From NCBI GenBank assembly GCA_016927245.1, contig JAFGNA010000017.1, positions 17,242 to 81,241 of the forward strand: a DNA stretch of 64,000 bases. Direction: 5' to 3'. How positions within the stretch are numbered: position 1 is the stretch's first letter; each line of letters opens with the position of its first letter. The translations under genes and the position numbers were made by a program. The stretch comes from Candidatus Woesearchaeota archaeon (GTDB lineage Archaea; Nanobdellota; Nanobdellia; Woesearchaeales; WJKR01). The notes beneath the pieces are model-generated. The model was not told where the DNA came from and made no database searches. It worked only from the letters and a program-made list of their open reading frames with translations. Of the stretch, positions 1 to 64,000 are shown one piece after another.

Positions 1-1
1 C

Positions 2-226
2 GCGAGGACCGGCATCATCGCCGAGGGCATGGGCGTCGACCACGCGCACGTCAAGCTGTTCCCTCTGATCGGGACGAAACCTGGAGAGGAGTGGGAACCG
101 AATCTCTCCAAGATAACGACCTATTTCGACAAGTACGAAGGTTATATCTCGAGCCATGACAGCGGGCGCGCCGATGACAAGGAACTCGCGGCGCTCGCCA
201 AGCAGATATGGGAGGCGAACGACTAA
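2..226 (+). CDS. HIT family nucleotide hydrolase (5' partial)
   Basis: Frame is open from the window start; GVDHAHVKLFP resembles the HIT histidine-triad motif region. Confidence 0.7.
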   Translation, partial: ARTGIIAEGMGVDHAHVKLFPLIGTKPGEEWEPNLSKITTYFDKYEGYISSHDSGRADDKELAALAKQIWEAND

Positions 227-444
227 TGGATGAAGGACAAGAATTCGACCCGGCGCGGTTTCAGGCGTTGGAGGAGGTCGTGTATCACACGAGCCATGTG
301 TTGGAGATGGTGATGCAGTTGTTGGTGGACAAGGGCTACTTCACGGAGGAGGAGTTGGTGAAGAAGATGGAGGAGTTCGTCGAGCATGAGGACACGGAAG
401 AGGTGGGGTATGATGCTGATGCGCCTCGCGACCGTGACGAATGA
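226..444 (+). CDS. small acidic hypothetical protein
   Basis: ATG overlaps the upstream TAA (TAATG); GGAGG upstream; host-like codons. Confidence 0.65.
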   Translation: MDEGQEFDPARFQALEEVVYHTSHVLEMVMQLLVDKGYFTEEELVKKMEEFVEHEDTEEVGYDADAPRDRDE

Positions 445-670
445 CGTCCGTTGTTCCCGGAGATACCAATGGACAGGCGGGGGCGGCAGGTTTTAATCGC
501 TTCTCCGCTTCCTGTTGGTGATGGTTATTTATTGTGTCGACGGCCGTTTCTTGGACGGCGCCAAGCAGGACGCCGCGCGCGAGGAGGTCTTTCGTGCCGT
601 GTGCGATGAGCTTGATGGCGTCCTCTCGCGGTATGGGTGTGTCCGTACTAGTCTTGGTTCGTGGGTGCAT
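341..670 (-). CDS. hypothetical protein (uncertain)
   Basis: Fills the gap downstream of acylphosphatase on the same strand, but overlaps the previous gene by about 100 bp. Confidence 0.3.
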   Translation of the reverse strand: MHPRTKTSTDTPIPREDAIKLIAHGTKDLLARGVLLGAVQETAVDTINNHHQQEAEKRLKPAAPACPLVSPGTTDVIRHGREAHQHHTPPLPCPHARRTPPSSSPTPPP

Positions 671-716
671 GTCGGTGCGGATGCCGTGTTCTGCTGCTCT
701 GCTTTGCCGCGTAGCC

Positions 717-986
717 CTAGGGCCTGATGGCGAATTCCTTGAAGAGGAAGTTGGGGATCTCGTCCTCTACGGTGACGTTGCTCACCGTCGCCTCTGTCGG
801 TCCTTCGTGGCAGAGCTCGATGAAGAGCTCGATGGCGCCGTCTTCTCCTTCAGCGACGACTTCGACGCCGCCTTCGATGTTGCGTACGTACCCGTTGATG
901 CCGAGCCGGTCCGCGTGCCGTTTGAGGAATGTGCGGAAGCCTACTGCGAGGACGGTGCCGTCAATGTAGATGTGGACTTTGCGCAT
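717..986 (-). CDS. acyP: acylphosphatase
   Basis: VGFR...GYVRN..G.VEVVAEG...HEGP signature, 89 aa. Confidence 0.9.
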   Translation of the reverse strand: MRKVHIYIDGTVLAVGFRTFLKRHADRLGINGYVRNIEGGVEVVAEGEDGAIELFIELCHEGPTEATVSNVTVEDEIPNFLFKEFAIRP

Positions 987-1046
987 GTTGGTTTTTTCTG
1001 GTGCGGGCCGTTATTTATAGTTTTCGTCTTGGGAAACAGTTAAATA

Positions 1047-1577
1047 ATGGTTGTTTTTTCCTTGCCTTTGATGGATGGTTCTCGGTTGCGTGTGGTGGAG
1101 CGTGGCATCCGCAAGGGCTTCGCGAAGATTAAGGGTGAGCTTGACGATCACCTTGACGGCATCAATCGTAACGCGACTGAGATGCAGTCCTTGTTCGATT
1201 ACCTTGTTGAGTTAGAGGGGAAGCTGGACAAGTTGCATGAGCGCTTGGACTCGGTGGAGCTGGCTGTCCGCGAGCCGGCTGGTCGTGGCGTGGTCGCGCC
1301 GTTGTCGTATCGTGAGCAGGAGGTCTTCTTGGTGTTGTATACGTCGGAGTTGCCGGTCTCTGCTTCTGCGGTCGCTGCCCGTCTCGGGTTGTCTGAGGAG
1401 GTGGTTCGTCACGTGGTCGCTTGCTTGGTGTCGAAGGGCGTTCCTCTTTTGCGGCAGGTGCGTGGTGGTGAGGTTATGTTCTCTTTGGAGTTGCGGTTCA
1501 AGGATGCGCAGGCGAGGGGCAATCTTGTGCGGATTGATGAGCGTGTTTCTGCGTTGTGGGCGCAGAACAGTTCATGA
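1047..1577 (+). CDS. coiled-coil plus winged-HTH DNA-binding protein
   Basis: N-terminal heptads (KIKGELDDHLDGINRN); C-terminal LSYREQEVFLVLY...AVAARLGLSEEVVRHVVACLVSKGVP HTH; start may be 1071. Confidence 0.75.
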   Translation: MVVFSLPLMDGSRLRVVERGIRKGFAKIKGELDDHLDGINRNATEMQSLFDYLVELEGKLDKLHERLDSVELAVREPAGRGVVAPLSYREQEVFLVLYTSELPVSASAVAARLGLSEEVVRHVVACLVSKGVPLLRQVRGGEVMFSLELRFKDAQARGNLVRIDERVSALWAQNSS

Positions 1578-1813
1578 AGCATATTTTTTCGTTTTTGCTT
1601 ATTATTTCTAGAATTATGTTTGTATAAAATTTTTTAGCAGAAACTAAAGTTTTTATACTTATTATTTTTTATTGCTTGACCAATATATTGTTTAACCAAT
1701 AAATAAGTCATTTTGCTTTTTCTAAAATTTTTGAGCAAAAAGAAAAAGTACTCGCTTACTTTTTTTCTTGCGCATTCTAGAAAGATTTTTAAAAACCAAC
1801 CACTAAGGAACAA

Positions 1814-2296
1814 ATGACTGTGCTCGACGACGGCGACAAGCAAGAAGCCACCAACATCCAAGAAGAGGAAGCCATGAGCGCCAAGATGTACGGCGAACTC
1901 ACGCGCCTATCAGGAGAAGGAAAAGCGCTCAGGAAAGAGTTCAAGCAACTCCTCAAGATCGGGAAGAAGCTCAGGAACATCATCGCCGCGAAAGAGAAGG
2001 AGAACAAGGGCCGGCTCGAGCAGATAAAGCGGTTGCAGCAGCAACTCACCAAGGAATCCGTCAAGGACATCCAGGCAATGACCAGGCGCCTCCAAGAAGA
2101 GAAGCGGCAAGAGAGCGGCCTCTCCAAGGAAGAGGCGCTTGTCCTCAAAAGCATGCTCGACGAGCTCAAACACACCTACCAGCACGGCAATGACATCATC
2201 GCCGCGGACAAGAAACTGTACGAGCTGATTAGGGATTTGTACGCCAAGGACCTGGAAGACTTCCAACTAGAGGTTGCTGAGATTGAGAAAGGGTGA
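1814..2296 (+). CDS. coiled-coil hypothetical protein
   Basis: K/E/L-rich helical ORF, host-like codons. Confidence 0.75.
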   Translation: MTVLDDGDKQEATNIQEEEAMSAKMYGELTRLSGEGKALRKEFKQLLKIGKKLRNIIAAKEKENKGRLEQIKRLQQQLTKESVKDIQAMTRRLQEEKRQESGLSKEEALVLKSMLDELKHTYQHGNDIIAADKKLYELIRDLYAKDLEDFQLEVAEIEKG

Positions 2297-2634
2297 ACGC
2301 CTTGCATCCACTGCTCATTGTCATCCTCATCATCGCCCACGCCTGTTATTGCTACATCACAGGCATCAAGGGCCTGGTGCGCAAAATCATCCATTTCAGG
2401 CCCATGATCGTGTTTCCCTTCATCGGCGCAGCGGCGGGCGGAACGTACACCTACACAGGCAAGCAGGCGTTCGGGCCGAGCATCATCAGCCTCTTCGCCG
2501 GCAGCATCATCCCCCTCCTCATCGGGCTCGCGATGATGAACCGGGACGCCGCGGCATATTTTGTCCTCCCCATCATCGCGTTGCTCGCCGCGAGCACAAT
2601 CATCTATCATTTCCATGCGCGCAAGAAGGCATGA
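2293..2634 (+). CDS. small membrane protein
   Basis: About four hydrophobic segments; GTGA overlap with the upstream stop. Confidence 0.7.
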   Translation: MNALHPLLIVILIIAHACYCYITGIKGLVRKIIHFRPMIVFPFIGAAAGGTYTYTGKQAFGPSIISLFAGSIIPLLIGLAMMNRDAAAYFVLPIIALLAASTIIYHFHARKKA

Positions 2635-2697
2635 TTTATCCTCGCAACCCTAGTTTTTCCGCCAGAATAAGGCAACCACTAATTCTTTTTTAAATAA

Positions 2698-2725
2698 GCA
2701 ACGCATAATGTATATTACGCGCAAT
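2698..2725. other. dif: dif-like Xer recombination site
   Basis: GCAACGCATAA-TGTATA-TTACGCGCAAT: 11-6-11 layout, spacer identical to E. coli dif, left arm 8/11 identical to the E. coli XerC arm, 42 bp upstream of a Xer gene. Confidence 0.7.
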
Positions 2726-2767
2726 AAAGGTAAAGTATATAAGGAAAAGGCCTAAAAAGAAGCAGTC

Positions 2768-3571
2768 ATGGACCGATTGCGCACCGAACTGGAGCTCCGC
2801 GGATATTCTGACGCGACCAAGAAGAAATATCTCAAGTACAATGCAGACCTCCTAAAACTCATCGGCAAGCAAGCGGACGACATCAACAAGGACGACATCA
2901 AGAAATACTTGGCCTATTTGGTTGGAACAAAAAAGACGGCAGCTCGATCAGTGAATCTTGCCCGCGCAGCCCTGCTTTTCTTTCACAATCAAGTATTAGA
3001 AAAGAGCATCTCGGGCGTGAATGTGCCGAAAGTCCAGAAATCGCTGCCATCCGTGCTGACGAAAGAAGAAGTCATCTCATTGATAACGGCCGCGAAGACC
3101 AGGAAAAGCAGTTTCATCATCCAACTATTATATGGTACGGGGGTTCGCGTCTCAGAATTATGTGCTTTGAAGCGTTCTGATCTCGAACTACAGCAAGGCA
3201 CGGGGTGGGTGCGCTCAGGCAAAGGAGGGAAGGACCGCATGATTCTCCTACCGCAAGAACTCTATAAGGAATTGGAGCGGAAAACCCCTCAGAGTTTTGT
3301 TTTGGAAGGGAAGAATGGTCCCTTGTCACCTCGGACCGTGCAGGAAGTGGTGAAGAATGCTGCGAAACGGGCTAAAATAGCTAAGAAAGTCACGCCGCAC
3401 ACGCTCAGGCACAGTTTCGCGACGCACCTGCTCGAAGCAGGGAACGACATCAGGATAATCCAAGAGCTGTTGGGACACGCCAATCTGCAGACCACGCAGA
3501 TCTACACGCATGTCAGCAACGAGCGGAAGTTGCGCGTGCAGAACCCGTTGGACGCCCTCAACGACCGATAA
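2768..3571 (+). CDS. xerA: XerA-like tyrosine recombinase
   Basis: Catalytic motifs G.RVSEL, GKGGKDR, HTLRHSFATHLLE, LLGH, TTQIYTH; N-terminal SAM-like domain; no integron-integrase insertion. Confidence 0.9.
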   Translation: MDRLRTELELRGYSDATKKKYLKYNADLLKLIGKQADDINKDDIKKYLAYLVGTKKTAARSVNLARAALLFFHNQVLEKSISGVNVPKVQKSLPSVLTKEEVISLITAAKTRKSSFIIQLLYGTGVRVSELCALKRSDLELQQGTGWVRSGKGGKDRMILLPQELYKELERKTPQSFVLEGKNGPLSPRTVQEVVKNAAKRAKIAKKVTPHTLRHSFATHLLEAGNDIRIIQELLGHANLQTTQIYTHVSNERKLRVQNPLDALNDR

Positions 3572-3638
3572 GATTTAATAAGATTTATATACTATTTTCG
3601 TGTCCCTTGCCAGTTATCAAGTACGGGGGTGTGTATTC

Positions 3639-4013
3639 GTGGCAAAGAAGAGCAATCTGTGGGCGAAGATCGGCGTCTGGTCCTACGTGGTAGGGCTCGT
3701 GGTCGCTATCATCGTGGGCATCCTGGCGCAGTTCGGTGGCGCTTCCTCGATGACTGGGGGAACGGTCGCCTTGCTGGCCATACTCGGCACTGTCGTCGGC
3801 CTCTTGAACATCGGCGATGAGGAAGTGAACACGTTCCTCCTCGCGGCCGTCGCGTTCGTCGTGGCGAGCTCGGCTATGGCCTCGATATTCTCGGTCATGG
3901 GCGACTTGTTCAAGGGATTGGCGTTGTTCATGAGCGCTATCGTCGTCTTCACGGCTCCTGGGGCGCTCATCGTGGCGTTCAAGGCGTTGTACAACGTCGC
4001 GAAGAACGGGTAG
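3639..4013 (+). CDS. four-helix membrane protein
   Basis: Hydrophobic ORF with VGLLNI..EE...FL; GTG start after GGGGGTG. Confidence 0.75.
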   Translation: MAKKSNLWAKIGVWSYVVGLVVAIIVGILAQFGGASSMTGGTVALLAILGTVVGLLNIGDEEVNTFLLAAVAFVVASSAMASIFSVMGDLFKGLALFMSAIVVFTAPGALIVAFKALYNVAKNG

Positions 4014-4072
4014 CTGACCAGATTATTTTTTATTTTTTTCTAATGCTTGCTGTTCGTCAGGAGGAGGCGTTG

Positions 4073-4423
4073 CTAGTGATTTCTGGCGCTTCTTCTCTTG
4101 AGTTGTCGCTGTTGCGAGTGCCTGATGCGGCTACGCAGGCCTGCGAAGTATTTGGAGAAGTCTGCGTAGAGCGTCTTGAGCTCTGCTGTCCCTCTCAGCG
4201 TGAGGGAGTACATTTTCTTCCTGCCGAATTGCTCGAAGCTGACAAGCCCGTGCTTGCGGAGTTCCTTGAGGGCGGGGTAGATGGTGCCTGGTGTCAACGG
4301 TCCTGTTCCTTTGCGTTTTCCTATCTTCTTAGCCAGGTCCTCGCCGCACAGGCTCTTCCTCTTGAGCTCGTGCAGGATGAGGAAGCTGAGGAATCCTTTG
4401 AGGTCGAGGAATTTCGATACCAT
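4073..4423 (-). CDS. PadR family transcriptional regulator
   Basis: GFLSFLILHEL...PGTIYPALKEL...GRKKMYSLT.RG. Confidence 0.9.
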   Translation of the reverse strand: MVSKFLDLKGFLSFLILHELKRKSLCGEDLAKKIGKRKGTGPLTPGTIYPALKELRKHGLVSFEQFGRKKMYSLTLRGTAELKTLYADFSKYFAGLRSRIRHSQQRQLKRRSARNH

Positions 4424-4752
4424 CGCTTGCTCGTACCGCCTGAATTATTTAAATCTTTCGTTATTTATTGGTTCTCCTATTTATTGGTGATACAATAGAA
4501 AAGACCGAAACAACAGCAATAAAATGATTAAGCTATGCTAAAAAACTCTAGAAAGAATGGTGTTGGAAAACACCAAGCAAAAAACCAAAAGAAGAAAACC
4601 AAATGAACAAAGCAAGAACCAACAAGAAGACAAGAAGAACAGAAAGACACCAACAAAAACCCTACGATCCCCGACGAGAACACCTATAGAAAACTTTATA
4701 AACTTCTGCGTCGAGTGCAAACACCACCATTAGTGGCACGCGAGGCACAGCG

Positions 4753-5988
4753 ATGGAAAAAGGCCTAAAAAGACAACTACTCATTACCCTATCCCTCACC
4801 CTCACAGGACTGCCCCTCGCCACAGCGGCCAGAACCGGCATCCAACCACTCAACGGCGTCCTCGAACTCATCAGCAGCGTGTTCTACCCCTCAGCAATCC
4901 TCAACAACACAACCCTCAGGATAGGCTTCTTCAAAGCACTCTACTTCTTCCTCATCTTCGCCGTCGTCAACATCATCCTCAAAAAAGCGAAAGTGTTCCA
5001 AGGGGACGACAACTCGAAAAGAGGAGCCACGGTCGCGGCCGCCGTCTTCGCACTCATCGCCGCGTTCTTCATGCCAGCGCAAGCGTCCGAAGGGCTCGCA
5101 GGGTTCATCGTCACCATCTTCACCCTCATCGCACCCGTAGGGCTCGCAGGATTCCTCGCCTACTACTCCATGGCCAAGCTCAAGAAAGACTGGATCCAAC
5201 ACCTCTTCGGCCTCATCCTCCTCTTCGTCAGCTCCTTCATCATCAGCTGGACCATGGGCGCCATCCCCACGATGCGCGTCGCGCAAGACCTCACAGACAC
5301 CATACTCTCCTACGCATTGCTCGCCATCAACATCCTCATCATCATCAAGCTCATACAGCTCATCAGCGCAGCGTTCAAAGGCGTCAAGCTCCCCAGCATC
5401 CGCCCAGGTGGCGGAGGTGACGGCGGCGGGGGCGGCGGAGAAAGGCCAGAACGGCCACCGAAAGAACCAGCAACCATCATGGTCCGCGTGCTCAGCGCCG
5501 ACAACCAACCTTTGCCCGAGACCATTGTCGAATGGGTGCGGCGGCGACGCGTCAAGGCACGCGACATCACCAACGCGCAAGGAAATGCCCCTACCTCAGG
5601 CCAGCCATTTAGCCTTCACCCCGTGAAGCACACGCTGCGCTGCACTTACCGCCTTGGTGACCATCAAGAATTCGTCCCGACCCAGAACAATACGCTCGAA
5701 GACGGTCACACCGTCATCCTCAAGCAGAACTTCAGCCTCCGACGAGGGGACAACGGCACCATCACCATAATCCTTGGTGTCAGGCAGCGAGGAGAAGGAG
5801 GAGAAGACGGCGGAGACGAGGACTTCTGCCCCCGCATCACCAACCTCAGGCTCATCCAACCAGAAGTGCTCCGCGCAGAAGCAGTCATAGACGCCCAGGA
5901 AGCACAGCTCGACGTGCAAGGAGCGGAGCAAGACGTGCGACAAGCGACCGTGGAAGGACCACCAGCACAAGGGGGTGAGCGACCATAG
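4753..5988 (+). CDS. multi-pass membrane protein with Gly/Pro linker and C-terminal beta-rich domain
   Basis: Signal-like N-terminus, about five TM segments, GGGGDGGGGGG linker, beta-strand-like tail. Confidence 0.8.
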   Translation: MEKGLKRQLLITLSLTLTGLPLATAARTGIQPLNGVLELISSVFYPSAILNNTTLRIGFFKALYFFLIFAVVNIILKKAKVFQGDDNSKRGATVAAAVFALIAAFFMPAQASEGLAGFIVTIFTLIAPVGLAGFLAYYSMAKLKKDWIQHLFGLILLFVSSFIISWTMGAIPTMRVAQDLTDTILSYALLAINILIIIKLIQLISAAFKGVKLPSIRPGGGGDGGGGGGERPERPPKEPATIMVRVLSADNQPLPETIVEWVRRRRVKARDITNAQGNAPTSGQPFSLHPVKHTLRCTYRLGDHQEFVPTQNNTLEDGHTVILKQNFSLRRGDNGTITIILGVRQRGEGGEDGGDEDFCPRITNLRLIQPEVLRAEAVIDAQEAQLDVQGAEQDVRQATVEGPPAQGGERP

Positions 5989-7448
5989 CGAAAGAGCAGC
6001 CCCAAAGACGAGAAACGAAGCAGGAGAAGGTACCTGCCTGGTTCTTCACCACGTGGTGGGCGCTCAAGGACGCCGCCACGGCGCGCAAGCTCCAGCACGA
6101 CAAGACCTATCCGACCCAAGAAGCATCACCCATGCAAGCAAGGGCCACGCCCAAAGAACCGACTGGCGACTTCTTCAAGCCGGCGAGCGGCACGCCCATA
6201 GGGATACGCCTCGGACAGGACGGCATCGCGCACGCGCACGAACCCCTCGCCAGGGACATCGCCTATCCCCAGGCGCTCCAAGCATCCCACCCGTTCATCG
6301 CGTTCGGCATCGCGCACGTCGCGCAGCAAGAGCTAGAGAAGCTCAAGGACATCAAGCACATCAACGACATCCAAGGACTCGACCCGACCAACCTGGAATG
6401 GCACTGGGCCTACGAGCGCATAGACCAAGGAGAAAACGAGGAGCACGGCCGCATCGCCGGGCGCGTCATCAACCAGACGATGGTAGCGGAGAAAGGCCTT
6501 GACCTTACCAAGCCCGCGGACATAAAACGGGCGATCGACGACCCCGCCCTTGGCGTCAAGCACCGCGAGGTACGTCTCTTCCTCCATAGCGAGAAGCACG
6601 CCTTCGACCACCAGCAATCCGACAAGCAAGGCATGTTCGTCTTCCTCCGCCTCCCTGTGAACAAGCAGCTCCAGCTCAGGACGGAGTACAACAAGAAGAC
6701 GTACACGCAAGTCATCCCCGCACGGCAAGAAGGCGTCGCGGAAGGCTACTTCACCATCGCCCCTGACAAGGTCAAGGTGTGCGTCATCGCCGTCCCCGGC
6801 CCGAAGGGCAAGCGGCCAAAGCAGCCTATCGACGAGCCGCAACTCGCCATAGGCGTAGGCACGCAGGAAGAACGCATCGACGCGCTCACCAAGCGCGTCG
6901 TCATGAGCGGGCTCAAGGGGTGCAAGGAGCACATCTACACGGAAGGGTCCGTCAAGCTCGACAAGGAACTCCTCGACATCATTGCCAAGGACGCCGGTCT
7001 GATAAGGAACATCTACTTCCTCGACCGGCAACACCCCTCGCTCGGCATCGCGAACATCGCGAACAACTTCTACGCGCAGAAATTCGCCATCGCCGGCGTC
7101 GCGTGCTTCCGCGCCGAGCACGAAGGGAACGTCCTGAAATCCGGCGACATCAAGGAGTTCGCGGAGCGCCAAAAAGCGTACGTCACCCTCGCGGAGAAGA
7201 CGACCATGCTCGCCCAGCTTCAAAAGGAGAAATCGTTCAACACTTCGATGCGGTTCTTCCCCCCGCCCGCACAAACGCACATCAAGGAGCGGCTCGAAAA
7301 AAAGTACCTGGGCGTGAACGTCGCCAGGGCCATGGAGACAGGCCTACGCAAGGAAGCCGAGGAGCTGGGAGCGTTGCTCAAGCAGCAGCTCGCGAAGACC
7401 AAGCATGACGAAACACCACCTGAAAAACCCGTAGGAGGTGATGCCTAG
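5985..7448 (+). CDS. hypothetical protein with possible beta-sandwich domain; probable ATA start at 5985 (first ATG at 6132)
   Basis: Frame open from 5979; GGGGTGA SD-like element precedes the ATA that overlaps the upstream TAG. Confidence 0.75.
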   Translation: MAKEQPQRRETKQEKVPAWFFTTWWALKDAATARKLQHDKTYPTQEASPMQARATPKEPTGDFFKPASGTPIGIRLGQDGIAHAHEPLARDIAYPQALQASHPFIAFGIAHVAQQELEKLKDIKHINDIQGLDPTNLEWHWAYERIDQGENEEHGRIAGRVINQTMVAEKGLDLTKPADIKRAIDDPALGVKHREVRLFLHSEKHAFDHQQSDKQGMFVFLRLPVNKQLQLRTEYNKKTYTQVIPARQEGVAEGYFTIAPDKVKVCVIAVPGPKGKRPKQPIDEPQLAIGVGTQEERIDALTKRVVMSGLKGCKEHIYTEGSVKLDKELLDIIAKDAGLIRNIYFLDRQHPSLGIANIANNFYAQKFAIAGVACFRAEHEGNVLKSGDIKEFAERQKAYVTLAEKTTMLAQLQKEKSFNTSMRFFPPPAQTHIKERLEKKYLGVNVARAMETGLRKEAEELGALLKQQLAKTKHDETPPEKPVGGDA

Positions 7449-8419
7449 TGGTGTTCGCCACGGCCAAGCTCAAGCTCGCCCACCTCTTCGTGAGCAGCAA
7501 GCGCCTCTCAAAGCATATGCTCAAGAACGAACGAGCAGCCACAATCATCCTCGAGCAACTCGAGAAAGACTACTACTCCTCGCTCAGGGAAGCGCTCCAG
7601 TACGGCAGCAACCCGCAAGCGCTCTGGCTCGCAGAACAGTTCTGCAAGCAGGCCTTGGAGTTCTCCTCTAAAGCGGTGTTCAGCGAGGAGCAGGAGAGCC
7701 TGCTCTACATCATGCGCAAGTACGGCACGTTCGAAGACCTCGCCAAAGACTTCAACAAGGATACCAAGAACTACCTCCAGAAGAGCGAAGTGAGCGAGCA
7801 GACCCAGCAGAAGATGCAGGCAGTGCTCAAGAACCTCGCTGGGGAGGAACAGAAGATACACGGCATCATCAGGACTATCTTCAAGGAGATACGGCACGAG
7901 AAGCGGGACAAGGAGCGGTTCAAGGAGAAGATCTTCAACCTGCGCCAAGAGGCAAACCTCAGGAAAGACCTCAAGGAGATGCGCCAGAAGAGCACCGCAG
8001 AACACCAATTCTCAGAGAAAGGAGAACACCTCCTCGACGACCTGGAAAAAGAGCTCAAGCACCTCAAAGGGGACGAGAAGGCCGCGGACATCGAGGCCAA
8101 GATAGGGAAGACTCTGGACGAGTTCGAACGCGTCGTCGTCAAGGATGAGGAGCTGCTCAACGAAGTCATCAATGACGCCGCGTACGTCATCAAGTACGCC
8201 CTGCACGAGTTCTTCCACTGCGAAGAACTTGTGGAGACGTATGAGCATTACTACTGGCAACTCTACACGCAAGGATTCCTCGCTGAGGAGACTGCGGCAA
8301 GGGCGAAACAACTGTTCAAGGAGCTCCATAACCGACTCGACCAAAAGACCAAGGAGACGTACCGCATCATCAGGAAGTATCGCAAGAGGGCGGGCAAAGA
8401 AGAGGTGGACGCACCATAA
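7448..8419 (+). CDS. long coiled-coil protein
   Basis: E/K/L-rich helical ORF; GGAGGTGA SD and start overlapping the upstream stop. Confidence 0.8.
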   Translation: MVFATAKLKLAHLFVSSKRLSKHMLKNERAATIILEQLEKDYYSSLREALQYGSNPQALWLAEQFCKQALEFSSKAVFSEEQESLLYIMRKYGTFEDLAKDFNKDTKNYLQKSEVSEQTQQKMQAVLKNLAGEEQKIHGIIRTIFKEIRHEKRDKERFKEKIFNLRQEANLRKDLKEMRQKSTAEHQFSEKGEHLLDDLEKELKHLKGDEKAADIEAKIGKTLDEFERVVVKDEELLNEVINDAAYVIKYALHEFFHCEELVETYEHYYWQLYTQGFLAEETAARAKQLFKELHNRLDQKTKETYRIIRKYRKRAGKEEVDAP

Positions 8420-8436
8420 CGAGGTGACTAGAGAAA

Positions 8437-8829
8437 ATGGCGCAATTCGACGAACCGAAAGGAAAGATAAGCATCATCGTAGGACTGATCGTACTGGCAC
8501 TGGCCGCTATCCCCTTGCTCAACGGGTGGGGCGTGATCGGTTTCAACCTGCCGGACTTCATCGTCAGCCTCATCCCAGCGGTCGCGATCTGGGCGTTGCC
8601 CGCGCTGGCGTTGTTCCTGTTCATCGACGCGGTGGACGAGGACGACGCCATCAAGACGCTGACCATCATCCTGGGTATCGTGTTCCTCATCGCCGGCGTC
8701 ATCCAGATCCTGAACAGCTTCGGCGTCCTCGGGTTCGGCATCCCTTTCCTGGGCAGGCCGGTCGTCGCCGAGATACTATTAGGTATTGAGGGGTTGTTCC
8801 TCATCATCGCCACGTTCGCGATGAACTGA
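8437..8829 (+). CDS. four-helix membrane protein
   Basis: Hydrophobic segments; GAGGTGA SD. Confidence 0.8.
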   Translation: MAQFDEPKGKISIIVGLIVLALAAIPLLNGWGVIGFNLPDFIVSLIPAVAIWALPALALFLFIDAVDEDDAIKTLTIILGIVFLIAGVIQILNSFGVLGFGIPFLGRPVVAEILLGIEGLFLIIATFAMN

Positions 8830-8842
8830 AACACCCACCCTG

Positions 8843-8857
8843 ATTTTTTTTTTCTTT
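8843..8857 (+). terminator. oligo-T archaeal terminator
   Basis: T10 tract just after the 8437-8829 stop. Confidence 0.5.
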
Positions 8858-8865
8858 GCCCGGTA

Positions 8866-8997
8866 TTAGATTCCCTGTTGCACGGAACACACCCATTGCG
8901 TGACGAGGTACACGCCGAGCGCGAGCAGTATTGCCCCGAGTATCACGACCACGAGCGCGTTGGCCGACAGTTCCAAAGATCCTCGTCTCAGCAACAT
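8866..8997 (-). CDS. 43-aa class III signal peptide (pilin-like) microprotein
   Basis: MLLRRG/SLELSANALVVVILGAILLALGVYLVTQWVCSVQQGI; TGATG coupling to the upstream stop; not in the ORF track. Confidence 0.65.
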   Translation of the reverse strand: MLLRRGSLELSANALVVVILGAILLALGVYLVTQWVCSVQQGI

Positions 8998-9377
8998 CAC
9001 GACCCCCACTCGCGCTTCCAGTCATCCTCACGCCTCGGCGCGCGAGCGAGGGTGATGACGAGGTGCGCGAGGACTAATAAGAAGGCGAGCCCTGAGAGGA
9101 CGAAGAGGACGACCCCCGCCATTACTTCCCCTTGGGGAGCGGCTCCCCAGTGCAGCGCGGCGTACGCGACGATGGCGATGAGCGCGACGACATCAGCAAC
9201 CATCGTATACGCGCGTCGTTCGCCGCGTATGCACGCGCGCACGAGGAGAAGCACTGAGAGGAGCCCGAGCAAGGACCAAGAAGCGGTGCTGGCAGCCCTT
9301 GCTGGCGTGATGCCGACCTTGATCCACGCGAGCAGCGCTAATGAGAGGAGGTAGGTGAGCGTGAAGTGCGCGTTCAT
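8997..9377 (-). CDS. membrane protein
   Basis: Four hydrophobic segments; TTAAATA TATA-like element upstream. Confidence 0.7.
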   Translation of the reverse strand: MNAHFTLTYLLSLALLAWIKVGITPARAASTASWSLLGLLSVLLLVRACIRGERRAYTMVADVVALIAIVAYAALHWGAAPQGEVMAGVVLFVLSGLAFLLVLAHLVITLARAPRREDDWKREWGS

Positions 9378-9434
9378 GGGCGGTCACATGGGAAGAGCGC
9401 GTATTTAAGCGTTCTCTTTTGGGGCTGCGCGCGT

Positions 9435-9689
9435 CTATGAGAACGAGACTTTCTGGCCTAGTGCCTGCCCTGGCACGCCCTTGTCGAACAAGACCCTGAC
9501 AGCGCCTGAGTTGCCGTGCGCGCTCGCAACGTTCCCGACCAGGTCTCGCTTGCCCGTGTGCCACTTCACCGTCTTGCCGACTAGCTGCTCGGCTTGCTCA
9601 CGAGAATCGCAGCCCTCTGGCCTGACGATGACGTGGTTGCCGTCGGTGGTGTGCCGGTTCTGGCGGTAGTGCACGATGACGCCTTCCAT
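9435..9689 (-). CDS. rpl35ae: 50S ribosomal protein L35ae
   Basis: MEGVIVHYR...LVGKTVKW...AHGNSGAVRVLF.KG.PGQALG. Confidence 0.92.
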   Translation of the reverse strand: MEGVIVHYRQNRHTTDGNHVIVRPEGCDSREQAEQLVGKTVKWHTGKRDLVGNVASAHGNSGAVRVLFDKGVPGQALGQKVSFS

Positions 9690-9733
9690 ACGTGCCGAGA
9701 ACAACCATCCATTTATAAAAGTTGCTGTGCGTT

Positions 9734-11608
9734 TCAGCTCTTCTTCGGCGAGAGCTTGCGCAAGATGTGCTGCTTGCCGCGCCACACGAGGGCTTCCTTG
9801 AGGACCTCGCTGATGTGGTCGACGGGGACCAAGGAGATGCTCCTTAGCTTGGCGGCGTCGATGACGATGTCCTGGACGTTGGAGCGAGGAACGATGACTG
9901 TCTTGATGCCCGCGTCAATCGCGGCTTCGACCTTGCTCGACACCCCACCAACAGGGAGGACCTCTCCGCGCACGGAGAGCGAGCCGGTCATCGCCACGGT
10001 CTGCTTGACAGGGATGTCTTTCAGGGCTGAGATGATGGCCGTCGCCACGGCGACGGAGGCCGAGTCGCCTTCTACGCCTTCGTACGTCTGGAGGAACTGG
10101 AGGTAGATGTCGTGCTTCTTGCGGATGTCCGTGCCGAAGTACTTCATGATGATAGCGGAGACGTTCGTCACCGCCTCCTTGGCGATGTCTCCTAGCTTCC
10201 CCGTGGCGATAATCTGCTTGCGCTCGCCGCCAGGCGTGACCTCGGCTTCGATGGGGAGGATGATGCCTGATAACTGGTTCTCCGCGCCCATCACGGCGAG
10301 GCCGTTCACCCGGCCGACCGCTTCCCCGGTCACGGTGATGACCTCGTACTCCTTCTTCCTTTCCAGGTACTTGTCCGCTATCTGCTTCTCCAAGGTGCGC
10401 GCGTAGACAGCGGCTTCCTTGATGTGCTTTGGCTCGACGAGCTTCGCCCCGACGCCTTTGGCCACGTCGCCCGCGGCCCTGACGAGTCCTCCGAGCTCGC
10501 GCAATCGCAGGGTGAGGTGGCCTTTCCTGTTCGCCCGCCTCCTCGCTTCTTCCACCATTTGTTCGGCCGCCTTGCGCGAGAAGTGTGGTATCTTGCCGTC
10601 CTTCACGACCTCTTGGGCTACGAACACCGCTATCTTCTCGCGGTTCTCCTTGGTGTCAGGCATGGTGTCCGCCATGAACACCTCGTAGCCGTAGCCCCTG
10701 ATGCGGCTGCGCAGCGCTGGGTGCATGTGCTTGATCGTCTCGAGGTTGCCAGCGGCGACCATGACGAAATTACAAGGGACTGGCTCGGTGCGGACCATGG
10801 CGCCCGCTGACCGCTCTGACTGTCCGGTGATGGAGAACTTTCCTTCTTGGATGGCGGTCAGTAGTTCTTGTTGCGTGCTCGGCGCGAGCGTGGCGATCTC
10901 ATCGACGAACAGGACGCCCATGTGCGCCTTGTGGATCATGCCAGCGACGACGCGCTCATTCGCCGGCGTCCCTAGTCCTCCGCTCTGGAACGGGTCGTGC
11001 AGGACGTCTCCTAGCAAGGCGCCTGCGTGGCTGCCCGTGGCGTCGAAGAACGGCGCTTGGCCGCGGCCGAAGTTGTCCACGATCACCTTTGGGGGTGGGG
11101 TGGCGTTCTTGCCGTTCATCTTCTTGCCGAGGTTGAGGAACATGACGAACCCTATCATGATGGCGAGGCCGCCGAGGAAGAACGCGGCGAACATGATGTC
11201 TGATTGGTATTTCGAGCGCACCCACCACGGCGCGATCATGGCGAGGATGGCGATGATGAGGATGAGGAATGATTGGTTCTTGAACAGCTTCGCGTTCTCC
11301 ATCCTGTTCGTCGCGACGATGTCCCGTCCTTTGCCGGCGGCGACGGTGCGGATGAGCGGTTGGTTCTCGTCGTTGGGGTTGGGGAAGCTGAGCACGTCGA
11401 CGAGCTTCTCCTTGGGCAACAACTCGGCGAGGGCGAGGCCGAGCATGCTCTTCCCCGTGCCTGGCTCGCCGATGAGGAGGACGTGCCTCCGTTGCAGGGA
11501 AGCCTTCCTGATGATCTCTGCCGCTGCTTCCTGGCCGACGACCTGGTCGATGATGCGCTTGCTCGTCTTGATGTCGGCCGTGCTCTTGAACGTGAAGCCT
11601 TCGCCCAT
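9734..11608 (-). CDS. lonB: archaeal membrane-bound Lon protease (LonB)
   Basis: Walker [11 protein letters not shown] insertion, LLGDV.HDP.QSGG, catalytic EGDSAS and K in VSSKVEAA. Confidence 0.95.
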
Positions 11609-11716
11609 GGGAGTGGAAAAAGGAAGCATTATTTATAAATATAATGGAAATCTGGTCCGGAGGGGGTTCGGTGGCGGAGGCGTAACGCGCTTAAAAGAAC
11701 ATCCTTCTGTGGGTGT

Positions 11717-12058
11717 ATGCGCATCCCTGACCGCGCCTTGCTCGCCATCAGCCTGGGCGTCAGCGCCCTCGGGATAGGCGGCCTCGCCGTACTCTTTGCC
11801 TGCGCCGAGGTGCCTGAGGCGAGTATCCTCGAAGCGAATGGGCTGGAGGACGGCGCAGGCGTCACGATCACCGGAGAAATAGTTTCTGTCCGTCAAGGAG
11901 CGGCGACGACGCACTTCACCATCGCGCAGACGTGCACGATCGATGCAGTGGCGTTCGAGAACGTCAGCCTCGCTCCCGGGATGACCGTCACGGTAACCGG
12001 GGAGATGGACACCTACAAGGGGGAGCGTGAATTGGTGGTGAGCGGCATCCGCTCATGA
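11717..12058 (+). CDS. membrane-anchored OB-fold protein
   Basis: N-terminal TM segment; V.ITGEI...VTVTGEMDTYKGERELV OB-fold pattern. Confidence 0.75.
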   Translation: MRIPDRALLAISLGVSALGIGGLAVLFACAEVPEASILEANGLEDGAGVTITGEIVSVRQGAATTHFTIAQTCTIDAVAFENVSLAPGMTVTVTGEMDTYKGERELVVSGIRS

Positions 12059-12460
12059 CTGGTCCTGCCTGGTCCGCGCGTAATCCGTTTCGGGGTCATT
12101 CCCGAGCGTGTGGTCGTACGCCGTCGCGGAGTTACCGTTGAACAGGTTGTTAAGGTGTTTCTGGTTCACGACCGGGCCGCGCAGCTCCTCATGGTAATTC
12201 GACCATTGGTTCATCTCCTCCTGTATCTCAGCGGAGATGCCCGCGTACAAAGGACTCGGTTGCTTCGCTTCCTCGGCGTCATGCCGATAGTGCTTGGCCT
12301 CGCCGTTGCTGGGCGAGTGGTACACTGCCATGATGACGCCGGGCGTGGGGATGAGCAGCGGGTTAATCTTGGTGAACTTGTTCCGCGCGTACGCGCCTTT
12401 TACGTTGTTCTCAGCCTCAATCCTCATCACGAGGCCGTCTTCCTGTCCTTGCAAGCGCAT
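12053..12460 (-). CDS. hypothetical protein
   Basis: ATG at 12460 preceded by GGAGG; TTTTATAA TATA upstream. Confidence 0.6.
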   Translation of the reverse strand: MRLQGQEDGLVMRIEAENNVKGAYARNKFTKINPLLIPTPGVIMAVYHSPSNGEAKHYRHDAEEAKQPSPLYAGISAEIQEEMNQWSNYHEELRGPVVNQKHLNNLFNGNSATAYDHTLGNDPETDYARTRQDQS

Positions 12461-12538
12461 GGTTGAACCTCCAGGTTTCCGAATGATTGCCGCTCCTGAG
12501 AAGAGGAACCTTATAAAAGTTTCCTTGCTGCCGAGCAC

Positions 12539-13732
12539 ATGCTCGTCATCGCCATCATCGCAGGGATAATCTGCGGCGTCGTCACAGGCCTCACCCCAGG
12601 CATCCACGTGAACCTGATATCAGCGACATTAGTCTCAGTATCACCAATCATCATCCCCATCGCAGGCGTCCTCCCGGCGTGCTGTTTCATCATCGCCATG
12701 GCAACAACCCACAGCTTCTTAGACGCCCTTCCAAGCGTCTTCTTAGGAGCGCCAGAAGCGGCGACAGCCCTAGGCGTTCTCCCCGGCCACAGATACTTAT
12801 TGAAGGGCCAGGGACTCATGGCCGTGAAGCTCACCATCATCGGCAGCCTAGGCAGTCTCATCCTCTCAGGGCTCCTGTTCCCCTTCCTGCTCCCTCTCGT
12901 CGCGTGGGGCTATCCCTACCTGCAATCCGTCATCGGCTACCTCTTGGCGGCCATAGCGCTGTTCATGATCCTCAGGGATAGAAAAATGCTGTGGGCAGGG
13001 TTCATCTTCCTGCTCTCAGGGCTCTTAGGCTACCTCGTCCTCAACCTGCCCGGGTTAGAGAATCCGTTGTTCCCGTTATTATCAGGATTGTTCGGCGTCG
13101 CCACCCTCCTCATCAGCCTGAACGAATCATCGAGCCTGCCACCACAGCAGGACCTGCCCTACACGGACGTGGATGGCAAGAGGACGTTGCAGGCGTTCGG
13201 CAGCGGCACGTTCTCCGGTTTCATAACGGCTGTGCTGCCCGGCATCGGCGCAGCCACCGCCGCGGTGCTGAGCATGCAGATCACCCGCAAATTAGGAGAC
13301 CACGGCTTCATGGTATTAATGGGTGGTATCGGCACGGCGAACTTCGTCCTTTCTCTCGTCACGTTGCAGGCGTTGGGCAAGGCGAGGAACGGCGCGTTGG
13401 TCGCGGTGAAGACGCTCTTCGAAGGAGTCCAATTGTCACATATCCTCGTCTTCCTCTGCACCGCCATGGTCGCGGGGGGAGTCGCGGCCGTGCTCGCGCT
13501 GCGGTTAGGCAGGAGCTTCGCGAAGCTCATGAGCAGGCTTCCTTACAAGACCGTCTTGCTTTGCGTCATCGGGCTCATCATCCTCTTGACGCCCGTCCTC
13601 TCCGGCGTCGTCGGCGTGCTCATCCTCGTCACGAGCACCGCGGTTGGGCTGTTGCCGGCTATCAAGAAGGTGAGCAGGACGCAGGCGATGGGGTGCTTGT
13701 TGGTGCCGGTGATGGTGTACTTCCTGCTGTGA
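12539..13732 (+). CDS. tripartite tricarboxylate transporter TctA family permease
   Basis: GLTPGIHVN, PSVFLGAPE, VLPGH motifs; many TM segments. Confidence 0.88.
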   Translation: MLVIAIIAGIICGVVTGLTPGIHVNLISATLVSVSPIIIPIAGVLPACCFIIAMATTHSFLDALPSVFLGAPEAATALGVLPGHRYLLKGQGLMAVKLTIIGSLGSLILSGLLFPFLLPLVAWGYPYLQSVIGYLLAAIALFMILRDRKMLWAGFIFLLSGLLGYLVLNLPGLENPLFPLLSGLFGVATLLISLNESSSLPPQQDLPYTDVDGKRTLQAFGSGTFSGFITAVLPGIGAATAAVLSMQITRKLGDHGFMVLMGGIGTANFVLSLVTLQALGKARNGALVAVKTLFEGVQLSHILVFLCTAMVAGGVAAVLALRLGRSFAKLMSRLPYKTVLLCVIGLIILLTPVLSGVVGVLILVTSTAVGLLPAIKKVSRTQAMGCLLVPVMVYFLL

Positions 13733-13767
13733 AAAGTTTTATAAATGCGTGGTGCGTTGCGGTGGGG

Positions 13768-14280
13768 ATGCGCGCCTCGTCATCTTTTCTTGCCGTTCTT
13801 TCATTGCTCTTGCTCTCTGGTTGCGTCACGCTCGAGGAGCGCTTCCTCCCTGCTGAGGAGGACGGGCGGGTCTTGGATAATGACCAGCTCGCGCGTCCTG
13901 CGAGCAGCCATGAGCGGTTCACTATTGATGATCCCGTCACGTTGCGGCGCGGGGGGAGCGTCACGGTCAATGCTGGCTTCTTCAATGTCGGCGGGCAGGC
14001 GGTGGTCATGGTGGCAGGCCCTGATGCCCTTGTCGGCTTCGGTGAGGCTGAGCGGGAGAACACTCTTGTCTGCGTCGGGGAGAACTCGTACGAGTACACC
14101 ATGCAGCTCCGCACGCCGTTTGCGAACGTGAGCGGCTTTGAGGGCGTGGGGTTGGTGTTGGAGTTCGTCGATGATCACGGCATCGCTACTGACAAGGTTA
14201 CGTGTCCCGTCGCGGTCATCAATGTCGGGACGACTGAGCGGCTCTTGTTCAAGGATGTGACCGTCGACATCATTGATTGA
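13768..14280 (+). CDS. lipoprotein
   Basis: Lipobox LLLSGC; TTTATAAA TATA upstream. Confidence 0.7.
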   Translation: MRASSSFLAVLSLLLLSGCVTLEERFLPAEEDGRVLDNDQLARPASSHERFTIDDPVTLRRGGSVTVNAGFFNVGGQAVVMVAGPDALVGFGEAERENTLVCVGENSYEYTMQLRTPFANVSGFEGVGLVLEFVDDHGIATDKVTCPVAVINVGTTERLLFKDVTVDIID

Positions 14281-15544
14281 GCCGTTCGAGGGTCGTTGTC
14301 GAGATGAGTTCCTGCACCGTCCCTTTCTTCTCCTCGCCTGTCTGGAGGTCTCGGAGCGTGTACTTGCCTGCTTTGCGCTCGTCTTCGCCGACGAAGAGGG
14401 CGTAGGGGATGCCGTACGCGTCGGCGTATCGGAGGTTCTTGCTCGGCCCTCTTCCCATGAGGTCGACGTCCGTGTTCACGCCTGCTGCGCGGAGTTCTCG
14501 CACGACGGTCGTGGCGTCGGCGTCGCCGATGGGGATGACGTAGATTTGCGTCAACGATTTCTTCGCGGTGATCTTCCCTTGCTTCTTGAGCACGTCGAGG
14601 ATGGGTTCGAAGCCGAACGCGAGGCCCGTGGCGGGGATTGCTTGCTTGCTCCCTAGGTAGTTGCCGATCATGTCGTCGTAGCGCCCCCCGCCGGCTAGGG
14701 AGATAGGGAGGTCCTTGCTGTACACTTCGAAGACAGGACCGGTGTAGTACGCGAGGCCTCGCGCCAGTGAGGGGAAGAACACCACTCTTTCGTCCTTTGG
14801 GAGGAGGGAGAAGAGTTCTTTGAGCTCCTTGGCTCCTTCGTTCCTTGGCAGGAGCTGCTCGTAGTCGTCCAGGGTTTTCTCTTTGAGGCTCTTGATGACG
14901 GCTTCCGCTTCTTCCTTGTCGAATCCTTTGTCCTTGAGTTCTGCGATGACTCCTTCCTCGCCTGCCTTGTCGAGCTTGTCAAGCGTGATGATGACGGTCT
15001 CTGCCAGTTCTGGCGAGATGCCTGCTTGTTCGATCAGTGCTGAGAGCAGTTTGCGGTTGTTGACGCGTACTTCGACGTCGAGGCCGAGGGCGCTGAAGAC
15101 GTCCAGCACGACCCTGATGATCTCCGCGTCCGCTTGCATGGCTTTGCAGCCGACGATGTCGACGTCGTATTGCCAGAACTCGCGGTAGCGTCCTTGCTTG
15201 ATGGGGCCGTCTCTGTAGACCTTGCCGATCTGGTAGCGCTTGAACGGCAGCTTGAGCTCGGGGTTCATCCCGACGTACCTCGCGAGGGGGACGGTGAGGT
15301 CGAACCTGAGCCCGAGTTCTCGTCCTCCTTGGTCTTGGAAGCGGAAGACCTCTTTCATGACGTCGGCTGTTTCGCCTCCTGCGTACTTGGCTGCGAGGAC
15401 GTCCATGCGTTCTATGACGGGCGTCTCGAGGGGTGCGAAGCCGTAGCGTTCGAAGATGTTCGTGAGGGTCTTGGTGAGTTCTTGCCGTGCGATCTTGTCT
15501 TCTGGGGGGAAGTCCCTGGTGCCTCGTGCGAGTTGGAGCTTCAT
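14270..15544 (-). CDS. hisS: histidine--tRNA ligase
   Basis: RGTRDF, LRFDLTVPLARY, GRYREFWQ, ARGLAYYTG, GGGRYD. Confidence 0.97.
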   Translation of the reverse strand: MKLQLARGTRDFPPEDKIARQELTKTLTNIFERYGFAPLETPVIERMDVLAAKYAGGETADVMKEVFRFQDQGGRELGLRFDLTVPLARYVGMNPELKLPFKRYQIGKVYRDGPIKQGRYREFWQYDVDIVGCKAMQADAEIIRVVLDVFSALGLDVEVRVNNRKLLSALIEQAGISPELAETVIITLDKLDKAGEEGVIAELKDKGFDKEEAEAVIKSLKEKTLDDYEQLLPRNEGAKELKELFSLLPKDERVVFFPSLARGLAYYTGPVFEVYSKDLPISLAGGGRYDDMIGNYLGSKQAIPATGLAFGFEPILDVLKKQGKITAKKSLTQIYVIPIGDADATTVVRELRAAGVNTDVDLMGRGPSKNLRYADAYGIPYALFVGEDERKAGKYTLRDLQTGEEKKGTVQELISTTTLERLNQ

Positions 15545-15587
15545 GGGGTACCACCTGGTCGTCGTGGTATATATAGGTTTGTGAACA

Positions 15588-15663
15588 TGGGGAGGTAGGC
15601 GGGAGTCGAACCCGCGTCTGGAGCTCCACAGGCTCCCATGCTAGCCGTTACACTACTACCTCC
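15588..15663 (-). tRNA. tRNA-His(GUG) with encoded G-1, C73 and CCA
   Basis: Acceptor GAGGTAG/CTACCTC, anticodon arm GGAGC-CTGTGGA-GCTCC, T-arm GCGGG-TTCGACT-CCCGC. Confidence 0.95.
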
Positions 15664-15774
15664 ATGGATGAACATAACCGCCTGGAGAAGGAGAGCTGGC
15701 GCTGGCGGTGTCATCGCCGGTGATGAACTGGACCAACTCTTTGGATCATGGTGGGGTGGCTACTCAGAGTCATT

Positions 15775-16566
15775 TTATAAAGATTGTGTTTTGTTGTCGA
15801 AATATTTCCTGAATCGGTCTCTGCGCGCGAGGACGGTGTCGGCGTAGGCTTGGCCTGCGGCGTTGGCGTATCGTGGTCCTTGGTTGTACTTGGCGAGGAC
15901 GTCGCGTTCCTGCCTCGTGGTGGTGTAGAGCTGGTCGAGGTGCTGGGCCATGCGGTCGAGTGCTTGGCGGCTGTCGAAGGGGTTGATGGCTTTCCAGATG
16001 GTGGTGTCCTCGTTGTTGTAGGGGTGGTCGAGGTAGATGTATTTGGTCAGTTGCGCCGGTCCGAGCGCGCCTGTCGCTGACACCGCCCATTCGTGGCCTC
16101 CTGCTTCCACGCTGAAGATGGCGGCGAGGGTTTCTGGCTTGACGCGCGGGTAGCGGTTGTTAGCTTCGAGGATGTCGTGCTTGTGGGTTTGCAGGAATCG
16201 TTCGAGTGTCTGCTCGTCTCCGCCTGTTCCGGAGGTTGTTCCGAGCAGCCATGCCAGCCCTTTCTCGCCGTAGCGCTGGCGGTCGCGGTAGATTTCCTGT
16301 CCTGTCTTGCGCCTCGCGTGGAAGCGGTTGTACTCGATGTCCGGCTTGCCGTCGGCTGCTCGCAGGTAGCCTCCTTTGAGGGTGTCGAGGCGGGGGATGG
16401 CGTAGATGAGGAGGTCTTTGATGTGGCTTCGTTGCTCTGCGAGCTGTTCTTGGGTGATGAGGGCTGCTCGTTCCTCTCTTGTGGTGTGCTGTGGGGGTTC
16501 TGTGCTCGGGGTGTTGAGGGTTCCGAGCAGGCCTATGCTGAGCAGTGCTCTTTTCCAGGACGACAT
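15775..16566 (-). CDS. exported lytic transglycosylase (SLT domain) protein
   Basis: Signal-like N-terminus; LAAIFSVEAGG..AVSATGALGPAQL and LAKYNQGP match SLT motifs. Confidence 0.8.
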   Translation of the reverse strand: MSSWKRALLSIGLLGTLNTPSTEPPQHTTREERAALITQEQLAEQRSHIKDLLIYAIPRLDTLKGGYLRAADGKPDIEYNRFHARRKTGQEIYRDRQRYGEKGLAWLLGTTSGTGGDEQTLERFLQTHKHDILEANNRYPRVKPETLAAIFSVEAGGHEWAVSATGALGPAQLTKYIYLDHPYNNEDTTIWKAINPFDSRQALDRMAQHLDQLYTTTRQERDVLAKYNQGPRYANAAGQAYADTVLARRDRFRKYFDNKTQSL

Positions 16567-16770
16567 AATAATACCTCTTTTTACTACTAAATAATAACTA
16601 TATTTACTTATTTATATGTTTTTTGTTTTTGCGCGCGAGCAGAGACTCAGCGGCAAGCCCGGCAAGAAGCCACAGCCAGGCAGCACCGCAGGACAGCACA
16701 GGAATTTATAAATCTGCCGTCCCGCAAGCACAGAAACGCATATAAAAGCAAAGGTGTGCCTACGCGCGCC

Positions 16771-16843
16771 GGGCCCATGGTCTAGTGGCTATGACGTCTC
16801 CCTTACACGGAGAAGGCCGCCGGTTCGAGTCCGGCTGGGCCCA
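16771..16843 (+). tRNA. tRNA-Val(UAC), CCA not encoded
   Basis: Acceptor GGGCCCA/TGGGCCC, anticodon arm TCTCC-CTTACAC-GGAGA, TTCGAGT T-loop; TATAAAA upstream. Confidence 0.95.
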
Positions 16844-16889
16844 GAACAAGAAGCAAAGACTTATATACCAGTATAGGGTTATGTACACC

Positions 16890-17678
16890 ATGGATGTCGC
16901 GATGCTCAGCAACCTCAACAGCCACCCCCAAGGAAGCCACGAAGACCGCATCTTCAGCATCCTCTTCCAAGAGGACGAGCTCACCTGGCAGACCATCATC
17001 CACGACCTCGTCAAGACCGAGCAGATGGACCCCTGGGACATCAACATCGGCACCATCGCGGACAAGTTCATCACCATGCTCAGGAAGATGCAAGAGATGG
17101 ACTTCCGAATAGGAGGAAAGATGATACTCGCCGCGGCCATCCTCCTCAAGCTCAAGAGCGACAAGCTCATGAAAGAGGACATCGTCGCCCTCGACGCCCT
17201 CATCAACAGCACAGAAGACGACTACGTCAGCCTCCTCGACGACCTCCAAGGGTTCTCCGGCGTGTTCGCCAAGCACGAAGAGAAGCCAAAGCTCATCCCG
17301 AGGACGCCGCAGCCGCGGCAACGAAAAGTCAGCGTGTACGACCTCGTCGAAGCGCTGGAAAAAGCCCTGGAGACCGAGACGAGGAAGCAGTTCCGCTCCG
17401 TCAACAACGCCCCAGAAGTCAAGGTGCCCGAGAAGAGCACGGACATGACCGCGCTCATCAACACCCTCCTCGGCACCATCAAGAAACGGCTGAGCATCAC
17501 GAGGACCATCACGTTCGACCAGCTCATCCCCAGCCCGAGCAAAGAAGACAAGGTGTACACGTTCATCCCCTTACTGCACCTAGACACCCAGCGAAAGATA
17601 GAACTGCTGCAGAAGCAGCACTTCGGCACCATCAACATAAAATTAAATAAAGCCCGGCTTAATTCTACTGATCGATAG
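16890..17678 (+). CDS. scpA: segregation/condensation protein A (SMC kleisin)
   Basis: MDPWDINI, G..ILAAAILLKLKSD, TFIPLLHL, Q..HFG.I. Confidence 0.92.
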   Translation: MDVAMLSNLNSHPQGSHEDRIFSILFQEDELTWQTIIHDLVKTEQMDPWDINIGTIADKFITMLRKMQEMDFRIGGKMILAAAILLKLKSDKLMKEDIVALDALINSTEDDYVSLLDDLQGFSGVFAKHEEKPKLIPRTPQPRQRKVSVYDLVEALEKALETETRKQFRSVNNAPEVKVPEKSTDMTALINTLLGTIKKRLSITRTITFDQLIPSPSKEDKVYTFIPLLHLDTQRKIELLQKQHFGTINIKLNKARLNSTDR

Positions 17679-17690
17679 TATCAACACCTC

Positions 17691-17725
17691 AAATAATAGT
17701 AAATCAACTATGAAAACTATTATTT
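17691..17725. repeat. 10-bp inverted repeat (terminator or operator candidate)
   Basis: AAATAATAGT-N15-ACTATTATTT just after the scpA stop. Confidence 0.4.
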
Positions 17726-17886
17726 AGATATGTTCGCTCGAACCCTCCACGATAACTAAGGAACTGCTCGCGGGCAACATCACAGAGAATAAAGAACTCC
17801 TCACGCTTCACAACACCCCGCCGACGACACCCAGAAGCGCAAGTGAAGGCACAACCTTTTTAAAAAAGAACGCTTTCTGGCAGAGG

Positions 17887-18555
17887 ATGCACGTCTACCT
17901 GACCAACTTCAACGGCACGCCCAACGTAGGACTGTTCGGCATCACCACTGACGACTACGTCCTCCTCGGCAAGGACGTGCCGGAAGCCCACGACCAGGAC
18001 ATCGAGAAAGCCTTGCAACACCCCATAAAACGCATCACGATAGCAGGCACCTCATTGATAGGCGTGTTCTGCCAATGGGCGAACGGCAAGCTCCTCATAC
18101 CGCAGATCACGTTCGACCAGGAACGACAAGCATTAGAGCAAGCAGGCATCCCCTACACCATCATCAAGACCAAGCTGACCTGCCTGGGCAACAACATCAT
18201 CCACTCCTCCAAGGCAGGCCTGCTCAACCCAGACTTCAAGGACGAAGAAGTGGAAGCCATCCAAGAAGCCCTAGGCGTGCCGTGCGAACGGAGCAGGATC
18301 ATGGAGATAGAAGCGCTCGGCGCCGTCGGCGTCATCCGCGACGGCAAAGGACTCTTCCACCGAGACATCCCCCCAGTCACGGTCAAGGAGCTAGAGGAGA
18401 AGCTCGGCATCGCCATCACGCTCGGCACCGTGAACATGGGAAACCCGTACATCAAGAGCGGCCTCCTCCTCGGCGAGCAAGGCTTCATCATAGGCGACGC
18501 CTCCGGCGGCCCTGAGATCACCAACGCCGACGAAGCATTAGGGTTCCTGGAGTGA
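17887..18555 (+). CDS. eif6: translation initiation factor 6
   Basis: TIAGTSLIG, LGNNI, GTVNMG.PYIKSG, T.ADEALGF; precedes pfdA-ftsY. Confidence 0.93.
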   Translation: MHVYLTNFNGTPNVGLFGITTDDYVLLGKDVPEAHDQDIEKALQHPIKRITIAGTSLIGVFCQWANGKLLIPQITFDQERQALEQAGIPYTIIKTKLTCLGNNIIHSSKAGLLNPDFKDEEVEAIQEALGVPCERSRIMEIEALGAVGVIRDGKGLFHRDIPPVTVKELEEKLGIAITLGTVNMGNPYIKSGLLLGEQGFIIGDASGGPEITNADEALGFLE

Positions 18556-18561
18556 CGCATA

Positions 18562-18948
18562 ATGGACGAACAACACCTGACGGAAACACAGCAGCTCACC
18601 CAGCAATTGCAGCAGCTGCAAGGTTACCTGCAGTTGCTCGAGGAACAGGCGCAAGAAGTCGCCAGGGCTATAGTGAGCATCGACGAATTGCAGGGCGTGC
18701 GGAAAGACACGGAGATGTACGTGCCCCTCACCAACGGCATCATGGTCAAGGCGAGGATGGAAGACGCGAGCAGGCTCCTCATCAATGTCGGCAACGACGT
18801 CATCACCGAGCACACCCCTGAACAAGCCAAGGAAATCCTCCAGGAACAGCAATCAGGGCTCGGCGAGACCCAGCAATCACTGATCAAGCAGTTCTCCGAG
18901 CTCTACCAGCGCTACATCCAGCTCCAGCTCGGACGAGAGAGAGGATGA
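18562..18948 (+). CDS. pfdA: prefoldin subunit alpha
   Basis: Coiled-coil/beta-hairpin with VPL..GI..KA, INVG..V..E; conserved synteny. Confidence 0.9.
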   Translation: MDEQHLTETQQLTQQLQQLQGYLQLLEEQAQEVARAIVSIDELQGVRKDTEMYVPLTNGIMVKARMEDASRLLINVGNDVITEHTPEQAKEILQEQQSGLGETQQSLIKQFSELYQRYIQLQLGRERG

Positions 18949-18949
18949 G

Positions 18950-20257
18950 ATGATGTTCAATGGCCTCAGGGACAAGCTCAAGGGCGTGCTGAAGAAGTTC
19001 TCCAAGCAGGTCGAGGACGAGGCCGTCGAGGAAGTCCAGGAAGAGGTGCCCGCAGAGTCACCAAGGAGAACCAAGCCTGCACGAGCGCCCGCGAAGGCGG
19101 AAGAGCAGGAAGCCGAGCGGCCCGCCGAGGAGCCAGCCCTCAAGGAAGAGCAGGAACCGCCCGCTAAAGAGCTTGCCGCTGAAGAAAAGGACGAGGTCGC
19201 CGCCGAGGAGCCACCAGAGGCGCCGGAGGAGAAGCAACGATCGTTCATCAGCAAGCTGTTCAAGAAGAAAGAGGCCGCAGAGGCGCCCGGGCCTGAAGTG
19301 ATAAGACGAGCGGAGGAACCCTCCGCGAGGGAATCGGCGGGACCAGCAGAGACAGCCCCCAAGGCAGAGAAGGATATCGAGGGAGGCGCGAGGAAGGAAG
19401 GGTTCTTCAAGAAGCTCACCAAGATTACGTTATCAGAGGAGCGGTTCGAGAGCCTGTTCTGGGACATCGAAGTCACCTTGTTAGAGAACAACGTCGCCGT
19501 CGAGGTCATCGAACGCATCAAGGAAGACCTCAAGTCGGCATTGACCGGGGAGAAGATGAGCCGGAAGTCCGTCGAAGACACCATCAAAGACACCTTGCGG
19601 GGCTCGATCAAGGACATCCTCTCCGTCGAACCGGTCGACCTGCTCAAGGAAGCAGAGAGGAAGAAGCCGCTCGTCATCGCCATGATAGGCGTGAACGGCT
19701 CTGGCAAGACCACCACCCTGGCCAAGCTGGCCAAGTACTTCCAGGACCACGGCAAATCAGTCGTGGTAGCCGCTGCTGACACGTTCCGAGCAGCGGCCAT
19801 CCAGCAACTGGAAGAGCACACCACCAAGCTCGGGGTCAAGCTCATCAAGCACGACTACGGCGGCGACCCCGCAGCGGTCGCGTACGACGCGGTCAAGCAC
19901 GCCGACGCCAAGGGCATCGACATCGTCCTCATCGACTCCGCGGGGAGGCTGCACAGCAACGACAACCTGATGAATGAGCTCAAGAAGCTCGTCAGGATCA
20001 ACAAGCCAGACCTCAACCTCTTCGTCGGCGAAGCCATCACGGGGAACGACTGCGTCGAGCAAGCAAAACTGTTCGACGAGGCAGTAGGGATAGACGGCAT
20101 CATCCTCGCCAAGGCTGACGTGGACGAGAAGGGAGGAGCGGCCATCAGCGCATCGTACGTGACGAAGAAGCCAGTCCTCTTCCTCGGCACCGGGCAGGGT
20201 TACGACGACCTGGCACCGTTCAGGCCGGAAGCCGTGCTCGAGTCATTAGGGCTCTGA
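18950..20257 (+). CDS. ftsY: SRP receptor FtsY
   Basis: Acidic N-terminus; GVNGSGKTTT, DTFRAAA, DSAGR, KGGAA. Confidence 0.96.
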   Translation: MMFNGLRDKLKGVLKKFSKQVEDEAVEEVQEEVPAESPRRTKPARAPAKAEEQEAERPAEEPALKEEQEPPAKELAAEEKDEVAAEEPPEAPEEKQRSFISKLFKKKEAAEAPGPEVIRRAEEPSARESAGPAETAPKAEKDIEGGARKEGFFKKLTKITLSEERFESLFWDIEVTLLENNVAVEVIERIKEDLKSALTGEKMSRKSVEDTIKDTLRGSIKDILSVEPVDLLKEAERKKPLVIAMIGVNGSGKTTTLAKLAKYFQDHGKSVVVAAADTFRAAAIQQLEEHTTKLGVKLIKHDYGGDPAAVAYDAVKHADAKGIDIVLIDSAGRLHSNDNLMNELKKLVRINKPDLNLFVGEAITGNDCVEQAKLFDEAVGIDGIILAKADVDEKGGAAISASYVTKKPVLFLGTGQGYDDLAPFRPEAVLESLGL

Positions 20258-20264
20258 GCGCAGC

Positions 20265-20540
20265 TCATGAAATAGTTCTCCGTTGTTCCCTCCCGCTATC
20301 ATGGAGTGCGTGCAGGACGAGCCAAGAACCCACTAAGTGATGAGGGAGTTGGTACTGCTCGAAGAACGCATCAAGCAGAAAGATAACGTGGAGTTCGGCG
20401 ACCCTGACATCACCTCGCACAACCATCTCTCCCAGAAGCAGCTCTACTCGCTCGACGAGGTCAGAGAGAATGCTTGAAGAGACGGTCTCGCCCTGAGCGT
20501 TCACTATAATCGAGCAGCTCTTCGAGCAATGCCTCGGCAA
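20265..20540 (-). CDS. hypothetical protein (uncertain)
   Basis: Only ORF filling the gap downstream of the ITPase; no recognisable motif. Confidence 0.3.
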   Translation of the reverse strand: MPRHCSKSCSIIVNAQGETVSSSILSDLVERVELLLGEMVVRGDVRVAELHVIFLLDAFFEQYQLPHHLVGSWLVLHALHDSGREQRRTIS

Positions 20541-20558
20541 CTACGACAAATAAGGAGG

Positions 20559-21110
20559 TCAATCCGGCACTTCTTGCAACCGCAAGTATTCCTTGAGCTC
20601 CGCCACGGCCTGCTGGCGCATGCTAAAGCTGTTCTTCACCTCAGGCGCCATCTCGCCGAACGTCTCATCGAACCCTTCAGGGACGAAGACTTTGTCCCAG
20701 CCGAAGCCTCGCTCGCCCCTAGGAAAGACGACCTCTCCTTTCAGGACGCCCTCGAAGAACACGGGCTCATCACCTTCCGCGAGGTAGCCGATGCACACCA
20801 TGGCCTCCGCGGAGGGGTCTTGGGACGCGACGGCTATCTCGGCGAACCGCTCCAGGCTCATAGCCTCGAGGAACCACTTGATGAACGGTCCGGGCAAGCC
20901 GCCCAGGCCAGCAACGGAGAGCGAGGTGTCCTCGACGATGAATGAGCCCTCATGCTGCTCATGAGCGGCGAACAGCTTTGCCCTGATGACCGCTCGCGGA
21001 TCCAGCGACTGCACCTCAGGGAGGTCGAGGTCAAGCCGTTCCACCTCTGGCAACAAGGCTTTCACTTCCGCGTACTTGTCGTCGTTGCCCGTGATGAAGT
21101 ACAAGGTCAT
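20559..21110 (-). CDS. non-canonical purine NTP pyrophosphatase (HAM1/RdgB)
   Basis: FITGN..K, EDTSL...LGGLPGPFIKW, GFGWD, K..FSMR. Confidence 0.93.
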   Translation of the reverse strand: MTLYFITGNDDKYAEVKALLPEVERLDLDLPEVQSLDPRAVIRAKLFAAHEQHEGSFIVEDTSLSVAGLGGLPGPFIKWFLEAMSLERFAEIAVASQDPSAEAMVCIGYLAEGDEPVFFEGVLKGEVVFPRGERGFGWDKVFVPEGFDETFGEMAPEVKNSFSMRQQAVAELKEYLRLQEVPD

Positions 21111-21156
21111 GGCGAATCCTCTGCGAGGAAGAAAAGCAATAAAAAAAAATAAGGGG

Positions 21157-21336
21157 TCATCTCTTCTGCGTGAAGTAGTAGATGATCGCGGTCAGGATGT
21201 TGAACAAGATAGCGGCGATGACCCATAGCGCCTTGTACAACGGCCTCATCTTCCCCTGGTTCGCGATGACGTCGTAGATGACCCAGACAGCGCAGACTAT
21301 CGCGACAATCCCCAGTACTGTAGTCCCTATGCCCAT
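21157..21336 (-). CDS. 59-aa membrane protein (PLDc N-terminal-like)
   Basis: MGIGTTVLGIVAIVCAVWVIYDV...KALWVIAAILFNILTAIIYYF; GGAGG SD; not in the ORF track. Confidence 0.75.
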   Translation of the reverse strand: MGIGTTVLGIVAIVCAVWVIYDVIANQGKMRPLYKALWVIAAILFNILTAIIYYFTQKR

Positions 21337-21379
21337 TGTGTACCAACCTCCCTCCTTGTAATAATAGTTGTGCTCGTCA

Positions 21380-21964
21380 CTAATCCATCCCTACGCGGCG
21401 CCAGCGGAGGTGCTGTAGCTCCCTGACCTTCAATAACTCCTCGTCATGGAAATGGGTGGTGCGGATGACCGTGTTCAAGCCGTGGAACTCGATGACGCGA
21501 TCGCGGAGGATGACGCCGGCGATGACGAGGACTGAGCCTATGATGAGGAGCCCGCTGATGCCCAGCCCGTCCACGAAAGTGGACATGATGACCTCTCCCA
21601 ACCATCCCAACCCAGGGATGGAGCCGAGCACAATACTGATAGGCCCGAGGAGCATGGCGAACAACCCCCAGAACAGCAGCGCGGCGTTGATCACGTTCTT
21701 CGCCTTGATGGATTCCAGGAACCGGTAGTCCATGTCCTCGTACGTGCTGTAGAAGAAGTGGAACGTCCTGGCGAACCAGTCATGACGGTGCTTGATGATG
21801 CGACGGTCGGTGAAGAACATCTCGGCCGCCTGGTAGATGACGTGCTCTCCTGGCAAGAGATACCCCTTGACCTCTTCCTCCATGCCCTTCATGGGCTTCA
21901 TGAGGAAGTGCTTGGCCTCCGACGGCCGGGGCTTCTCGCCCGCCACCTCCTTTTTATCCCCCAT
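21380..21964 (-). CDS. membrane protein with PH-like N-terminal region
   Basis: L.PGE.VI...FTDRRII pattern followed by two TM segments. Confidence 0.7.
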   Translation of the reverse strand: MGDKKEVAGEKPRPSEAKHFLMKPMKGMEEEVKGYLLPGEHVIYQAAEMFFTDRRIIKHRHDWFARTFHFFYSTYEDMDYRFLESIKAKNVINAALLFWGLFAMLLGPISIVLGSIPGLGWLGEVIMSTFVDGLGISGLLIIGSVLVIAGVILRDRVIEFHGLNTVIRTTHFHDEELLKVRELQHLRWRRVGMD

Positions 21965-22055
21965 GCCTGCTATGCAAGAAGAAGTACTATTTAAAGGTTT
22001 TCACTGGCCACCACCACCGCGCATTTAAAAACACAGCATGATTCTCCCTTCATAT

Positions 22056-25046
22056 ATGATTCGTCGGCAGCACAACCCGTACGCCAAGGAAGACATCACG
22101 GCCAACCTCCACCCGCTCGTCAAAGAGTGGTTCTTCAGCCAATTCCAGGACTACAGCCCGCCGCAGCGCTACAGCATCCTGAACATCCACCGGCGGAAGA
22201 ACACGCTCATCAGCAGCCCGACAGGCTCGGGCAAGACCTTGTCAGCCTTCCTCGCCATCATTAACGAGCTCGTCACCCGCGCAGAAGCGGGCACGCTCGA
22301 AGACCGCGTCTACGCCGTGTACATCTCCCCGCTGAAAGCATTGGGCAACGACATCCAGCGCAACCTCCTCACCCCGCTGAAAGAATTGAAAGAGCTGGCG
22401 AAGAAAAACAACACAAAGCTGAACATCCGCGTCGGCGTACGGACAGGAGACACCACCCCCTCGCAGAAAGCGTCCATGCTCAAGCGCCCGCCGCACATCC
22501 TCATCACCACGCCCGAATCATTAGGCATCATGATCACCACGACCAAGTTCCGCGACCACCTCCGACTCATCGACTGGTGCGTCGTGGACGAGATCCACGC
22601 CTTAGCGGAGAACAAGCGAGGCGTCCACCTCAGCCTCACCCTGGAACGGTTGGAGCACGTCACGCCAGGGTACTGCCGCGTCGCCCTCTCCGCCACAGTA
22701 AGCCCGCTGGAAGAAGTGGCCAAGTTCCTCGTCGGCCACGACGGTGATAACTGGCGCGACTGCAGCGTGGTGGACGTGAACGAGCTCAAGAAGCTCGACC
22801 TGCAAGTCATCAGCCCAGTAAGGAACATCATCAGGGAAGAGTACGAGGCAGTGATGGACAGCACGTACAAAATCATCGACGGCCTCGTCCAGCAGCACAA
22901 GACCACGCTCATCTTCACCAACACGCGATCAGCAACAGAAAGAGTGGTGCACCACCTCAAGGAGCGGTTCCCCAAGCACTACGCCGAGATAGACGAGAAG
23001 ACGAGCATGCCCGCATCCCTGATAGCCGCGCACCACGGATCGCTCTCCAAATCGCACAGGCTCATGGTCGAGGAGCGGCTCAAGGCAGGCGAGCTCAAAG
23101 TCGTCGTGTCCTCCACCTCGCTCGAGCTCGGCATCGACATCGGTAGCATCGACCTCGTCATCCTCCTCGGCAGCCCGAAGAGCGTCGCCCGGGCGCTGCA
23201 AAGGATCGGGAGGAGCGGTCACCAGTTGCACGAGGAGTCCAAGGGCCGCATCATCGTCCAGGACCGAGACGACCTCGTTGAGTGCGCGGTCTTGTTGAAA
23301 GCGGCGTTAGAAGGCAAGATTGACAAGATAGCCATTCCTCGAGGAGCCCTGGACGTGCTCGCGCAACAATTGCTCGGCATCGCCATCGAAGAGAAAAGGG
23401 CGGTCAAGGAGGTCTGGGACCTTGTGCGGAAGAGCTACTGCTACACCGACCTGGAACGCAAGGACTTCGACGCCCTGCTCGACTATCTCTCCGGCGAGTA
23501 CGTCTCCCTCGAGCACAGGAACGTGTACGCCAAGATATGGCAGGATAAGGAGACCGGCATGATGGGCAAGAAGGGCAAGCTGACGCGGCTGATATACATG
23601 ACGAACATCGGCACCATCCCTGACGAGACGAACATCAAGGTCAAGATGGGAGACGCGCTCATCGGCATGATATCCGAGCCGTTCCTGGAACGGCTGCACA
23701 AGGGCGACATCTTCGTCCTCGGCGGTGAAACCTACGAGTTCAGGCACGCACAAGGGCTCACCGCGTTCGTCAGGTCGGCGTCAGGGAAGAAGCCAACTGT
23801 TCCTTCTTGGTATTCGGAAATGCTCCCGCTCAGCTTTGACCTCTCAGAGGAGATCAACAGGTTCAGGACGTACATGCACCACCACCTCGCCGCCAAGAAG
23901 AGCAAGAAGGACATCATGGCGTTCATCAACAGCTACCTCTACGTGGACTCATGGGGAGCGACGAGCATCTACGAGTACTTCCTCGAGCAATACCGGTACG
24001 CGGAGCTCCCCACGAGCAAGAAGCTCCTCATCGAGCACTACGACGACGGCAGGAACAAGTACGTCCTCTTCCACGCCTTGTACGGCAGGCGCACCAATGA
24101 CGTCCTAGCACGCGCGGTGGCGTACGCCATCAGCAAGCTCCATCGCAGAGACGTCGAGTTCATGATCAACGACAACGGCTTCGCCATCCGCACCACCACG
24201 ACGGTGCAGGCCGGCAGGGCGCTCCGGCTGTTGCGGAGCGACGAGCTGCGCGCAGTTGCGGAGCGCTCATTGGACAAGACAGAGGTGCTCGCGAGGCGAT
24301 TCCGCCACTGCGCCGCCCGGTCGCTGATGATCCTGCGCACGTACAAGGGGCGGAAGAAGAGCGTGGGCAAGCAGCAGCTCAGCAGCAGGCTGCTCCTCAG
24401 CAGCGTGAAGCGGCTCGACCCTGATTTCGTCATCCTCAAGGAGGCCAGGAGGGAGGTGCTCGAGGACCTCATGGACGTCCATCACGCCGAGGAAGTCGTT
24501 CGTAGGATAGAGTCACGAGAGGTCATGCTCAAGGAGATAATGACGGACGTGCCGTCACCGTTCGCGTTCAACCTCATCCTTACCGGGTACTCGGACATCC
24601 TGAAGATGCAGGATCGGCAAGCTTTTTTAAGGAAGATGCACGAATTAGTGCTGGCCAAGATCAGCCTCGGCACCGACGCGCCTAAGGACTTGCTCGCGCA
24701 GGCAGGGCAGAACCCTTCGTTCGCGTACGAGGAGTATTGGCGTGAGAAGGAGCGGCATGCCACCTTGACCGATGAGGAGAAGACCGACCAATTACTGAAG
24801 GATCTCAAGACCGCCTCGATAAAGACCCGGCTGGACAGCCAGGTCTACTATGACCTGCAGCAGCTCATCGCGCGCAGGAACGAGCGAGGGCTTCCGAACG
24901 AGCAGCTCCATGCTTATCGCGAGGAAACCGTCACGTTCTTGGAGGAGTTGCTGCGGGGTTCCGTGCCGAAGGTGTGGACTGACGGCCTCGTCAAGGCGTT
25001 CCGGGAGGCCTTGCCTGGGTTGCGATGGAAGGGGCGCGACCGGTAA
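22056..25046 (+). CDS. lhr: Lhr-family ATP-dependent helicase
   Basis: SPTGSGKT, YISPLKAL.ND, TTPESL, DEIH, LSAT, HHGSLS, LELGIDIG, QRIGRSGH. Confidence 0.94.
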   Translation: MIRRQHNPYAKEDITANLHPLVKEWFFSQFQDYSPPQRYSILNIHRRKNTLISSPTGSGKTLSAFLAIINELVTRAEAGTLEDRVYAVYISPLKALGNDIQRNLLTPLKELKELAKKNNTKLNIRVGVRTGDTTPSQKASMLKRPPHILITTPESLGIMITTTKFRDHLRLIDWCVVDEIHALAENKRGVHLSLTLERLEHVTPGYCRVALSATVSPLEEVAKFLVGHDGDNWRDCSVVDVNELKKLDLQVISPVRNIIREEYEAVMDSTYKIIDGLVQQHKTTLIFTNTRSATERVVHHLKERFPKHYAEIDEKTSMPASLIAAHHGSLSKSHRLMVEERLKAGELKVVVSSTSLELGIDIGSIDLVILLGSPKSVARALQRIGRSGHQLHEESKGRIIVQDRDDLVECAVLLKAALEGKIDKIAIPRGALDVLAQQLLGIAIEEKRAVKEVWDLVRKSYCYTDLERKDFDALLDYLSGEYVSLEHRNVYAKIWQDKETGMMGKKGKLTRLIYMTNIGTIPDETNIKVKMGDALIGMISEPFLERLHKGDIFVLGGETYEFRHAQGLTAFVRSASGKKPTVPSWYSEMLPLSFDLSEEINRFRTYMHHHLAAKKSKKDIMAFINSYLYVDSWGATSIYEYFLEQYRYAELPTSKKLLIEHYDDGRNKYVLFHALYGRRTNDVLARAVAYAISKLHRRDVEFMINDNGFAIRTTTTVQAGRALRLLRSDELRAVAERSLDKTEVLARRFRHCAARSLMILRTYKGRKKSVGKQQLSSRLLLSSVKRLDPDFVILKEARREVLEDLMDVHHAEEVVRRIESREVMLKEIMTDVPSPFAFNLILTGYSDILKMQDRQAFLRKMHELVLAKISLGTDAPKDLLAQAGQNPSFAYEEYWREKERHATLTDEEKTDQLLKDLKTASIKTRLDSQVYYDLQQLIARRNERGLPNEQLHAYREETVTFLEELLRGSVPKVWTDGLVKAFREALPGLRWKGRDR

Positions 25047-25080
25047 GTATAAAAACGCTCCCTCGCTCAAGTGAGCCGTC

Positions 25081-25608
25081 ATGACGGAAGAGCCGCAGAT
25101 GGAGGTCCTTACGGGCGAGCCGTGCCCGTTCTGCCATGAGAACAAGTTGACGCTGCGCCAGGCGGAGCGGGATATCCCTTACTTCGGCAACGTGATACTG
25201 TTCTCTATGGACTGCGAGGGTTGCAAGTACCACAAGGCAGACCTCGAGCTGGCTGACGGCGAGGGTAAGCCGGTCAGGTACGCGTTTGAGGTTTCTTCTG
25301 AGGAGGACCTCAAGGTGCGTGTCGTGAAGTCAGCGAGCGCCACCGTCTCTGTCGAGCGCATCGGCTCCATAGAGCCTGGTGAGACCGCGAACGGCTACGT
25401 CACGAACGTCGAGGGAGTCCTCAATCGGATCAAGTACCAGGTCGAGAGCTTTCGCGAGAACTCTGATGACGAGGCGGAGAAGAAGAAGGCTAAGAACATC
25501 CTTAAGAGGCTGCAGCGCATCCTTTGGGGCCAGGAGAGGACGAAAATCATCCTCGATGACCCTACAGGCAATTCTGCTATCATCTCTGACAAGGCGGAGA
25601 AGAAATAA
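25081..25608 (+). CDS. ZPR1 zinc finger protein
   Basis: CPFC...IPYFG...CEGCKY, RVVKS, TNVEGVL, DPTGNSAI. Confidence 0.92.
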   Translation: MTEEPQMEVLTGEPCPFCHENKLTLRQAERDIPYFGNVILFSMDCEGCKYHKADLELADGEGKPVRYAFEVSSEEDLKVRVVKSASATVSVERIGSIEPGETANGYVTNVEGVLNRIKYQVESFRENSDDEAEKKKAKNILKRLQRILWGQERTKIILDDPTGNSAIISDKAEKK

Positions 25609-25629
25609 AAGAAAATAGTTCTTTTGTGC

Positions 25630-25956
25630 TCAGAAGGTGAGCTTCTCGGCGAGCCCGCCGATGATGGGTAACGGTTTCTGCTCGTTGTTGAGCGCGTGCA
25701 CGATGCCGATGATTACTAGGACGACACCGATGAGATTGATAATCCATAAGAGGAAGAACCAGATAAAAGGCAGGATCAATCCGCAGATGAACCACAAGAG
25801 GAAGAGCACGATGGCTTGTTTGACATGGAATTTTGTCGTCTTGTTCTGCGCTTTCTCGTCTGCGAAGTACCAGACGATGCCGACAAGGATGTAGGCTAGG
25901 ACGGCGACGAGGTTGGAGTCGTTGCCTTGCTTTGCTGATGTCTTCTTCTTTGCCAT
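25630..25956 (-). CDS. DUF4870-like membrane protein
   Basis: LAYIL, KFHVKQA, GIVHALN.EQKPLPIIG. Confidence 0.8.
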   Translation of the reverse strand: MAKKKTSAKQGNDSNLVAVLAYILVGIVWYFADEKAQNKTTKFHVKQAIVLFLLWFICGLILPFIWFFLLWIINLIGVVLVIIGIVHALNNEQKPLPIIGGLAEKLTF

Positions 25957-25990
25957 GAGTATCACCTCAAGGGTTGCGGACAAGGAAGGG

Positions 25991-26707
25991 TTATTTAAGC
26001 TTTGCGTCGAGGCTGTCGAGCGGTCCGAAGGGGAGGAGGTTGTCGCCGTCCATGATGTACGCTTCGAGCTTTGTGGCTTCCTTGAGGAGGGGTCCGAGTG
26101 GTTCTTCTCGGAGGAGGTCGGTCCCTTCCACTAATGGATAGGCGCTTGGCAGGACGATGAGGTCTTTTCCTTTGTACGTGCCGTGGAGGAAGCATTTGTA
26201 TCGTTCCTTGCGTACGCCGTCGTCGAGCAGCAGCGTCGGGTGCTCGTGGCCGATGATGACGCCGCGCGCCTTCATCAGCTCCTCCTCGCTTGGTGCCTTG
26301 TCGCCGTGCGTGATGAGCCATCCTTCTGCGTGGACGCACCGCTCCGCTGGGAGGTTTCTTTTCTTGAGGATGGGCTCGAGCAGCTGGTCGTGGTTGCCGA
26401 GGATGATGGTGACGGGTGCTTGTTCGAGGAGGAGGTCTAGTAGTGCGAGGACGTCCCGCCATTCCTCTTCTCCTATGCGTCCGAAGTCGTGCTTGAGGTC
26501 GCCGTTGATGATGATGCGGCTCGGCGTCGCTTCTTGCATCAGTCCTTTGATGAGCGTGAACGTGGCGTCTCGTTGGGCTCTGGGGAGTAGGGCGCCGGCG
26601 TCTATCATGCTCCGCTCGGCGCCGAGGTGGAGGTCTGCGATGATGAGGGTGGTGCTTTGCTCGAGGAGGAGTGCTGGGCCGACGGGTCGTAGTCCTGGTG
26701 GGAGCAT
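25991..26707 (-). CDS. metallophosphoesterase (ICC-like, Lhr-associated type)
   Basis: ADLHLG, GDLKH, GNHD, THGD, GHEHP. Confidence 0.9.
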   Translation of the reverse strand: MLPPGLRPVGPALLLEQSTTLIIADLHLGAERSMIDAGALLPRAQRDATFTLIKGLMQEATPSRIIINGDLKHDFGRIGEEEWRDVLALLDLLLEQAPVTIILGNHDQLLEPILKKRNLPAERCVHAEGWLITHGDKAPSEEELMKARGVIIGHEHPTLLLDDGVRKERYKCFLHGTYKGKDLIVLPSAYPLVEGTDLLREEPLGPLLKEATKLEAYIMDGDNLLPFGPLDSLDAKLK

Positions 26708-26717
26708 GGGCGTGCAC

Positions 26718-27224
26718 CTATGGCTTGGCGTCTTCTGCTGTGAGTTCCTCGATGCGTTGCTTGAGGAACTCGATGGTGCGCGTGTTGTCTTGCTGGTTCA
26801 TGATCTCGCCGCACTCAGGGCATTTGAAGTTGAACTCGATGGCTTTTTCGAAGTCCATCCTGGCGCACGCGTTCCTGCACAGGTAGAACTGTCCTTTTTC
26901 CTCTCTGGCGAGTCGTTCTCGCAGCTTTGCGAGCTTCTCGTTCTTTATCTTCTCCGTGAGGTAGGGGATGATGGGCTCGTTGAAGTCCCAGTAGCAGATG
27001 TACCATCCTTTTATCTTGTCCTTTTTGCGCATGAAGCTGACGATGTTGTGCTCGAGGAGTCGGTAGAGGATGTTCCTGGTGCGGTGTATCTCGAGGTCGA
27101 GCTCTTCTGCGATGATGAACTCGCTGATCTTGGTCTTGCCTCGGAGGTAGAAGATGATGTCGAGCGCTTCTTCTCCGACGAGCTCTTTGACGACGTCCTC
27201 GATGAGCTTCTTGGTGGTTCTCAT
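26718..27224 (-). CDS. tfe: transcription factor E (TFE alpha)
   Basis: wHTH, R.KD..KGWY..YW, F..A.EFNFKCPECG. Confidence 0.92.
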   Translation of the reverse strand: MRTTKKLIEDVVKELVGEEALDIIFYLRGKTKISEFIIAEELDLEIHRTRNILYRLLEHNIVSFMRKKDKIKGWYICYWDFNEPIIPYLTEKIKNEKLAKLRERLAREEKGQFYLCRNACARMDFEKAIEFNFKCPECGEIMNQQDNTRTIEFLKQRIEELTAEDAKP

Positions 27225-27493
27225 GGTGGCTTGCTGGATGTATCTAGGTCACTCTTTTTCATGACGGCGCGCCTGCGCCATGCATGCACCCTTTGCGGAC
27301 CCCCCAGACCCGGGTGCAGAACTAGTCTGCCCCTTTTTTTCCTGGGGGTCTTTCCTGGAAAAAGAGGTTTATAAACATGTCGTTTTTAGTATATTCTTTT
27401 CTTGCTTTTTTAGGCCTTGGTTTGGCGGAATTCGTTCGTTTCAGTATAGAAATATATCCTGGATACCTCCGAGAAGTAGTAATAGGATGGCGC

Positions 27494-28702
27494 TCATGAG
27501 AACGTGCCGAGCGTGGTCTGCGACCGGCGCTCCGCCAGCAACCGGCTCTCCCGCAAGACCGGGAGCACGGAGACGCCGTACGTGCGCCGCACCAAGGACT
27601 CAGCGTGCCGCTGCAAGAGCTCCCAGGAGCCGAACGACAAAGGCTTGGACGCCATCGCCGCCCTGGCAGCCTCGCGCACCACCCAGACGCCTAGCGGGGC
27701 CCAGTACGCCTCCGTGATGAACCGCAACGCGATGATCCCTGCCTTGCGCTTCTGCTGCGTGAGGTGCTCCAACACGGCGAGCCGTGCCGCGTAGTAACCG
27801 CCAGCGGTCCGCTCAGCATATGTCTTCCGGCCGCGCACGCCCTCGTAATCCGTGTAGTCGGCACGCAACGGCCGGCCGCCAGAAGCGTGGTTCTCGAAGA
27901 GCTCAAAGCTCCACGGCTGCGGCAAGGTCAGGATGAGGAAGTAATTCCCCAGATAGCCGCCGAAGTACGCCCGGAAGTCCATCTCTGAGAAATCATCGAG
28001 CTGCCGGTGCAACTGCTTGCCCACCGTGTCATCAACCGCGGTGATGCCCCAACGAGTAGGGACGAGGCGCCGCTCCAGCCGCTGCCCCAGCGCGCCGGCT
28101 GAGAGCAGCTTGGAGAGCTGGTGCTCGGCGAAGCCGCGACGCCACAGCCTGCCCAGGCCCGCGGACGCCTTGAGACCGTCATCAGAGACCACCTTGTCGA
28201 CCAATGAAGGAATCTTCGGGTTGGCCGTGAGCCGCGCTGATCGCAGCGACGCCAAGGGGCCGTGAGGCATCGTGTCATCCTCGAGGCGCAGCCGGAAGGC
28301 TGGCTTGCGGTCCAGCCCGACGTCCACGTCAACCGGCCTGACCGCCATCGCAGCCTCCTGCGCCAACTCCTTCACCCGCTCAGCCATCCTCTCAGAAGGA
28401 AGCTTGACGTGCGCGTGCTGCCCCGCGTTGATGAGCTCCGAGCGGAGCCTGATGATATCCTGCAAGGAGGTGCCTTGCCGCACCCAGGACAACGGGTCGT
28501 CGTGCTGCGCGTACTGCTCGGTCGCGAGGAGCCCGACGCGCACGCGAGGATAGCCGAACCGGCCGACGAACAACCCCGGCACCTGCCCGGCGAACTCCTG
28601 CTTGCTCACCAGGTTGACTTGTTGCTTGACCTGCAAGCGGAACAGTCGCGGGTCGAAGAGCGTCTCGTGCAACGTCCGTCCTTGAGGAGCAGGAACCCTC
28701 AT
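27494..28702 (-). CDS. nreA: Nre family DNA repair protein
   Basis: FVGRFGYP.V, RRLVPTRW.ITAVDD, GGYYAARL, Y.APLGVW.VRE, C-terminal PIP box QTTLGTF. Confidence 0.88.
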   Translation of the reverse strand: MRVPAPQGRTLHETLFDPRLFRLQVKQQVNLVSKQEFAGQVPGLFVGRFGYPRVRVGLLATEQYAQHDDPLSWVRQGTSLQDIIRLRSELINAGQHAHVKLPSERMAERVKELAQEAAMAVRPVDVDVGLDRKPAFRLRLEDDTMPHGPLASLRSARLTANPKIPSLVDKVVSDDGLKASAGLGRLWRRGFAEHQLSKLLSAGALGQRLERRLVPTRWGITAVDDTVGKQLHRQLDDFSEMDFRAYFGGYLGNYFLILTLPQPWSFELFENHASGGRPLRADYTDYEGVRGRKTYAERTAGGYYAARLAVLEHLTQQKRKAGIIALRFITEAYWAPLGVWVVREAARAAMASKPLSFGSWELLQRHAESLVRRTYGVSVLPVLRESRLLAERRSQTTLGTFS

Positions 28703-28771
28703 GCTCAGAGAGAGAAGGAGGATTATATATGCCTTGCGCACGAACACAACCTTTTTATACTACACAACCCC

Positions 28772-29440
28772 ATGGGCACAGGGAAAAAAGGTGAGCACGT
28801 GAGGAATACCAAGGCGCAGTCATCAGTGGAATACCTCGGCACCTATGCCTGGGCGTTCCTCGGCCTCATCGTCACCATAGGCGCCCTGAACTACTTCGGC
28901 ATCCTCGACCCCTCCTCGTACACGCCCGAACGGTGCGACTCCGGCTCGCAGATCTCATGCGCAGACACCTACATCGGCGTTGACAGGGACGCCGGAGAGG
29001 CCACCTTGCTCCTCATGCTCACCAACAATTACCCACGGGACATCGTCATCGAGAAGGTCACCCTGAAACGCTTCGTCGGAGGAGAAGCGGCCATGCAGCC
29101 GCTAGACCTCATTGTCAATCCTGGTAGGAGCTTCACCGCCAAGCATACCTTCCCCGGCCTCGAGATGACCAGGAGCCAGAAGGAGCCGTTCACCTTCGTC
29201 GTCACCTACCACCGCCATAACGGCGGGATAAGCCATAACATCACCGGCAGCGGCACCTCCCTCGTCCAGGATATCACCCCTGTCGCCAAGAGCAACTACT
29301 GCGGCGACGGCATCATCAACGCCACCATCGGTGAGGAGTGCGACCCGCCGACGCACGTCGAGGGTGAGAGCCCTGACTGGGTTAGTGGTTGCAGCGGCAG
29401 CACGTACTGCAGGTCTGATTGCACCTGCGCCAACGGATAA
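28772..29440 (+). CDS. type IV pilin-like protein with class III signal peptide and Cys-rich tail
   Basis: KAQ/SSVEYLGTYAWA...LNYFGILDP; CGDGIIN...EECD tail; start may be GTG 28799. Confidence 0.82.
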   Translation: MGTGKKGEHVRNTKAQSSVEYLGTYAWAFLGLIVTIGALNYFGILDPSSYTPERCDSGSQISCADTYIGVDRDAGEATLLLMLTNNYPRDIVIEKVTLKRFVGGEAAMQPLDLIVNPGRSFTAKHTFPGLEMTRSQKEPFTFVVTYHRHNGGISHNITGSGTSLVQDITPVAKSNYCGDGIINATIGEECDPPTHVEGESPDWVSGCSGSTYCRSDCTCANG

Positions 29441-29456
29441 GTTGAGAGGAAGCACT

Positions 29457-31673
29457 ATGCACGGGAAGAAGAAAGCTCAGATAGCGACGGAGTACTTCAC
29501 CACCTATGTGTACGCGGGCGTAGCGATCGTCGCGGTCGTCGGCGCGCTCGCGTACTTCGGCGCATTCGACAAGGGAGCGTACACCAAGGAGTCCTGCGAG
29601 TCAGGCAACCAGATAGACTGCCGCGGAGCGCTCATCACCACCGAAGGTCGCCTCAGCGTCATGATCGAGAACAAGCTCGGTCGCCCCGTCACCATCACCG
29701 AGGCCGTCGCGCAGCACGACGGGCAGCAGTACCGCCACGCAGGCGACGACATCACCCTGTTGCCGAACGAGAACGCTGACATCACGTTCACCACGAACCG
29801 CCTGTTCAAGGAGAACAGCAAGGAATCCTTCACCTACAACATCACTTTCAAGCCGTATGGGAGCCCGAATGACTACACCGTGCACGGCAGCGCCGTCACC
29901 AAGGTTGAGCTGGCGAGCCTCGTCACGTCAGAGTGCGGCAACAGCGTCGCCGAGGCTTACGAGGCTTGCGACGGCACTGACTTCAAGAGCAAGACTTGTA
30001 GTGACATGAGAGTGGTGCAAGGCAACAATATCATCTATCCCTATGTCGGCGCCGGCCTCAGGTGCGTCAACGAGTGCACTAAGATAGACGCCTCTGAGTG
30101 CGACCTCAACACGGACGTGTGCGCGCAGGAGAACTGGCGGGTGGACGGCTGGGCGCAGGGCGTGTATTGCTGCCAGGAGGAGTACGGCTGGCACGTCGTC
30201 GACCTCGCGTACGCGGACAGCGTCTCCTCGTATTTCAGCGGCACCAGCTCCGGGCCTGTGTGCTGCGCGCTCAATCATAACTGCGCGTACAACGGCGCTT
30301 GCTACGATGACGGTGAGGGTCTCGACATCGACAATGACGGCACGAACGATGCGTGGTGCTGGGAGGGGACCGTCACGGATGAGTATGAGTGGGTGGCGTG
30401 CGGCACCGACCAGCATTGCAGCGCGGCAGGGGCTGGGTTTGTCTGCGCGGGTGACGCGGCGACGGGCAAGACGTGCCAGCAGGGAGAGCAACCAGGCTGC
30501 GCCGAGGATGATGACTGCGACGGCTACCCGTTCGAGACGTGCGAGTTGGGCGGCTGCGAGCCGGTGTGCGATGATCATCACTATGCTACGCTCCTCTCCA
30601 TCGGCCCGAGCATAGAAGGTTTGCACGGCGAGGACTTCGACGCTCCTGAGTACGTCGCTTGCTGCTACGAAGAAGGCCGCTGCGCCGTCATCCATGACCC
30701 AGGCTATCCGAGCTATGAATGCGCGCCTTCAGGCACCGCGTACGTTCTCCCGCAAACGGGCGAGCCAGAGTATTGCCTGGACGGCACCTGGGTGGATTGC
30801 GGTGACGATTCTCACTGCCCGAGCGGTCAGGGCTGCGACCCCGACACGCATAACTGCGTGGGTTGCCTCACCGTGGACGACTTCTCCGAGTACGAGTGCG
30901 GCACGTGGCCCGATGGGTGCGGCGGGTACGTGATCAAGGAGTGCTACGCCGGCGAGTGCGACGCTAACGAGTGCTTCATCCCGCCCGAGGACTTCCAGGG
31001 AGCGTACTCGTTCGATATACCAGGTGATGATACTGGCAACATCGAGGAGTTCGAGATAACGAGCGGCAGCGTCGATGACGGCGCCGGCATCGACGGCGGC
31101 TCCGCGCTGGTGCTGGACGGCGTTGACAGCCACGTCGACCTCGGGAACTGGAGCATCGAGGGCGATGAAATCACCCTCGCGGCTTGGGTTAAGCTTGACT
31201 ATTACCCTTTCAACGAGGTTGGTGAGCCGGAAGACCCGCGTGTCATCAGCAAAGGGCCGCATCGCAACTACCAGAACTGGGCGTTGCTCGTGCAACGAAA
31301 CAAATACCCTGAGTTCCGCATCGGCGGCCCTTCCGGGAGCTATCCGCCACAGGACATCAACCAGGTCAACCCCTCTAACATGTATGATTGGAGGAATTCA
31401 AGCATTGACTGGGAGATCGACACCGGTAGATGGTACCACCTCGCCGGCACGTATGACGGCGCCACGATGAAGCTGTACCTCAACGGGAGCCTGCTCGCGA
31501 GGAACGCCTACAGCGGCACGCTCCGGGTGGATGAACTGCACCCCGTGTGGATCGGCGGGCAGCCCGTTGATGCGACGGAGCGAGAATGGCCTGGCGTCAT
31601 CGACGAGCTGTACATCCTGAACCGCGCCTTGACCGCTGACGAGATAAGGCTGCTGTATGAGAGCATGGTCTGA
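29457..31673 (+). CDS. large pilin-like adhesin with Cys-rich repeats and C-terminal LamG domain
   Basis: KKAQ/IATEYF class III signal; many Cys repeats; WYHLAGTYDG..MKLYLNG...IDEL.I.NRAL LamG pattern. Confidence 0.85.
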   Translation: MHGKKKAQIATEYFTTYVYAGVAIVAVVGALAYFGAFDKGAYTKESCESGNQIDCRGALITTEGRLSVMIENKLGRPVTITEAVAQHDGQQYRHAGDDITLLPNENADITFTTNRLFKENSKESFTYNITFKPYGSPNDYTVHGSAVTKVELASLVTSECGNSVAEAYEACDGTDFKSKTCSDMRVVQGNNIIYPYVGAGLRCVNECTKIDASECDLNTDVCAQENWRVDGWAQGVYCCQEEYGWHVVDLAYADSVSSYFSGTSSGPVCCALNHNCAYNGACYDDGEGLDIDNDGTNDAWCWEGTVTDEYEWVACGTDQHCSAAGAGFVCAGDAATGKTCQQGEQPGCAEDDDCDGYPFETCELGGCEPVCDDHHYATLLSIGPSIEGLHGEDFDAPEYVACCYEEGRCAVIHDPGYPSYECAPSGTAYVLPQTGEPEYCLDGTWVDCGDDSHCPSGQGCDPDTHNCVGCLTVDDFSEYECGTWPDGCGGYVIKECYAGECDANECFIPPEDFQGAYSFDIPGDDTGNIEEFEITSGSVDDGAGIDGGSALVLDGVDSHVDLGNWSIEGDEITLAAWVKLDYYPFNEVGEPEDPRVISKGPHRNYQNWALLVQRNKYPEFRIGGPSGSYPPQDINQVNPSNMYDWRNSSIDWEIDTGRWYHLAGTYDGATMKLYLNGSLLARNAYSGTLRVDELHPVWIGGQPVDATEREWPGVIDELYILNRALTADEIRLLYESMV

Positions 31674-32663
31674 TCAGCGTTCCGCGTCGACATCATCGGT
31701 GCGCTCGTACGGCCTGATGTCTGCCTCTTCGGGCGTGAGGGTCATGCCTTGTTCGTGGAGGAGGAGCCCGTTCCAGGCGATCATGGCCGCGTTGTCCACG
31801 AGGTACTCGTTCGGGGGGGCGTAGCTCTTCCCTCCTCGCTCTTCTGCCATGACGCGGCACATCTCTTGCAGTCGCTGGTTGCACGCCACGCCGCCGCCGA
31901 GCACTAACTCTTGTTTGCCGCAGTGCGCCATGGCTCGCTCCGCGACCTCGACGAGCATGGCGAACACGGTCTCTTGGACGGAGAAGCAGAGCTGCTCGGG
32001 CGGATGCTTCTCTGAGCGTATCATGGCTTTGAGCTTGGTGAGGAGGCCGCCGAACGAGACGTCCATGCCTTTGACCGAGTAGGGGAGCCTGAGCAGTTCG
32101 GCGCCTTGTTCTGCTCCTTTCTTCGCGAGCCTCTCTATCGCCGGCCCGGCGGGGAATCCGAGGCTGAGGGCGCGGCCGAAGCCGTCGAGGAAGTTGCCGA
32201 CCCCTATGTCTAGTGTTTCGCCGAACACCCGGTATCTTCCTGCTTCGTACGCGATGACTTGGGTGTTCGCGCCTGACGCGTACAGCAAGACCGGGTCTTT
32301 CGCCGGTGTCAACAATCTTCCTATCTCGAGGTGGGCGACGCAGTGGTTCACTCCTGCTAGGGGTTTCTTGAGCAACAATGCCAGGCTCTTCGCCATGGCC
32401 GCCCCGACGCGCAGGGTGTGTCCTAGGCCTGGTCCGCGGGCGTAGGCGATGAGGTCTATTTGTGCGGGGGTGATGCCTGCTTTGTTCAGCGCCGCTCTGA
32501 GGACGTGGTCGCAGTGCTCGACGTGGTGGTCTGCTACCTTGGCAGGGACCATGCCGCCAGTGGGGGTGGTGAACGATCGTTTCTCGTTCGCCAGGACTTC
32601 TTGGTCTTTGAGGATGGCGACGCCGTAGGTGTGCGCGGTGCTCTCGATGCCGAGGATGATCAT
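31674..32663 (-). CDS. kae1: t6A threonylcarbamoyltransferase Kae1
   Basis: GIESTAHT, HCVAHLEIG, SGANTQ, GETLD, DNAAMIA. Confidence 0.96.
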   Translation of the reverse strand: MIILGIESTAHTYGVAILKDQEVLANEKRSFTTPTGGMVPAKVADHHVEHCDHVLRAALNKAGITPAQIDLIAYARGPGLGHTLRVGAAMAKSLALLLKKPLAGVNHCVAHLEIGRLLTPAKDPVLLYASGANTQVIAYEAGRYRVFGETLDIGVGNFLDGFGRALSLGFPAGPAIERLAKKGAEQGAELLRLPYSVKGMDVSFGGLLTKLKAMIRSEKHPPEQLCFSVQETVFAMLVEVAERAMAHCGKQELVLGGGVACNQRLQEMCRVMAEERGGKSYAPPNEYLVDNAAMIAWNGLLLHEQGMTLTPEEADIRPYERTDDVDAER

Positions 32664-32697
32664 CTCGTCGCGGGAGGCGAGCGGCGCTTATAAATGT

Positions 32698-33183
32698 TTA
32701 GCGGGTGCGCGGCATCTCTTGCAGGATGACTTCCTCGAAGCCTGGGCGGTGGCTGAGGAATGCTTCTCTGAGCACGTCCTTGAGGACGAAGTATTCCTGT
32801 CGCTCCTCCACTTGCCGCTTGCCTGCCTCTTCGAAGAACTGGTCGAGGTCTCCTAGCCCGGTGAATACTGCCTCGACGAGGTAGTCGTAGCCGTTGTTGA
32901 TCCTGAAGACAGAGTTCACGCGCGGGTGGTTGAGGAGGAATCGTTGGAATTCCTCTCGGCCGTCCTTGGCGACCTTGAAGAGGATGTGCGTCTTGAGGTC
33001 GAACCCGAGCTTTCGGAAGTCGAGGAGTGAGGTGTGCTTCTCGATGTAGTCCCCTTCGTACTGTCGCAGCTTGTCGAAGATCGTGGAGACGGGTATGTTC
33101 GTCTTCCGGCTAATCCTGGTCAGCGATTCCCGGGCGTTGCGCCGGAAATGGCTGAGCAGCAGCAGTTCCTTCTCGCGGTCCAT
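32698..33183 (-). CDS. Lrp/AsnC family regulator
   Basis: NARESLT.IS....IPVSTI HTH; LDFRKLGF; RAM-like C-terminus. Confidence 0.88.
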   Translation of the reverse strand: MDREKELLLLSHFRRNARESLTRISRKTNIPVSTIFDKLRQYEGDYIEKHTSLLDFRKLGFDLKTHILFKVAKDGREEFQRFLLNHPRVNSVFRINNGYDYLVEAVFTGLGDLDQFFEEAGKRQVEERQEYFVLKDVLREAFLSHRPGFEEVILQEMPRTR

Positions 33184-33262
33184 GGTATCCCTCCGCCCAT
33201 GATTGGACTGTGGGGTGTGGTGGTCGTCCGCTAAAAATGTTGGTTGTGCTGTTCTGTTGAAC

Positions 33263-33284
33263 GGTTCAGTGGTTTCCCTGAACC
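33263..33284. promoter_or_regulatory. palindromic operator candidate upstream of the Lrp gene
   Basis: GGTTCAG-N8-CTGAACC; weaker TTCAG-N5-CTGAA at 33340-33354. Confidence 0.35.
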
Positions 33285-33458
33285 AGCGCTTTGTGGGGTT
33301 GGTGGTTGCCGGGAGAATTGCTCTGCTGCGGGCCGGCTGTTCAGCGACCCTGAAACAACACCAAAAAACACATTCTTATACCACTATTAAGTGACTAATT
33401 GATGGGTTGTGTGATGCGGAGCGCAAAATCTTAAATACTCACGTTCCTACGAACCCGC

Positions 33459-34814
33459 ATGAAATGGTCGCTAGGCATCGCCGGCATCATCCTAGCAGGC
33501 ATCTTGCTCTCGCTAGCGATCGCAGACCCACCAACCGCCCCTCAGGCACCAGGCACACCCCCATTCGCGAGCTGCACGCCATCAGACGAGGTGTGCGACG
33601 GCAAGGACAATGATTGTGACGGCCTCATCGACGCCGAGGACCCTGACTACACAGCGTTGCTCGCTGACAAGCAGGATGGCGTGTGCGAAGGGGCGGTGAA
33701 GTACTGCATCGCCGGCACCGCGATCGAGCCTGACTACGCCGCGTACAACAACAGCTACGAGGAGAAAGAAGAGTCGTGCAGTGACGGCAAGGATAACGAT
33801 TGCGACGGCTACGTCGACGATGACGACTATAACTGCAGGAGCTCCGGCGGGGGCGGAGGCGGCGGAACCTATACGCCACCGAACCAAGAGGATGAAGAAG
33901 ACGGGGGAGAGGAAGAGCAGGCGGCGCAAGTCACGGATGCTGCGTTGAACTGGACGTACACGTACACCATTGCGAGCACGTCCATCAATGAGTCAGGATT
34001 CTCCATCAAGCAATTGTTCGGCTCCCTGCCGCAGAACGAAGTCCCAGAGAACTCCTCACTCCACAAGGATGGCTCACTCACTGGCGCCCCTGAGGGGTAC
34101 GACGTGTACCAGTCATTCTCCTTCAGCGACGCTGCCCGGAGCACGGTGTTCGAGGAGCTCTTCGTCGTCTTCGGCGTTCCTGAGGCGTGGCTCGCCGAGC
34201 ACGGCGCCGAGCAGGGGAACGTGACCGTGCTGTACCGTTCCCATGATGAGTGGGTTGCGGGCACGACGAGCTACCTGGAGGACGAGGGCCTGTACCAAGC
34301 AGTCCTGGTGAACGCGCCGCTCGACCAGCTCTTGGTCGCCGCTGCCCGGCCCGCCGCCAACGGATCACTCGAGAAGGAGCAGGAACCAGCAGGCAACACT
34401 ACAGGTATCGAAGAGGAAGGGCCTTCCCCTAACGTTCGGATTCCGCCTGCGCTCATCGCCCTCATCATCGTCGTCGTGCTCGGCGGGAGCGTCGGGGGGT
34501 TCTTCGTCGCGAGGAATAGGAAGCACGGCACGGCACGGCTCGGTGAGGGAGTGGTCCCTCTCGAGACCGGCCCTTCAGCGCTTGGTGGCGGCCACCCCTC
34601 GCCGGTCGTCACGGGGCAGTCATCCTCGCTTGCCAAGCCTGTTATCCCTGCGACGGCGGCTGATAACCCTCGTCTGCGCGAATTCATCAAGAGGAAGCGC
34701 GCAGAGGGAGTTCCTGACAAGGCTATCAGGGAGAGGCTACTCGCCGTCGGGTGGCAGCCCTCAGTGGTGGACCAGCACTTGAGCAAGGACTCATCATTGG
34801 TTCAGCAGCCCTGA
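33459..34814 (+). CDS. surface protein with two putative metal-binding (MopE-related) repeats and TM anchor
   Basis: Signal peptide; E.CDGKDNDCDG.ID-type motif twice; Gly-rich linker; TM segment; C-terminal IRERLLAVGW. Confidence 0.82.
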   Translation: MKWSLGIAGIILAGILLSLAIADPPTAPQAPGTPPFASCTPSDEVCDGKDNDCDGLIDAEDPDYTALLADKQDGVCEGAVKYCIAGTAIEPDYAAYNNSYEEKEESCSDGKDNDCDGYVDDDDYNCRSSGGGGGGGTYTPPNQEDEEDGGEEEQAAQVTDAALNWTYTYTIASTSINESGFSIKQLFGSLPQNEVPENSSLHKDGSLTGAPEGYDVYQSFSFSDAARSTVFEELFVVFGVPEAWLAEHGAEQGNVTVLYRSHDEWVAGTTSYLEDEGLYQAVLVNAPLDQLLVAAARPAANGSLEKEQEPAGNTTGIEEEGPSPNVRIPPALIALIIVVVLGGSVGGFFVARNRKHGTARLGEGVVPLETGPSALGGGHPSPVVTGQSSSLAKPVIPATAADNPRLREFIKRKRAEGVPDKAIRERLLAVGWQPSVVDQHLSKDSSLVQQP

Positions 34815-34856
34815 AACAAAACATATTTATAAGTGCGTCACTTCTCAGTGGCAAAG

Positions 34857-36446
34857 ATGGCGGATGTCGGTGAGCAGTTACGGGAATTCTTCCACCAACA
34901 CCCCTACGCGGAGCACGCCACGTCAGAGATCATCAAAGCAGTCTACCCCGATGAGTACGGGCGGATCAAGGCGGCGCTGCACGACCCCTTGACGGACCGG
35001 GAGTCACGGCTCGTCGCGAAGCGGCACAAAGGACAGCTCCACCGCAGAATCCTCTACCATCTCAACCGGCTCGAGGCCGAAGGCGTCATCGCGGTCAGCC
35101 AGACGAAGGGGAAAGGCGAGAAGTGCTACGTGCTCAACCAACAGCAGGGACGCAAGCCTCAGCACCAGCGCATCCCGCACGCGCCCATGGGGCAGCCGCT
35201 CCTCAGGCTCGAGCACTACGTGCAGCGACGCGTCATCACCAGCTACGACCCTCGAGGGTGGCATAGCCGGCTGAACGCCGTGCTCCTCGACACCGTCGAG
35301 GAGGACACGGTAGAGAGCCTCCACGCGAGGATTGCCTCTGTCAGCAAGCACGTCAACGACGTCATCGGCATCTACGCCGCCGAACAGCTCTTGGTCAAGG
35401 AAGACCTCGACCGGCTGAGCAAGCTGCTCAGGCAACTGGACATCGACACCCGCGATAATGAGCGGTCAGTATGCCTTCTCATCGACCTCACCAAAGTATC
35501 GGAACTGAAGTACACCGAGGACTTCTTCGACGCTTTCGCCTTGCTCAACCCGGCGAACGTCAAGGTCGTGCTGTGCATCACCAAGAAGTTCCTCGACCGG
35601 CACCAGCGCTTGATGAAGCACATCATCAGGCGCTGCAGCGAGGCGAGCATCAAGCTCAACCTGCATGACCTCGACGTGCACGAAGCGCCAATCATCGTCG
35701 GCAACGCAGGCGTGTACACCTTGCAGAAAGAGGAGTGGCGGACCTACTTGGACGAGGTCAGGGGGAAGACCATCGGGATCTGCGTGGGGCAGGTCAGCGT
35801 CGGCGTCGACGTGCATCGATTCTTCCAAGAGCGAAGGACTGACAAGGAGTTCAGGCAGTTCATCCTCAAGCTCGGCCAAGCATTAGTGGAGAGCAGCACC
35901 GAGCAGCGCAAGCGAGCGGACGCGGTGTTCGCGGACATCAACCGGTTGAACAAGAAGCCGCACGAGTTCTTCCGGTTCAGCACGAGCTATATCAGGTTGT
36001 GGAACTATGACTGGCAGGAGCGGGAGCGACCGCACTTCATCGACCTCCTCTCGACAGCCGCGGAGGAGCTCGCCGAGTTCTGCCGCGCGGAAGAGACTAT
36101 TTTCAAGAGCTGCGGCATCCCCATCAGGTTCAAGGCGACCCTGGCGAGCATGTTCTCCAAGTTCGACCCTTCCTTCTGCTCTGAGCGCAGGTACAGCAAG
36201 GTCACCGTGCTGCACTCCCGGACGTTGCAAGATGAGGAGATGCGCAGCTTCATCAAGGCGCGGGAGCGCATCTTCAAGCTGTTCGACAGCAACGACCGCA
36301 TCAGGATATTCAGGGCGACGCCGTGCGAGCCGGATGACGTCTTGGAGGAGATCAAAGAGATACTCAAGCAGCACGACATCCCTAACCTCACCTATGACTT
36401 CGCGGAGCGGAAGGCGGACATGACCCTCAGCCAGTTCATGACGTGA
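34857..36446 (+). CDS. hypothetical protein with N-terminal winged-HTH-like domain
   Basis: RRILYHLNRLEAEGVI.V...KGKGEKCY.L resembles a recognition helix plus wing; remainder unassigned. Confidence 0.8.
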   Translation: MADVGEQLREFFHQHPYAEHATSEIIKAVYPDEYGRIKAALHDPLTDRESRLVAKRHKGQLHRRILYHLNRLEAEGVIAVSQTKGKGEKCYVLNQQQGRKPQHQRIPHAPMGQPLLRLEHYVQRRVITSYDPRGWHSRLNAVLLDTVEEDTVESLHARIASVSKHVNDVIGIYAAEQLLVKEDLDRLSKLLRQLDIDTRDNERSVCLLIDLTKVSELKYTEDFFDAFALLNPANVKVVLCITKKFLDRHQRLMKHIIRRCSEASIKLNLHDLDVHEAPIIVGNAGVYTLQKEEWRTYLDEVRGKTIGICVGQVSVGVDVHRFFQERRTDKEFRQFILKLGQALVESSTEQRKRADAVFADINRLNKKPHEFFRFSTSYIRLWNYDWQERERPHFIDLLSTAAEELAEFCRAEETIFKSCGIPIRFKATLASMFSKFDPSFCSERRYSKVTVLHSRTLQDEEMRSFIKARERIFKLFDSNDRIRIFRATPCEPDDVLEEIKEILKQHDIPNLTYDFAERKADMTLSQFMT

Positions 36447-36451
36447 TAACC

Positions 36452-37102
36452 ATGGAGCTCTCCTTACCGACAGCGATGGACGCGTGGAAGGCCGCGTTGA
36501 GCCACATCCTCGACTACGGAGAGAACTTCACCGATGATGATGGCAGGACGTGCCGCGAGGTGCTGAACCTCTCCGTGACTATCAAGCACCCTGACGTCGG
36601 GCTAGACGACCCCATCGACCGCATTAGGAAGAACGAGCGGTGGGTGTACCCGCCGAAGGATGAGCTGATCGGGATCATCTTCAACCAGTGGGACTTGCCC
36701 TTGTATGATTACACGTACGGCAGCAGAATCTTCGGCTACCAGGAAGTGTTCGACCAGATCAACGAGTACGTCATCCCGTTGCTGCGCAAGAATTCCACGT
36801 CGCGGCGGGCGTTCGCGCTCACCGTTGACCCGCTGAAGGACTTGCACCTCACGAACAGGAACGTGCCCGGCCTGATCAGCCTGCACTTCAAGGTCAAGGA
36901 AGGGAAGCTCTTGCTGACATCAGTGATACGGAGCAACGACTTCTTCATCGGTTGGCCTGCGAACGCGTACCAGCTCGGCTCCTTGCAGAAGTACATCGCT
37001 GACGAGCTCGAGCTCGGCGTAGGGGCGCTCGCCACGTATTCCATCTCCGCGCACGTGTTTGAGGAGCAACTAGAGGACATCCACGAGGTCTTGCAACGAT
37101 GA
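36452..37102 (+). CDS. archaeal-type thymidylate synthase homologue lacking the catalytic Cys
   Basis: YTYGSRI, SRRA, RSND...G.PAN, SAHVF; VPGL where VPC is expected. Confidence 0.85.
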   Translation: MELSLPTAMDAWKAALSHILDYGENFTDDDGRTCREVLNLSVTIKHPDVGLDDPIDRIRKNERWVYPPKDELIGIIFNQWDLPLYDYTYGSRIFGYQEVFDQINEYVIPLLRKNSTSRRAFALTVDPLKDLHLTNRNVPGLISLHFKVKEGKLLLTSVIRSNDFFIGWPANAYQLGSLQKYIADELELGVGALATYSISAHVFEEQLEDIHEVLQR

Positions 37103-37269
37103 ATGATGAGGAGTTGGTGAGGGCGTACGAGGAGGAGCTCAAAAGGAAGGATGAGGTCATCGAGCGGCTGCGCGAGGAGAACGAGGTGCTGTTGCGCGCC
37201 TCGGTGAAGGCGGCGAAGGAGCGCTTGGAGCTCAAGGAGCTGTTGCGCGAGCTAGAAGGCAGAAGCTAA
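37099..37269 (+). CDS. 56-aa coiled-coil protein
   Basis: MNDEELVRAYEEELKRKDEVIERLREENEVLL...; ATGA overlap; not in the ORF track. Confidence 0.7.
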   Translation: MNDEELVRAYEEELKRKDEVIERLREENEVLLRASVKAAKERLELKELLRELEGRS

Positions 37270-37412
37270 GAGAATTCTTTCGAGGCGACGATGACGGCTG
37301 CGGAGGCGGCGAGGAGCAAGGATGAGTGGAGGACGCTGGCGAACAGGCCCCAGAGCACGGCGAGGCCTGAGCCCGCGTACAGGACGAACCGGAAGAGCTT
37401 GCCAGCCACCAT
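37266..37412 (-). CDS. 48-aa membrane microprotein
   Basis: MVAGKLFRFVLYAGSGLAVLWGLFASVLHSSLLLAASAAVIVASKEFS; TATAAG upstream. Confidence 0.5.
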   Translation of the reverse strand: MVAGKLFRFVLYAGSGLAVLWGLFASVLHSSLLLAASAAVIVASKEFS

Positions 37413-37591
37413 AGGCAGTCAGGAGGAGAGGATGTTCTTATAGGTTGTGGAATGAGGGAGGATTTTTCGTGCAACACCCCCATTTCCTGGTTTGTGTAAA
37501 ATAAGTGATTTGTGTAATAGCAGTCTATTCTGTGTATCAATGCTTTGTTCAATAACGACTTAGGTTGATTCTCCATGAGGACTTTTTTTCG

Positions 37592-37888
37592 TTAGAATCC
37601 GTATTTCTTATGCGCAGCCTCTATGGAGAGTATTTCTAGTACTCGTACGAGTTTTTCTTTTTCGTCGATGATGTAGAAAGCAGTGTAGGTTCTTCCGATG
37701 TGGATCCTATAGACTTCTTCTCCCGTCACAACCAGCTTTTCTTTGTCACCAATACCCCTTCCCGGATATGGTTGTGAGAGTTTCTGCAAGTTCTTTTTGC
37801 ATATAGAGATGCTTTTTTCGTCTAATGATTGCATGAAATCAACAGCCTCATCAGACAGCAATACGTCATAAGACAATTTTTTACACAT
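37592..37888 (-). CDS. RelE/ParE family toxin
   Basis: YDVLLSDEA..F...L, P.PG.G.GDKEKL, YRIHIGRTYTAFY.ID....V.V. Confidence 0.85.
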   Translation of the reverse strand: MCKKLSYDVLLSDEAVDFMQSLDEKSISICKKNLQKLSQPYPGRGIGDKEKLVVTGEEVYRIHIGRTYTAFYIIDEKEKLVRVLEILSIEAAHKKYGF

Positions 37889-38078
37889 CCTCTAATTTGC
37901 GCCAATTGCCTTTCCCAGCACGAGCGGCCTGAGCAAAACTAGCCAGTTCTCGCCTGTTATGCGCCTGAACGAGTTCGCCAAGGAGCTCATCATAGGTCTG
38001 ACCAGCTTCTTTTATCCGTCCGAGCTGTTTCCATCTGTCTTCCGAGACGGGGATCCGTTTCGTCATCATCTGTGCCAT
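37881..38078 (-). CDS. antitoxin, ribbon-helix-helix-like
   Basis: TKRIPVSE..W..L..IK..GQTYDELL; overlaps the toxin start. Confidence 0.8.
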   Translation of the reverse strand: MAQMMTKRIPVSEDRWKQLGRIKEAGQTYDELLGELVQAHNRRELASFAQAARAGKGNWRKLEDV

Positions 38079-38330
38079 ATTTACAATCAGTACAATATGT
38101 GCATTTATATATTTTGTGATTCCAACGACTGCGTCAATTTGTGTAATAATGAAGAATCCTGTGTAAAATTACCTTAAATTTTTACACAAAGCCCCTCATT
38201 TCCGGCTTTGTGTAAAATATGAGTTTTGTGTAAAAATGACAGATTCTGTGTAAGAATACCACTGGACATGTATCGTAGTAATATTTATAATCTCTTAAAC
38301 CCTTGAATTCTACGATTAGGAGGCTTTACA

Positions 38331-38579
38331 ATGGAAGAGAAGGTAAAACAAGAATTAGCACGCAACGAAGGCTATGTGTTTTTTCTGTCCGATTACGAAG
38401 TGAGACTTGGCTGGAAAGCAGGTAGTGTTATTACCGCAGCATTTTTTAAGAGGCCCAGGGATGACTTTGATAACCACCAACCATTCACGGAAGATGAAGT
38501 CCAACAACTGATAGAAGACCTTAAAGACTTAAGTGACTGGCGACATTATCGCAGGCTTAAGAACAAGCTGAATCAGTAA
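38331..38579 (+). CDS. hypothetical passenger protein
   Basis: AGGAGG SD and TTTATAA TATA upstream. Confidence 0.7.
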   Translation: MEEKVKQELARNEGYVFFLSDYEVRLGWKAGSVITAAFFKRPRDDFDNHQPFTEDEVQQLIEDLKDLSDWRHYRRLKNKLNQ

Positions 38580-38610
38580 TTTAAAAATAGCAGAATCTGT
38601 GCAAAAATGG

Positions 38611-39114
38611 TTACAAGTCTATTTTCGCGCCACATAACTCACAAAACACCTTGCTCAGGGTGCAATCTCTCCCGCAACCGTTCCAATCAGAACATAGATG
38701 GCACTCTTCTTTGTTATGCTCAAGTTTTGCTGGCTGGTTGCATTTGTTGCATTTCCAGACACCCGATACGGCGTGACTTTTGTAATCGAAGACTTCGTAG
38801 CGAAAGCCCCCACGTATAGAATAACGACCTCCTTTAAATCGGATCATATCGCCGTCATTGCCATAAACTACTCCTTTCTTCAAATCATCAGCATATTTTT
38901 CTTCTAATGCCATTCGTTCACGATGTCCGTTAATAGCTTTAGAGACCATATCATCATCAACATACCACTCACGACCTTTTTTGTAAGCAGGCACTTCAGT
39001 GGATGCTAGTGCCACATACCCTCTTGCGTTAGCAGACTTCCTGTACCATTCGTATGCATTTGAAAAGGCACCCGGTTCTGCTTTATATAAATCGACAGCA
39101 TCTTTTAGCTTCAT
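38611..39114 (-). CDS. Cys-rich (probable Zn-binding) passenger protein
   Basis: CNKC, CHLC, C.RDC, CELCG at the C-terminus; PAYKKGREWYV resembles an excisionase-type wing. Confidence 0.7.
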   Translation of the reverse strand: MKLKDAVDLYKAEPGAFSNAYEWYRKSANARGYVALASTEVPAYKKGREWYVDDDMVSKAINGHRERMALEEKYADDLKKGVVYGNDGDMIRFKGGRYSIRGGFRYEVFDYKSHAVSGVWKCNKCNQPAKLEHNKEECHLCSDWNGCGRDCTLSKVFCELCGAKIDL

Positions 39115-39221
39115 TCCTATTGTGGAAGTCGTCACAGATAAAAAATTTTTCGTTCAAAAACCGCGTAATAAATACATTCTCAGGGCAAAGACATTTATAT
39201 AAGAATATATACCTTATAGGT

Positions 39222-39461
39222 ATGGGAAGGGGACGAGGCATATTTGGTATGTCAATAGCATCTCAAAGAGCATGGCAGAACACCATTTCTTTTATCTTCA
39301 TTATCGTTGGAATATATTTGGTACTGGCATGGTTAGAAATAACCCCATTCACAGCAAGATTTGAGTTCCTCAACAATAAAGCCAACCTGATATTGACAGC
39401 AATTATTTTAATCGTGATAGGTGTTCTGCTCAGTGAAAAAATCAAATCCCTCTTTTCGTGA
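39222..39461 (+). CDS. two-TM small passenger protein
   Basis: Two hydrophobic segments; TTTATATAA upstream. Confidence 0.65.
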   Translation: MGRGRGIFGMSIASQRAWQNTISFIFIIVGIYLVLAWLEITPFTARFEFLNNKANLILTAIILIVIGVLLSEKIKSLFS

Positions 39462-39957
39462 TGACTTAAAAGAACTCACAAGTCCGTCAAATTTTATTGT
39501 CGGACTTGTCACACCAGTTGTTATAGGTGTTATTCTAAATCAAGAAAAGAAGATTATTACTGCACTCACAGTCACCAGTACAATGTTAGGACTCATCATT
39601 TTATACTTCTTTTTTAGATGGATCATATATTACAGAAGTGAGAGTGAGGAGAAAAAGAAATCACAAAAAAATGGAAATAAACCACGGGTAATAAACACAA
39701 AAACTACAATACAAGAGGATGCACTCTTTATTCTTGATACAATCTACTCTTTGTATGCAAATGATCAATCAATACAAGCAACAACACTAATAAATCATTT
39801 TAAAGATTGGGAAGGGAAAAGAATCAACAAAGCATTGAGATTCTTGAACGATGAAGGGTATATAGATTTGAAATTCATGTTAGGAAACACAAAAGGAGTC
39901 CAGAACTTCCTCTTTAAAAAGATTACAAACGAAGGAATAAAACTAATAGAAAAATGA
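39421..39957 (+). CDS. two-TM plus wHTH-like passenger protein (start uncertain)
   Basis: Two TM segments then RINKALRFLNDEGYI...KITNEGIKLIE. Confidence 0.65.
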   Translation: MFCSVKKSNPSFRDDLKELTSPSNFIVGLVTPVVIGVILNQEKKIITALTVTSTMLGLIILYFFFRWIIYYRSESEEKKKSQKNGNKPRVINTKTTIQEDALFILDTIYSLYANDQSIQATTLINHFKDWEGKRINKALRFLNDEGYIDLKFMLGNTKGVQNFLFKKITNEGIKLIEK

Positions 39958-40202
39958 AATGGTTCGAAAATCTATGTAGATACCATTACCGACATGAGCG
40001 CGAAATACCTGAATTGAAGAGAAAATTTGGGATTGTTAATGTTGTCGGCTCTATACTTCTCTCAGTGGCCATTATTGAATTAGTAAATCTTATTTTCATT
40101 GATAAAATCATTAAAATTATCATCCTTGCCTTCGCAGGTAGCATACTAATAATGATTAGTCAGAGTATTCATTTTATTGAGAAAAAAAGAGATGATTTCT
40201 AA
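39954..40202 (+). CDS. two-TM small passenger protein
   Basis: ATGA overlap; two hydrophobic segments. Confidence 0.55.
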   Translation: MKWFENLCRYHYRHEREIPELKRKFGIVNVVGSILLSVAIIELVNLIFIDKIIKIIILAFAGSILIMISQSIHFIEKKRDDF

Positions 40203-40993
40203 TTAAATATTTCAACTGATTCTTCCCTCTCAGACCAAAGAAGCGTTTTTACAGAATAAGTTTCAAACTTTTTCAGGTCGTCTGGTGAAACTTTTCTCTC
40301 CTGGTCATTAATGATAACGAATTGATCAGCTGAAGCGTGAACCGTCGCACCCCCCCTTATATCTGATAGTGTGAATAAGACCGCCCTATATCCAGTATTA
40401 GACGGGGAGTTAATAACCTTGACAATTTTTTCGTTTTCCTCTTTTTTCCTTGATGGAATAACAAAGTCAATCTTATTGCTGAAGCCCTTTCCTTCAATCG
40501 TCACATCTCGTGTTGCAGGTATAGAATGCTCTGCAAAGAAATTGGCAACATCTTCAAAGAACAACGCTTTAACATAAGGTTTTGAAAGTATAAACATATC
40601 ACCAATATTTATCATTGCTTGAATTAGTTTATGTTTGCTCTTTGCCAAATCCGACTCTTTACATTCAATGAATATTTCAGAAGTGTCGTTATCAAACCGG
40701 ACCCCAAGACCATTGATGAACTGCGAGAGGATGTCTTTTCTATTTTCTGTGAGTTCAAGATTGTTCGTTTTGAGATCATAATAAGTCATACCATCATCGG
40801 TTAATTTATAAGAATCTGATTTCTCATTGTAAACAACATAAATTCTCAAGTAGTCATTATGTGTATCAAGGAATGGACTGTCAATGGAGGCAATTTTTAC
40901 TCCTTCTTCGTTCGAGGGAATATCTTTAAAACTAATTCTTTCTCTTAGCCAATTCAAGTAATCCTCAATTAGTTTGTCCGGTTGAAGAGTCAT
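40199..40993 (-). CDS. DUF1828/DUF1829-like protein (possible C-terminal nuclease-like domain)
   Basis: PFLD.HND...IY, LTDDG.T, LIQAMI.I.DMF, F.EDV, KIDFVI, IIND. Confidence 0.75.
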   Translation of the reverse strand: MTLQPDKLIEDYLNWLRERISFKDIPSNEEGVKIASIDSPFLDTHNDYLRIYVVYNEKSDSYKLTDDGMTYYDLKTNNLELTENRKDILSQFINGLGVRFDNDTSEIFIECKESDLAKSKHKLIQAMINIGDMFILSKPYVKALFFEDVANFFAEHSIPATRDVTIEGKGFSNKIDFVIPSRKKEENEKIVKVINSPSNTGYRAVLFTLSDIRGGATVHASADQFVIINDQERKVSPDDLKKFETYSVKTLLWSEREESVEIFN

Positions 40994-41442
40994 TTTTTCC
41001 AGTTTCCTGCGCCAGCAGATTTTTGAATTTTGATGCTCGTCTTTGCAATATTGCATAATTCCATGAATTTCTCAATCACAGATCCAAAGTCACTAAGGTC
41101 TTTGAAACCATATTGATTTGCTGGAAATGCAAACCTGTCATTGTATCCTTCCCTATATACATGAACATGAGGACCTGTCACTTTTACTCCACCCGGATTG
41201 ATGTGCACGCGATCATCAACATCAAGCCTCAGCAATGTGAAAACACTGTGGACTCTGTGACCACATCTCATCATTTTCAGCTCGATTTTTCCTTGTTTAA
41301 TGTCAAGCGCAAATATATCGCCGTGAGCATCCGACACAACAGGTTCGCTGAGGTCAAATGATTCGGTCAACTTGACCTCCGTCACATTTTTTAATCGTTT
41401 TGGAACTTTCAGGTATTCAGTTGCTTGATCCTGTTTTAACAT
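40990..41442 (-). CDS. DUF6978-like protein
   Basis: LLRLD....H.NP.G....GPH.H.YREGY.D.FA.P; ATGA overlap with the downstream gene. Confidence 0.72.
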   Translation of the reverse strand: MLKQDQATEYLKVPKRLKNVTEVKLTESFDLSEPVVSDAHGDIFALDIKQGKIELKMMRCGHRVHSVFTLLRLDVDDRVHINPGGVKVTGPHVHVYREGYNDRFAFPANQYGFKDLSDFGSVIEKFMELCNIAKTSIKIQKSAGAGNWKK

Positions 41443-41578
41443 CCTTTTTCCTCGGCCTATTCCAGTACGGACTCTTACACTTCGGGCACACTCTTGGCTC
41501 GCCATCTGTGTTCTCTCGCGGAACCCATATATGACTACACCTTTCGCATTGGAACGCATCGATAGTTATCTTTGCCAT
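41417..41578 (-). CDS. 53-aa zinc-ribbon microprotein
   Basis: MAKITIDAFQCERCSHIWVPRENTDGEPRVCPKCKSPYWNRPRKK...; TTATATAA upstream; not in the ORF track. Confidence 0.75.
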   Translation of the reverse strand: MAKITIDAFQCERCSHIWVPRENTDGEPRVCPKCKSPYWNRPRKKDVKTGSSN

Positions 41579-41731
41579 TTTAATGTACCGTCCGTACTTG
41601 ACCAGTGATTTAAATATACTTATATAATCCTATTATAGTATTAGTATATTACTATAAATATTTTACTAAAGCGAAAACTATATATACTTCTACTATATAC
41701 CTAATAGTAATATATTAATAAGTGAATAAAT

Positions 41732-42865
41732 GTGACGACCGATAGCATTATATTTGTTACACCGACACCCGGACAAGTCACCGAGGTGGAGAGTGAGGAA
41801 CAAACAAAATTCACGGACGACGAAAGGATCATTGAGATCCCTCCGGAGGATAAACAATCTCCAAGGAAGAGCAAACCCACTTATCCTCAAAACTGGCAAG
41901 CATATAATGCAGCAAAGACTAATGAAGACACCTACTTTAAACGCCTTCTAAGAGAACTTCTGTTCGTCAGCATAGATGAGAAGCCCTCAAAAAAACCCGG
42001 TAGGAAGGGCTACAGCGACCAGGATAAGATATTCGCTATGTGCATCAAAATATACTACAAGGGCGATCTACGCAAGGCCGAAGGCATCCTAAAAGAGCTC
42101 AAGAACCTCAAATTCATAGAGAAGGTGCCTTGCTTTAAAAGCATCGACAATTTCTTCAACGACGAAACACTCACCAAAATACTGGATAATCTCATTCTCA
42201 TCAGCGCATTACCGCTTGCACAGATAGAAGAGACAGGAGCTATAGACAGCACAGGCTTCAGTACGAGCCAGTTTGAGAGCTGGAACACATTCAAATGGGG
42301 GAAGCACGAAGGGAAAGAACGCGTCTGGAGAAAAGCCCATGCATGCACCTGCTGCAAGACCAACGCATTCCTCAGTATTAAAGTTACTGAGAAGAACGTC
42401 GGTGACGCGGCGATGTTTAACGACGTTGTTGGCAACTACACCAAATACTTCAATATGCCTGATTTCGTCGCAGACAAGGCGTATCTGAGCAGAGACATTC
42501 TTAAAACTATCAAGAAACTCGGCATGAACCCCTACATCCCGTTCAAGAAGAACAGTATCCAAGCAGCAAAAGGTGCTATGATCTGGAGTCAAATGTACGC
42601 AGAATTCATGACGAACCGAGAGGAGTTCATGCAGAAATACCACCGCAGAAGCAATATTGAGACGAGTTTCCACATGCTCAAGATGCGCTTTGGCAACCAT
42701 TGCATGACGAGAACCTTCCATGCACAGACCAACGAGATCAAAATCAAAACACTCTGCTTGAACCTCTGTATTCTCATTCAGGAGATGTTTGAGCGCCAGA
42801 TAGTGATTGATTTCAACGACTGTGTTAATCTGTGTAATAATGAAGAATCCTGTGTAAAATTGTGA
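41732..42865 (+). CDS. DDE transposase, IS5-like
   Basis: IDSTGF, W.K.H, GD...F, ADKAY, Y..RS.IET.F..LK. Confidence 0.9.
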   Translation: MTTDSIIFVTPTPGQVTEVESEEQTKFTDDERIIEIPPEDKQSPRKSKPTYPQNWQAYNAAKTNEDTYFKRLLRELLFVSIDEKPSKKPGRKGYSDQDKIFAMCIKIYYKGDLRKAEGILKELKNLKFIEKVPCFKSIDNFFNDETLTKILDNLILISALPLAQIEETGAIDSTGFSTSQFESWNTFKWGKHEGKERVWRKAHACTCCKTNAFLSIKVTEKNVGDAAMFNDVVGNYTKYFNMPDFVADKAYLSRDILKTIKKLGMNPYIPFKKNSIQAAKGAMIWSQMYAEFMTNREEFMQKYHRRSNIETSFHMLKMRFGNHCMTRTFHAQTNEIKIKTLCLNLCILIQEMFERQIVIDFNDCVNLCNNEESCVKL

Positions 42866-42968
42866 TTATTTTTTACACAAAGCCCTCATTTCCGTAAATT
42901 ATTTAAATGAGCTCATTCTACACCAACCTTGTCGACTTTAAATCAACAAAAACTAGGTGTTTTCGCGC

Positions 42969-43445
42969 ATGGCAGACAAGAAGAAAAGCAAGACCGCGGA
43001 GCTCAAGGAACAAGTCCAAGAGCTCACTAACTCCCTGCAACGGGCACGGGCAGAACTCGAGAACTATCAGAAACGCGTGGAGCGCGACCGGGAACAGCAG
43101 CAGAGATACGCCTCTGAAGGCGTCCTGAAACGGTTCCTTCCCATCCTAGACAACCTCGAGCTCGCCCTCAAGCACTGCACCCAGCAGGACGATTTCTACC
43201 GTGGCGTGGAGATGATCTACGCGAACATCAGGAGCATGCTCGAGGAGGAAGGCGTCAAGCCTATCCAAGCACTAGGACTCCCCTTCGACCCGTACCGGCA
43301 CGAGGCCCTGCTCACTAAGGAGTCAGACCAACCGGAGAACGCGATCGTCGACGTCATGCAGCAAGGCTACACCTACCACGACAAAGTCTTGCGACCCGCA
43401 AAGGTCGCCATCAGCAAGAACAAGACAGGAGGGAAAGAAAAATGA
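42969..43445 (+). CDS. grpE: nucleotide exchange factor GrpE
   Basis: [20 protein letters not shown]...DKVLRPAKV. Confidence 0.95.
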
Positions 43446-45310
43446 GCAAAATCATAGGGATAGACCTAGGAACGACGTTCTCCGCAGTGGCGGTGATGGA
43501 AGGCGGCAAGGCCACCATCATCCCGAACGCGGAGGGCAGCAGAACCACGCCGTCAGTAGTGAGCATCACCGATGACGGCGAGCGATTGGTGGGCCAGATA
43601 GCGAAGAACCAAGCCATCACCAACCCTGACAACACGGTGCGGAGCATCAAGCGCCACATGGGAGAAGACCACAAGACCAAGATGCAGGGCAAGGAGTACA
43701 CGCCGCAGGAGATCAGCGCGATGATCCTGCAGAAGCTCAAGACGGACGCAGAGGCCTACCTCGGGGAGAAGGTCGAAAAAGCAGTCATCACCGTCCCAGC
43801 CTATTTCGAGGACGCGCAGCGGCAGGCTACGAAGGACGCTGGCAGGATCGCCGGGTTGCAAGTGGAGCGCATCATCAACGAGCCCACCGCGGCCTCGCTC
43901 GCGTACGGCCTAGACAAGGGGCAGGACCACACCATCCTCGTCTTCGACTTCGGCGGCGGCACGTTCGACGTGAGCATCCTTGAACTGGGCGATAGCGTGT
44001 TCGAGGTCAAGGCCACGAACGGCGACAACCACCTCGGCGGCGATGACATCGACGACCTCATCATCGACTGGCTCGCCGACAAGTTCAAGAAGGCGCAAGG
44101 CATCGACCTGAAAAAGGACCGGACCAGCCTGCAACGGCTGAAGGAAGCGGCGGAGAAGGCGAAGATCGAGCTCAGCAATAAGAGCAAGACGAGCATCAAC
44201 ATCCCCTTCATCACCGCTGATGACAAGGGGCCGAAGCACCTCAACGAGGAGCTCACCAGGGCGGAGTTCGAGCGCCTCATCAGTGACATCATCGAACGGC
44301 TCAAAGTCCCGACCATGCAAGCCCTGAACGACGCCAAGCTCAAGCCGGCGGACATCGACAAGGTCATCTTCGTCGGCGGCAGCACCAGGATTCCCAAGGT
44401 GCAGGAACTCGTGAAGAGCATCACGGGCAAGGACGGCGACAAGTCCGTGAACCCTGACGAGGCAGTCGCCCTCGGCGCAGCCATCCAGGCAGGCATCCTC
44501 GCAGGTGACGTCAAGGACGTCCTGTTGCTGGACGTCACGCCGCTCAGCCTCGGCATCGAGACGCTGGGAGGGGTGATGACCAAGCTCATCGATAAGAACA
44601 CGACCATCCCGACGAAGAAGAGCCAGGTCTTCAGCACCGCGGCGGACAACCAGAACGCGGTGAGCGTCCACGTCCTGCAAGGGGAACGACCGATGGCCGC
44701 CGATAACAAGACGCTCGGCAGGTTCGACCTCATAGGTATCCCGCCCGCGCCGCGGGGCGTGCCGCAGATCGAGGTGACGTTCGACATCGACGCCAACGGC
44801 ATCGTGCACGTCAAGGCCAAGGACCTCGGCACGGGGAAGGAGCAGAGCATCAAGATCACCGCGACGACTAACCTGTCAGAAGAGGAGATCGATAAGATGC
44901 GGCGGGAGGCAGAGACCCACGCTGAGGAGGACAAGCGGAAGAAGGAGGAGGTCGACGTTGTCAACGAGGCTGACTCGCTCGTGTATTCCTCGGAGAAATT
45001 GTTCAAGGACTTCGAGGGCAAGGTGGACGGTGAGAAGCTCAAGGACGTCAAGGCAAGGATTGACGAGCTCAAGAAACTGCTCGAGCCGGAGCAGAAGGAC
45101 GTCAAGGCCATCAAGGGCAAGCTCGAGGCCATCAACAAGGATCTCCAATTACTGTCGTCGGAGCTGTACCAGAAGGCTGCTGAGGAGCAGGCGAAGCAGC
45201 AGGCCGCGGGCGGTGACGCGAAGGGCGGCAAGAAGGATTCCAAGAAGGACGGGAAGGTCGTCGATGCTGACTTCGAGGAGGTCAAGGACGACAAGAAGGG
45301 CAAGAAATAA
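43442..45310 (+). CDS. dnaK: chaperone DnaK
   Basis: [41 protein letters not shown]. Confidence 0.98.
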
Positions 45311-45355
45311 AAACACCTCCTTTTTTTCTTTTTTAAATATTGTTGGGTCGGGACC

Positions 45356-46477
45356 ATGGCAGAGAAGGACTACTACGACATCCTCGGCGTGGGCAGGGAT
45401 GCCTCCAAGGAGGATGTCAAGAAGGCGTACAAGCGGCTCGCCAAGAAATACCACCCTGACCTGAACAAGGACGACCCTGACGCCGAGCGCAAGTTCAAGG
45501 AGGTCAACGAGGCCGCCTCAGTCCTCGGCGATGAGCAGAAGCGGGAGCAGTACGACCGGTTAGGCGCTGACGCGTTCAAGAACGGAACGGGCGGCTTCAG
45601 CGGGTTTGACTTCTCGGGTTTCGGCCGCGCGCAGGGCTTCGACTTCGAGGACATCTTCGACACGTTCTTCGGCGGCAGGGGGTTCGGTTCTCGTCGCAGG
45701 GGAGCCGACCAGCCAGGCGCTGATCTCCGCTATGACCTCAGCGTCACGTTGGAGGAGGCGGCTGAGGGCGTGCAGAAGGAGTTCAAGGTGAGGAAGCGCG
45801 TGCCGTGCGAGCGGTGCGGCGGGCTTGGCGGCACGGGTATGGAGACGTGCAGGACGTGTCATGGCCAGGGCGTGGTGCGCCAAGCGAGAAGGACTGCGTT
45901 CGGGGTGTTCCAGACGACGATTGCGTGTCCTGAGTGCGACGGCTCGGGGAGGCGGTTCGAGGAGACTTGCGATGCGTGCGGCGGCAGTGGCGTGGAGACC
46001 AAGGCTGTGCGCATCAAGGTGGAGGTGCCTGCTGGCGTGGAGGATGGCGTGCGGCTCCGCGTGCAGGGCGAGGGAGACGCAGGGCTGCGCGGCGGGGAGC
46101 CTGGTGACTTGTACGTGTTCGTCACGGTGGAGGAGCATGAGCACTTCGTCCGTGAGGGCGTTGACTTGCGCCTCGTCATCCCGGTCAGTTTCGTCCAGGC
46201 GACGCTCGGCGCGGAGATTGAGGTCCCGACGTTGTTCGGCCGCGCCAAGCTCAAGATTCCTGCGGGCACGCAGACTGGTACGACGTTCCGTCTCGGGGGG
46301 AAGGGCTTGCCTTCGTTGCGTGGCTCGCGCAGGGGTGATCAGCTCGTCACCGTGGAGGTGGACGTGCCGCGGCGGCTGAATGGTAGGCAGCAGCGTTCGT
46401 TGGAGGCGTTCGCCGAGACGTTGGGTGAGGGTGTTAGGCCGCAGCAGTCCTTGTTCGAGAAGATATTCAAACGATAA
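45356..46477 (+). CDS. dnaJ: chaperone DnaJ
   Basis: J-domain HPD, G/F-rich region, four CxxCxGxG repeats. Confidence 0.97.
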
Positions 46478-46553
46478 CCACTACGAAGTGACAAAAACCG
46501 AAAAGTTTATAAATGGTCTGTGAGACCACCACGAACAGAGGTGAACCACCCCG

Positions 46554-46790
46554 ATGGCAGCCAACCAAGAACAACCAGCAAGCAAGGAAGAACAAATAGG
46601 ATTCCACAAAGGAGCCCTCAGCACCCTCGCGAAAGAACGGCAAGAACTCGCCCGCATCCTCCAGATAGTGGAGCAGCTCATGCAGATGCACATCGGCGAG
46701 CTCAAAGAGATGGGCGTCGACCTCCAAGCACAAGCAACCAGCGAGGAAGACAAGCCCAAGCAGAAGAAGCCCATAGAGGACATCCTCTGA
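46554..46790 (+). CDS. small hypothetical protein
   Basis: GAGGTGA SD, TTTATAAA TATA; helical EQIGFHKGALSTLAKERQEL. Confidence 0.75.
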   Translation: MAANQEQPASKEEQIGFHKGALSTLAKERQELARILQIVEQLMQMHIGELKEMGVDLQAQATSEEDKPKQKKPIEDIL

Positions 46791-46860
46791 ACACATCGTT
46801 CAAGCAGCCTTTTCTTACCTTTCAGCAAGTATAAAAGCGCAAACACATTTCCCCAAAAGC

Positions 46861-48180
46861 ATGCACCCAGACCTGCTAGAAGTGTACCGCAAGGCAGAAC
46901 GCAAACCCAACCCCGGAGGCGCAGGGCTAGACGCAGTCTTCACCAAGATCGTACGCCACCACCGAGGACCAGTCAGGACCGCCAACCAGCGGCACCGGGA
47001 GAACAAGCAGCACATCGAGCAAGGCAAAGAACCGCCGCACCGAGAACTCATCACCATCGACGAGCTCACCACCGTCATCGAAGACGAGCCGGCAGAATCA
47101 CTCTGCCTCGTCGTCAACCTCTTCGACAAGAAAAAAGTCGTGCGCGGCGGTAATCGCGCAGGAGGCATCCACGCCATCAACGTGACCGGCGCACTGCGGC
47201 CGTTCGCCTTCCTCATGGAAGAGCTCGGAAGCTACCACGACGTCACAACATTCCTCGAAGTAGCCGCGAACCACGACGTCGGCGAGGACGGGCTCCTCTA
47301 CATAGGCGACCTCGACCGATTCCTCCGCACCGGCTTGGTGAACGACACGTTCACCATGAGAAGAGAGGTCTACGAGAAAGTCGCAGCCCTCACGAACAAG
47401 TACAAGTTCCTCGTCGACGACCTGGAGACCAGGATTAACCGCTACAACCTGACCAGCGAAGACCTCAAGGACGCGTTCGAGGAGATGCGCGAAGAGGTCA
47501 GGAGCAAAGACCTCCTCGCAAGGATAGACGCCATAGAAGAGCACATCAGGACGAGCAAGTACAACGTCGCGCAGGCAGAGAAAGAAGCGCTCCGGCAAAT
47601 CTACTTCGACAACAAGATCGCCTACGACAAGATACTCACCACCAAGGCGTTCAACGACTTCGACCGCACAAGCCAACTATACGGCCCCTACCTCGACCTC
47701 GCCCTACAGATTCTCGAGCCCCACGAGTTCATCTTCAAAGGAGCGGATCGCACCGACAACACCGGCGACGACAAGTACACCAAGCAGAAACACCGCGTAC
47801 GTAACCACATCAAGGTAGAATACATCATCACCAAAGGCATGCAGAGCCCGTGGGCGGACAACCAATACAACAAGTACATCACCATGACGCTCATCGAGCG
47901 AGACCTCGCCCGTCACCGCAACCCCCACTACATCACCGAGGAGCAGATGCGGAAAGAAGGCGTGCCCGAGGAGAAAATCCCGATCTACCGCAAACTCACC
48001 GATAAGGCATACCAAGCAGTGGTCGGGTTCGAGCCAGATCTCAAAGCGTACAAGGAGCCGGACGCGTCGGGCAAGAGCGAGGCCACCAAGATCATCGAGC
48101 AGCTGGACCTCACCAAGCGTCAGAGGAAGAAAGGCAAGATATACGATCTCAAAGGCCTCTTCGGGAGGACCGCCCTATGA
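46861..48180 (+). CDS. HD-domain protein, RelA/SpoT hydrolase-like (candidate SAH)
   Basis: R.G.....IHA.NV, AANHDVGED, IFKGADRTDN correspond to RSH/Mesh1 hydrolase motifs. Confidence 0.7.
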   Translation: MHPDLLEVYRKAERKPNPGGAGLDAVFTKIVRHHRGPVRTANQRHRENKQHIEQGKEPPHRELITIDELTTVIEDEPAESLCLVVNLFDKKKVVRGGNRAGGIHAINVTGALRPFAFLMEELGSYHDVTTFLEVAANHDVGEDGLLYIGDLDRFLRTGLVNDTFTMRREVYEKVAALTNKYKFLVDDLETRINRYNLTSEDLKDAFEEMREEVRSKDLLARIDAIEEHIRTSKYNVAQAEKEALRQIYFDNKIAYDKILTTKAFNDFDRTSQLYGPYLDLALQILEPHEFIFKGADRTDNTGDDKYTKQKHRVRNHIKVEYIITKGMQSPWADNQYNKYITMTLIERDLARHRNPHYITEEQMRKEGVPEEKIPIYRKLTDKAYQAVVGFEPDLKAYKEPDASGKSEATKIIEQLDLTKRQRKKGKIYDLKGLFGRTAL

Positions 48181-49640
48181 CCTTCACAGAGGAGACCAGG
48201 AAGAAGTTCGACGCGCTCAGCGTCCCCCAGATCATCCTCACATACGCGCAACTCCACAAGCCGGAAAAACCCGCGTACACCAAGAAGGAGATGATGGAAC
48301 TCCTCGACGTCATCGTCGACAGAAGGGTGCACGAGACGGGCGGCCCACCCGGCATCGACGGCACGATGAAGAAAGCGACAGCAGACCTCATCAAAGCAGC
48401 GGCAAGGTTCCCCGAACAGTTCGCCACGCAGCCCTACACGACCTCACAATACCTGCAGACCAAGCAGATCATCAACCTCTTCGGCAACGAGTTCTTCACC
48501 CAACGGAGCCTGCAACGGTTCTACGACCGGCAGACAGCGCAAGGCATCAACGAGAACTTCAGAGACATCAAGGGCTTCGACACGGAGAAGTTCAAGAAGA
48601 AGAAAGAGAAAGGGGGCAACCCATCAGGATTCGTCGAGAACACCTTCGACTACGACATCGAGCTCCAGCTCTACTTCCTCAGAGGGTTCAACACCGAACG
48701 CATCGGCAACAAGCAACCGATCTGGATAGCGGAAAAGCAAGGAAAGACCAAATCGCTCACGTACAAGCTCAAGAACGAGATAGCAATCCACCTCCCCCTC
48801 ATCAAAGAAGGAACCCTCACAACACTTGATCCTTACGTCATCATAGCACACTACTTCAACGACGAAGAAGTATTCAACCAGCCAATCTACAAGGAGATAT
48901 TCGGGCAGCTCAGCGAGGAGGACAGGTCATTCATCAAGGAGAAGAAGAAGTGGCGGGACGAAGAGAAAGAAAGGAACAACGAGGAACACCCGAAGCTCTG
49001 CAAGCCGGACGAGCAACGCATGAAAAAGATCTGCGACCACCTCAGGCCCTACATGCAAATGATTCCGAAAGAATCACAGGACGGACTGCTCGAGCAGGCA
49101 ATACTCGAGTTCGGAGACATCGACGACATGAGAGGCATCAAGATAGTGCTCCCTGACGACGCGTACTTCAACCAGTACGTCAACCAGCTCATCAGCCACC
49201 CGTTGTTCTACCGTGAGAAACGGCTCGACCAGCACGACGGGACGAAGAAGCGGAAGACGAGCTACCGCGCGTCACACGGCTGGCTGCGATCAGGACGGTT
49301 CGAGCGGCAGGATGAACGATACGAGCTGTACAGCGCGGCGGAGAGGAAGGAGATACACCTCCTCAACATGAGCACCGGCATCATCGACCTGCTCGGCAAG
49401 GACAACAGCTGGAGCTATCACCAACGGCAGCAACGAGAGAAGTACGGCCACTTCTCCAAGGAGCAGAAAGCCATCGCGGACTTCGCGGAGAAACGCATCT
49501 ACGCCATCGCCGACAGCATCACCGACCCCTTCAAGGAAGTGCTGAAAGAGCGAAAATCAGAGTTCGACACGGAAGAGCGATACTACCACGTGCTCGAGGA
49601 ACAAGCAGAACGAGCGCTCATCAAGCTGGCTACTCGTTAA
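48177..49640 (+). CDS. divergent RelA/SpoT synthetase-like nucleotidyltransferase (candidate SAS)
   Basis: GKTKSLTYKL, IDDMRGIKIV, K.SYRASH, EIHLLNM in the canonical order; ATGA overlap with the HD gene. Confidence 0.6.
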   Translation: MTFTEETRKKFDALSVPQIILTYAQLHKPEKPAYTKKEMMELLDVIVDRRVHETGGPPGIDGTMKKATADLIKAAARFPEQFATQPYTTSQYLQTKQIINLFGNEFFTQRSLQRFYDRQTAQGINENFRDIKGFDTEKFKKKKEKGGNPSGFVENTFDYDIELQLYFLRGFNTERIGNKQPIWIAEKQGKTKSLTYKLKNEIAIHLPLIKEGTLTTLDPYVIIAHYFNDEEVFNQPIYKEIFGQLSEEDRSFIKEKKKWRDEEKERNNEEHPKLCKPDEQRMKKICDHLRPYMQMIPKESQDGLLEQAILEFGDIDDMRGIKIVLPDDAYFNQYVNQLISHPLFYREKRLDQHDGTKKRKTSYRASHGWLRSGRFERQDERYELYSAAERKEIHLLNMSTGIIDLLGKDNSWSYHQRQQREKYGHFSKEQKAIADFAEKRIYAIADSITDPFKEVLKERKSEFDTEERYYHVLEEQAERALIKLATR

Positions 49641-50121
49641 CCACGACCAACCGCCGCGCCTTGGGCACGTAGTTGAGCAGGACGACCCCCTCATCCTTCC
49701 CCACGCGCGGCTGCCGCACCTTGCCGCAGCCGAGCACATCACCACCATGCCTGACGATGACGAACTCGTTGCCCGACCCCTGCCAAGGCAAGTCCTCGCC
49801 CTTCAGCCACGAGCGCCGCTGCCCGCCATCAACCTCCACCACGTTCCTAGAAGCGATCGGGGCGAGGAGCTGCGACCCTTCCATGCTGAGACGGAAACCG
49901 TCCGCCTGCCAAGCGCCGAGATAGAGGCCGATGCTATCGATGCGCAACGACTCATAATCGACTCGCTCGACGTCACGGTTGACCACGTACACCTTGCCCT
50001 TGGCGTTCTGGACGAAGACCGCCCAAGGCAACTCCTCGACACCGAACTGCTCCTGCAAGGCCTGCAACAACCGCTTACGATCCTTGCTGTTCAGGAACCA
50101 ATTGCCAGGCGGCAAGCCCAT
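49630..50121 (-). CDS. NIP7/RsmF C-terminal-like PUA-domain protein
   Basis: IGLYLG....DGFRLSMEGSQL, W.KGED, LGCGK, LLNYVPKARR. Confidence 0.78.
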   Translation of the reverse strand: MGLPPGNWFLNSKDRKRLLQALQEQFGVEELPWAVFVQNAKGKVYVVNRDVERVDYESLRIDSIGLYLGAWQADGFRLSMEGSQLLAPIASRNVVEVDGGQRRSWLKGEDLPWQGSGNEFVIVRHGGDVLGCGKVRQPRVGKDEGVVLLNYVPKARRLVVVNE

Positions 50122-50122
50122 C

Positions 50123-51880
50123 TCACACACCCCACACCGGGTTATGCTCCCGCTTGATCTGTGCGACCTCCTTCAAGACCTCCTTCTCATCAGGGGAGAG
50201 GTACTCCACGAGCCGCTTCAACTTACGAAAGTCCTCCTCCGAGACATCACTATACAAGAAGTCCGCCTCCTCCAAGTTGCGGCCGGCAGTCACGTTCGGC
50301 AATGACACCGCGACCTGCCGCCCACGCTCAGCCACGGACAACGACTCCTTATCAGCCTGGATGCCCCGGACCAAGGTGAGCGGCCGGCCGTCCCGCTTCA
50401 TGAGCGGCATGCCCGTCCGCAACGACCCCTTGAGGACCTCGACGCCAGCGATGCAGGGGTTGGACTGGCGGAACACGCAATGCTGCAGCACCTCTATCTT
50501 GCACGGGCGCACCAAGCTGTCAAGCTGCTTTGCCTCGTCCTCCTTGCGGCGCTCCTGCCGCCACGCCTCGTACTCGTCGATGATGCGATAGATGACGTCA
50601 TGCACGATGACCTTGACGCGATCAGTGCTCTTGGCAGGGGCGACGTTGAACCCGAGGACAGCAGCGTACAACGGGTGCTTCTCAGCGTTGGACTCCGCCT
50701 CGCTGACGTCTTTCTTGACGACCTGTCCGACGCTCGCACGCCTGATGGGGATGCCGTGCTCCCGGAGCAATGCGATCATGGCCTCGAGGCTGCCGAGAGT
50801 GTCCGCCTTGATGATAACCCCTTCGTGCTCAGTGGCTATCTGGACGTCGTTAATCTGCGCCGCCACTTCGGCAACGGCGTCAGCAACGCCCGCAGGGCTG
50901 GTGACGAGGACCGGCATGCCCGCAGCAGCCCCCTCCAGGTCCGGCGCCGATATCTTGACGCCCGTGGCGGCGGCTGCTTCCTTGACGCTGCGGAACTTGC
51001 CCTTCCGGTCGCGCATCTCCGTGTTCGGCCACGGCTCGAACAACGCCCGCGCCTTCGCCTGCCTCGGCTCGTCCAAGGTGCCGTACACGAACGTGTCGCC
51101 CACACGCATCCTGCCGTCATAGAGGATGACATCAATGGTCTTCCCCAACCCCTTGTCCTCCTTGACCTCGAGGATGACGCCCTTGCCCGGGCCGCTGACA
51201 TCAAAGGACAACGACTGCTCCAAGTACCGTTGCGCGAGCCCCGAGATGACGAGGAGGAGCTCCTGCAGGCCGAGGCCTGTCTTCGCAGAGCACGGCACGA
51301 TGGCGACCTGTTTGGTGAAGTCATCCACGCGGTCGAAGCGCTCCGCCTGCAACGAGAACCGCTCGTACAGGACGCCGACGAGCCCGTACAACTTGGTGTC
51401 CACGTCGCGAGCGACGTGCTCCGCCTGCGCCGCCAACTGGCTGACGAGGGGCCCGTCCTTGTTGGAGAACCCGGGGATGAGGTCGAGCTTGTTGGCAGCG
51501 ACGATGAACGGCGTCCTGGTGTTCTTGAGGATCTCGACTGACTCGAGGGTCTGCGGCTTGCAACCCTCATTGATGTCAACGACGAGGATGGCGATGTCCG
51601 CGAGCGAACCGCCCCTGCTCCTGAGCGAGGTGAACGCCGCGTGCCCGGGCGTGTCGATGAAGAGGAGTCCGGGGATGGTGAGGTGGAGCTTGGTCTCGTC
51701 GAGGAGGCTGCCGAGCCGCTGCTTGATGGTCTCTGCGGGGATGATAGAGGCGCCGATGGCTTGGGTGATGGCGCCGGCCTCGCCCGCGACGACGTCGCTG
51801 CCCCTGATGGCGTCCAGGATGCTTGACTTCCCGTGGTCGACATGGCCCAGGACCGTGACGATAGGGCTGCGGATGCTCAT
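50123..51880 (-). CDS. infB: translation initiation factor aIF5B (IF-2)
   Basis: RSPIVTVLGHVDHGKSS, GAITQAIGA, DTPGH, NKLD, KADTLGSLEA; true start ATG 51880. Confidence 0.96.
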   Translation of the reverse strand: MSIRSPIVTVLGHVDHGKSSILDAIRGSDVVAGEAGAITQAIGASIIPAETIKQRLGSLLDETKLHLTIPGLLFIDTPGHAAFTSLRSRGGSLADIAILVVDINEGCKPQTLESVEILKNTRTPFIVAANKLDLIPGFSNKDGPLVSQLAAQAEHVARDVDTKLYGLVGVLYERFSLQAERFDRVDDFTKQVAIVPCSAKTGLGLQELLLVISGLAQRYLEQSLSFDVSGPGKGVILEVKEDKGLGKTIDVILYDGRMRVGDTFVYGTLDEPRQAKARALFEPWPNTEMRDRKGKFRSVKEAAAATGVKISAPDLEGAAAGMPVLVTSPAGVADAVAEVAAQINDVQIATEHEGVIIKADTLGSLEAMIALLREHGIPIRRASVGQVVKKDVSEAESNAEKHPLYAAVLGFNVAPAKSTDRVKVIVHDVIYRIIDEYEAWRQERRKEDEAKQLDSLVRPCKIEVLQHCVFRQSNPCIAGVEVLKGSLRTGMPLMKRDGRPLTLVRGIQADKESLSVAERGRQVAVSLPNVTAGRNLEEADFLYSDVSEEDFRKLKRLVEYLSPDEKEVLKEVAQIKREHNPVWGV

Positions 51881-51961
51881 AGAGGAGGGTGAGGACACCT
51901 CCTTTTTAAAGGTTCTTTTTGGGGGAACACTATTTAAACGAGCGGTGCTTGCCCGCACGCC

Positions 51962-53008
51962 ATGCGCACCGTCACCGAAGGAAGAGCGGTCATCGCAGTC
52001 CCTGACGAGGAAAACCTGACCAAGAAGGCGGACGTGTTCTACAACCCCGCCATGAAGAGCAACAGGGACTTGAGCATCCTCATCCTCCTCGCGAGGGGGA
52101 AAGAAGGGCTGCGCGTGTGCGACCCCTTGGCAGGGAGCGGCGTCCGCTCCTTGCGGTTCCTGAAGGAGTTGCCAAGAGGCATGATCAGCAACCTCGCCGT
52201 GAACGACGCGAAGCAAGGATTCCCTGACCTATTCGGGGAGAACGCCGCGCGCTCACGAGCATCGCTGGAGCGCGTGGCCGTCACGGCGAGGGAGGCGAGC
52301 AAGCTCCTCCTCGACTGCGAGGCGCAGGACTACATCGACATCGACCCGTTCGGCAGCCCGAACGAGTTCCTCGACGCCGCGTGCAAGCGGTGCAGGCGCG
52401 GAGGCCTCCTCGCAGTGACCGCGACGGACACCGCGCCGCTGTGCGGCACCTATCCCCGCGCGTGCAAGCGGAAGTACTGGGCAATCCCTAGGAGGGACCA
52501 CCTCATGCACGAGTACGGCCTGCGCATCCTCATCAGGAAGTGCCAGCTCATCGCCGCGCAGTACGGCCGCGCGCTCACGCCCTTGTTCAGCTACAGCAAG
52601 GACCACTACTTCCGCGTGTTCTTCGCGGTTGAGGAGGGAAAGAGCAGGGTCGACGCCTTGCTCGACCAACATGCCATGGTGGATGGCTACGGCCCGTTAT
52701 GGCGAGGACCGCTGTGGGACGTCCCCTTGGTCGAGCGGATGCTCTCCCTCGCACGGGAGCGGTACCCAGACCAAGAGCGGTTCCTCGCGCTCATCAACGA
52801 GGAGGCGGCCGCGCCCTCACTAGGGTTCCACGACGTGCACGTCTTGTGCAAAGGGCTCGGGTGTGAGCCGCCGAGGCACGACGCCATCATGGCCTGCCTC
52901 GAGGAGAAAGGCATCAGGGCTGCGAGGACGCACTTCTCCCCCACGGGAATCAGGGCGGCGTGCGATGAGGAGGCCGTGCAGGAAGCCATCAAGGAGGCGG
53001 CGCGGTGA
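51962..53008 (+). CDS. trm1: tRNA (guanine-26) dimethyltransferase
   Basis: VFYNPAM..NRD, LAGSGVR.LR, DIDPFGSP, VTATD, GPLW.G.L, RTHFSPTGI. Confidence 0.93.
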   Translation: MRTVTEGRAVIAVPDEENLTKKADVFYNPAMKSNRDLSILILLARGKEGLRVCDPLAGSGVRSLRFLKELPRGMISNLAVNDAKQGFPDLFGENAARSRASLERVAVTAREASKLLLDCEAQDYIDIDPFGSPNEFLDAACKRCRRGGLLAVTATDTAPLCGTYPRACKRKYWAIPRRDHLMHEYGLRILIRKCQLIAAQYGRALTPLFSYSKDHYFRVFFAVEEGKSRVDALLDQHAMVDGYGPLWRGPLWDVPLVERMLSLARERYPDQERFLALINEEAAAPSLGFHDVHVLCKGLGCEPPRHDAIMACLEEKGIRAARTHFSPTGIRAACDEEAVQEAIKEAAR

Positions 53009-53433
53009 CGGTCAAGGAACGGCTGGGCCGCATCAAGGAAGAATTCGCGGGCGCGGCCTCTTCCAAGGACCGGTTGGAGGTCGTACTGGGCTACGGCGAG
53101 CGGTCGCGACAGGCAAGGCGCGAGGAGTTCTCCGAGGAGGACAAGGTGCCTGGTTGCGCGTCCGACGCGTACCTCAAGGCATCGCTGCGCAAAGGCGGAG
53201 TCTTGCTCGAGACGTACGCCTCCTCATTGGTGATAGCGGGGTACGCCGCCATCCTCACCGAGGCGTTGCAAGGATCGACGCCGAGGGAAATCCTTAATGC
53301 CAGGCGTGACGTCGAGGCGTTCATTAAAAGCACAGGACTGGATGTCAGCTTGGTGCCGTCAAGGACGAACTCGTTCTCGCGGCTGTACGCGTTCATCGAG
53401 CAGAAGGTCGAGAAGATGATTGCTGGGCCTTAG
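53005..53433 (+). CDS. sufE: SufE family sulfur acceptor
   Basis: KVPGCASDAY, S.VIAG, L.PSR.N. Confidence 0.8.
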   Translation: MTVKERLGRIKEEFAGAASSKDRLEVVLGYGERSRQARREEFSEEDKVPGCASDAYLKASLRKGGVLLETYASSLVIAGYAAILTEALQGSTPREILNARRDVEAFIKSTGLDVSLVPSRTNSFSRLYAFIEQKVEKMIAGP

Positions 53434-53708
53434 CCGACCGCGCGCCTGACGTCGACGACCTCGAAGCTGCCCACGCCCTCCAATGAAGTGATATCAGGCT
53501 CGAGCGCGTCAGGGCTGCCCTTGTCCTCGTCCATGACGAACGTGATCCTCAACGCCTTGAGGCCGAACGCTATCGGCTCGACCTCTTCCCGGGTGTCGCC
53601 CTCGCCGGCGAATGCCGCTATCTTCTCCAACACAGAGGCCTTGAGGGATTCCAAGTCCACCTCTGGGCCTTCTGGCATGAGCCTCACCGTCACCACCGCC
53701 ATCGCCAT
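53430..53708 (-). CDS. ef1b: elongation factor 1-beta
   Basis: MPEGPEVDL, EPIAFGLKAL; follows the Zn-ribbon gene in conserved archaeal synteny. Confidence 0.93.
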   Translation of the reverse strand: MAMAVVTVRLMPEGPEVDLESLKASVLEKIAAFAGEGDTREEVEPIAFGLKALRITFVMDEDKGSPDALEPDITSLEGVGSFEVVDVRRAVG

Positions 53709-53735
53709 CGTGCCATTACACCTCGCATACAAGAT

Positions 53736-53909
53736 TCAGTTCGGACCAGTGAACCCGCACTTCGGGCAGGTGTACGGGGTCACGTTCTTGCGTTCGCCCG
53801 ATGAGCGGACGATGGGCTCGAACCCGCACTTCGGGCAGCGGAACGAGACCGCGCCGACATCATTCGTGATGTTCTCCTTGCTGGTCGTGGAAAGGACTCG
53901 CTGTGCCAT
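53736..53909 (-). CDS. DUF1610/HVO_2753-family zinc-ribbon protein
   Basis: F.CPKCG...Y.CPKCGFTGP upstream of aEF-1beta. Confidence 0.88.
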   Translation of the reverse strand: MAQRVLSTTSKENITNDVGAVSFRCPKCGFEPIVRSSGERKNVTPYTCPKCGFTGPN

Positions 53910-54022
53910 ATGAGTCGCAGGAACACCAAGCTGTTTATAAAGGTTGTTGTTGCGTCCCTGAGAAGGATGAATGCCTACGAAGAACACAACATTTAAAAAA
54001 AGGATGCGCGGCCGGGAAGGCC

Positions 54023-54847
54023 ATGGACGGCTATCGGCACGGAGCAGAGGAAGAGCAACGGACGAGCATCGTCGCGACAGGCCTGACCAAGCGCTACGGA
54101 CCGCTCGTCGCCGTTGACAACATATCCCTCTCAGTGCCAGCAGGAGTTGTGTTCGCGTTCCTCGGCCCGAACGGGGCGGGCAAGTCCACCTGCATCAAGA
54201 TGTTCACCTCACTCCTCCAACCAACAGCGGGCGACATCACCCTGGAAGGCATCGACGTCGCCAAGCACCCGCACCGTGCGAGGAAGCACTTCGGTATCGT
54301 GTTCCAGGACCAGAGCCTCGATGACGAGTTGACAGCGTACGAGAACATGGAGTTCCACGCCGTGCTGTACGGCGTCCCGAAACAGGAACGGGAACGCCGC
54401 ATCGACAAGGCGCTGCGCGTCGTCGACCTCGAAGACCGCAGGAAAGACCTGGTCAAGACGTTCTCGGGCGGCATGAAACGACGATTGGAGATCGCGAGGA
54501 GCCTAGTGCACCACCCGAACGTGCTCTTCCTCGACGAGCCCACTACCGGGCTGGACCCGCAGACAAGGCGCAACATCTGGGAGCACATCAAGCAGCTCAA
54601 CCGCGAGCGCGGCATGACCATCTTCTTGACCACGCACTACATGGAAGAGGCAGAGGCCATCGCGGACATCATCGCCATCATCGATCACGGCAGGATCGTG
54701 GCGCAAGGAACCATTAGTGAGCTGAAGCGGCGGACCAAGACCAAGACGCTCGAGGAGGCGTTCCTGAAGCTCACGGGCAAGGACATCCGTGAGGAGCAGG
54801 CGAGCAGCGTCGACCGGATGCGCATGCGTCGGAGGATGCACCCATGA
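54023..54847 (+). CDS. ABC transporter ATP-binding protein (DrrA-like)
   Basis: GPNGAGKS, FSGGMKRRL, LDEPTTGLDP, TTHYMEE. Confidence 0.93.
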   Translation: MDGYRHGAEEEQRTSIVATGLTKRYGPLVAVDNISLSVPAGVVFAFLGPNGAGKSTCIKMFTSLLQPTAGDITLEGIDVAKHPHRARKHFGIVFQDQSLDDELTAYENMEFHAVLYGVPKQERERRIDKALRVVDLEDRRKDLVKTFSGGMKRRLEIARSLVHHPNVLFLDEPTTGLDPQTRRNIWEHIKQLNRERGMTIFLTTHYMEEAEAIADIIAIIDHGRIVAQGTISELKRRTKTKTLEEAFLKLTGKDIREEQASSVDRMRMRRRMHP

Positions 54848-55593
54848 GCGGCGCAGTCTATGTGATGTGGCTCCGGCAACTCAAGCGGTTCTGGAGGAGC
54901 AAGCCGCGAGTCATCGGCGGGTTGGCGCAACCGCTATTATTCCTGTTCGCCCTCGGCATGGGATTCGGGCCTGTGTACGCGGCGGCAGGCCAAGGAGACT
55001 ACCTCCAGTTCCTCATCCCAGGCATCATCGCCATGAGCATCCTGTTCACCGCCATGTTCAACGGCATCGAGGTCATCTGGGACCGCCAGTTCGGGTTCCT
55101 CAAGGAGACCTTGGTGGCGCCGGTGTCCAGGACGGCCATCATGCTCGGCAAGACGCTCGGCGGAGCAACGGTGGCAGTCCTCCAAGGGATCGTCGTGCTC
55201 TGCTTGAGCCTGCTCTTCGGCTACCGGCCGGCGAGCGTCGGCAGCGTCCTGCTCGGCCTCGTGTTCATGACCCTGATAGCCTTGCTGTTCGCCTCGTTCG
55301 GCATCGCCATCGCTTCCAAGATGCGGGACATGCACGGCTTCCAGCTCATCATGAACTTCCTCATCATGCCCATCTTCTTCCTCTCAGGGGCGTTGTTCCC
55401 CCTCGACGGGCTGCCGAAGGCTATCGGCACCGTCACCACGCTCGACCCGCTCACCTACGGCGTGGACGGCCTGCGAGGAGCGCTCACCGGACTCAACCAT
55501 TACTCGCTCCTTCTCGACCTCGGCGTCATGGCAGCGTTGGTCATCATCACCACCCTCATCGGCGCCTACCTCTTCTCAAAGGTCGAGCTGTGA
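54844..55593 (+). CDS. ABC-2 permease
   Basis: WDRQFGFLKE.LVAP.SR, FFLSGALFP, PLTYGVD. Confidence 0.92.
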   Translation: MSGAVYVMWLRQLKRFWRSKPRVIGGLAQPLLFLFALGMGFGPVYAAAGQGDYLQFLIPGIIAMSILFTAMFNGIEVIWDRQFGFLKETLVAPVSRTAIMLGKTLGGATVAVLQGIVVLCLSLLFGYRPASVGSVLLGLVFMTLIALLFASFGIAIASKMRDMHGFQLIMNFLIMPIFFLSGALFPLDGLPKAIGTVTTLDPLTYGVDGLRGALTGLNHYSLLLDLGVMAALVIITTLIGAYLFSKVEL

Positions 55594-55648
55594 GCGGCCA
55601 GCGACGACAAGAGAACATTTATATAATGAGCGGTCATCAGAAGAGGTG

Positions 55649-56830
55649 ATGAAGTACCCGTTCCCCACTCCTGACTACAAAGGAGGGAGCATCGTCAACC
55701 TGATGAGCTCCATCGCTCGCGGCTTCGGGAAGCGGCATCGCTACGCGCAGCTCAAGGCGTTGCGAGCGGAGGAAGTGAGGAAGAGCAGGAATGTCGTGCT
55801 CATCGTCATCGACGGCCTCGGCTACGAGTACCTGTGCGCGCAGGGAGACTCGTACCTGCATCGGCACCTCCGGTCAAGGATGACCTCGACGTTCCTCTCC
55901 ACCACGACGTGCGCCAACACCGCGCTCCTCGTCGGCTACCCGCCGCAGCAGCACGCCCTCACCGGGTGGGATATCAACCTCAAGGAGGCAGGGGCTATCA
56001 CGTCAGTCCTGCCCTTCACCCCTCGCTACGGGGGCGAGCCGTTGACGGCCGCGGGGTTCTCCATGAGCGACGTCATGGGCGCCCCGTCATTCTATGAGGG
56101 GTTCGGTGCGGAGTGCTTCGTCGTCTTCGGCAAGCGCATCGCCGGCAGTGAGTTCACCAGGCATGTCACCAGGCACGCCACGATCATCCCGACTGTCTCG
56201 GTCGCTAACGCGTTCGCCAAGATAACTGCCCTGATCAAGGAAGGCTCCCCTAGGAGGAGGTTCGTCCACGCCTACTTCCCAGGGTTCGACGCGGCGGCGC
56301 ACGATGAGGGCGTCGCGAGCGCGGCGGCGAGGGACGTGTTCCTCGACCTCGACCGGCGGGTGCGAAAGCTGGCGAGGACTATCGAAGGGACTGATACCAA
56401 GCTCGTCGTCGTGGCGGACCACGGGATGATCGACACGACGGAAGAGGCCGAGCTGTTCGTCGAGGACGTCCCTGGCTTGCAGGCGTGCCTGACTGTCCCG
56501 CTCGCGGGCGAGCCCAGGGTCAGGGATTGCTTCGTCAGGCCGAGGAAGACAGAGGAGTTCGAGAGCATCGTGAGGAAGCGGCTCGCCGGTCAGTGCTGGT
56601 GCTACAGAGGAGAACTGCTCGTGAACGACCACCTCTACGGGTTGGGGAAGCCTAACGGGAAGCTGCTCGAACGGGTGGGGGACTACGTCCTCGTCATGAA
56701 GGAGAACTACGTGCTCAGGGACAGGCTCGCGAACGACAAGGAGCGGAAAGCGTCGCCGGTAGACAAAGGGGTCCATGGGGGGGTCAGCGATGAAGAGTTG
56801 TTCGTGCCGCTCATCATCGTTGATTGCTGA
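55649..56830 (+). CDS. alkaline phosphatase superfamily nucleotide pyrophosphatase/phosphodiesterase
   Basis: VIDGLG, STF.STT, D...H, ADHG, HGG.S..E..VP. Confidence 0.88.
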   Translation: MKYPFPTPDYKGGSIVNLMSSIARGFGKRHRYAQLKALRAEEVRKSRNVVLIVIDGLGYEYLCAQGDSYLHRHLRSRMTSTFLSTTTCANTALLVGYPPQQHALTGWDINLKEAGAITSVLPFTPRYGGEPLTAAGFSMSDVMGAPSFYEGFGAECFVVFGKRIAGSEFTRHVTRHATIIPTVSVANAFAKITALIKEGSPRRRFVHAYFPGFDAAAHDEGVASAAARDVFLDLDRRVRKLARTIEGTDTKLVVVADHGMIDTTEEAELFVEDVPGLQACLTVPLAGEPRVRDCFVRPRKTEEFESIVRKRLAGQCWCYRGELLVNDHLYGLGKPNGKLLERVGDYVLVMKENYVLRDRLANDKERKASPVDKGVHGGVSDEELFVPLIIVDC

Positions 56831-56855
56831 ACGAACGCTGGCGGGCGAGCGGTGG

Positions 56856-57626
56856 CTATCGCAGCAGCCTCTGCAGCGAGGGGAGGGATGAGCGCATCGC
56901 CTCCTCGCCGCGCCTGATGAGCACCGAGGAGTTGGGCAATGAGAAGATGCCCCATTCCTGCACGTCAGGCCGCACCCGCACGAAGCGGTGCGCTGATCGT
57001 CGCAGCGCGTGCTCGACGTCCTTCTGGATGAGGAAGTGCAGCGCTTGGCTCATGATCCTGAACCTGCTCGGATGCTTCACCAGCGTCTCGCCGCCGGTCA
57101 CGTCGCTCACGACCACCCTCGCGGTCTTGGGCGCGAGGTGGATCGCGACGGTGGCTGACAGGCCGCCATCGACGAGTAGTCGGCCGTGCGTCTCCATGGG
57201 CGATATCACGCCGGGGAAGGCGCTGCTCGCGTGCAGCGCTGGGAGCAACGCTCCTTTCCTGAACACTACCTCCTTGCCGGTGAAGAGGTCGGTGGCGTTC
57301 ACCACCAATGGTATGCGCAGGTCTTCGAACGTTTCGGCGTCGGTGAACTCCTTGACCAATCGCTCCACGCCGCGGCCGCTGGAGACGCCTTCCCGGGAGA
57401 ATGAGAGGCCGAGCACCTTGCGGAAGGAGAGCTTGGCGGCGTACTTCTCGAGCGCTTCAGCGTCTTCGCAGGAGGCGTACAGCGCGCCTACCAGCGAGCC
57501 GGAGCTCGTCCCGATGATGCGCTTGACCTGGTAGCCTGCCGCCTCGAGGGCTTTCAGGACGCCGATGTGCGCCAATCCCCTGACGCCCCCTCCTGACAGC
57601 ACGACCGTGACGTTGCGTTTTCCCAT
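56856..57626 (-). CDS. patatin-like phospholipase
   Basis: SGGGVRGLAHIG, GTSSG, DGG. Confidence 0.92.
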   Translation of the reverse strand: MGKRNVTVVLSGGGVRGLAHIGVLKALEAAGYQVKRIIGTSSGSLVGALYASCEDAEALEKYAAKLSFRKVLGLSFSREGVSSGRGVERLVKEFTDAETFEDLRIPLVVNATDLFTGKEVVFRKGALLPALHASSAFPGVISPMETHGRLLVDGGLSATVAIHLAPKTARVVVSDVTGGETLVKHPSRFRIMSQALHFLIQKDVEHALRRSAHRFVRVRPDVQEWGIFSLPNSSVLIRRGEEAMRSSLPSLQRLLR

Positions 57627-57638
57627 GGTTGAGCAGCC

Positions 57639-58244
57639 TTAGAGTGCTCCGAGCAATCCGGTGTAGACGTGGTAGCCGTCGATGCCGGGGATGGGGAGCA
57701 TGTTGAGGATGAAGAGGAAGCCGTTGACGTACTTGGTGAGGTGGATGAACTGCCGCTGCCGCTGCGTGAGGTGCTTGGCGAGCTTGCCGTAGAGGAGGGC
57801 GCCTATCCAGAACAGGCCGTGGATTGCGGGGCCTGCGAACGCGATGATGGCGTGCTGCGCGGGGGTGGCCTCTCCCATGATGCTGACGAAGCCGGGGACG
57901 AGGAAGACGAATCCGAACCCGGTGAGCTTGGCGATGACGGCGATGACGCCGATGAGCAGCGTGGTGGGGTTGGCGTAGAACGCGTGGAACGTCGCTTCGA
58001 GGCCGAAGCTGATGGCGACGAACTTGTGCGCGAGCTCATGCAGTATCACGGCGGGCGCGATGACACCGATGGTGAAGAGGAAGTCTTGCCAGTGGTTGCG
58101 TCGCGGGCGCGCGTAGTGCGCAACAGGGTCTTCCTCGTAGCTTCTGCGATGGGCGGGCCTGAACATGCCTTTGAAGAGGAATCCTAGGAGGAGTGTCATG
58201 ATGATGATGTCGAACATTTCCCATAAGGTGATGGAGAAGGGCAT
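57639..58244 (-). CDS. site-2 (M50) metalloprotease
   Basis: HELAH, AGP, NMLPIPGIDG. Confidence 0.92.
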   Translation of the reverse strand: MPFSITLWEMFDIIIMTLLLGFLFKGMFRPAHRRSYEEDPVAHYARPRRNHWQDFLFTIGVIAPAVILHELAHKFVAISFGLEATFHAFYANPTTLLIGVIAVIAKLTGFGFVFLVPGFVSIMGEATPAQHAIIAFAGPAIHGLFWIGALLYGKLAKHLTQRQRQFIHLTKYVNGFLFILNMLPIPGIDGYHVYTGLLGAL

Positions 58245-58386
58245 GTTGGTGTTTGAACACGCTGCTGTTTTTAAGCGTTGCGCACCGCAACGCTTTTAAA
58301 AGAGGCTTCATCCGTCACTCGCACCAAGGGGTTGTTGCGCTTTCTCATGGGTGTGATGATTCCGTTATGAGGAGGGATGAGCCATC

Positions 58387-58860
58387 ATGACAACGGCACA
58401 GCAAGGTATGAAGGTCAGGATACACTACACCGGCAAGCTCGACTCGGGAGAGGTGTTCGACACCTCTGAAGGCAAGGACGCGTTGGAGTTCACCATTGGG
58501 GAGGGCAGGATCATCAAGGGCTTCGAGGAGGGCGTCGTCGGCATGGCGCCCGGGGAGGAGAAGGACTTGATCATCCCGCCGGAGAAAGCGTACGGCGAGC
58601 CGCGCAAGGAGCTCGTGCAGGACGTCCCGAAGGACAAGCTAGGAGACCTCAAGCCAGAGGTCGGCATGGTCGTCGGGATGCGGCTGCCGGGCATCGACCA
58701 GGTCTTCCCCGCGACCATCAAGGAGGTCAAGGGGGAAGCGGTGACTGTCGACCTCAACCCGCCCCTCGCGGGCAAGACGCTGCACTTCCGCATCAAGCTG
58801 GAATCCGTTGCTGACGCGGCCGCCGCGGCACCGCCGCGGGACGAGAAGGACAAGCCTTAA
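58387..58860 (+). CDS. FKBP-type peptidyl-prolyl isomerase (SlyD-like)
   Basis: HYTGKL..G.VFDTS, GFEE, PEKAYG, DLN.PLAGK.L.F. Confidence 0.92.
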   Translation: MTTAQQGMKVRIHYTGKLDSGEVFDTSEGKDALEFTIGEGRIIKGFEEGVVGMAPGEEKDLIIPPEKAYGEPRKELVQDVPKDKLGDLKPEVGMVVGMRLPGIDQVFPATIKEVKGEAVTVDLNPPLAGKTLHFRIKLESVADAAAAAPPRDEKDKP

Positions 58861-58885
58861 GAACACCGCTTCTTCCTTTGGAGCA

Positions 58886-59242
58886 ATGGCGACGCTCATC
58901 GCTTGCCTCAGTACGGGCAAGGGGACCTGGGGGCATGTTTCCAGGCTGATAGCTCAGGAGGACTGGGAGCGCATATTCCTGGTCATGAACGGCTTCGGCA
59001 AGGAGAAGTACACGAATGACAAGCCTTTCGAAGCGGTGGTCATCGACAACAACAAGCCTGCTGACGAGCTCGCGCGCGACATCAAGTCGTCCTTGGAGGG
59101 GCGAATCAACGACACGGAGGTGGCGTTGAACTTGGTCTCCGGCGGCGGCAACGAGCACATGGCCTTGTTGTCGGCCGTGTTGCGGCTCGGCCTGGGCGTC
59201 CGCCTCGTCGTCGCGGGAGAGGAGCGCATGGAAGAGCTATGA
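58886..59242 (+). CDS. small Rossmann-like hypothetical protein
   Basis: LSTGKGTW.HV..LI, EVALNLVSGGG.EHMALLSA. Confidence 0.75.
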   Translation: MATLIACLSTGKGTWGHVSRLIAQEDWERIFLVMNGFGKEKYTNDKPFEAVVIDNNKPADELARDIKSSLEGRINDTEVALNLVSGGGNEHMALLSAVLRLGLGVRLVVAGEERMEEL

Positions 59243-59818
59243 CTGCCTCGTCCCTCGGTACACGCGGAACCCGCCGCCTTTCTTCACGGTCTCGACGCAG
59301 CCGAACAAGTCCTTCATCCGCCGCTCGAGCATCTTGCCGCCTTTCTGGTGGCGAGCGACGACCAGGAGCGAGCCTCCCTCCTCGAGGTGGTCGTATGATT
59401 CCTCGAGCAACCGGTAGCAGGTCTCCCTGCCAGCGGCGTAGGGCGGGTTGGTGAGGATGACGTCGAACCGTTCAGGGATGCGCGCGAACCCGTCAGAGGC
59501 CCTGACGTCCGCGTCAGGGACATTCCTCCTCGCCAACGAGACGGCGCGAAGGTTCACGTCGCTCATCACTAATGGCAGCCTTGGGTGGCACGAGCGGAGG
59601 ACGAGGCCGATGGGCCCCCACCCGCAGCCGAGGTCGAGGACGCGCTCGTCCCCTCGCAGATCGGCAGCCTCGAGCAAGAGCTTGGTCGCGTTGTCGAGCC
59701 CGTCCTTGGAGAACACGCCGCTCCCGGTCACCGCGGTGAACGTTCGTTGACGAGCGGTGAAGGTGATGCGCCGTTCCCGTAGGGGTGATGTTTGCGCGGC
59801 GTCTGAGTAGTGCGGCAT
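59237..59818 (-). CDS. class I SAM methyltransferase (RsmC/MJ0882-like)
   Basis: SGVFS...LD.AT.LL, LDLGCGWG, TNPPY, KGG. Confidence 0.9.
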   Translation of the reverse strand: MPHYSDAAQTSPLRERRITFTARQRTFTAVTGSGVFSKDGLDNATKLLLEAADLRGDERVLDLGCGWGPIGLVLRSCHPRLPLVMSDVNLRAVSLARRNVPDADVRASDGFARIPERFDVILTNPPYAAGRETCYRLLEESYDHLEEGGSLLVVARHQKGGKMLERRMKDLFGCVETVKKGGGFRVYRGTRQS

Positions 59819-59823
59819 GATCG

Positions 59824-60519
59824 TCAAGAGGCGGGGATGACGCCGAACAGGGCGTACACGAACCGGTCGGCGGCTTGGATGGTCTTGTTGGCCGTGGTGG
59901 CCTGCACGACGACGCACGTCGGGTGATTGGTGGGCACGGCGACGCGGTCGTCGTCTGCGACTCGTATCAGGATGACAGCGGTGTCCTCGTCGGCGTCCCG
60001 GCAGTCGAGCACAGGGGTGGCGGTCGCGCCGCTGGTGGGTTGCTTGGTGAACGCGCTGCTCGTGGGGATGTTGAAGATGTTGAACTTCTCCCCGACCACC
60101 CTGGCTATCTCGACGCCTGCGATGACGAGGGCGCCGGGCGCTTCTGGGTCCATGGCGATGATTGCTTCGCTGTCGTAGCCTTTGGCTGCGCGGTTCGCCA
60201 TCACCCTGATGACGTCTACGGCGTCCTGCTCTGCAGGGATGAGTTCGACCTCGATGGGGTGGTGGTGCATCGCGACCTGGTAGGGTTGGTCGTTCACGAC
60301 TATGCGGACGTACCACAGGCCGTCCTCTCTTTTGGCGAGGTCGTAGTTGTTGTACGATGAGAGGTCGTCTTCACCGCCGGGGAAGAGGAGTTGCCATGGC
60401 TTGTAGTAGAAGATGAGGATGAGCGCGATGACGATGATGACGGCCGCGGCGAGGTAGACTGCTGGGGCTCGTCGTCGCTCCTTCGCCGATCGCTTGGCAG
60501 GTTTCTTCTTGGCGGGCAT
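59824..60519 (-). CDS. membrane-anchored hypothetical protein
   Basis: N-terminal TM segment; C..A......VI...C......DR..Y C-terminus shared with the next gene. Confidence 0.78.
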   Translation of the reverse strand: MPAKKKPAKRSAKERRRAPAVYLAAAVIIVIALILIFYYKPWQLLFPGGEDDLSSYNNYDLAKREDGLWYVRIVVNDQPYQVAMHHHPIEVELIPAEQDAVDVIRVMANRAAKGYDSEAIIAMDPEAPGALVIAGVEIARVVGEKFNIFNIPTSSAFTKQPTSGATATPVLDCRDADEDTAVILIRVADDDRVAVPTNHPTCVVVQATTANKTIQAADRFVYALFGVIPAS

Positions 60520-60525
60520 CAGTGT

Positions 60526-61125
60526 TCATCCTTCTGCGTAGATGTCGTAATACTCGTACACGAGCCGGTCTCTGATGAGCGCGAAGTCGGTGTTGTTCGC
60601 ACGAAGGCGTACGCAGGCGTCCTCGATCACTATCTCAGGCGCCTCTCCTTCCTCGAAGCTGAGCACGGGCATGTTCGCGGTCGCGTTGTCGCAGGACACG
60701 ACGGGCAATGAGTAGGTCGAGTTCTCCTCTGCCACGGCGCTGATGACGGGGACGGGCAGGGTCTCTGCGAGGTCGAGCCTGATGAGGTCGATGTATTGCA
60801 GGTTGGTGGGCGACAGGCCTGGGTCGAAGGTGAGCACGATGACCGGCGCTGCTCGTATCGTCTCTCCTAGGTCGCTGGGCGCGTCGACGAGCAGGGCTGA
60901 TGAGGGGAGGTAGTAGAAGAACAGTTCTTGCTTGTCGATCTTCGCGTGCCACACGTTGTACTTGTCGTCGGGCGTGAAGGTGACGCCGTACTCGCGCGCC
61001 GCGTTCGCTGACCTGCCGTACAGGGCCACGCTGAAGCCGCTCGCGACCATGAGGAACACGATGATGACGCCGATGATGATGCGGACGCGCCGCTGGCGCC
61101 GTTCCTCGATGCGACGGAGTGCCAT
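60526..61125 (-). CDS. membrane-anchored hypothetical protein (paralogue of 59824-60519)
   Basis: N-terminal TM segment; SCDNAT...PV...C......DRLVY. Confidence 0.78.
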   Translation of the reverse strand: MALRRIEERRQRRVRIIIGVIIVFLMVASGFSVALYGRSANAAREYGVTFTPDDKYNVWHAKIDKQELFFYYLPSSALLVDAPSDLGETIRAAPVIVLTFDPGLSPTNLQYIDLIRLDLAETLPVPVISAVAEENSTYSLPVVSCDNATANMPVLSFEEGEAPEIVIEDACVRLRANNTDFALIRDRLVYEYYDIYAEG

Positions 61126-61213
61126 GGCGTGTGCGGAGCAACATGATATTTAAAAGGGTTGCGGTGGTGCCAGAACAACAAGGCATATAAACCGTTCGTG
61201 GCATACCAGCGTC

Positions 61214-63736
61214 ATGGCCGTCATCCCTGACAAGGAGGTCAAGCGGCGCTTCAAAGAGGAAGTGAGCAAGGAGCCTGACCGGTACTTCGCGACTGGTGTG
61301 CTGCGCGAGGAGGGTTTCTCTAGGCGTAGGTGCAAGAAGTGCGGGACGTGGTTCTGGTCGGTGCAGGAGCGGGAGACGTGCGATGATCCTTCTTGTTCTG
61401 GGGGTTTCAGGTTCTTCACTGACAACCCTTCCAGGAAGCCCTTAAGTTACATCGAGGTCTGGAAGGAGTTCAGCAAGCTCATGAGGAATCGGGGGTACAC
61501 ACCTATCGATCGCTACCCGGTCATCGCTCGTTGGAGGGATGACACTGATTTCGTCCAGGCGTCCATCTATGATTTCCAGCCGTACGTGGTGTCGGGCGAG
61601 GTGGACCCGCCTGCTAACCCGTTGGTCGTGCCGCAGTTCTCCTTGCGGTTCAACGACGTCGATAACGTGGGCGTGACGATGAGCCACATGACGGGGTTCG
61701 TTATGATTGGCCAGCACGCGTTCCTGCCAAAAGAGGGATGGGACCAGGACGAATTGTTCAGTGACATCTATGCGTGGCTGCGCGAGGGCGTCGGGCTGCC
61801 GAAGGAGGAGCTCGTGTTCCATGAGGATGCGTGGGCTGGCGGCGGCAATTACGGGCCGTGCATGGAGTTCTTCAGCAGGGGTTGCGAGCTGGGCAACCAG
61901 GTGTACATGTTGTACGAGCAGTCTGAGGCGGGTGAGAAGGAGTTGCCGCTCAAGGTGCTCGACATGGGCATGGGCCAGGAGCGCGTCGCGTGGTTCACCC
62001 AGGGGAAAGGCACGGTGTATGACGCGGCGTTCCCGACCGTGATGGAGAAACTCTTCGAACGAACAAAGGTAGCGTACGACGAAGAACTCATACAAAAATA
62101 TTTGCCCTTTGCTTCCTACCTGAACGCTGACGAGGCAGAAGACCTCGACGAGGAGTGGGAACGCATAGGCAAGGCTGTCGGTAAGGACGCGGAGGAGCTC
62201 AAGCAGGCCATCAAGCCGTTGGCGGCGTTGTACTCTGTCGCGGAGCATGCGCGGACGTTGCTCGTCGCGTTGTCAGATGGCGGCTTGCCCTCGAACGTCG
62301 GCGGCGGGTATAATCTGCGCGTCATCCTGCGGCGAGCGTTGGGGTTCATCGATGAGTACCAGTGGGACATCACTCTTCCTGAGCTGTGCCGTTGGCACGC
62401 CGAGTACCTCGAGCCTTTGTTCCCAGAGCTTTCCGAACGACTGGGCGATGTCGAGAAGGTGTTGTCGTATGAACGGGAGAAGCATGAGGAGGCGAAGAAG
62501 CGGAACAAGGCGATTGTCGAGCGGCTCGTCAGGCAGGGTGGCTTGACGGAGGAGAAGCTCGTCGAGTTGTATGACAGCCAAGGGATCAGCCCTGAGGAGC
62601 TCGTCAAGGCTGCGCTGAGCGTTGGCAATGCGGTCGAGGTGCCGGAGAACTTCTACGCGCTCGTGGCTGAGCGGCACGCGAAGACCGTGCAGCGAACGGC
62701 GACCAAAAAGGGGGTGTCGTTGCCGCTCGACGGCGTGCCCTCGACCGAGCCGTTGTACTATGACCATTATGATTACGTCGATTTCGAGGCGCGCGTGGTG
62801 AAGGTCATCGGGCGGCACGTCGTCCTAGACAGGACCGCTTTTTATCCGACGAGTGGGGGGCAAGTGCATGACATCGGCACGGTCAACGGCGTCGAGGTCG
62901 TTGACGTGTTCAAGCAAGCAAGCCCTGAAGGCAACCATATCATCCATGCGCTCAAGGAAAAACCAGGGTTCAAGGAGGGCGACGTGGTGGCGGGCAAGAT
63001 CGATTATGACCGTCGGTTGCAGTTGGCGCAGCACCACACCGCGACGCACCTGTTGACCGGGGCTGCTCGCCGAGTCCTGGGAGATCATGTCTGGCAGGCA
63101 GGCGCGGCGAAGACGCCTGAGAAGAGCCGGTTGGACCTCACGCATTACGAGCAGTTGTCTCAGGAGGAGGTTGCCGCTATTGAGTCGTTGGCGAACAGGG
63201 TGGTGGATGAGAACCGGCCGATACTCAAGTCGTTCATGGCGAGGGACACGGCAGAGGCCAGGTACGGTTTCCGGTTGTACCAGGGGGGCGCGGTGCCGGG
63301 GAAGAGGCTGCGCATCGTGAACATAGAAGGATTTGATGTCGAGGCGTGCGGTGGCACGCACCTGGACGTCACGGGCGACGTCGGCCATGTCAAGATCCTC
63401 AAGACGAGCAAGGTGCAGGACGGCGTCGTTCGGTTGGAGTTCGTCGCCGGGGCCGCGGCGCAACGAGCGTTCGACCACAAGATGACCATCATCCGCGAGG
63501 CCATCGCGCTCGTCGGCGGCTCGGAAGAGCAACTGCCTGGGCGCGTGGCCGAGCTGTTCGAGCAATGGAAGAGGGCCAAGAAAGGCAAGCTGGAGAAATT
63601 CGGGCTCACCTCCACTGCTGAGTCTGGGGGGGATGTCGTCGCGGAGATGGCTTCGTTGCTGAAGACGCAGCCCGAGCACGTGGTCAAGACCATTGAACGG
63701 TTCCTCGACGATATCGGGCGCAAGCGCAAAGGATGA
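61214..63736 (+). CDS. alaS: alanine--tRNA ligase (archaeal type)
   Basis: C..CG..FWS, RYPV.ARWRDD, ASIYDFQP, editing motifs HTATH and CGGTH. Confidence 0.96.
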   Translation: MAVIPDKEVKRRFKEEVSKEPDRYFATGVLREEGFSRRRCKKCGTWFWSVQERETCDDPSCSGGFRFFTDNPSRKPLSYIEVWKEFSKLMRNRGYTPIDRYPVIARWRDDTDFVQASIYDFQPYVVSGEVDPPANPLVVPQFSLRFNDVDNVGVTMSHMTGFVMIGQHAFLPKEGWDQDELFSDIYAWLREGVGLPKEELVFHEDAWAGGGNYGPCMEFFSRGCELGNQVYMLYEQSEAGEKELPLKVLDMGMGQERVAWFTQGKGTVYDAAFPTVMEKLFERTKVAYDEELIQKYLPFASYLNADEAEDLDEEWERIGKAVGKDAEELKQAIKPLAALYSVAEHARTLLVALSDGGLPSNVGGGYNLRVILRRALGFIDEYQWDITLPELCRWHAEYLEPLFPELSERLGDVEKVLSYEREKHEEAKKRNKAIVERLVRQGGLTEEKLVELYDSQGISPEELVKAALSVGNAVEVPENFYALVAERHAKTVQRTATKKGVSLPLDGVPSTEPLYYDHYDYVDFEARVVKVIGRHVVLDRTAFYPTSGGQVHDIGTVNGVEVVDVFKQASPEGNHIIHALKEKPGFKEGDVVAGKIDYDRRLQLAQHHTATHLLTGAARRVLGDHVWQAGAAKTPEKSRLDLTHYEQLSQEEVAAIESLANRVVDENRPILKSFMARDTAEARYGFRLYQGGAVPGKRLRIVNIEGFDVEACGGTHLDVTGDVGHVKILKTSKVQDGVVRLEFVAGAAAQRAFDHKMTIIREAIALVGGSEEQLPGRVAELFEQWKRAKKGKLEKFGLTSTAESGGDVVAEMASLLKTQPEHVVKTIERFLDDIGRKRKG

Positions 63737-63797
63737 CTTCTACGGGCTTGGAAACCATCAACACATTTAAATAGTATTTCTCCCATCCTCTTGTCAT

Positions 63798-64000
63798 ATG
63801 AAAAAGAAAATCGTCACCGCACTGCTCACTATGATCGTCATCGCCGGATTGTTCCTGGCAGGATGCTCCACCATACCGACACCGAACCCGCAACCAGGGC
63901 CTGGGCCTGACAACACGAGCGAGCCGGGGCCGAACCCGCAACCAGGCACGGCAGGGGAGGACGTGGTCGAGGCGAACAACGCGTTCGCCATGGACCTCTA
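63798..64000 (+). CDS. lipoprotein, probable serpin (3' partial)
   Basis: Lipobox FLAGC, Pro-rich linker, then VVEANNAFAMDL typical of serpin helix A. Confidence 0.65.
   Translation, partial: MKKKIVTALLTMIVIAGLFLAGCSTIPTPNPQPGPGPDNTSEPGPNPQPGTAGEDVVEANNAFAMDL

Follow-up and report, generated by a model that had tools for sequence, protein, structure and literature searches.

A sawtooth G+T/A+C strand skew in a Woesearchaeota genome most likely tracks transcription rather than many replication origins

The window analysed here is a stretch of 64,000 nucleotides from a Candidatus Woesearchaeota archaeon (contig JAFGNA010000017.1, positions 17,242 to 81,241). An earlier note had described its plus strand as turning abruptly from G+T-rich to A+C-rich at about 1.6, 4.45, 16.6, 27.4, 33.35 and 46.48 kb and drifting back after each flip. 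Recounting confirmed this composition pattern, as every hand count was exact (G+T of 41/60 at 46381-46440, 15/60 at 46561-46620, 36/60 at 27121-27180, 24/60 at 27541-27600 and 44/60 at 1381-1440), as was the single T in the 96 nt of 4566-4661 (A61 C21 G13 T1). Plus-strand G+T in the 600 bp to the left and right of the six flips was 0.66/0.43, 0.60/0.35, 0.64/0.42, 0.59/0.47, 0.59/0.45 and 0.60/0.35, respectively, and it ranged from 0.32 to 0.66 across 500-bp windows. The sawtooth was also present at fourfold-degenerate sites, beyond chance.

The first flip falls in an AT-rich intergenic region (1413..1813), with an acylphosphatase gene (717-986, assigned by Pfam) and a weak ORF (1212-1412) on the minus strand to its left and plus-strand genes from 1814 to its right. 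The second (4424..4752) separates a minus-strand PadR gene (4073-4423) from a plus-strand cluster (4753-8419), and contains the T-poor stretch, a possible 58-aa ORF (4557-4733) and a TTTATAAA box at 4695-4702; plus-strand fourfold G+T was 0.72 in PadR and 0.23 in 4753-5988. At the third (16567..16770, box at 16705-16712), a minus-strand SLT-domain gene (15775-16566) diverges from a plus-strand tRNA-Val (16771-16843) followed by ScpA, eIF6, prefoldin and FtsY, with plus-strand fourfold G+T of 0.82 and 0.32 on the two sides; the jump scored at this flip was 0.68. The fifth (33184..33458, jump 0.48) lies between a minus-strand Lrp/AsnC-like gene (32698-33183) and a plus-strand gene (33459-34814). 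The acylphosphatase and PadR genes had been taken for plus-strand genes in the earlier note, whereas Pfam places them on the minus strand, and the overlapping plus-strand ORFs (534-1043, 1047-1577 and 4043-4498) had no Pfam match. With Pfam support for the minus-strand genes, four of the six flips (1.6, 4.45, 16.6 and 33.35 kb) are therefore divergent gene pairs.

Co-oriented genes flank only the remaining two flips, 27.4 kb (both minus) and 46.48 kb (both plus), and at each of these a further gene cluster begins and a TTTATAAA box is present, which brings the boxes to four of the six flips. The former (27225..27493, box at 27368-27375) probably holds the promoter of the TFE cluster (25630-27224, minus) and lies downstream of Nre (27494-28747, minus), with plus-strand fourfold G+T of 0.87 in TFE and 0.44 in Nre. 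The latter (46478..46553, plus strand, box at 46506-46513) lies between the end of grpE-dnaK-dnaJ (42957-46477) and a plus-strand cluster (46554-49640) whose promoter it probably holds; fourfold G+T was 0.56 in DnaJ and 0.24 in 46861-48180, and the same pattern was found in a congener. A weaker divergent flip, additional to these six, occurs in 58245..58386 (jump of 0.33 at about 58392), between an M50-like gene (57639-58244, minus) and FKBP (58387-58860, plus), with plus-strand fourfold G+T of 0.78 and 0.46.

Two clusters in the window are strongly skewed on their own coding strand: 16771..20257 on the plus strand, with coding-strand fourfold G+T of 0.25-0.34 that fades further downstream, and 25630..27224 on the minus strand, with 0.13-0.25. 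The plus-strand ZPR1 gene (25081-25608), tightly convergent with the latter cluster, shares its strand-referenced skew (0.58). Similarly, in the tooth 46554..52216, A+C prevails in the plus-strand cluster 46554-49640, and the plus strand still leans to A+C (0.43 and 0.54) over the minus-strand genes 49630-50130 and 50123-52216, which converge on that cluster.

The pattern extends genome-wide. Sharp jumps at fourfold sites numbered 116 down and 61 up at a threshold of at least 0.3, 52 and 9 at 0.4 or more, and 20 and 0 at 0.5 or more, so that the synonymous-site check proposed in the earlier note left the skew in place. Across 871 genes, coding-strand fourfold G+T had a mean of 0.40 and an SD of 0.115, compared with 0.045 expected from sampling, and was correlated (r=0.56) with G+T at first positions. 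The mean effect over the full, unselected set of divergent or gapped junctions is small, with the strong flips forming a subset of some 50. The earlier note had called the skew independent of gene direction. As stated this was not confirmed, since 45% of the variance among genes in plus-strand fourfold G+T is due to orientation and 7% to sampling noise, with 48% remaining, but a strand-referenced component persists beyond orientation, including across convergent pairs. After removal of a constant orientation effect, 50 down and 9 up jumps of at least 0.35 were left, compared with 1 and 4 in a simulation with the orientation effect only.

Flips are anchored at gene starts. A gene start pointing away was found within 350 bp of 49 of the 52 flips of at least 0.4, compared with 50% of 1000 random positions. 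The gene list and starts came from a crude caller made for this analysis, with over-extended starts probable in places, and 12 of the 13 flips that seemed to fall inside a gene sit 34-196 bp inside a probably over-extended start. Upstream of 21 strongly skewed genes with long spacers, sense-strand G+T was 0.39-0.40 at -150..-1 and 0.46-0.47 at -250..-151; no mirrored G+T-rich zone was found there, and beyond -300 the DNA was neutral (0.49-0.53). Measured against start codons, the skew thus begins about 150-200 bp upstream. Consistently, gene skew was correlated with that of the 5′ non-coding flank at -100..-1 (r=0.49) and -200..-101 (r=0.31), with no significant correlation at -300..-201 (r=0.17; n=65), and with that of the 3′ non-coding flank (r=0.34 and 0.26, n=75). 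A consensus TTTATAAA box upstream was a weak predictor of skew (0.375 vs 0.401, p=0.055).

Within genes, G+T climbs from 0.37 at the 5′ end to 0.45 at the 3′ end, with a slope of +0.052 per kb that was positive in 68% of 460 genes (p=9e-16). In 30 long directons it rose from 0.344 at the start to about 0.41-0.43 at 4.5-6 kb, and was 0.458 at the end. Adjacent 500-bp flanks were correlated at tight co-oriented junctions (r=0.68 and 0.56) and hardly so across co-oriented gaps of at least 100 bp (r=0.16 and 0.15). A ribosomal-protein operon of 12 kb was uniformly skewed (coding 0.17-0.35), with the skew ending where the operon ends. The strengths on the two sides of divergent junctions were uncorrelated (r=0.00, n=80). 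At tight convergent junctions the strand-referenced skew was correlated at r=+0.76 (n=24), and convergent neighbours had opposite coding-strand bias (r=-0.53 in coding-strand terms).

The asymmetry acts at the nucleotide level, as the earlier note had supposed, since fourfold sites, non-coding flanks and amino-acid usage all show it. At fourfold sites, GC skew and AT skew vary together (r=-0.55, n=552; range from -0.45, +0.62 to +0.06, -0.17), so that C>G goes together with A>T on the sense strand of skewed clusters, a combination that is the signature of asymmetric transitions. In skewed genes, I, K, T, Q and H are gained and V, G, F, S, C and W are lost.

These results bear on an explanation by coding effects alone, in which gene orientation, the amino-acid make-up of the proteins and selection in translation for codons ending in C would produce the pattern and no process would act on the strand as such. 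The share of variance due to orientation, the strongly skewed ribosomal-protein operon and the prevalence of C at fourfold sites (0.47, the commonest base) are all in its favour, and a preprint proposes gene orientation as the source of local archaeal skews and argues against mutational bias (10.1101/2023.11.15.567178). The selection on transcript nucleotides described by Chen et al. 2016 (PMC4844684) likewise favours C over G at synonymous sites of the coding strand in prokaryotes. However, U is favoured over A in the selection they describe, whereas here the excess of A over T goes with that of C over G, and the bias also reaches into convergent genes. Contrary to the preprint's account, fourfold sites carry the bias, as do 5′ and 3′ non-coding flanks, and it crosses orientation boundaries; in addition, there is a gradient inside genes, and amino-acid usage moves along the same A/C versus G/T axis. 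The flanks and the convergent pairs largely refute this explanation, which we regard as unlikely. Translational codon-usage bias was rejected as a class, since such bias is confined to the coding sequence and its own reading strand, whereas here the flanks share the skew and convergent neighbours have the opposite coding-strand bias.

Expected expression predicts the strength of the skew poorly. The ribosomal operon is strongly skewed, but EF-1alpha, the thermosome and DnaK are modestly so; the first two also speak against coding effects. EF-1alpha, with an all-site GC skew of about 0 and AT skew of about +0.24, has a coding-strand G+T of about 0.46, and the thermosome runs from about 0.45 (5′) to 0.53 (3′), both values being derived arithmetically from skews; DnaK has 0.45. 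The most strongly skewed genes include Orc1, TFB, TFE and HTH regulators. Among the listed sequencing runs, one DNA run has the stretch, in its assembled contigs, and none has it as RNA.

This weak tie to expected expression would also fit if single-stranded DNA were exposed on both sides of sites in promoter regions, by recurrent breaks with 5′-to-3′ resection or by forks that meet at a barrier. Whichever strand has its 3′ end at the site would then be exposed and deaminated, and G+T-rich on both sides, fading with distance. The polarity fits this deamination logic, as the strand running 5′-to-3′ toward a flip is G+T-rich, and so do the crossing of orientation boundaries at convergent pairs and the survival of the sawtooth after orientation correction. 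Nevertheless, such a process has little probability in our judgement: ahead of strongly skewed genes the intergenic DNA has a neutral composition and no mirrored skew, divergent sides are uncorrelated, co-oriented promoter gaps give r=+0.15 and not a negative value, and the ribosomal operon is fully skewed for 12 kb and loses its skew at its end. The fork-barrier version further requires initiation inside every 5-13 kb tooth, with genes head-on to forks.

The earlier note had also offered many closely spaced origins, one per flip, as a cause. The shape matches: the human skew N-domains and origin-centred skew jumps outlined in the introduction of PMC3459929 have the same sharp jump at fixed sites, near-linear return and genes tending to point away, so that the sawtooth could be their miniature. 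The genome's strongest flip (0.72) lies upstream of the orc1-polD operon, and the yeast leading strand is A+C-rich according to the same paper, which would match the present polarity. A relative of the same order (G030) provides a direct comparison. It has a single change point, in the spacer upstream of orc1, where plus-strand fourfold G+T increases from 0.369 to 0.580 whichever way the genes are oriented, which means that the leading strand is G+T-rich there. This replication skew uses the same amino/keto axis at fourfold sites, but its switch is independent of orientation, of replichore scale and opposite in polarity to every flip of the present genome, and no within-gene gradient was found in G030 (-0.030 per kb, p=0.26). 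All 20 strong flips go down, including the one upstream of the genome's own orc1, and a single Cdc6_C (orc1) match faces about 50-116 flips. N-domains, moreover, span about a megabase, compared with 3-13 kb for the teeth here. The features expected of an origin-type jump, namely the polarity of the lineage's origin and a mirrored two-sided skew of correlated strength, also in non-coding DNA, were not observed, which leaves both the dense-origin and the fork-barrier reading unsupported; we consider dense origins very improbable.

Per-gene skew was correlated between this genome and the congener (r=0.65 across 37 ortholog pairs), although the fourfold sites are near saturation (identity 0.469, with 0.362 expected if independent). 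The earlier note's view of fixed sites is thereby borne out, and the pattern must be actively maintained, which argues against a relic mosaic, in which an ancestral genome-wide replication skew was chopped into blocks by many inversions. Strong orientation-independent skews in three relatives (G018, G024 and G030) would suit such a relic. With inversions, however, sharp jumps should go up as often as down, which the observed asymmetry contradicts, and the gradient within genes also speaks against them; of the alternatives, this is the one we hold least probable.

The closest known likeness may be the 5′-to-3′ gradient of unicellular fungi. As described in PMC3315797, their coding strand favours C near the 5′ end and G near the 3′ end; fourfold sites show the bias too, it extends to promoters and UTRs, and amino-acid usage is altered. 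That account ties the gradient to transcription phases and names no mechanism for it. Compared with the fungal case as described there, AT skew moves with GC skew here (the amino/keto axis), the unit is an operon or directon of up to 12 kb, the mean 3′ end stays below 0.5 (0.458), and the organism belongs to the DPANN archaea and has a single RNA polymerase.

We consider it probable that the sawtooth is a strand asymmetry linked to transcription units. Flips sit at gene starts, presumably near transcript starts, and their direction follows the gene; synonymous sites are skewed together with flanks that are probably transcribed; and the skew is continuous within units and reset between them. 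These are the features by which a transcription-associated asymmetry is recognised. The sense strand turns strongly A+C-rich some 150-200 bp upstream of a cluster's first start codon, and the bias runs unbroken through the operon while weakening 5′ to 3′, passes stop codons into 3′ flanks and tightly convergent neighbours, perhaps by read-through transcription, and is reset at the next promoter. Genes here mostly point away from shared divergent promoters, so that the plus strand is G+T-rich up to the promoter region, drops abruptly to A+C-rich and drifts back. Superimposed on this is a small offset of +/-0.05-0.09 between regions, for which replication is the probable source. In some genes the coding strand itself is G+T-rich to a degree that exceeds noise (e.g. 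0.65, with 310 and 569 sites), and the transcription-unit model accounts for them only via regional offset and spill-over.

The loading sites of a translocating, ssDNA-exposing machine envisaged in the earlier note would fit if that machine were RNA polymerase and the sites were promoters. In the classical picture, the exposed non-template strand is deaminated; the polarity here, with a G+T-rich template strand, is the opposite. The asymmetry is probably mutational, and may reflect transitions that differ between template and non-template strands under RNA polymerase traffic rather than selection on transcript composition. Transcription, and not a multitude of replication origins, is the most likely basis of the sawtooth in this archaeon, a tiny symbiont.

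All hand counts of G+T in the earlier note were exact, including the single T within positions 4566-4661, and at all six points where it had placed abrupt falls of plus-strand G+T, here called flips (1.6, 4.45, 16.6, 27.4, 33.35 and 46.48 kb), the left 600 bp were rich in G+T (0.59-0.66) and the right 600 bp rich in A+C (G+T 0.35-0.47). G+T per 500-bp window spanned 0.32-0.66. The T-poor stretch lies inside a possible 58-aa Lys/Arg-rich ORF (4557-4733, plus strand, C-terminus CVECKHHH), a putative gene within which a copy of the palindromic box TTTATAAA (4695-4702) would fall.

The genome (G000, 1.11 Mb in 24 contigs, GC about 57%), of which the window is C5:17242-81241, carries an orc1-DP1-DP2 operon, and archaeal Pfam matches among the 81 ORFs of the window include eIF6, prefoldin, LonB, TFE, Nre, Kae1, aIF5B and L35Ae. 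Neither SSU nor LSU rRNA was found on searching this genome, and LSU rRNA was also not found in its congener G002 or in G001. A simple codon-usage caller of our own, from which the gene starts were likewise taken, gave 983 genes (82% coding), and skew was measured at fourfold-degenerate third positions. Coding-strand G+T at these sites averaged 0.40 (A 0.126, C 0.470, G 0.319, T 0.085), its SD among 871 genes was 0.115 compared to 0.045 expected from sampling, and it correlated with first-position G+T (r=0.56). With 60 fourfold sites taken on each side, downward jumps of plus-strand G+T outnumbered upward ones by 116 to 61 (jumps of at least 0.3), 52 to 9 (at least 0.4) and 20 to 0 (at least 0.5). 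Since reverse complementation leaves the shape of a sawtooth unchanged, this excess is meaningful, and on its strength we rejected the idea that the pattern is a relic of inversions. When a constant orientation effect was subtracted, 50 down-jumps and 9 up-jumps of at least 0.35 were still present, compared to 1 and 4 when the orientation effect alone was simulated. The sawtooth thus persists at synonymous sites. A low-GC island at 37500-43000 (GC 0.35-0.44, versus about 0.58-0.60 in its flanks) has near-neutral G+T and looks like recently acquired DNA, with genes for DUF1828/DUF1829 (40199-41056, minus), DUF6978 (40990-41559, minus) and a DDE transposase (41732-42865, plus). The window also encodes a tyrosine recombinase (2768-3571, plus; Pfam Phage_integrase and SAM-like N-terminal domain), possibly an Xer-type resolvase or integrase.

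The skew had been described as independent of gene direction. The plus-strand ORFs apparently read at 1.6 and 4.45 kb have no Pfam match and minus-strand genes are supported instead, acylphosphatase (717-986) and PadR (4073-4423) having Pfam matches on that strand. Divergent gene pairs are found at four flips (1.6, 4.45, 16.6 and 33.35 kb); a plus-strand tRNA-Val lies at 16771-16843, and the spacer region at 4.45 kb differs between this genome and its congener. Only two flips separate co-oriented genes, that at 27.4 kb, where TFE lies downstream of Nre, both on the minus strand, and that at 46.48 kb, where dnaJ gives way to a new plus-strand cluster; at both, a TTTATAAA box stands directly before the skewed cluster. 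Of the variance of gene-level plus-strand fourfold G+T, orientation accounts for 45% and noise for 7%, leaving 48%. Independence of gene direction is thus only partly borne out; its true core is that the skew, referred to the strand, carries on across convergent junctions. In tight convergent pairs the strand-referenced skews of the two genes correlated at r=+0.76 (n=24), compared to 0.40 at gaps of at least 200 bp, and whole-gene coding-strand values of convergent neighbours correlated at r=-0.53 (n=145), or -0.52 in 35 long, high-scoring pairs. Tight convergent pairs with both genes of at least 1 kb numbered only 7, too few to gauge how far this spill-over ranges.

What orientation leaves unexplained is a bias of transition type acting at the level of nucleotides. 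At fourfold sites, GC skew covaries with AT skew (r=-0.55, n=552), an excess of A over T accompanying that of C over G, and in the 75 most skewed genes, compared to the 75 least skewed, I, K, T, Q and H are up while V, G, F, S, C and W are down. A gene start pointing away was found within 350 bp of 49 of 52 flips (50% for random positions), and 12 of 13 flips falling "inside" called genes were 34-196 bp in from the 5′ end, which is most simply explained by over-extended called starts. Sense-strand G+T ahead of 21 genes that combine strong skew with a long upstream spacer was 0.39-0.40 from -150 to -1, 0.46-0.47 from -250 to -151 and 0.49-0.53 beyond -300. The bias is one-directional, with upstream DNA neutral rather than mirrored. 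Non-coding flanks correlated with the skew of their own gene on the 5′ side (r=0.49 and 0.31) and on the 3′ side (r=0.34 and 0.26). Divergent, convergent and gapped junctions used unselected as anchors showed small average effects only; the roughly 50 strong flips are a subset of promoter-type junctions.

At tight co-oriented junctions the correlation between adjacent 500-bp flanks was r=0.68 and 0.56; it was 0.16 and 0.15 where the gap measured at least 100 bp, and 0.00 at divergent junctions. A two-sided process anchored at fixed sites, such as a break with resection or the convergence of forks, would have the right polarity and would ignore gene orientation, but it is disfavoured by the neutrality of upstream DNA and the independence of the two sides of the flips. 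It is improbable, in our estimate, that the flips are fixed promoter-region sites where a process other than transcription repeatedly exposes one strand and leaves a direction-blind footprint of deamination; candidates for that process in this PolD-only archaeon would be breaks that recur and are resected over kilobases, or forks converging on bound transcription factors. In a milder version, a transition bias of unusual polarity would be driven by the traffic of RNA polymerase, with read-through into convergent genes included, and would be strong enough to reshape protein composition and to allow transcription units to be mapped from sequence alone.

Within genes, coding-strand G+T rose from 0.37 at the 5′ end to 0.45 at the 3′ end (+0.052 per kb; positive in 68% of 460 genes, p=9e-16), and in 30 long directons (runs of co-oriented genes) from 0.344 at the start to 0.458 at the end. 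A trend was seen with distance in bp and with distance to the end of the directon, but not with the rank of a gene counted from its start. A ribosomal-protein operon of 12.4 kb had uniform skew (coding 0.17-0.35) that ended where the operon ends, transcription units being inferred here from gene spacing. Among the sequencing runs listed for window positions 43001-52500 none was of RNA, and two metatranscriptome runs from one study contained almost none of the sequence words of that stretch.

The TTTATAAA box has 113 copies in the genome compared to about 5 expected from base composition, 91 of them intergenic by our own calls, and is presumably a preferred TATA box. It predicts the skew of genes only weakly, and the exact sequence was rejected as a flip marker, only 8 of the 20 strongest flips having one within 300 bp (random 5.7%). 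An A-rich spacer just past a flip (G000:C20:36296-36553) carries a motif like TATTATGTATGAAA about three times.

The relatives compared are kin and not independent of one another. In 37 ortholog pairs shared with the congener, fourfold identity was 0.469, compared to 0.362 expected if independent, and per-gene skews correlated at r=0.65; both genomes have grpE low, dnaK in the middle and dnaJ high, followed by a flip. The skew is thus maintained. Strong orientation-independent skews occur in relatives of the same order. G030 (23% GC) has a single change point, which falls in the orc1-upstream spacer (395259) and at which plus-strand fourfold G+T climbs from 0.369 to 0.580 (plus-strand/minus-strand genes, 0.318/0.413 to 0.573/0.606). 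The spacer upstream of its orc1-DP1-DP2 (G030:C1:394482-395085) carries this switch, a textbook origin signature. We took the switch as an origin, not a terminus, because it abuts orc1, G030 being the sole relative with a clean origin switch; on that assumption the leading strand is G+T-rich, a polarity opposite to every strong flip in the window's genome, including the strongest (0.72), upstream of its own orc1-polD operon. The spacer upstream of orc1-DP1-DP2 in that genome (G000:C21:63483-63937) holds this strongest flip and shows by eye short inverted CTCCAACCC / GGAGGTTGGG-like elements, which could be initiator boxes. G024 is compatible with G030. In yeasts the leading strand is A+C-rich (PMC3459929), and for this reason polarity alone would be indecisive across domains. 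The replication polarity measured within this order is the classical one.

Regional offsets over 30 kb in the window's genome were ±0.09 or less. G030 has no within-gene gradient; in G018 (35% GC) both the gradient and the jump asymmetry are weak (22 versus 15 at jumps of at least 0.35). The promoter-anchored component is therefore strongest in the GC-rich genus (G000 and G002). Replication-type, orientation-independent skew dominates the AT-rich relatives and promoter-anchored skew the 57%-GC genus. On the closed 1.30-Mb contig of G018, the plus strand was A+C-rich at fourfold sites for both orientations in 32 of 33 40-kb windows, and the cumulative keto count never returns, with a mere local step at orc1 (about 764-765 kb); this asymmetry is one-stranded and genome-wide, unlike a two-replichore pattern. 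About 80-110 kb along G002:C2, a plus-strand G+T excess of about +0.15 affected both gene orientations. The excess was much smaller in the orthologues of the window's genome, and the replication-type offset therefore varies within the genus.

We propose that plus-strand fourfold G+T could be written as 0.5 plus a small regional offset minus orientation times E(x), where E would be about 0.25-0.35 at the start of a cluster and decay toward zero at and past its end, so that abrupt starts and fuzzy ends would produce the sawtooth. RNA polymerase would be the simplest agent, since sharp starts, fuzzy ends, directionality and operon-wide continuity all fit. A mutational cause seems to us likelier than selection acting on the composition of transcripts, because silent sites of convergent genes are invaded and amino-acid usage is shifted. 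Of the patterns described so far, that of unicellular fungi comes closest: their coding strand is C-biased 5′ and G-biased 3′, a bias that holds at fourfold sites, reaches promoters and UTRs and has no known mechanism (PMC3315797). We found no description of such a pattern for DPANN or other archaea in the literature.

Expected expression predicts skew poorly. EF-1alpha (about 0.46) and thermosome (about 0.45-0.53), both obtained by arithmetic on all-site GC-skew and AT-skew figures, and DnaK (0.45 at fourfold sites) are modest, and extreme skew belongs to Orc1, TFB, TFE and small regulators, which may partly reflect short first genes where E peaks. In the classical picture the non-template strand is deaminated; the polarity here is opposite, which, like the poor fit with expected expression and the small average effect at unselected promoter-type junctions, counts against transcription as the cause. 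A contrast of repair genes in five genomes (G000, G001, G002, G018 and G030) gave no difference tracking the phenotype: an Ogt-type domain was present in all five, UDG in three (it was not found in the two incomplete congeners), and Endonuclease V in none.

Short-period skew sawteeth do not necessarily signify origins. Should transcription be what left the skew, the sequence alone would reveal where promoters lie, how far operons extend and where read-through occurs in this lineage, which would be useful for organisms beyond culture. It would also represent a transcription-linked transition bias of polarity opposite to the textbook bacterial one, strong enough to alter the use of amino acids (I/V, K/R) from one gene to the next, and the contrast within the order offers a natural comparison for locating the underlying difference in repair or polymerase.

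Follow-up and report, generated by a model that had tools for sequence, protein, structure and literature searches.

The window, that is, the whole stretch of 64,000 nucleotides analysed here, contains two related elements, E1 (37488-38193, + strand) and E2 (38204-42884, + strand), arranged head to tail in the order CCCCATTTCC, E1, CCTCATTTCC, E2, CTCATTTCC, with the 9-mer CTCATTTCC common to both. To the right lies the host operon grpE-dnaK-dnaJ (42969..46477, + strand; grpE ATG at 42969, dnaK at 43442-45310, and dnaJ at 45356-46477), read from its open reading frames (ORFs) and with host-like GC content. To the left, a small divergent host gene (37232..37413, − strand), called membrane-protein-like only from its hydrophobic sequence, starts about 65 bp from the stack, which is thus placed between two diverging promoters. 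The GC contents of E1 (0.41) and E2 (0.39), as compared with 0.59 in each 5-kb flank, establish that both are foreign to the host in composition. An earlier note on this DNA had described tandem siblings with homologous ends and different cargo; indeed, the left ends of E1 and E2 are homologous (39 of 43 aligned bases identical), as are the right ends (67 of 77), and the interiors are unrelated. The end motif GGCTTTGTGTAAAA matches the window five times with up to two mismatches, each time in the E1/E2 locus (0.15 matches expected; none of 100 shuffles reached five), and the genomic search for these ends that the note had proposed gave, with up to one mismatch across the whole 1.11-Mb genome, only three exact places, all in this locus.

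E1 is a non-autonomous element of 706 bp that has both family ends and lacks a transposase. Its right terminal repeat (38180..38193, − strand) matches at 14 of 14 positions and its left one, TGGTTTGTGTAAAA (37488..37501, + strand), at 12 of 14, with changes at terminal positions 1 and 3; the left flanking 9-mer CCCATTTCC (37479..37487) is a decayed target duplication with one mismatch to CTCATTTCC. The cargo consists of a probable RelE/ParE-type toxin of 98 aa (37592..37888, − strand) and a probable antitoxin of 65 aa (37881..38078, − strand). The former has 197 Protein Atlas features in common with RelE/ParE clusters (score 0.96), matches PDB 1wmi_A weakly (E = 1), and has no Pfam match at the gathering score; the latter is assigned from gene arrangement and from two matches under the cut-off (DUF7557, E = 2.4e-4; VAPB_antitox, E = 0.04). 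The antitoxin ORF lies upstream of the toxin ORF with an 8-nt overlap, an arrangement that fits type II systems, and the two probably form a RelE-like toxin-antitoxin pair. What E1 retains of a transposase is a 3'-end remnant of 22 codons (38106..38171, + strand; 82% identity to the E2 transposase), which overlaps the subterminal repeats. With family ends, a flanking duplication, small size, and no transposase, E1 is MITE-like, and it differs from a classic MITE in carrying two genes.

E2 is an autonomous cargo transposon of 4681 bp with perfect 14-bp terminal repeats (14/14) and a perfect 9-bp target duplication, so that the note's account of an intact second element beside a first one with a decayed left end and flank holds. 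The left copy of the duplication (38195-38203) is contained in the 10-nt spacer CCTCATTTCC (38194..38203), which is the 9-mer plus one C; the right copy, CTCATTTCC, is at 42885..42893. In the left end (38204..38260, + strand), the terminal repeat is accompanied by two direct copies of TGTGTAA(A/G)A in subterminal position; in the right end (42808..42884, + strand), three direct repeats in subterminal position precede the inverted terminal repeat. Besides the transposase gene, E2 contains at least seven further ORFs. Those for proteins of 82 aa (38331..38579, + strand) and 174 aa with a Cys-rich C-terminus (38611..39135, − strand) have no family match, and two small membrane-type ORFs of 178 and 82 aa (39421..40202, + strand) have sub-threshold matches only. 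Two overlapping neighbour ORFs match both PADLOC models of PDC-M24, a candidate defence system in that library: PDC-M24B (40199..41056, − strand; 285 aa; PADLOC E = 4.3e-68; Pfam DUF1828, E = 3.5e-22, and DUF1829, E = 2.6e-17) and PDC-M24A (40990..41559, − strand; 189 aa; PADLOC E = 2.3e-33; Pfam DUF6978, E = 2.9e-29).

The transposase gene of E2 (41732..42865, + strand), the last codons of which overlap the right-end repeats, is the only full one in the genome (the note had named the second element as the only one of the two to encode a transposase) and encodes an intact IS5-family DDE transposase of 377 aa. The scores against PF01609 (93 bits, E = 2.8e-26) and NF033579 (153.5 bits; cut-off 140) exceed the cut-offs and bear out the family proposed earlier, and identity to named IS5-family transposases such as IS1420 and ISPpa8 is about 27%. 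D172, D248, E310, Y303, R306, and K317 do not vary among 37 aligned homologues; D172, D248, and E310 are presumably catalytic, and the residues around E310 appear to form the signature Y-(2)-R-(3)-E-(6)-K. E2 and its relatives have short terminal inverted repeats starting with GGC and a target duplication of 9 bp, the 9-bp repeat and a matching left end having been found for 30 of 120 right ends. E1 and E2 are best read as members of an archaeal IS5-family branch resembling IS903, with one DDE transposase, termini in GGCTTTG, and a target cut staggered by 9 bp. IS903, whose termini also begin with GGCTTTG, is a bacterial insertion sequence of about 1 kb, present in multiple copies and with a weak site preference. 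The likeness extends to the PF01609/NF033579 DDE transposase, the Y-R-E-K signature, and the 9-bp duplication; the E2 family differs in its 3-7 kb of cargo, single copy, use of one promoter in one orientation, and stacking. A simple insertion sequence would be about 1 kb with the transposase gene alone, whereas E2 has the length given above and its relatives measure 3.9-8.2 kb. A single copy is found in 31 of the 32 genomes holding a relative, and the branch is best regarded as consisting of site-specific cargo transposons of low copy number, not of insertion sequences that proliferate.

Next to the right copy of the duplication, a BRE-like GTAAAT followed by a TATA-like TATTTAAA (42894..42907, + strand), at a position conserved across loci, probably acts as the grpE promoter, as judged from the archaeal consensus. 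The promoter-side end of E2 is thus separated from the TATA box by 9 bp of target duplication and 6 bp of BRE-like sequence. Downstream, the palindrome GTCGACTTTAAATCAAC (42931..42947), which occurs once in the genome, is a putative heat-shock operator; it cannot set the position of insertion, because its distance from the element end varies between 35 and 50 nt among loci. Among 64 archaeal outward flanks, an all-A/T 8-mer begins 5-7 nt past the duplication in 32, with a sharp peak at offset 6 (28 flanks), and such an 8-mer is present on at least one side in each of the 15 archaeal elements for which both ends are defined.

The site preference upstream of grpE that the note had supposed was borne out in related genomes. 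We found the promoter without any element in G002, of the same genus, which provides the empty allele that the note had called for; in G001, another genome of that genus, contigs break at the site. A search of 401 genomes of the order for occupancy (palindrome, W8, 13-17 nt, GGCTTTG) gave 14 occupied genomes, as compared with none for the reversed pattern, and grpE was confirmed to adjoin in 12 of the 14, including L227, a doubtful case in the opposite orientation; four more cases carry variant ends. The site has been re-used independently. Thus, elements at the same position have their own duplications in G008 (TATCTCACC; 8208 bp), L025 (CACTTGACC; 6892 bp), G389 (TAAAAAACC; 5704 bp), and G114 (CAATTTTTA; 6204 bp), and within genus g61 different elements occupy the same promoter position in G389 and G234. 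In a transposase tree from a quick IQ-TREE search, the elements at the heat-shock site make up two clades with good support, apart from one that stands as a single row. These clades also have members at other places: L034 lies at another promoter, and for L022 and L102 the expected offset holds no TATA box. In all 10 heat-shock-site right ends found via the transposase gene, it is the 3' end of this gene that is proximal to the promoter. Five more ends at this site have no transposase gene within 1.5 kb (three have none within about 16 kb, and the contigs of the other two end sooner), and one of the five, in G391, resembles a left end turned towards the promoter; the orientation rule is therefore limited to elements carrying a transposase.

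Stacks at the heat-shock site are present also in L025 and L212, and junctions of the type end, 8-11 nt, end occur at 27 other loci, archaeal and bacterial, where spacers of 8, 10, and 11 nt are likewise seen; repeated insertion and stacking, as suggested in the note, are thus supported family-wide. Bacterial arrays abut a conserved dif-like host motif that is single-copy per genome, the landmark there likewise being outside the 9-mer. The cargo in relatives comprises mostly restriction-modification, ABC-3C, and nuclease genes, which, together with the PDC-M24 and RelE-like pairs of this locus, accords with the supposed defence or addiction function.

Taken together, we consider it probable that these IS903-like, single-transposase cargo transposons home to a host landmark outside the duplicated 9-mer and stack there. 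The transposase lineage of E2 would home to the heat-shock (grpE-dnaK-dnaJ) promoter, with the cut registered so as to put the duplicated 9-mer right next to the BRE, at 15 bp upstream of the TATA box, and with the end beside the 3' end of the transposase gene pointing to the promoter. The landmark may consist of the BRE/TATA together with, in the case of these lineages, a feature that only the heat-shock promoter has. Since it would lie outside the 9-mer on the promoter side, each insertion should recreate an intact target between itself and the promoter, and a later arrival would enter this regenerated target and duplicate the same 9-mer again. E1 would have arrived first and E2 second; E1, with its two changes in the left terminus and one in the flank copy, is now probably immobile. 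Defence and addiction genes would in this way accumulate as a stack that grows at a home site.

An explanation without dedicated targeting, which we regard as improbable, is that an IS903-like preference for A-rich flanks operates in compact DPANN genomes that keep only insertions just upstream of a BRE, the heat-shock promoter being over-represented as an unusually permissive or beneficial intergenic spot. The genomes are indeed small (0.6-2.7 Mb), and outside the heat-shock site and its clades either element end can face a TATA box. Moreover, the target preference given for IS903 in PMC2577343, with symmetric A/T-rich flanks (WTTYA-N9-TRAAW), is similar to the archaeal flanks (N9-RAAA); the BRE-like flank resembles the half-site TRAAW, so that an ordinary preference filtered by selection could yield part of the promoter pattern. 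However, conservation reaches through the TATA box, 6-13 nt past the duplication and beyond the 5-nt IS903 half-site, and orientation is uniform at the heat-shock site and mixed elsewhere. Furthermore, the heat-shock cases are limited to two or three transposase lineages, with none of the other archaeal rows of the tree at this site, and this one promoter takes 10 of 53 archaeal right ends in genomes of about a thousand genes.

It is also conceivable, but in our estimation quite unlikely, that the incoming element is drawn by the terminal repeat of a resident copy and enters the adjoining 9 bp. Attraction to the terminal repeat of a resident copy is known for IS30 and IS911. Junctions of two ends with 9 nt between them are very common, including in bacteria, which have no TATA boxes, and stacked members have GGCTTTG termini in common even where their subterminal parts differ. 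Nevertheless, first insertions in at least 14 genomes are at the same promoter position with no resident copy, and the position of E2 keeps register with the TATA box, with the 9 + 6 nt usual in the family, its distance from the end of E1 being 10 rather than 9 nt; both observations make the host promoter the most likely landmark. In addition, stacked neighbours in L212 and L025 belong to different transposase lineages, and the bacterial arrays adjoin the host motif. Of the note's proposal that the elements insert beside earlier copies, the stacking therefore stands, with the landmark being most likely the host BRE/TATA and not the earlier copy. Finally, a chimeric assembly of two alleles or one ancient, vertically inherited insertion hardly deserves credence: all genomes compared are metagenome-assembled, and Logan contigs from the run that is the probable source end at the right-end repeat common to both elements, leaving the E1-E2 junction unbridged, but the join has only about 10 nt in common with single-element alleles, which is not enough for a k-mer assembler to generate it, the same stacked architecture is present in independent assemblies, E2 has 39% GC and perfect repeats in a 59% GC host, the site is empty in a genome of the same genus and differently filled within g61, and the duplications are local and differ between genomes.

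Multi-protein machines (Tn7 and CRISPR-associated transposons) and a few insertion sequence families are known to transpose into a home site. Tn7 inserts site- and orientation-specifically at attTn7, downstream of glmS. Its spacing from a conserved host landmark is constant, and the duplicated target does not include that landmark, which leaves host function and site intact; Tn7-like elements carry cargo including defence genes and may be neighbouring or in tandem at the home site. The E2 family is alike in mode, that is, in the fixed distance from an outside landmark, orientation, cargo, and tandem elements. It differs from Tn7 in a duplication of 9 rather than 5 bp, a promoter rather than a coding sequence as landmark, and the lack of any sign of target immunity, the opposite being seen; no homologues of TnsA, TnsB, TnsC, or TnsD/TniQ were found among the E2 ORFs (Pfam, NCBIfam). 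Like integrons, the stacks gain unrelated cassettes serially at one site, the newest beside the landmark. The "integron-like" of the note is apt as this analogy and fails in mechanism, each unit being bounded by its own transposon ends, with no attI/attC, no common cassette promoter, and no tyrosine recombinase or integrase among the ORFs (Pfam, NCBIfam). Ty3, a retroelement with an integrase, inserts at Pol III start sites via TFIIIB, and Escherichia coli IS5, with hot spots upstream of promoters, uses a target of 4 bp and carries no cargo; Ty3 and these IS5 hot spots are alike in a fixed insertion position upstream of a transcription unit. Full-text literature searches gave no archaeal example of promoter-targeted insertion. 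According to the opening of the abstract of PMC10132070, IS1202-family elements (ISAjo2 relatives) insert in a single orientation and at a constant short distance from dif/pdif, a protein-binding host site; they are likewise single-transposase elements, comparable to the bacterial relatives of E2 that abut a single-copy, dif-like motif, and belong to another family of bacterial plasmids and chromosomes, with cargo and stacks unmentioned there. Tandem casposons and integrase-borne elements in archaea also form arrays by re-using one integration site (PMC6563490) and, unlike E1 and E2, depend on Cas1 or tyrosine recombinases and on tRNA or protein-coding targets.

Thus, a plain IS5-type transposase appears to reach home-site insertion in archaea, at a promoter and with base-pair registration to the BRE/TATA, and offers a specific and testable example of the way in which such a simple DDE enzyme can be directed to its target. 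Homing of this kind would account for the growth of a defence island at one locus in very small DPANN genomes and would make the region upstream of grpE a marker for mobile cargo in metagenomes. More speculatively, and with the chances rather against it, some lineages may read the archaeal pre-initiation complex (TBP and TFB on the BRE/TATA of the repressed heat-shock promoter) as a landing pad. Such reading would explain the constant 15-bp TATA registration and the variable operator distance, as well as why orientation is fixed and one stress promoter is preferred, and would let defence islands assemble themselves by serial stacking with occasional fusion of neighbours. If true, it would be the first prokaryotic transcription-factor-guided transposition and a counterpart of Ty3-type targeting.

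Within E2, an internal fragment (38585..38610, + strand) resembles the inner part of a left end and may be what is left of an earlier stack that had fused. Pieces of the E2 cargo are also present in a second, unrelated metagenome with 0-5 differences per about 200-260 nt; the transposase region there differs at 32-35 positions per 300-420 nt, and another sequence forms the right flank.

The layout proposed in the earlier note, in which two related elements lie head to tail at one target upstream of the grpE-dnaK-dnaJ promoter (hereafter designated the heat-shock site), was borne out and reads CCCCATTTCC - E1 37488-38193 - CCTCATTTCC - E2 38204-42884 - CTCATTTCC, where E1 is a 706-bp element without a transposase and E2 is a 4681-bp cargo transposon that encodes one. 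The 14-nt end motif occurs five times in the window at ≤2 mismatches, always at the stack (0.15 occurrences expected by chance), and a search of the host genome (1.11 Mb, 24 contigs) found it nowhere else. Both the 14-bp terminal repeats and the 9-bp target duplication (9-mer) of E2 are perfect; in E1, the left terminus carries two changes and the left flank copy one, and one additional C stands between E1 and the 9-mer. The left ends of E1 and E2 are homologous over ~45 nt (39 of 43 identical) and the right ends over 77 nt (67 identical), and their interiors show no relationship. Both elements have a GC content of ~39–41%, as compared with 59% in the host. An island of the tRNA-integrase type was excluded, neither a tRNA gene nor an Rfam family being present in or beside the stack. 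Our conclusions rest on metagenome-assembled genomes, and the E1-E2 tandem is known from the assembly; contigs of the probable source metagenome run (X1) end at 38169 and resume at 42832, leaving the E1-E2 junction and the E2 interior outside their coverage. A 29-nt match to this junction in the comparison genome G005 was traced to the interior of an MCM-like ORF and is due to chance. A fragment inside E2, at 38585-38610, looks like the inner part of a left end (TCTGTGCAAAAAT and its surroundings) and may be left over from a previous stack that merged to give E2 as it now stands.

The transposase gene at the end of E2 encodes an intact IS5-family DDE protein of 377 aa (PF01609; NF033579 at 153.5 bits, cut-off 140), and the expected D-D-E and Y-R-E-K signature residues are invariant across 37 transposase homologues. 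It is the sole full copy in the host genome and is merely ~27% identical to the closest named insertion sequences; in E1, only the last 22 transposase codons are left, overlapping the subterminal repeats. An adjacent gene pair of E2 matches PDC-M24, a PADLOC candidate defence system (A, DUF6978; B, DUF1828/DUF1829), and no family match at threshold was obtained for the five other E2 ORFs. The E1 cassette comprises two genes in a toxin-antitoxin-like arrangement, the 98-aa product of which scores highly against RelE/ParE toxins by language-model features and falls below every Pfam cut-off; judged from these sequence features, the cassette is a probable, though not firm, RelE/ParE-type toxin-antitoxin pair. 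Elements at or near the heat-shock site in other genomes and loci carry a type I methylase with its specificity subunit (G008), an ABC-3C system (L025), a large type IIG-like methylase (G114), a type II methylase with a PD-(D/E)XK nuclease (L021), and a Cas4-like nuclease (L034). The description of the cargo as defence or addiction cassettes therefore holds, with restriction-modification, ABC-3C and nuclease genes represented. To the left of the stack, a 537-aa ORF (34833-36446) lies immediately upstream of the thymidylate synthase gene and has no NCBIfam match at E ≤ 0.01.

Rightward of E2, the sequence continues with the 9-mer, a BRE-like GTAAAT, a TATA-like TATTTAAA (42900-42907), a 23-nt spacer, a palindrome (GTCGACTTTAAATCAAC, 42931-42947), and then grpE, dnaK, and dnaJ; the roles of BRE/TATA as promoter and of the palindrome as operator are putative, resting on the archaeal consensus. 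The palindrome occurs once in the host genome at ≤2 mismatches and is kept upstream of grpE in many relatives, with or without an element. Across the order Woesearchaeales, the 17-nt palindrome GTTGAYTTWAARTCAAC is found ~13–27 nt 3' of the grpE TATA box (loci L007, L008, L009, L013, L015, and many more), irrespective of the presence of an element, and looks like the operator of an uncharacterised DPANN heat-shock regulator; in G375 and G267, it precedes a different small gene. The empty allele, which the earlier note had suggested looking for, was found in the same-genus genome G002 with the promoter intact, where 353 bp separate the thyA side from the grpE side, versus 5.8 kb in the window. 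The empty-site promoter reads CTCAAAAACC-ACAACA-TTTATAAA, and it is this position, closer to the palindrome, that is homologous; CCCCTCATAGC in the same genome is the wrong A/T box.

Transposase relatives lie directly upstream of grpE in other families of the order, with identities of 47–64% and in some cases just 27–36%, and each of the elements with both ends on the contig has its own local 9-bp repeat, namely TATCTCACC in G008 (element of 8208 bp), CACTTGACC in L025 (6892 bp), TAAAAAACC in G389 (5704 bp), and CAATTTTTA in G114 (6204 bp). All heat-shock-site cases share the order of element end, 9 nt, ~6 A-rich nt, and TATA-like box, and 35–50 nt separate the element end from the palindrome, depending on the case. 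A search pattern free of the transposase (palindrome, 8–32 nt, eight A/T, 13–17 nt, GGCTTTG) matched 14 of the 401 genomes of the order, and the reversed control pattern matched none. The grpE gene adjoins 12 of these 14 matches, that of L227 running in the opposite direction; the matches L221 and L227 look spurious, having a poor palindrome or an atypical end, and variant ends at the site in G375, G246, G267, and G010 were missed by the pattern. The elements at this promoter position differ between G389 and G234, two genomes of a single genus, and in G209 there is just a miniature of 60 bp with a 9-bp repeat on either side. Neither a second end nor a transposase was found within ~16 kb in G234, G253, and G176, the ends of which may be remnants. 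The local duplications, the differing elements within a genus, the foreign GC content, and the empty allele argue against a single inherited insertion. At the grpE site of L021 (4089-4252), from a Woesearchaeota-labelled metagenome-assembled genome, the transposase gene is split into ORFs of 168 and 144 aa covered by one tblastn alignment, and is probably a decaying copy. Metagenome relatives among the matches listed were mostly distant, only L102 being close.

In a tree of 73 transposases obtained by a quick maximum-likelihood search, the heat-shock-site elements form two well-supported clades and one single sequence, and no other sequence in the tree is at the site; E2 belongs to one clade and the older stacked element of L025 to the other. 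The 3' end of the transposase gene faces the promoter in 10 of the 10 heat-shock-site right ends found via that gene. For five more ends at the site, no transposase gene lies within 1.5 kb, and for three of these a search out to ~16 kb found none; the end in G391 resembles a left end. Members of the same clades also occur at other sites, as in L034, where the element stands at another gene's promoter with identical spacing; in L022 and L102, the TATA box is absent at the expected offset. Exactly one copy was present in 31 of the 32 genomes of the order that contain a relative at E ≤ 1e-30 (401 searched), which fits a home-site lifestyle. A close relative at L215 (G250, 16341-17381), 53% identical to the E2 transposase, is followed past its stop codon by unrelated genes, and a right end could not be recognised there; upstream, two sequences resembling left ends are located 3.1 and 2.6 kb from the gene start.

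For archaeal elements, 64 outward flanks that are unique and non-stacked were analyzed; an all-A/T 8-mer begins 5–7 nt past the duplication in 32 of them, with a sharp peak at offset 6 (28 flanks), and the composition runs N8-C, RAAA, NN, TTTATATA. Each of the 15 archaeal elements for which both ends are defined has the box on at least one side, with the promoter always pointing away from the element, and outside the heat-shock clades either element end can face the box. No such box pattern was seen in 30 bacterial flanks. Part of this pattern may reflect an ordinary preference for certain sequences, on which selection in compact genomes then acts as a filter, as the A-rich half-site of the archaeal flanks resembles the IS903 target motif so far as its tabulated form goes (WTTYA-N9-TRAAW; PMC2577343). 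Such a preference does not account for conservation that reaches through the TATA box, for the specificity to certain lineages, or for the orientation.

The claim that these elements stack was also upheld beyond the window, junctions of the form 'end, 8–11 nt, end' being present in 27 other loci of 196 examined, a partly redundant set in which some loci represent one place; L208, from the unpublished genome G133, supports no conclusion here. Arrays on one shared 9-mer, which mix full-length, miniature, and different-lineage members, reach three junctions in L057 and in L082; those of L055, L073, L111, and L115 have two apiece. At the heat-shock site, an older element that encodes a transposase is accompanied in L025 by a younger one and by a solo end remnant, and in L212 a solo end remnant adjoins the 9-mer of the resident element; what had appeared to be an older element in L212 is merely a solo right-end fragment of ~19 nt. 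Bacterial arrays in two Acidobacteria-type genomes and two metagenome contigs adjoin a common host sequence, GCGTCTGATAATACATATTAT (L055 8649-8679, L073 2739-2769, L165 ~11015, L166 ~7294; also L236-L238), which occurs once per genome in three of the five genomes searched and is unoccupied in G403; its form presumably recalls a chromosome dimer resolution (dif) site. Because these arrays adjoin a single-copy host motif, the bacterial landmark is beside the duplicated 9-mer and outside it, which lets the site be re-used repeatedly. Within the 8.2-kb element of G008 (L024, 4891-5250), a 324-bp miniature of another subfamily, with flanks CAATATATT and AAATATATT, lies near a TATA-like box in the cargo and is directly followed by the left end of an additional element; this stack nested inside an element suggests that neighbours can fuse or travel together.

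In the mechanism that we propose, a landmark to one side of the target would determine where the DDE transposase makes its staggered cut of 9 bp; in these archaea this landmark would be BRE/TATA, some lineages additionally preferring the heat-shock promoter. Insertion would spare the landmark and leave a fresh intact copy of the 9-mer, and the next arrival would insert between the resident element and the promoter. E1 would be the older element and E2 the newcomer, because the E1 terminus and flank are decayed and the newer element lands on the promoter side. Attraction to a resident end, by which the end of the copy already present would set the position, is disfavoured, since E2 keeps its registration to the TATA box yet lies 10 nt, not 9 nt, from the E1 end, which favours the host landmark. 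E1 is probably immobile owing to its changed terminal bases, as the comparable case of IS903 suggests, in which cleavage requires the terminal bases. The choice of the heat-shock promoter could possibly involve a stable TBP/TFB complex on the repressed promoter, an operator-binding protein, or the structure of the DNA ahead of a promoter that is strongly induced. Full-text searches of the literature retrieved no account of archaeal insertion sequences that target promoters, and likewise none of stacking in the IS5/IS903 group; the nearest concepts in these searches were IS1202-family elements at dif sites (PMC10132070) and tandem casposons (PMC6563490). Collectively, the observation in the earlier note is confirmed, and its interpretation as a site-preferring family is supported with refinements, the position being most likely set by a host landmark rather than a resident end. 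The comparison supports a reading as site-specific array-building transposons, a known kind, what is new being a simple IS5-type enzyme that would act at an archaeal promoter.

Pieces of the E2 cargo also occur in a soil metagenome from a different study (X2, compared over 38962-42885), with 0–5 differences per ~200–260 nt, and the transposase region there shows 32–35 differences per 300–420 nt. The right end in X2 continues into a different flank, CTCCAACCGAAAA, and the run also contains a piece of host-like left flank (37326-37412). These short contigs suggest a recent spread.
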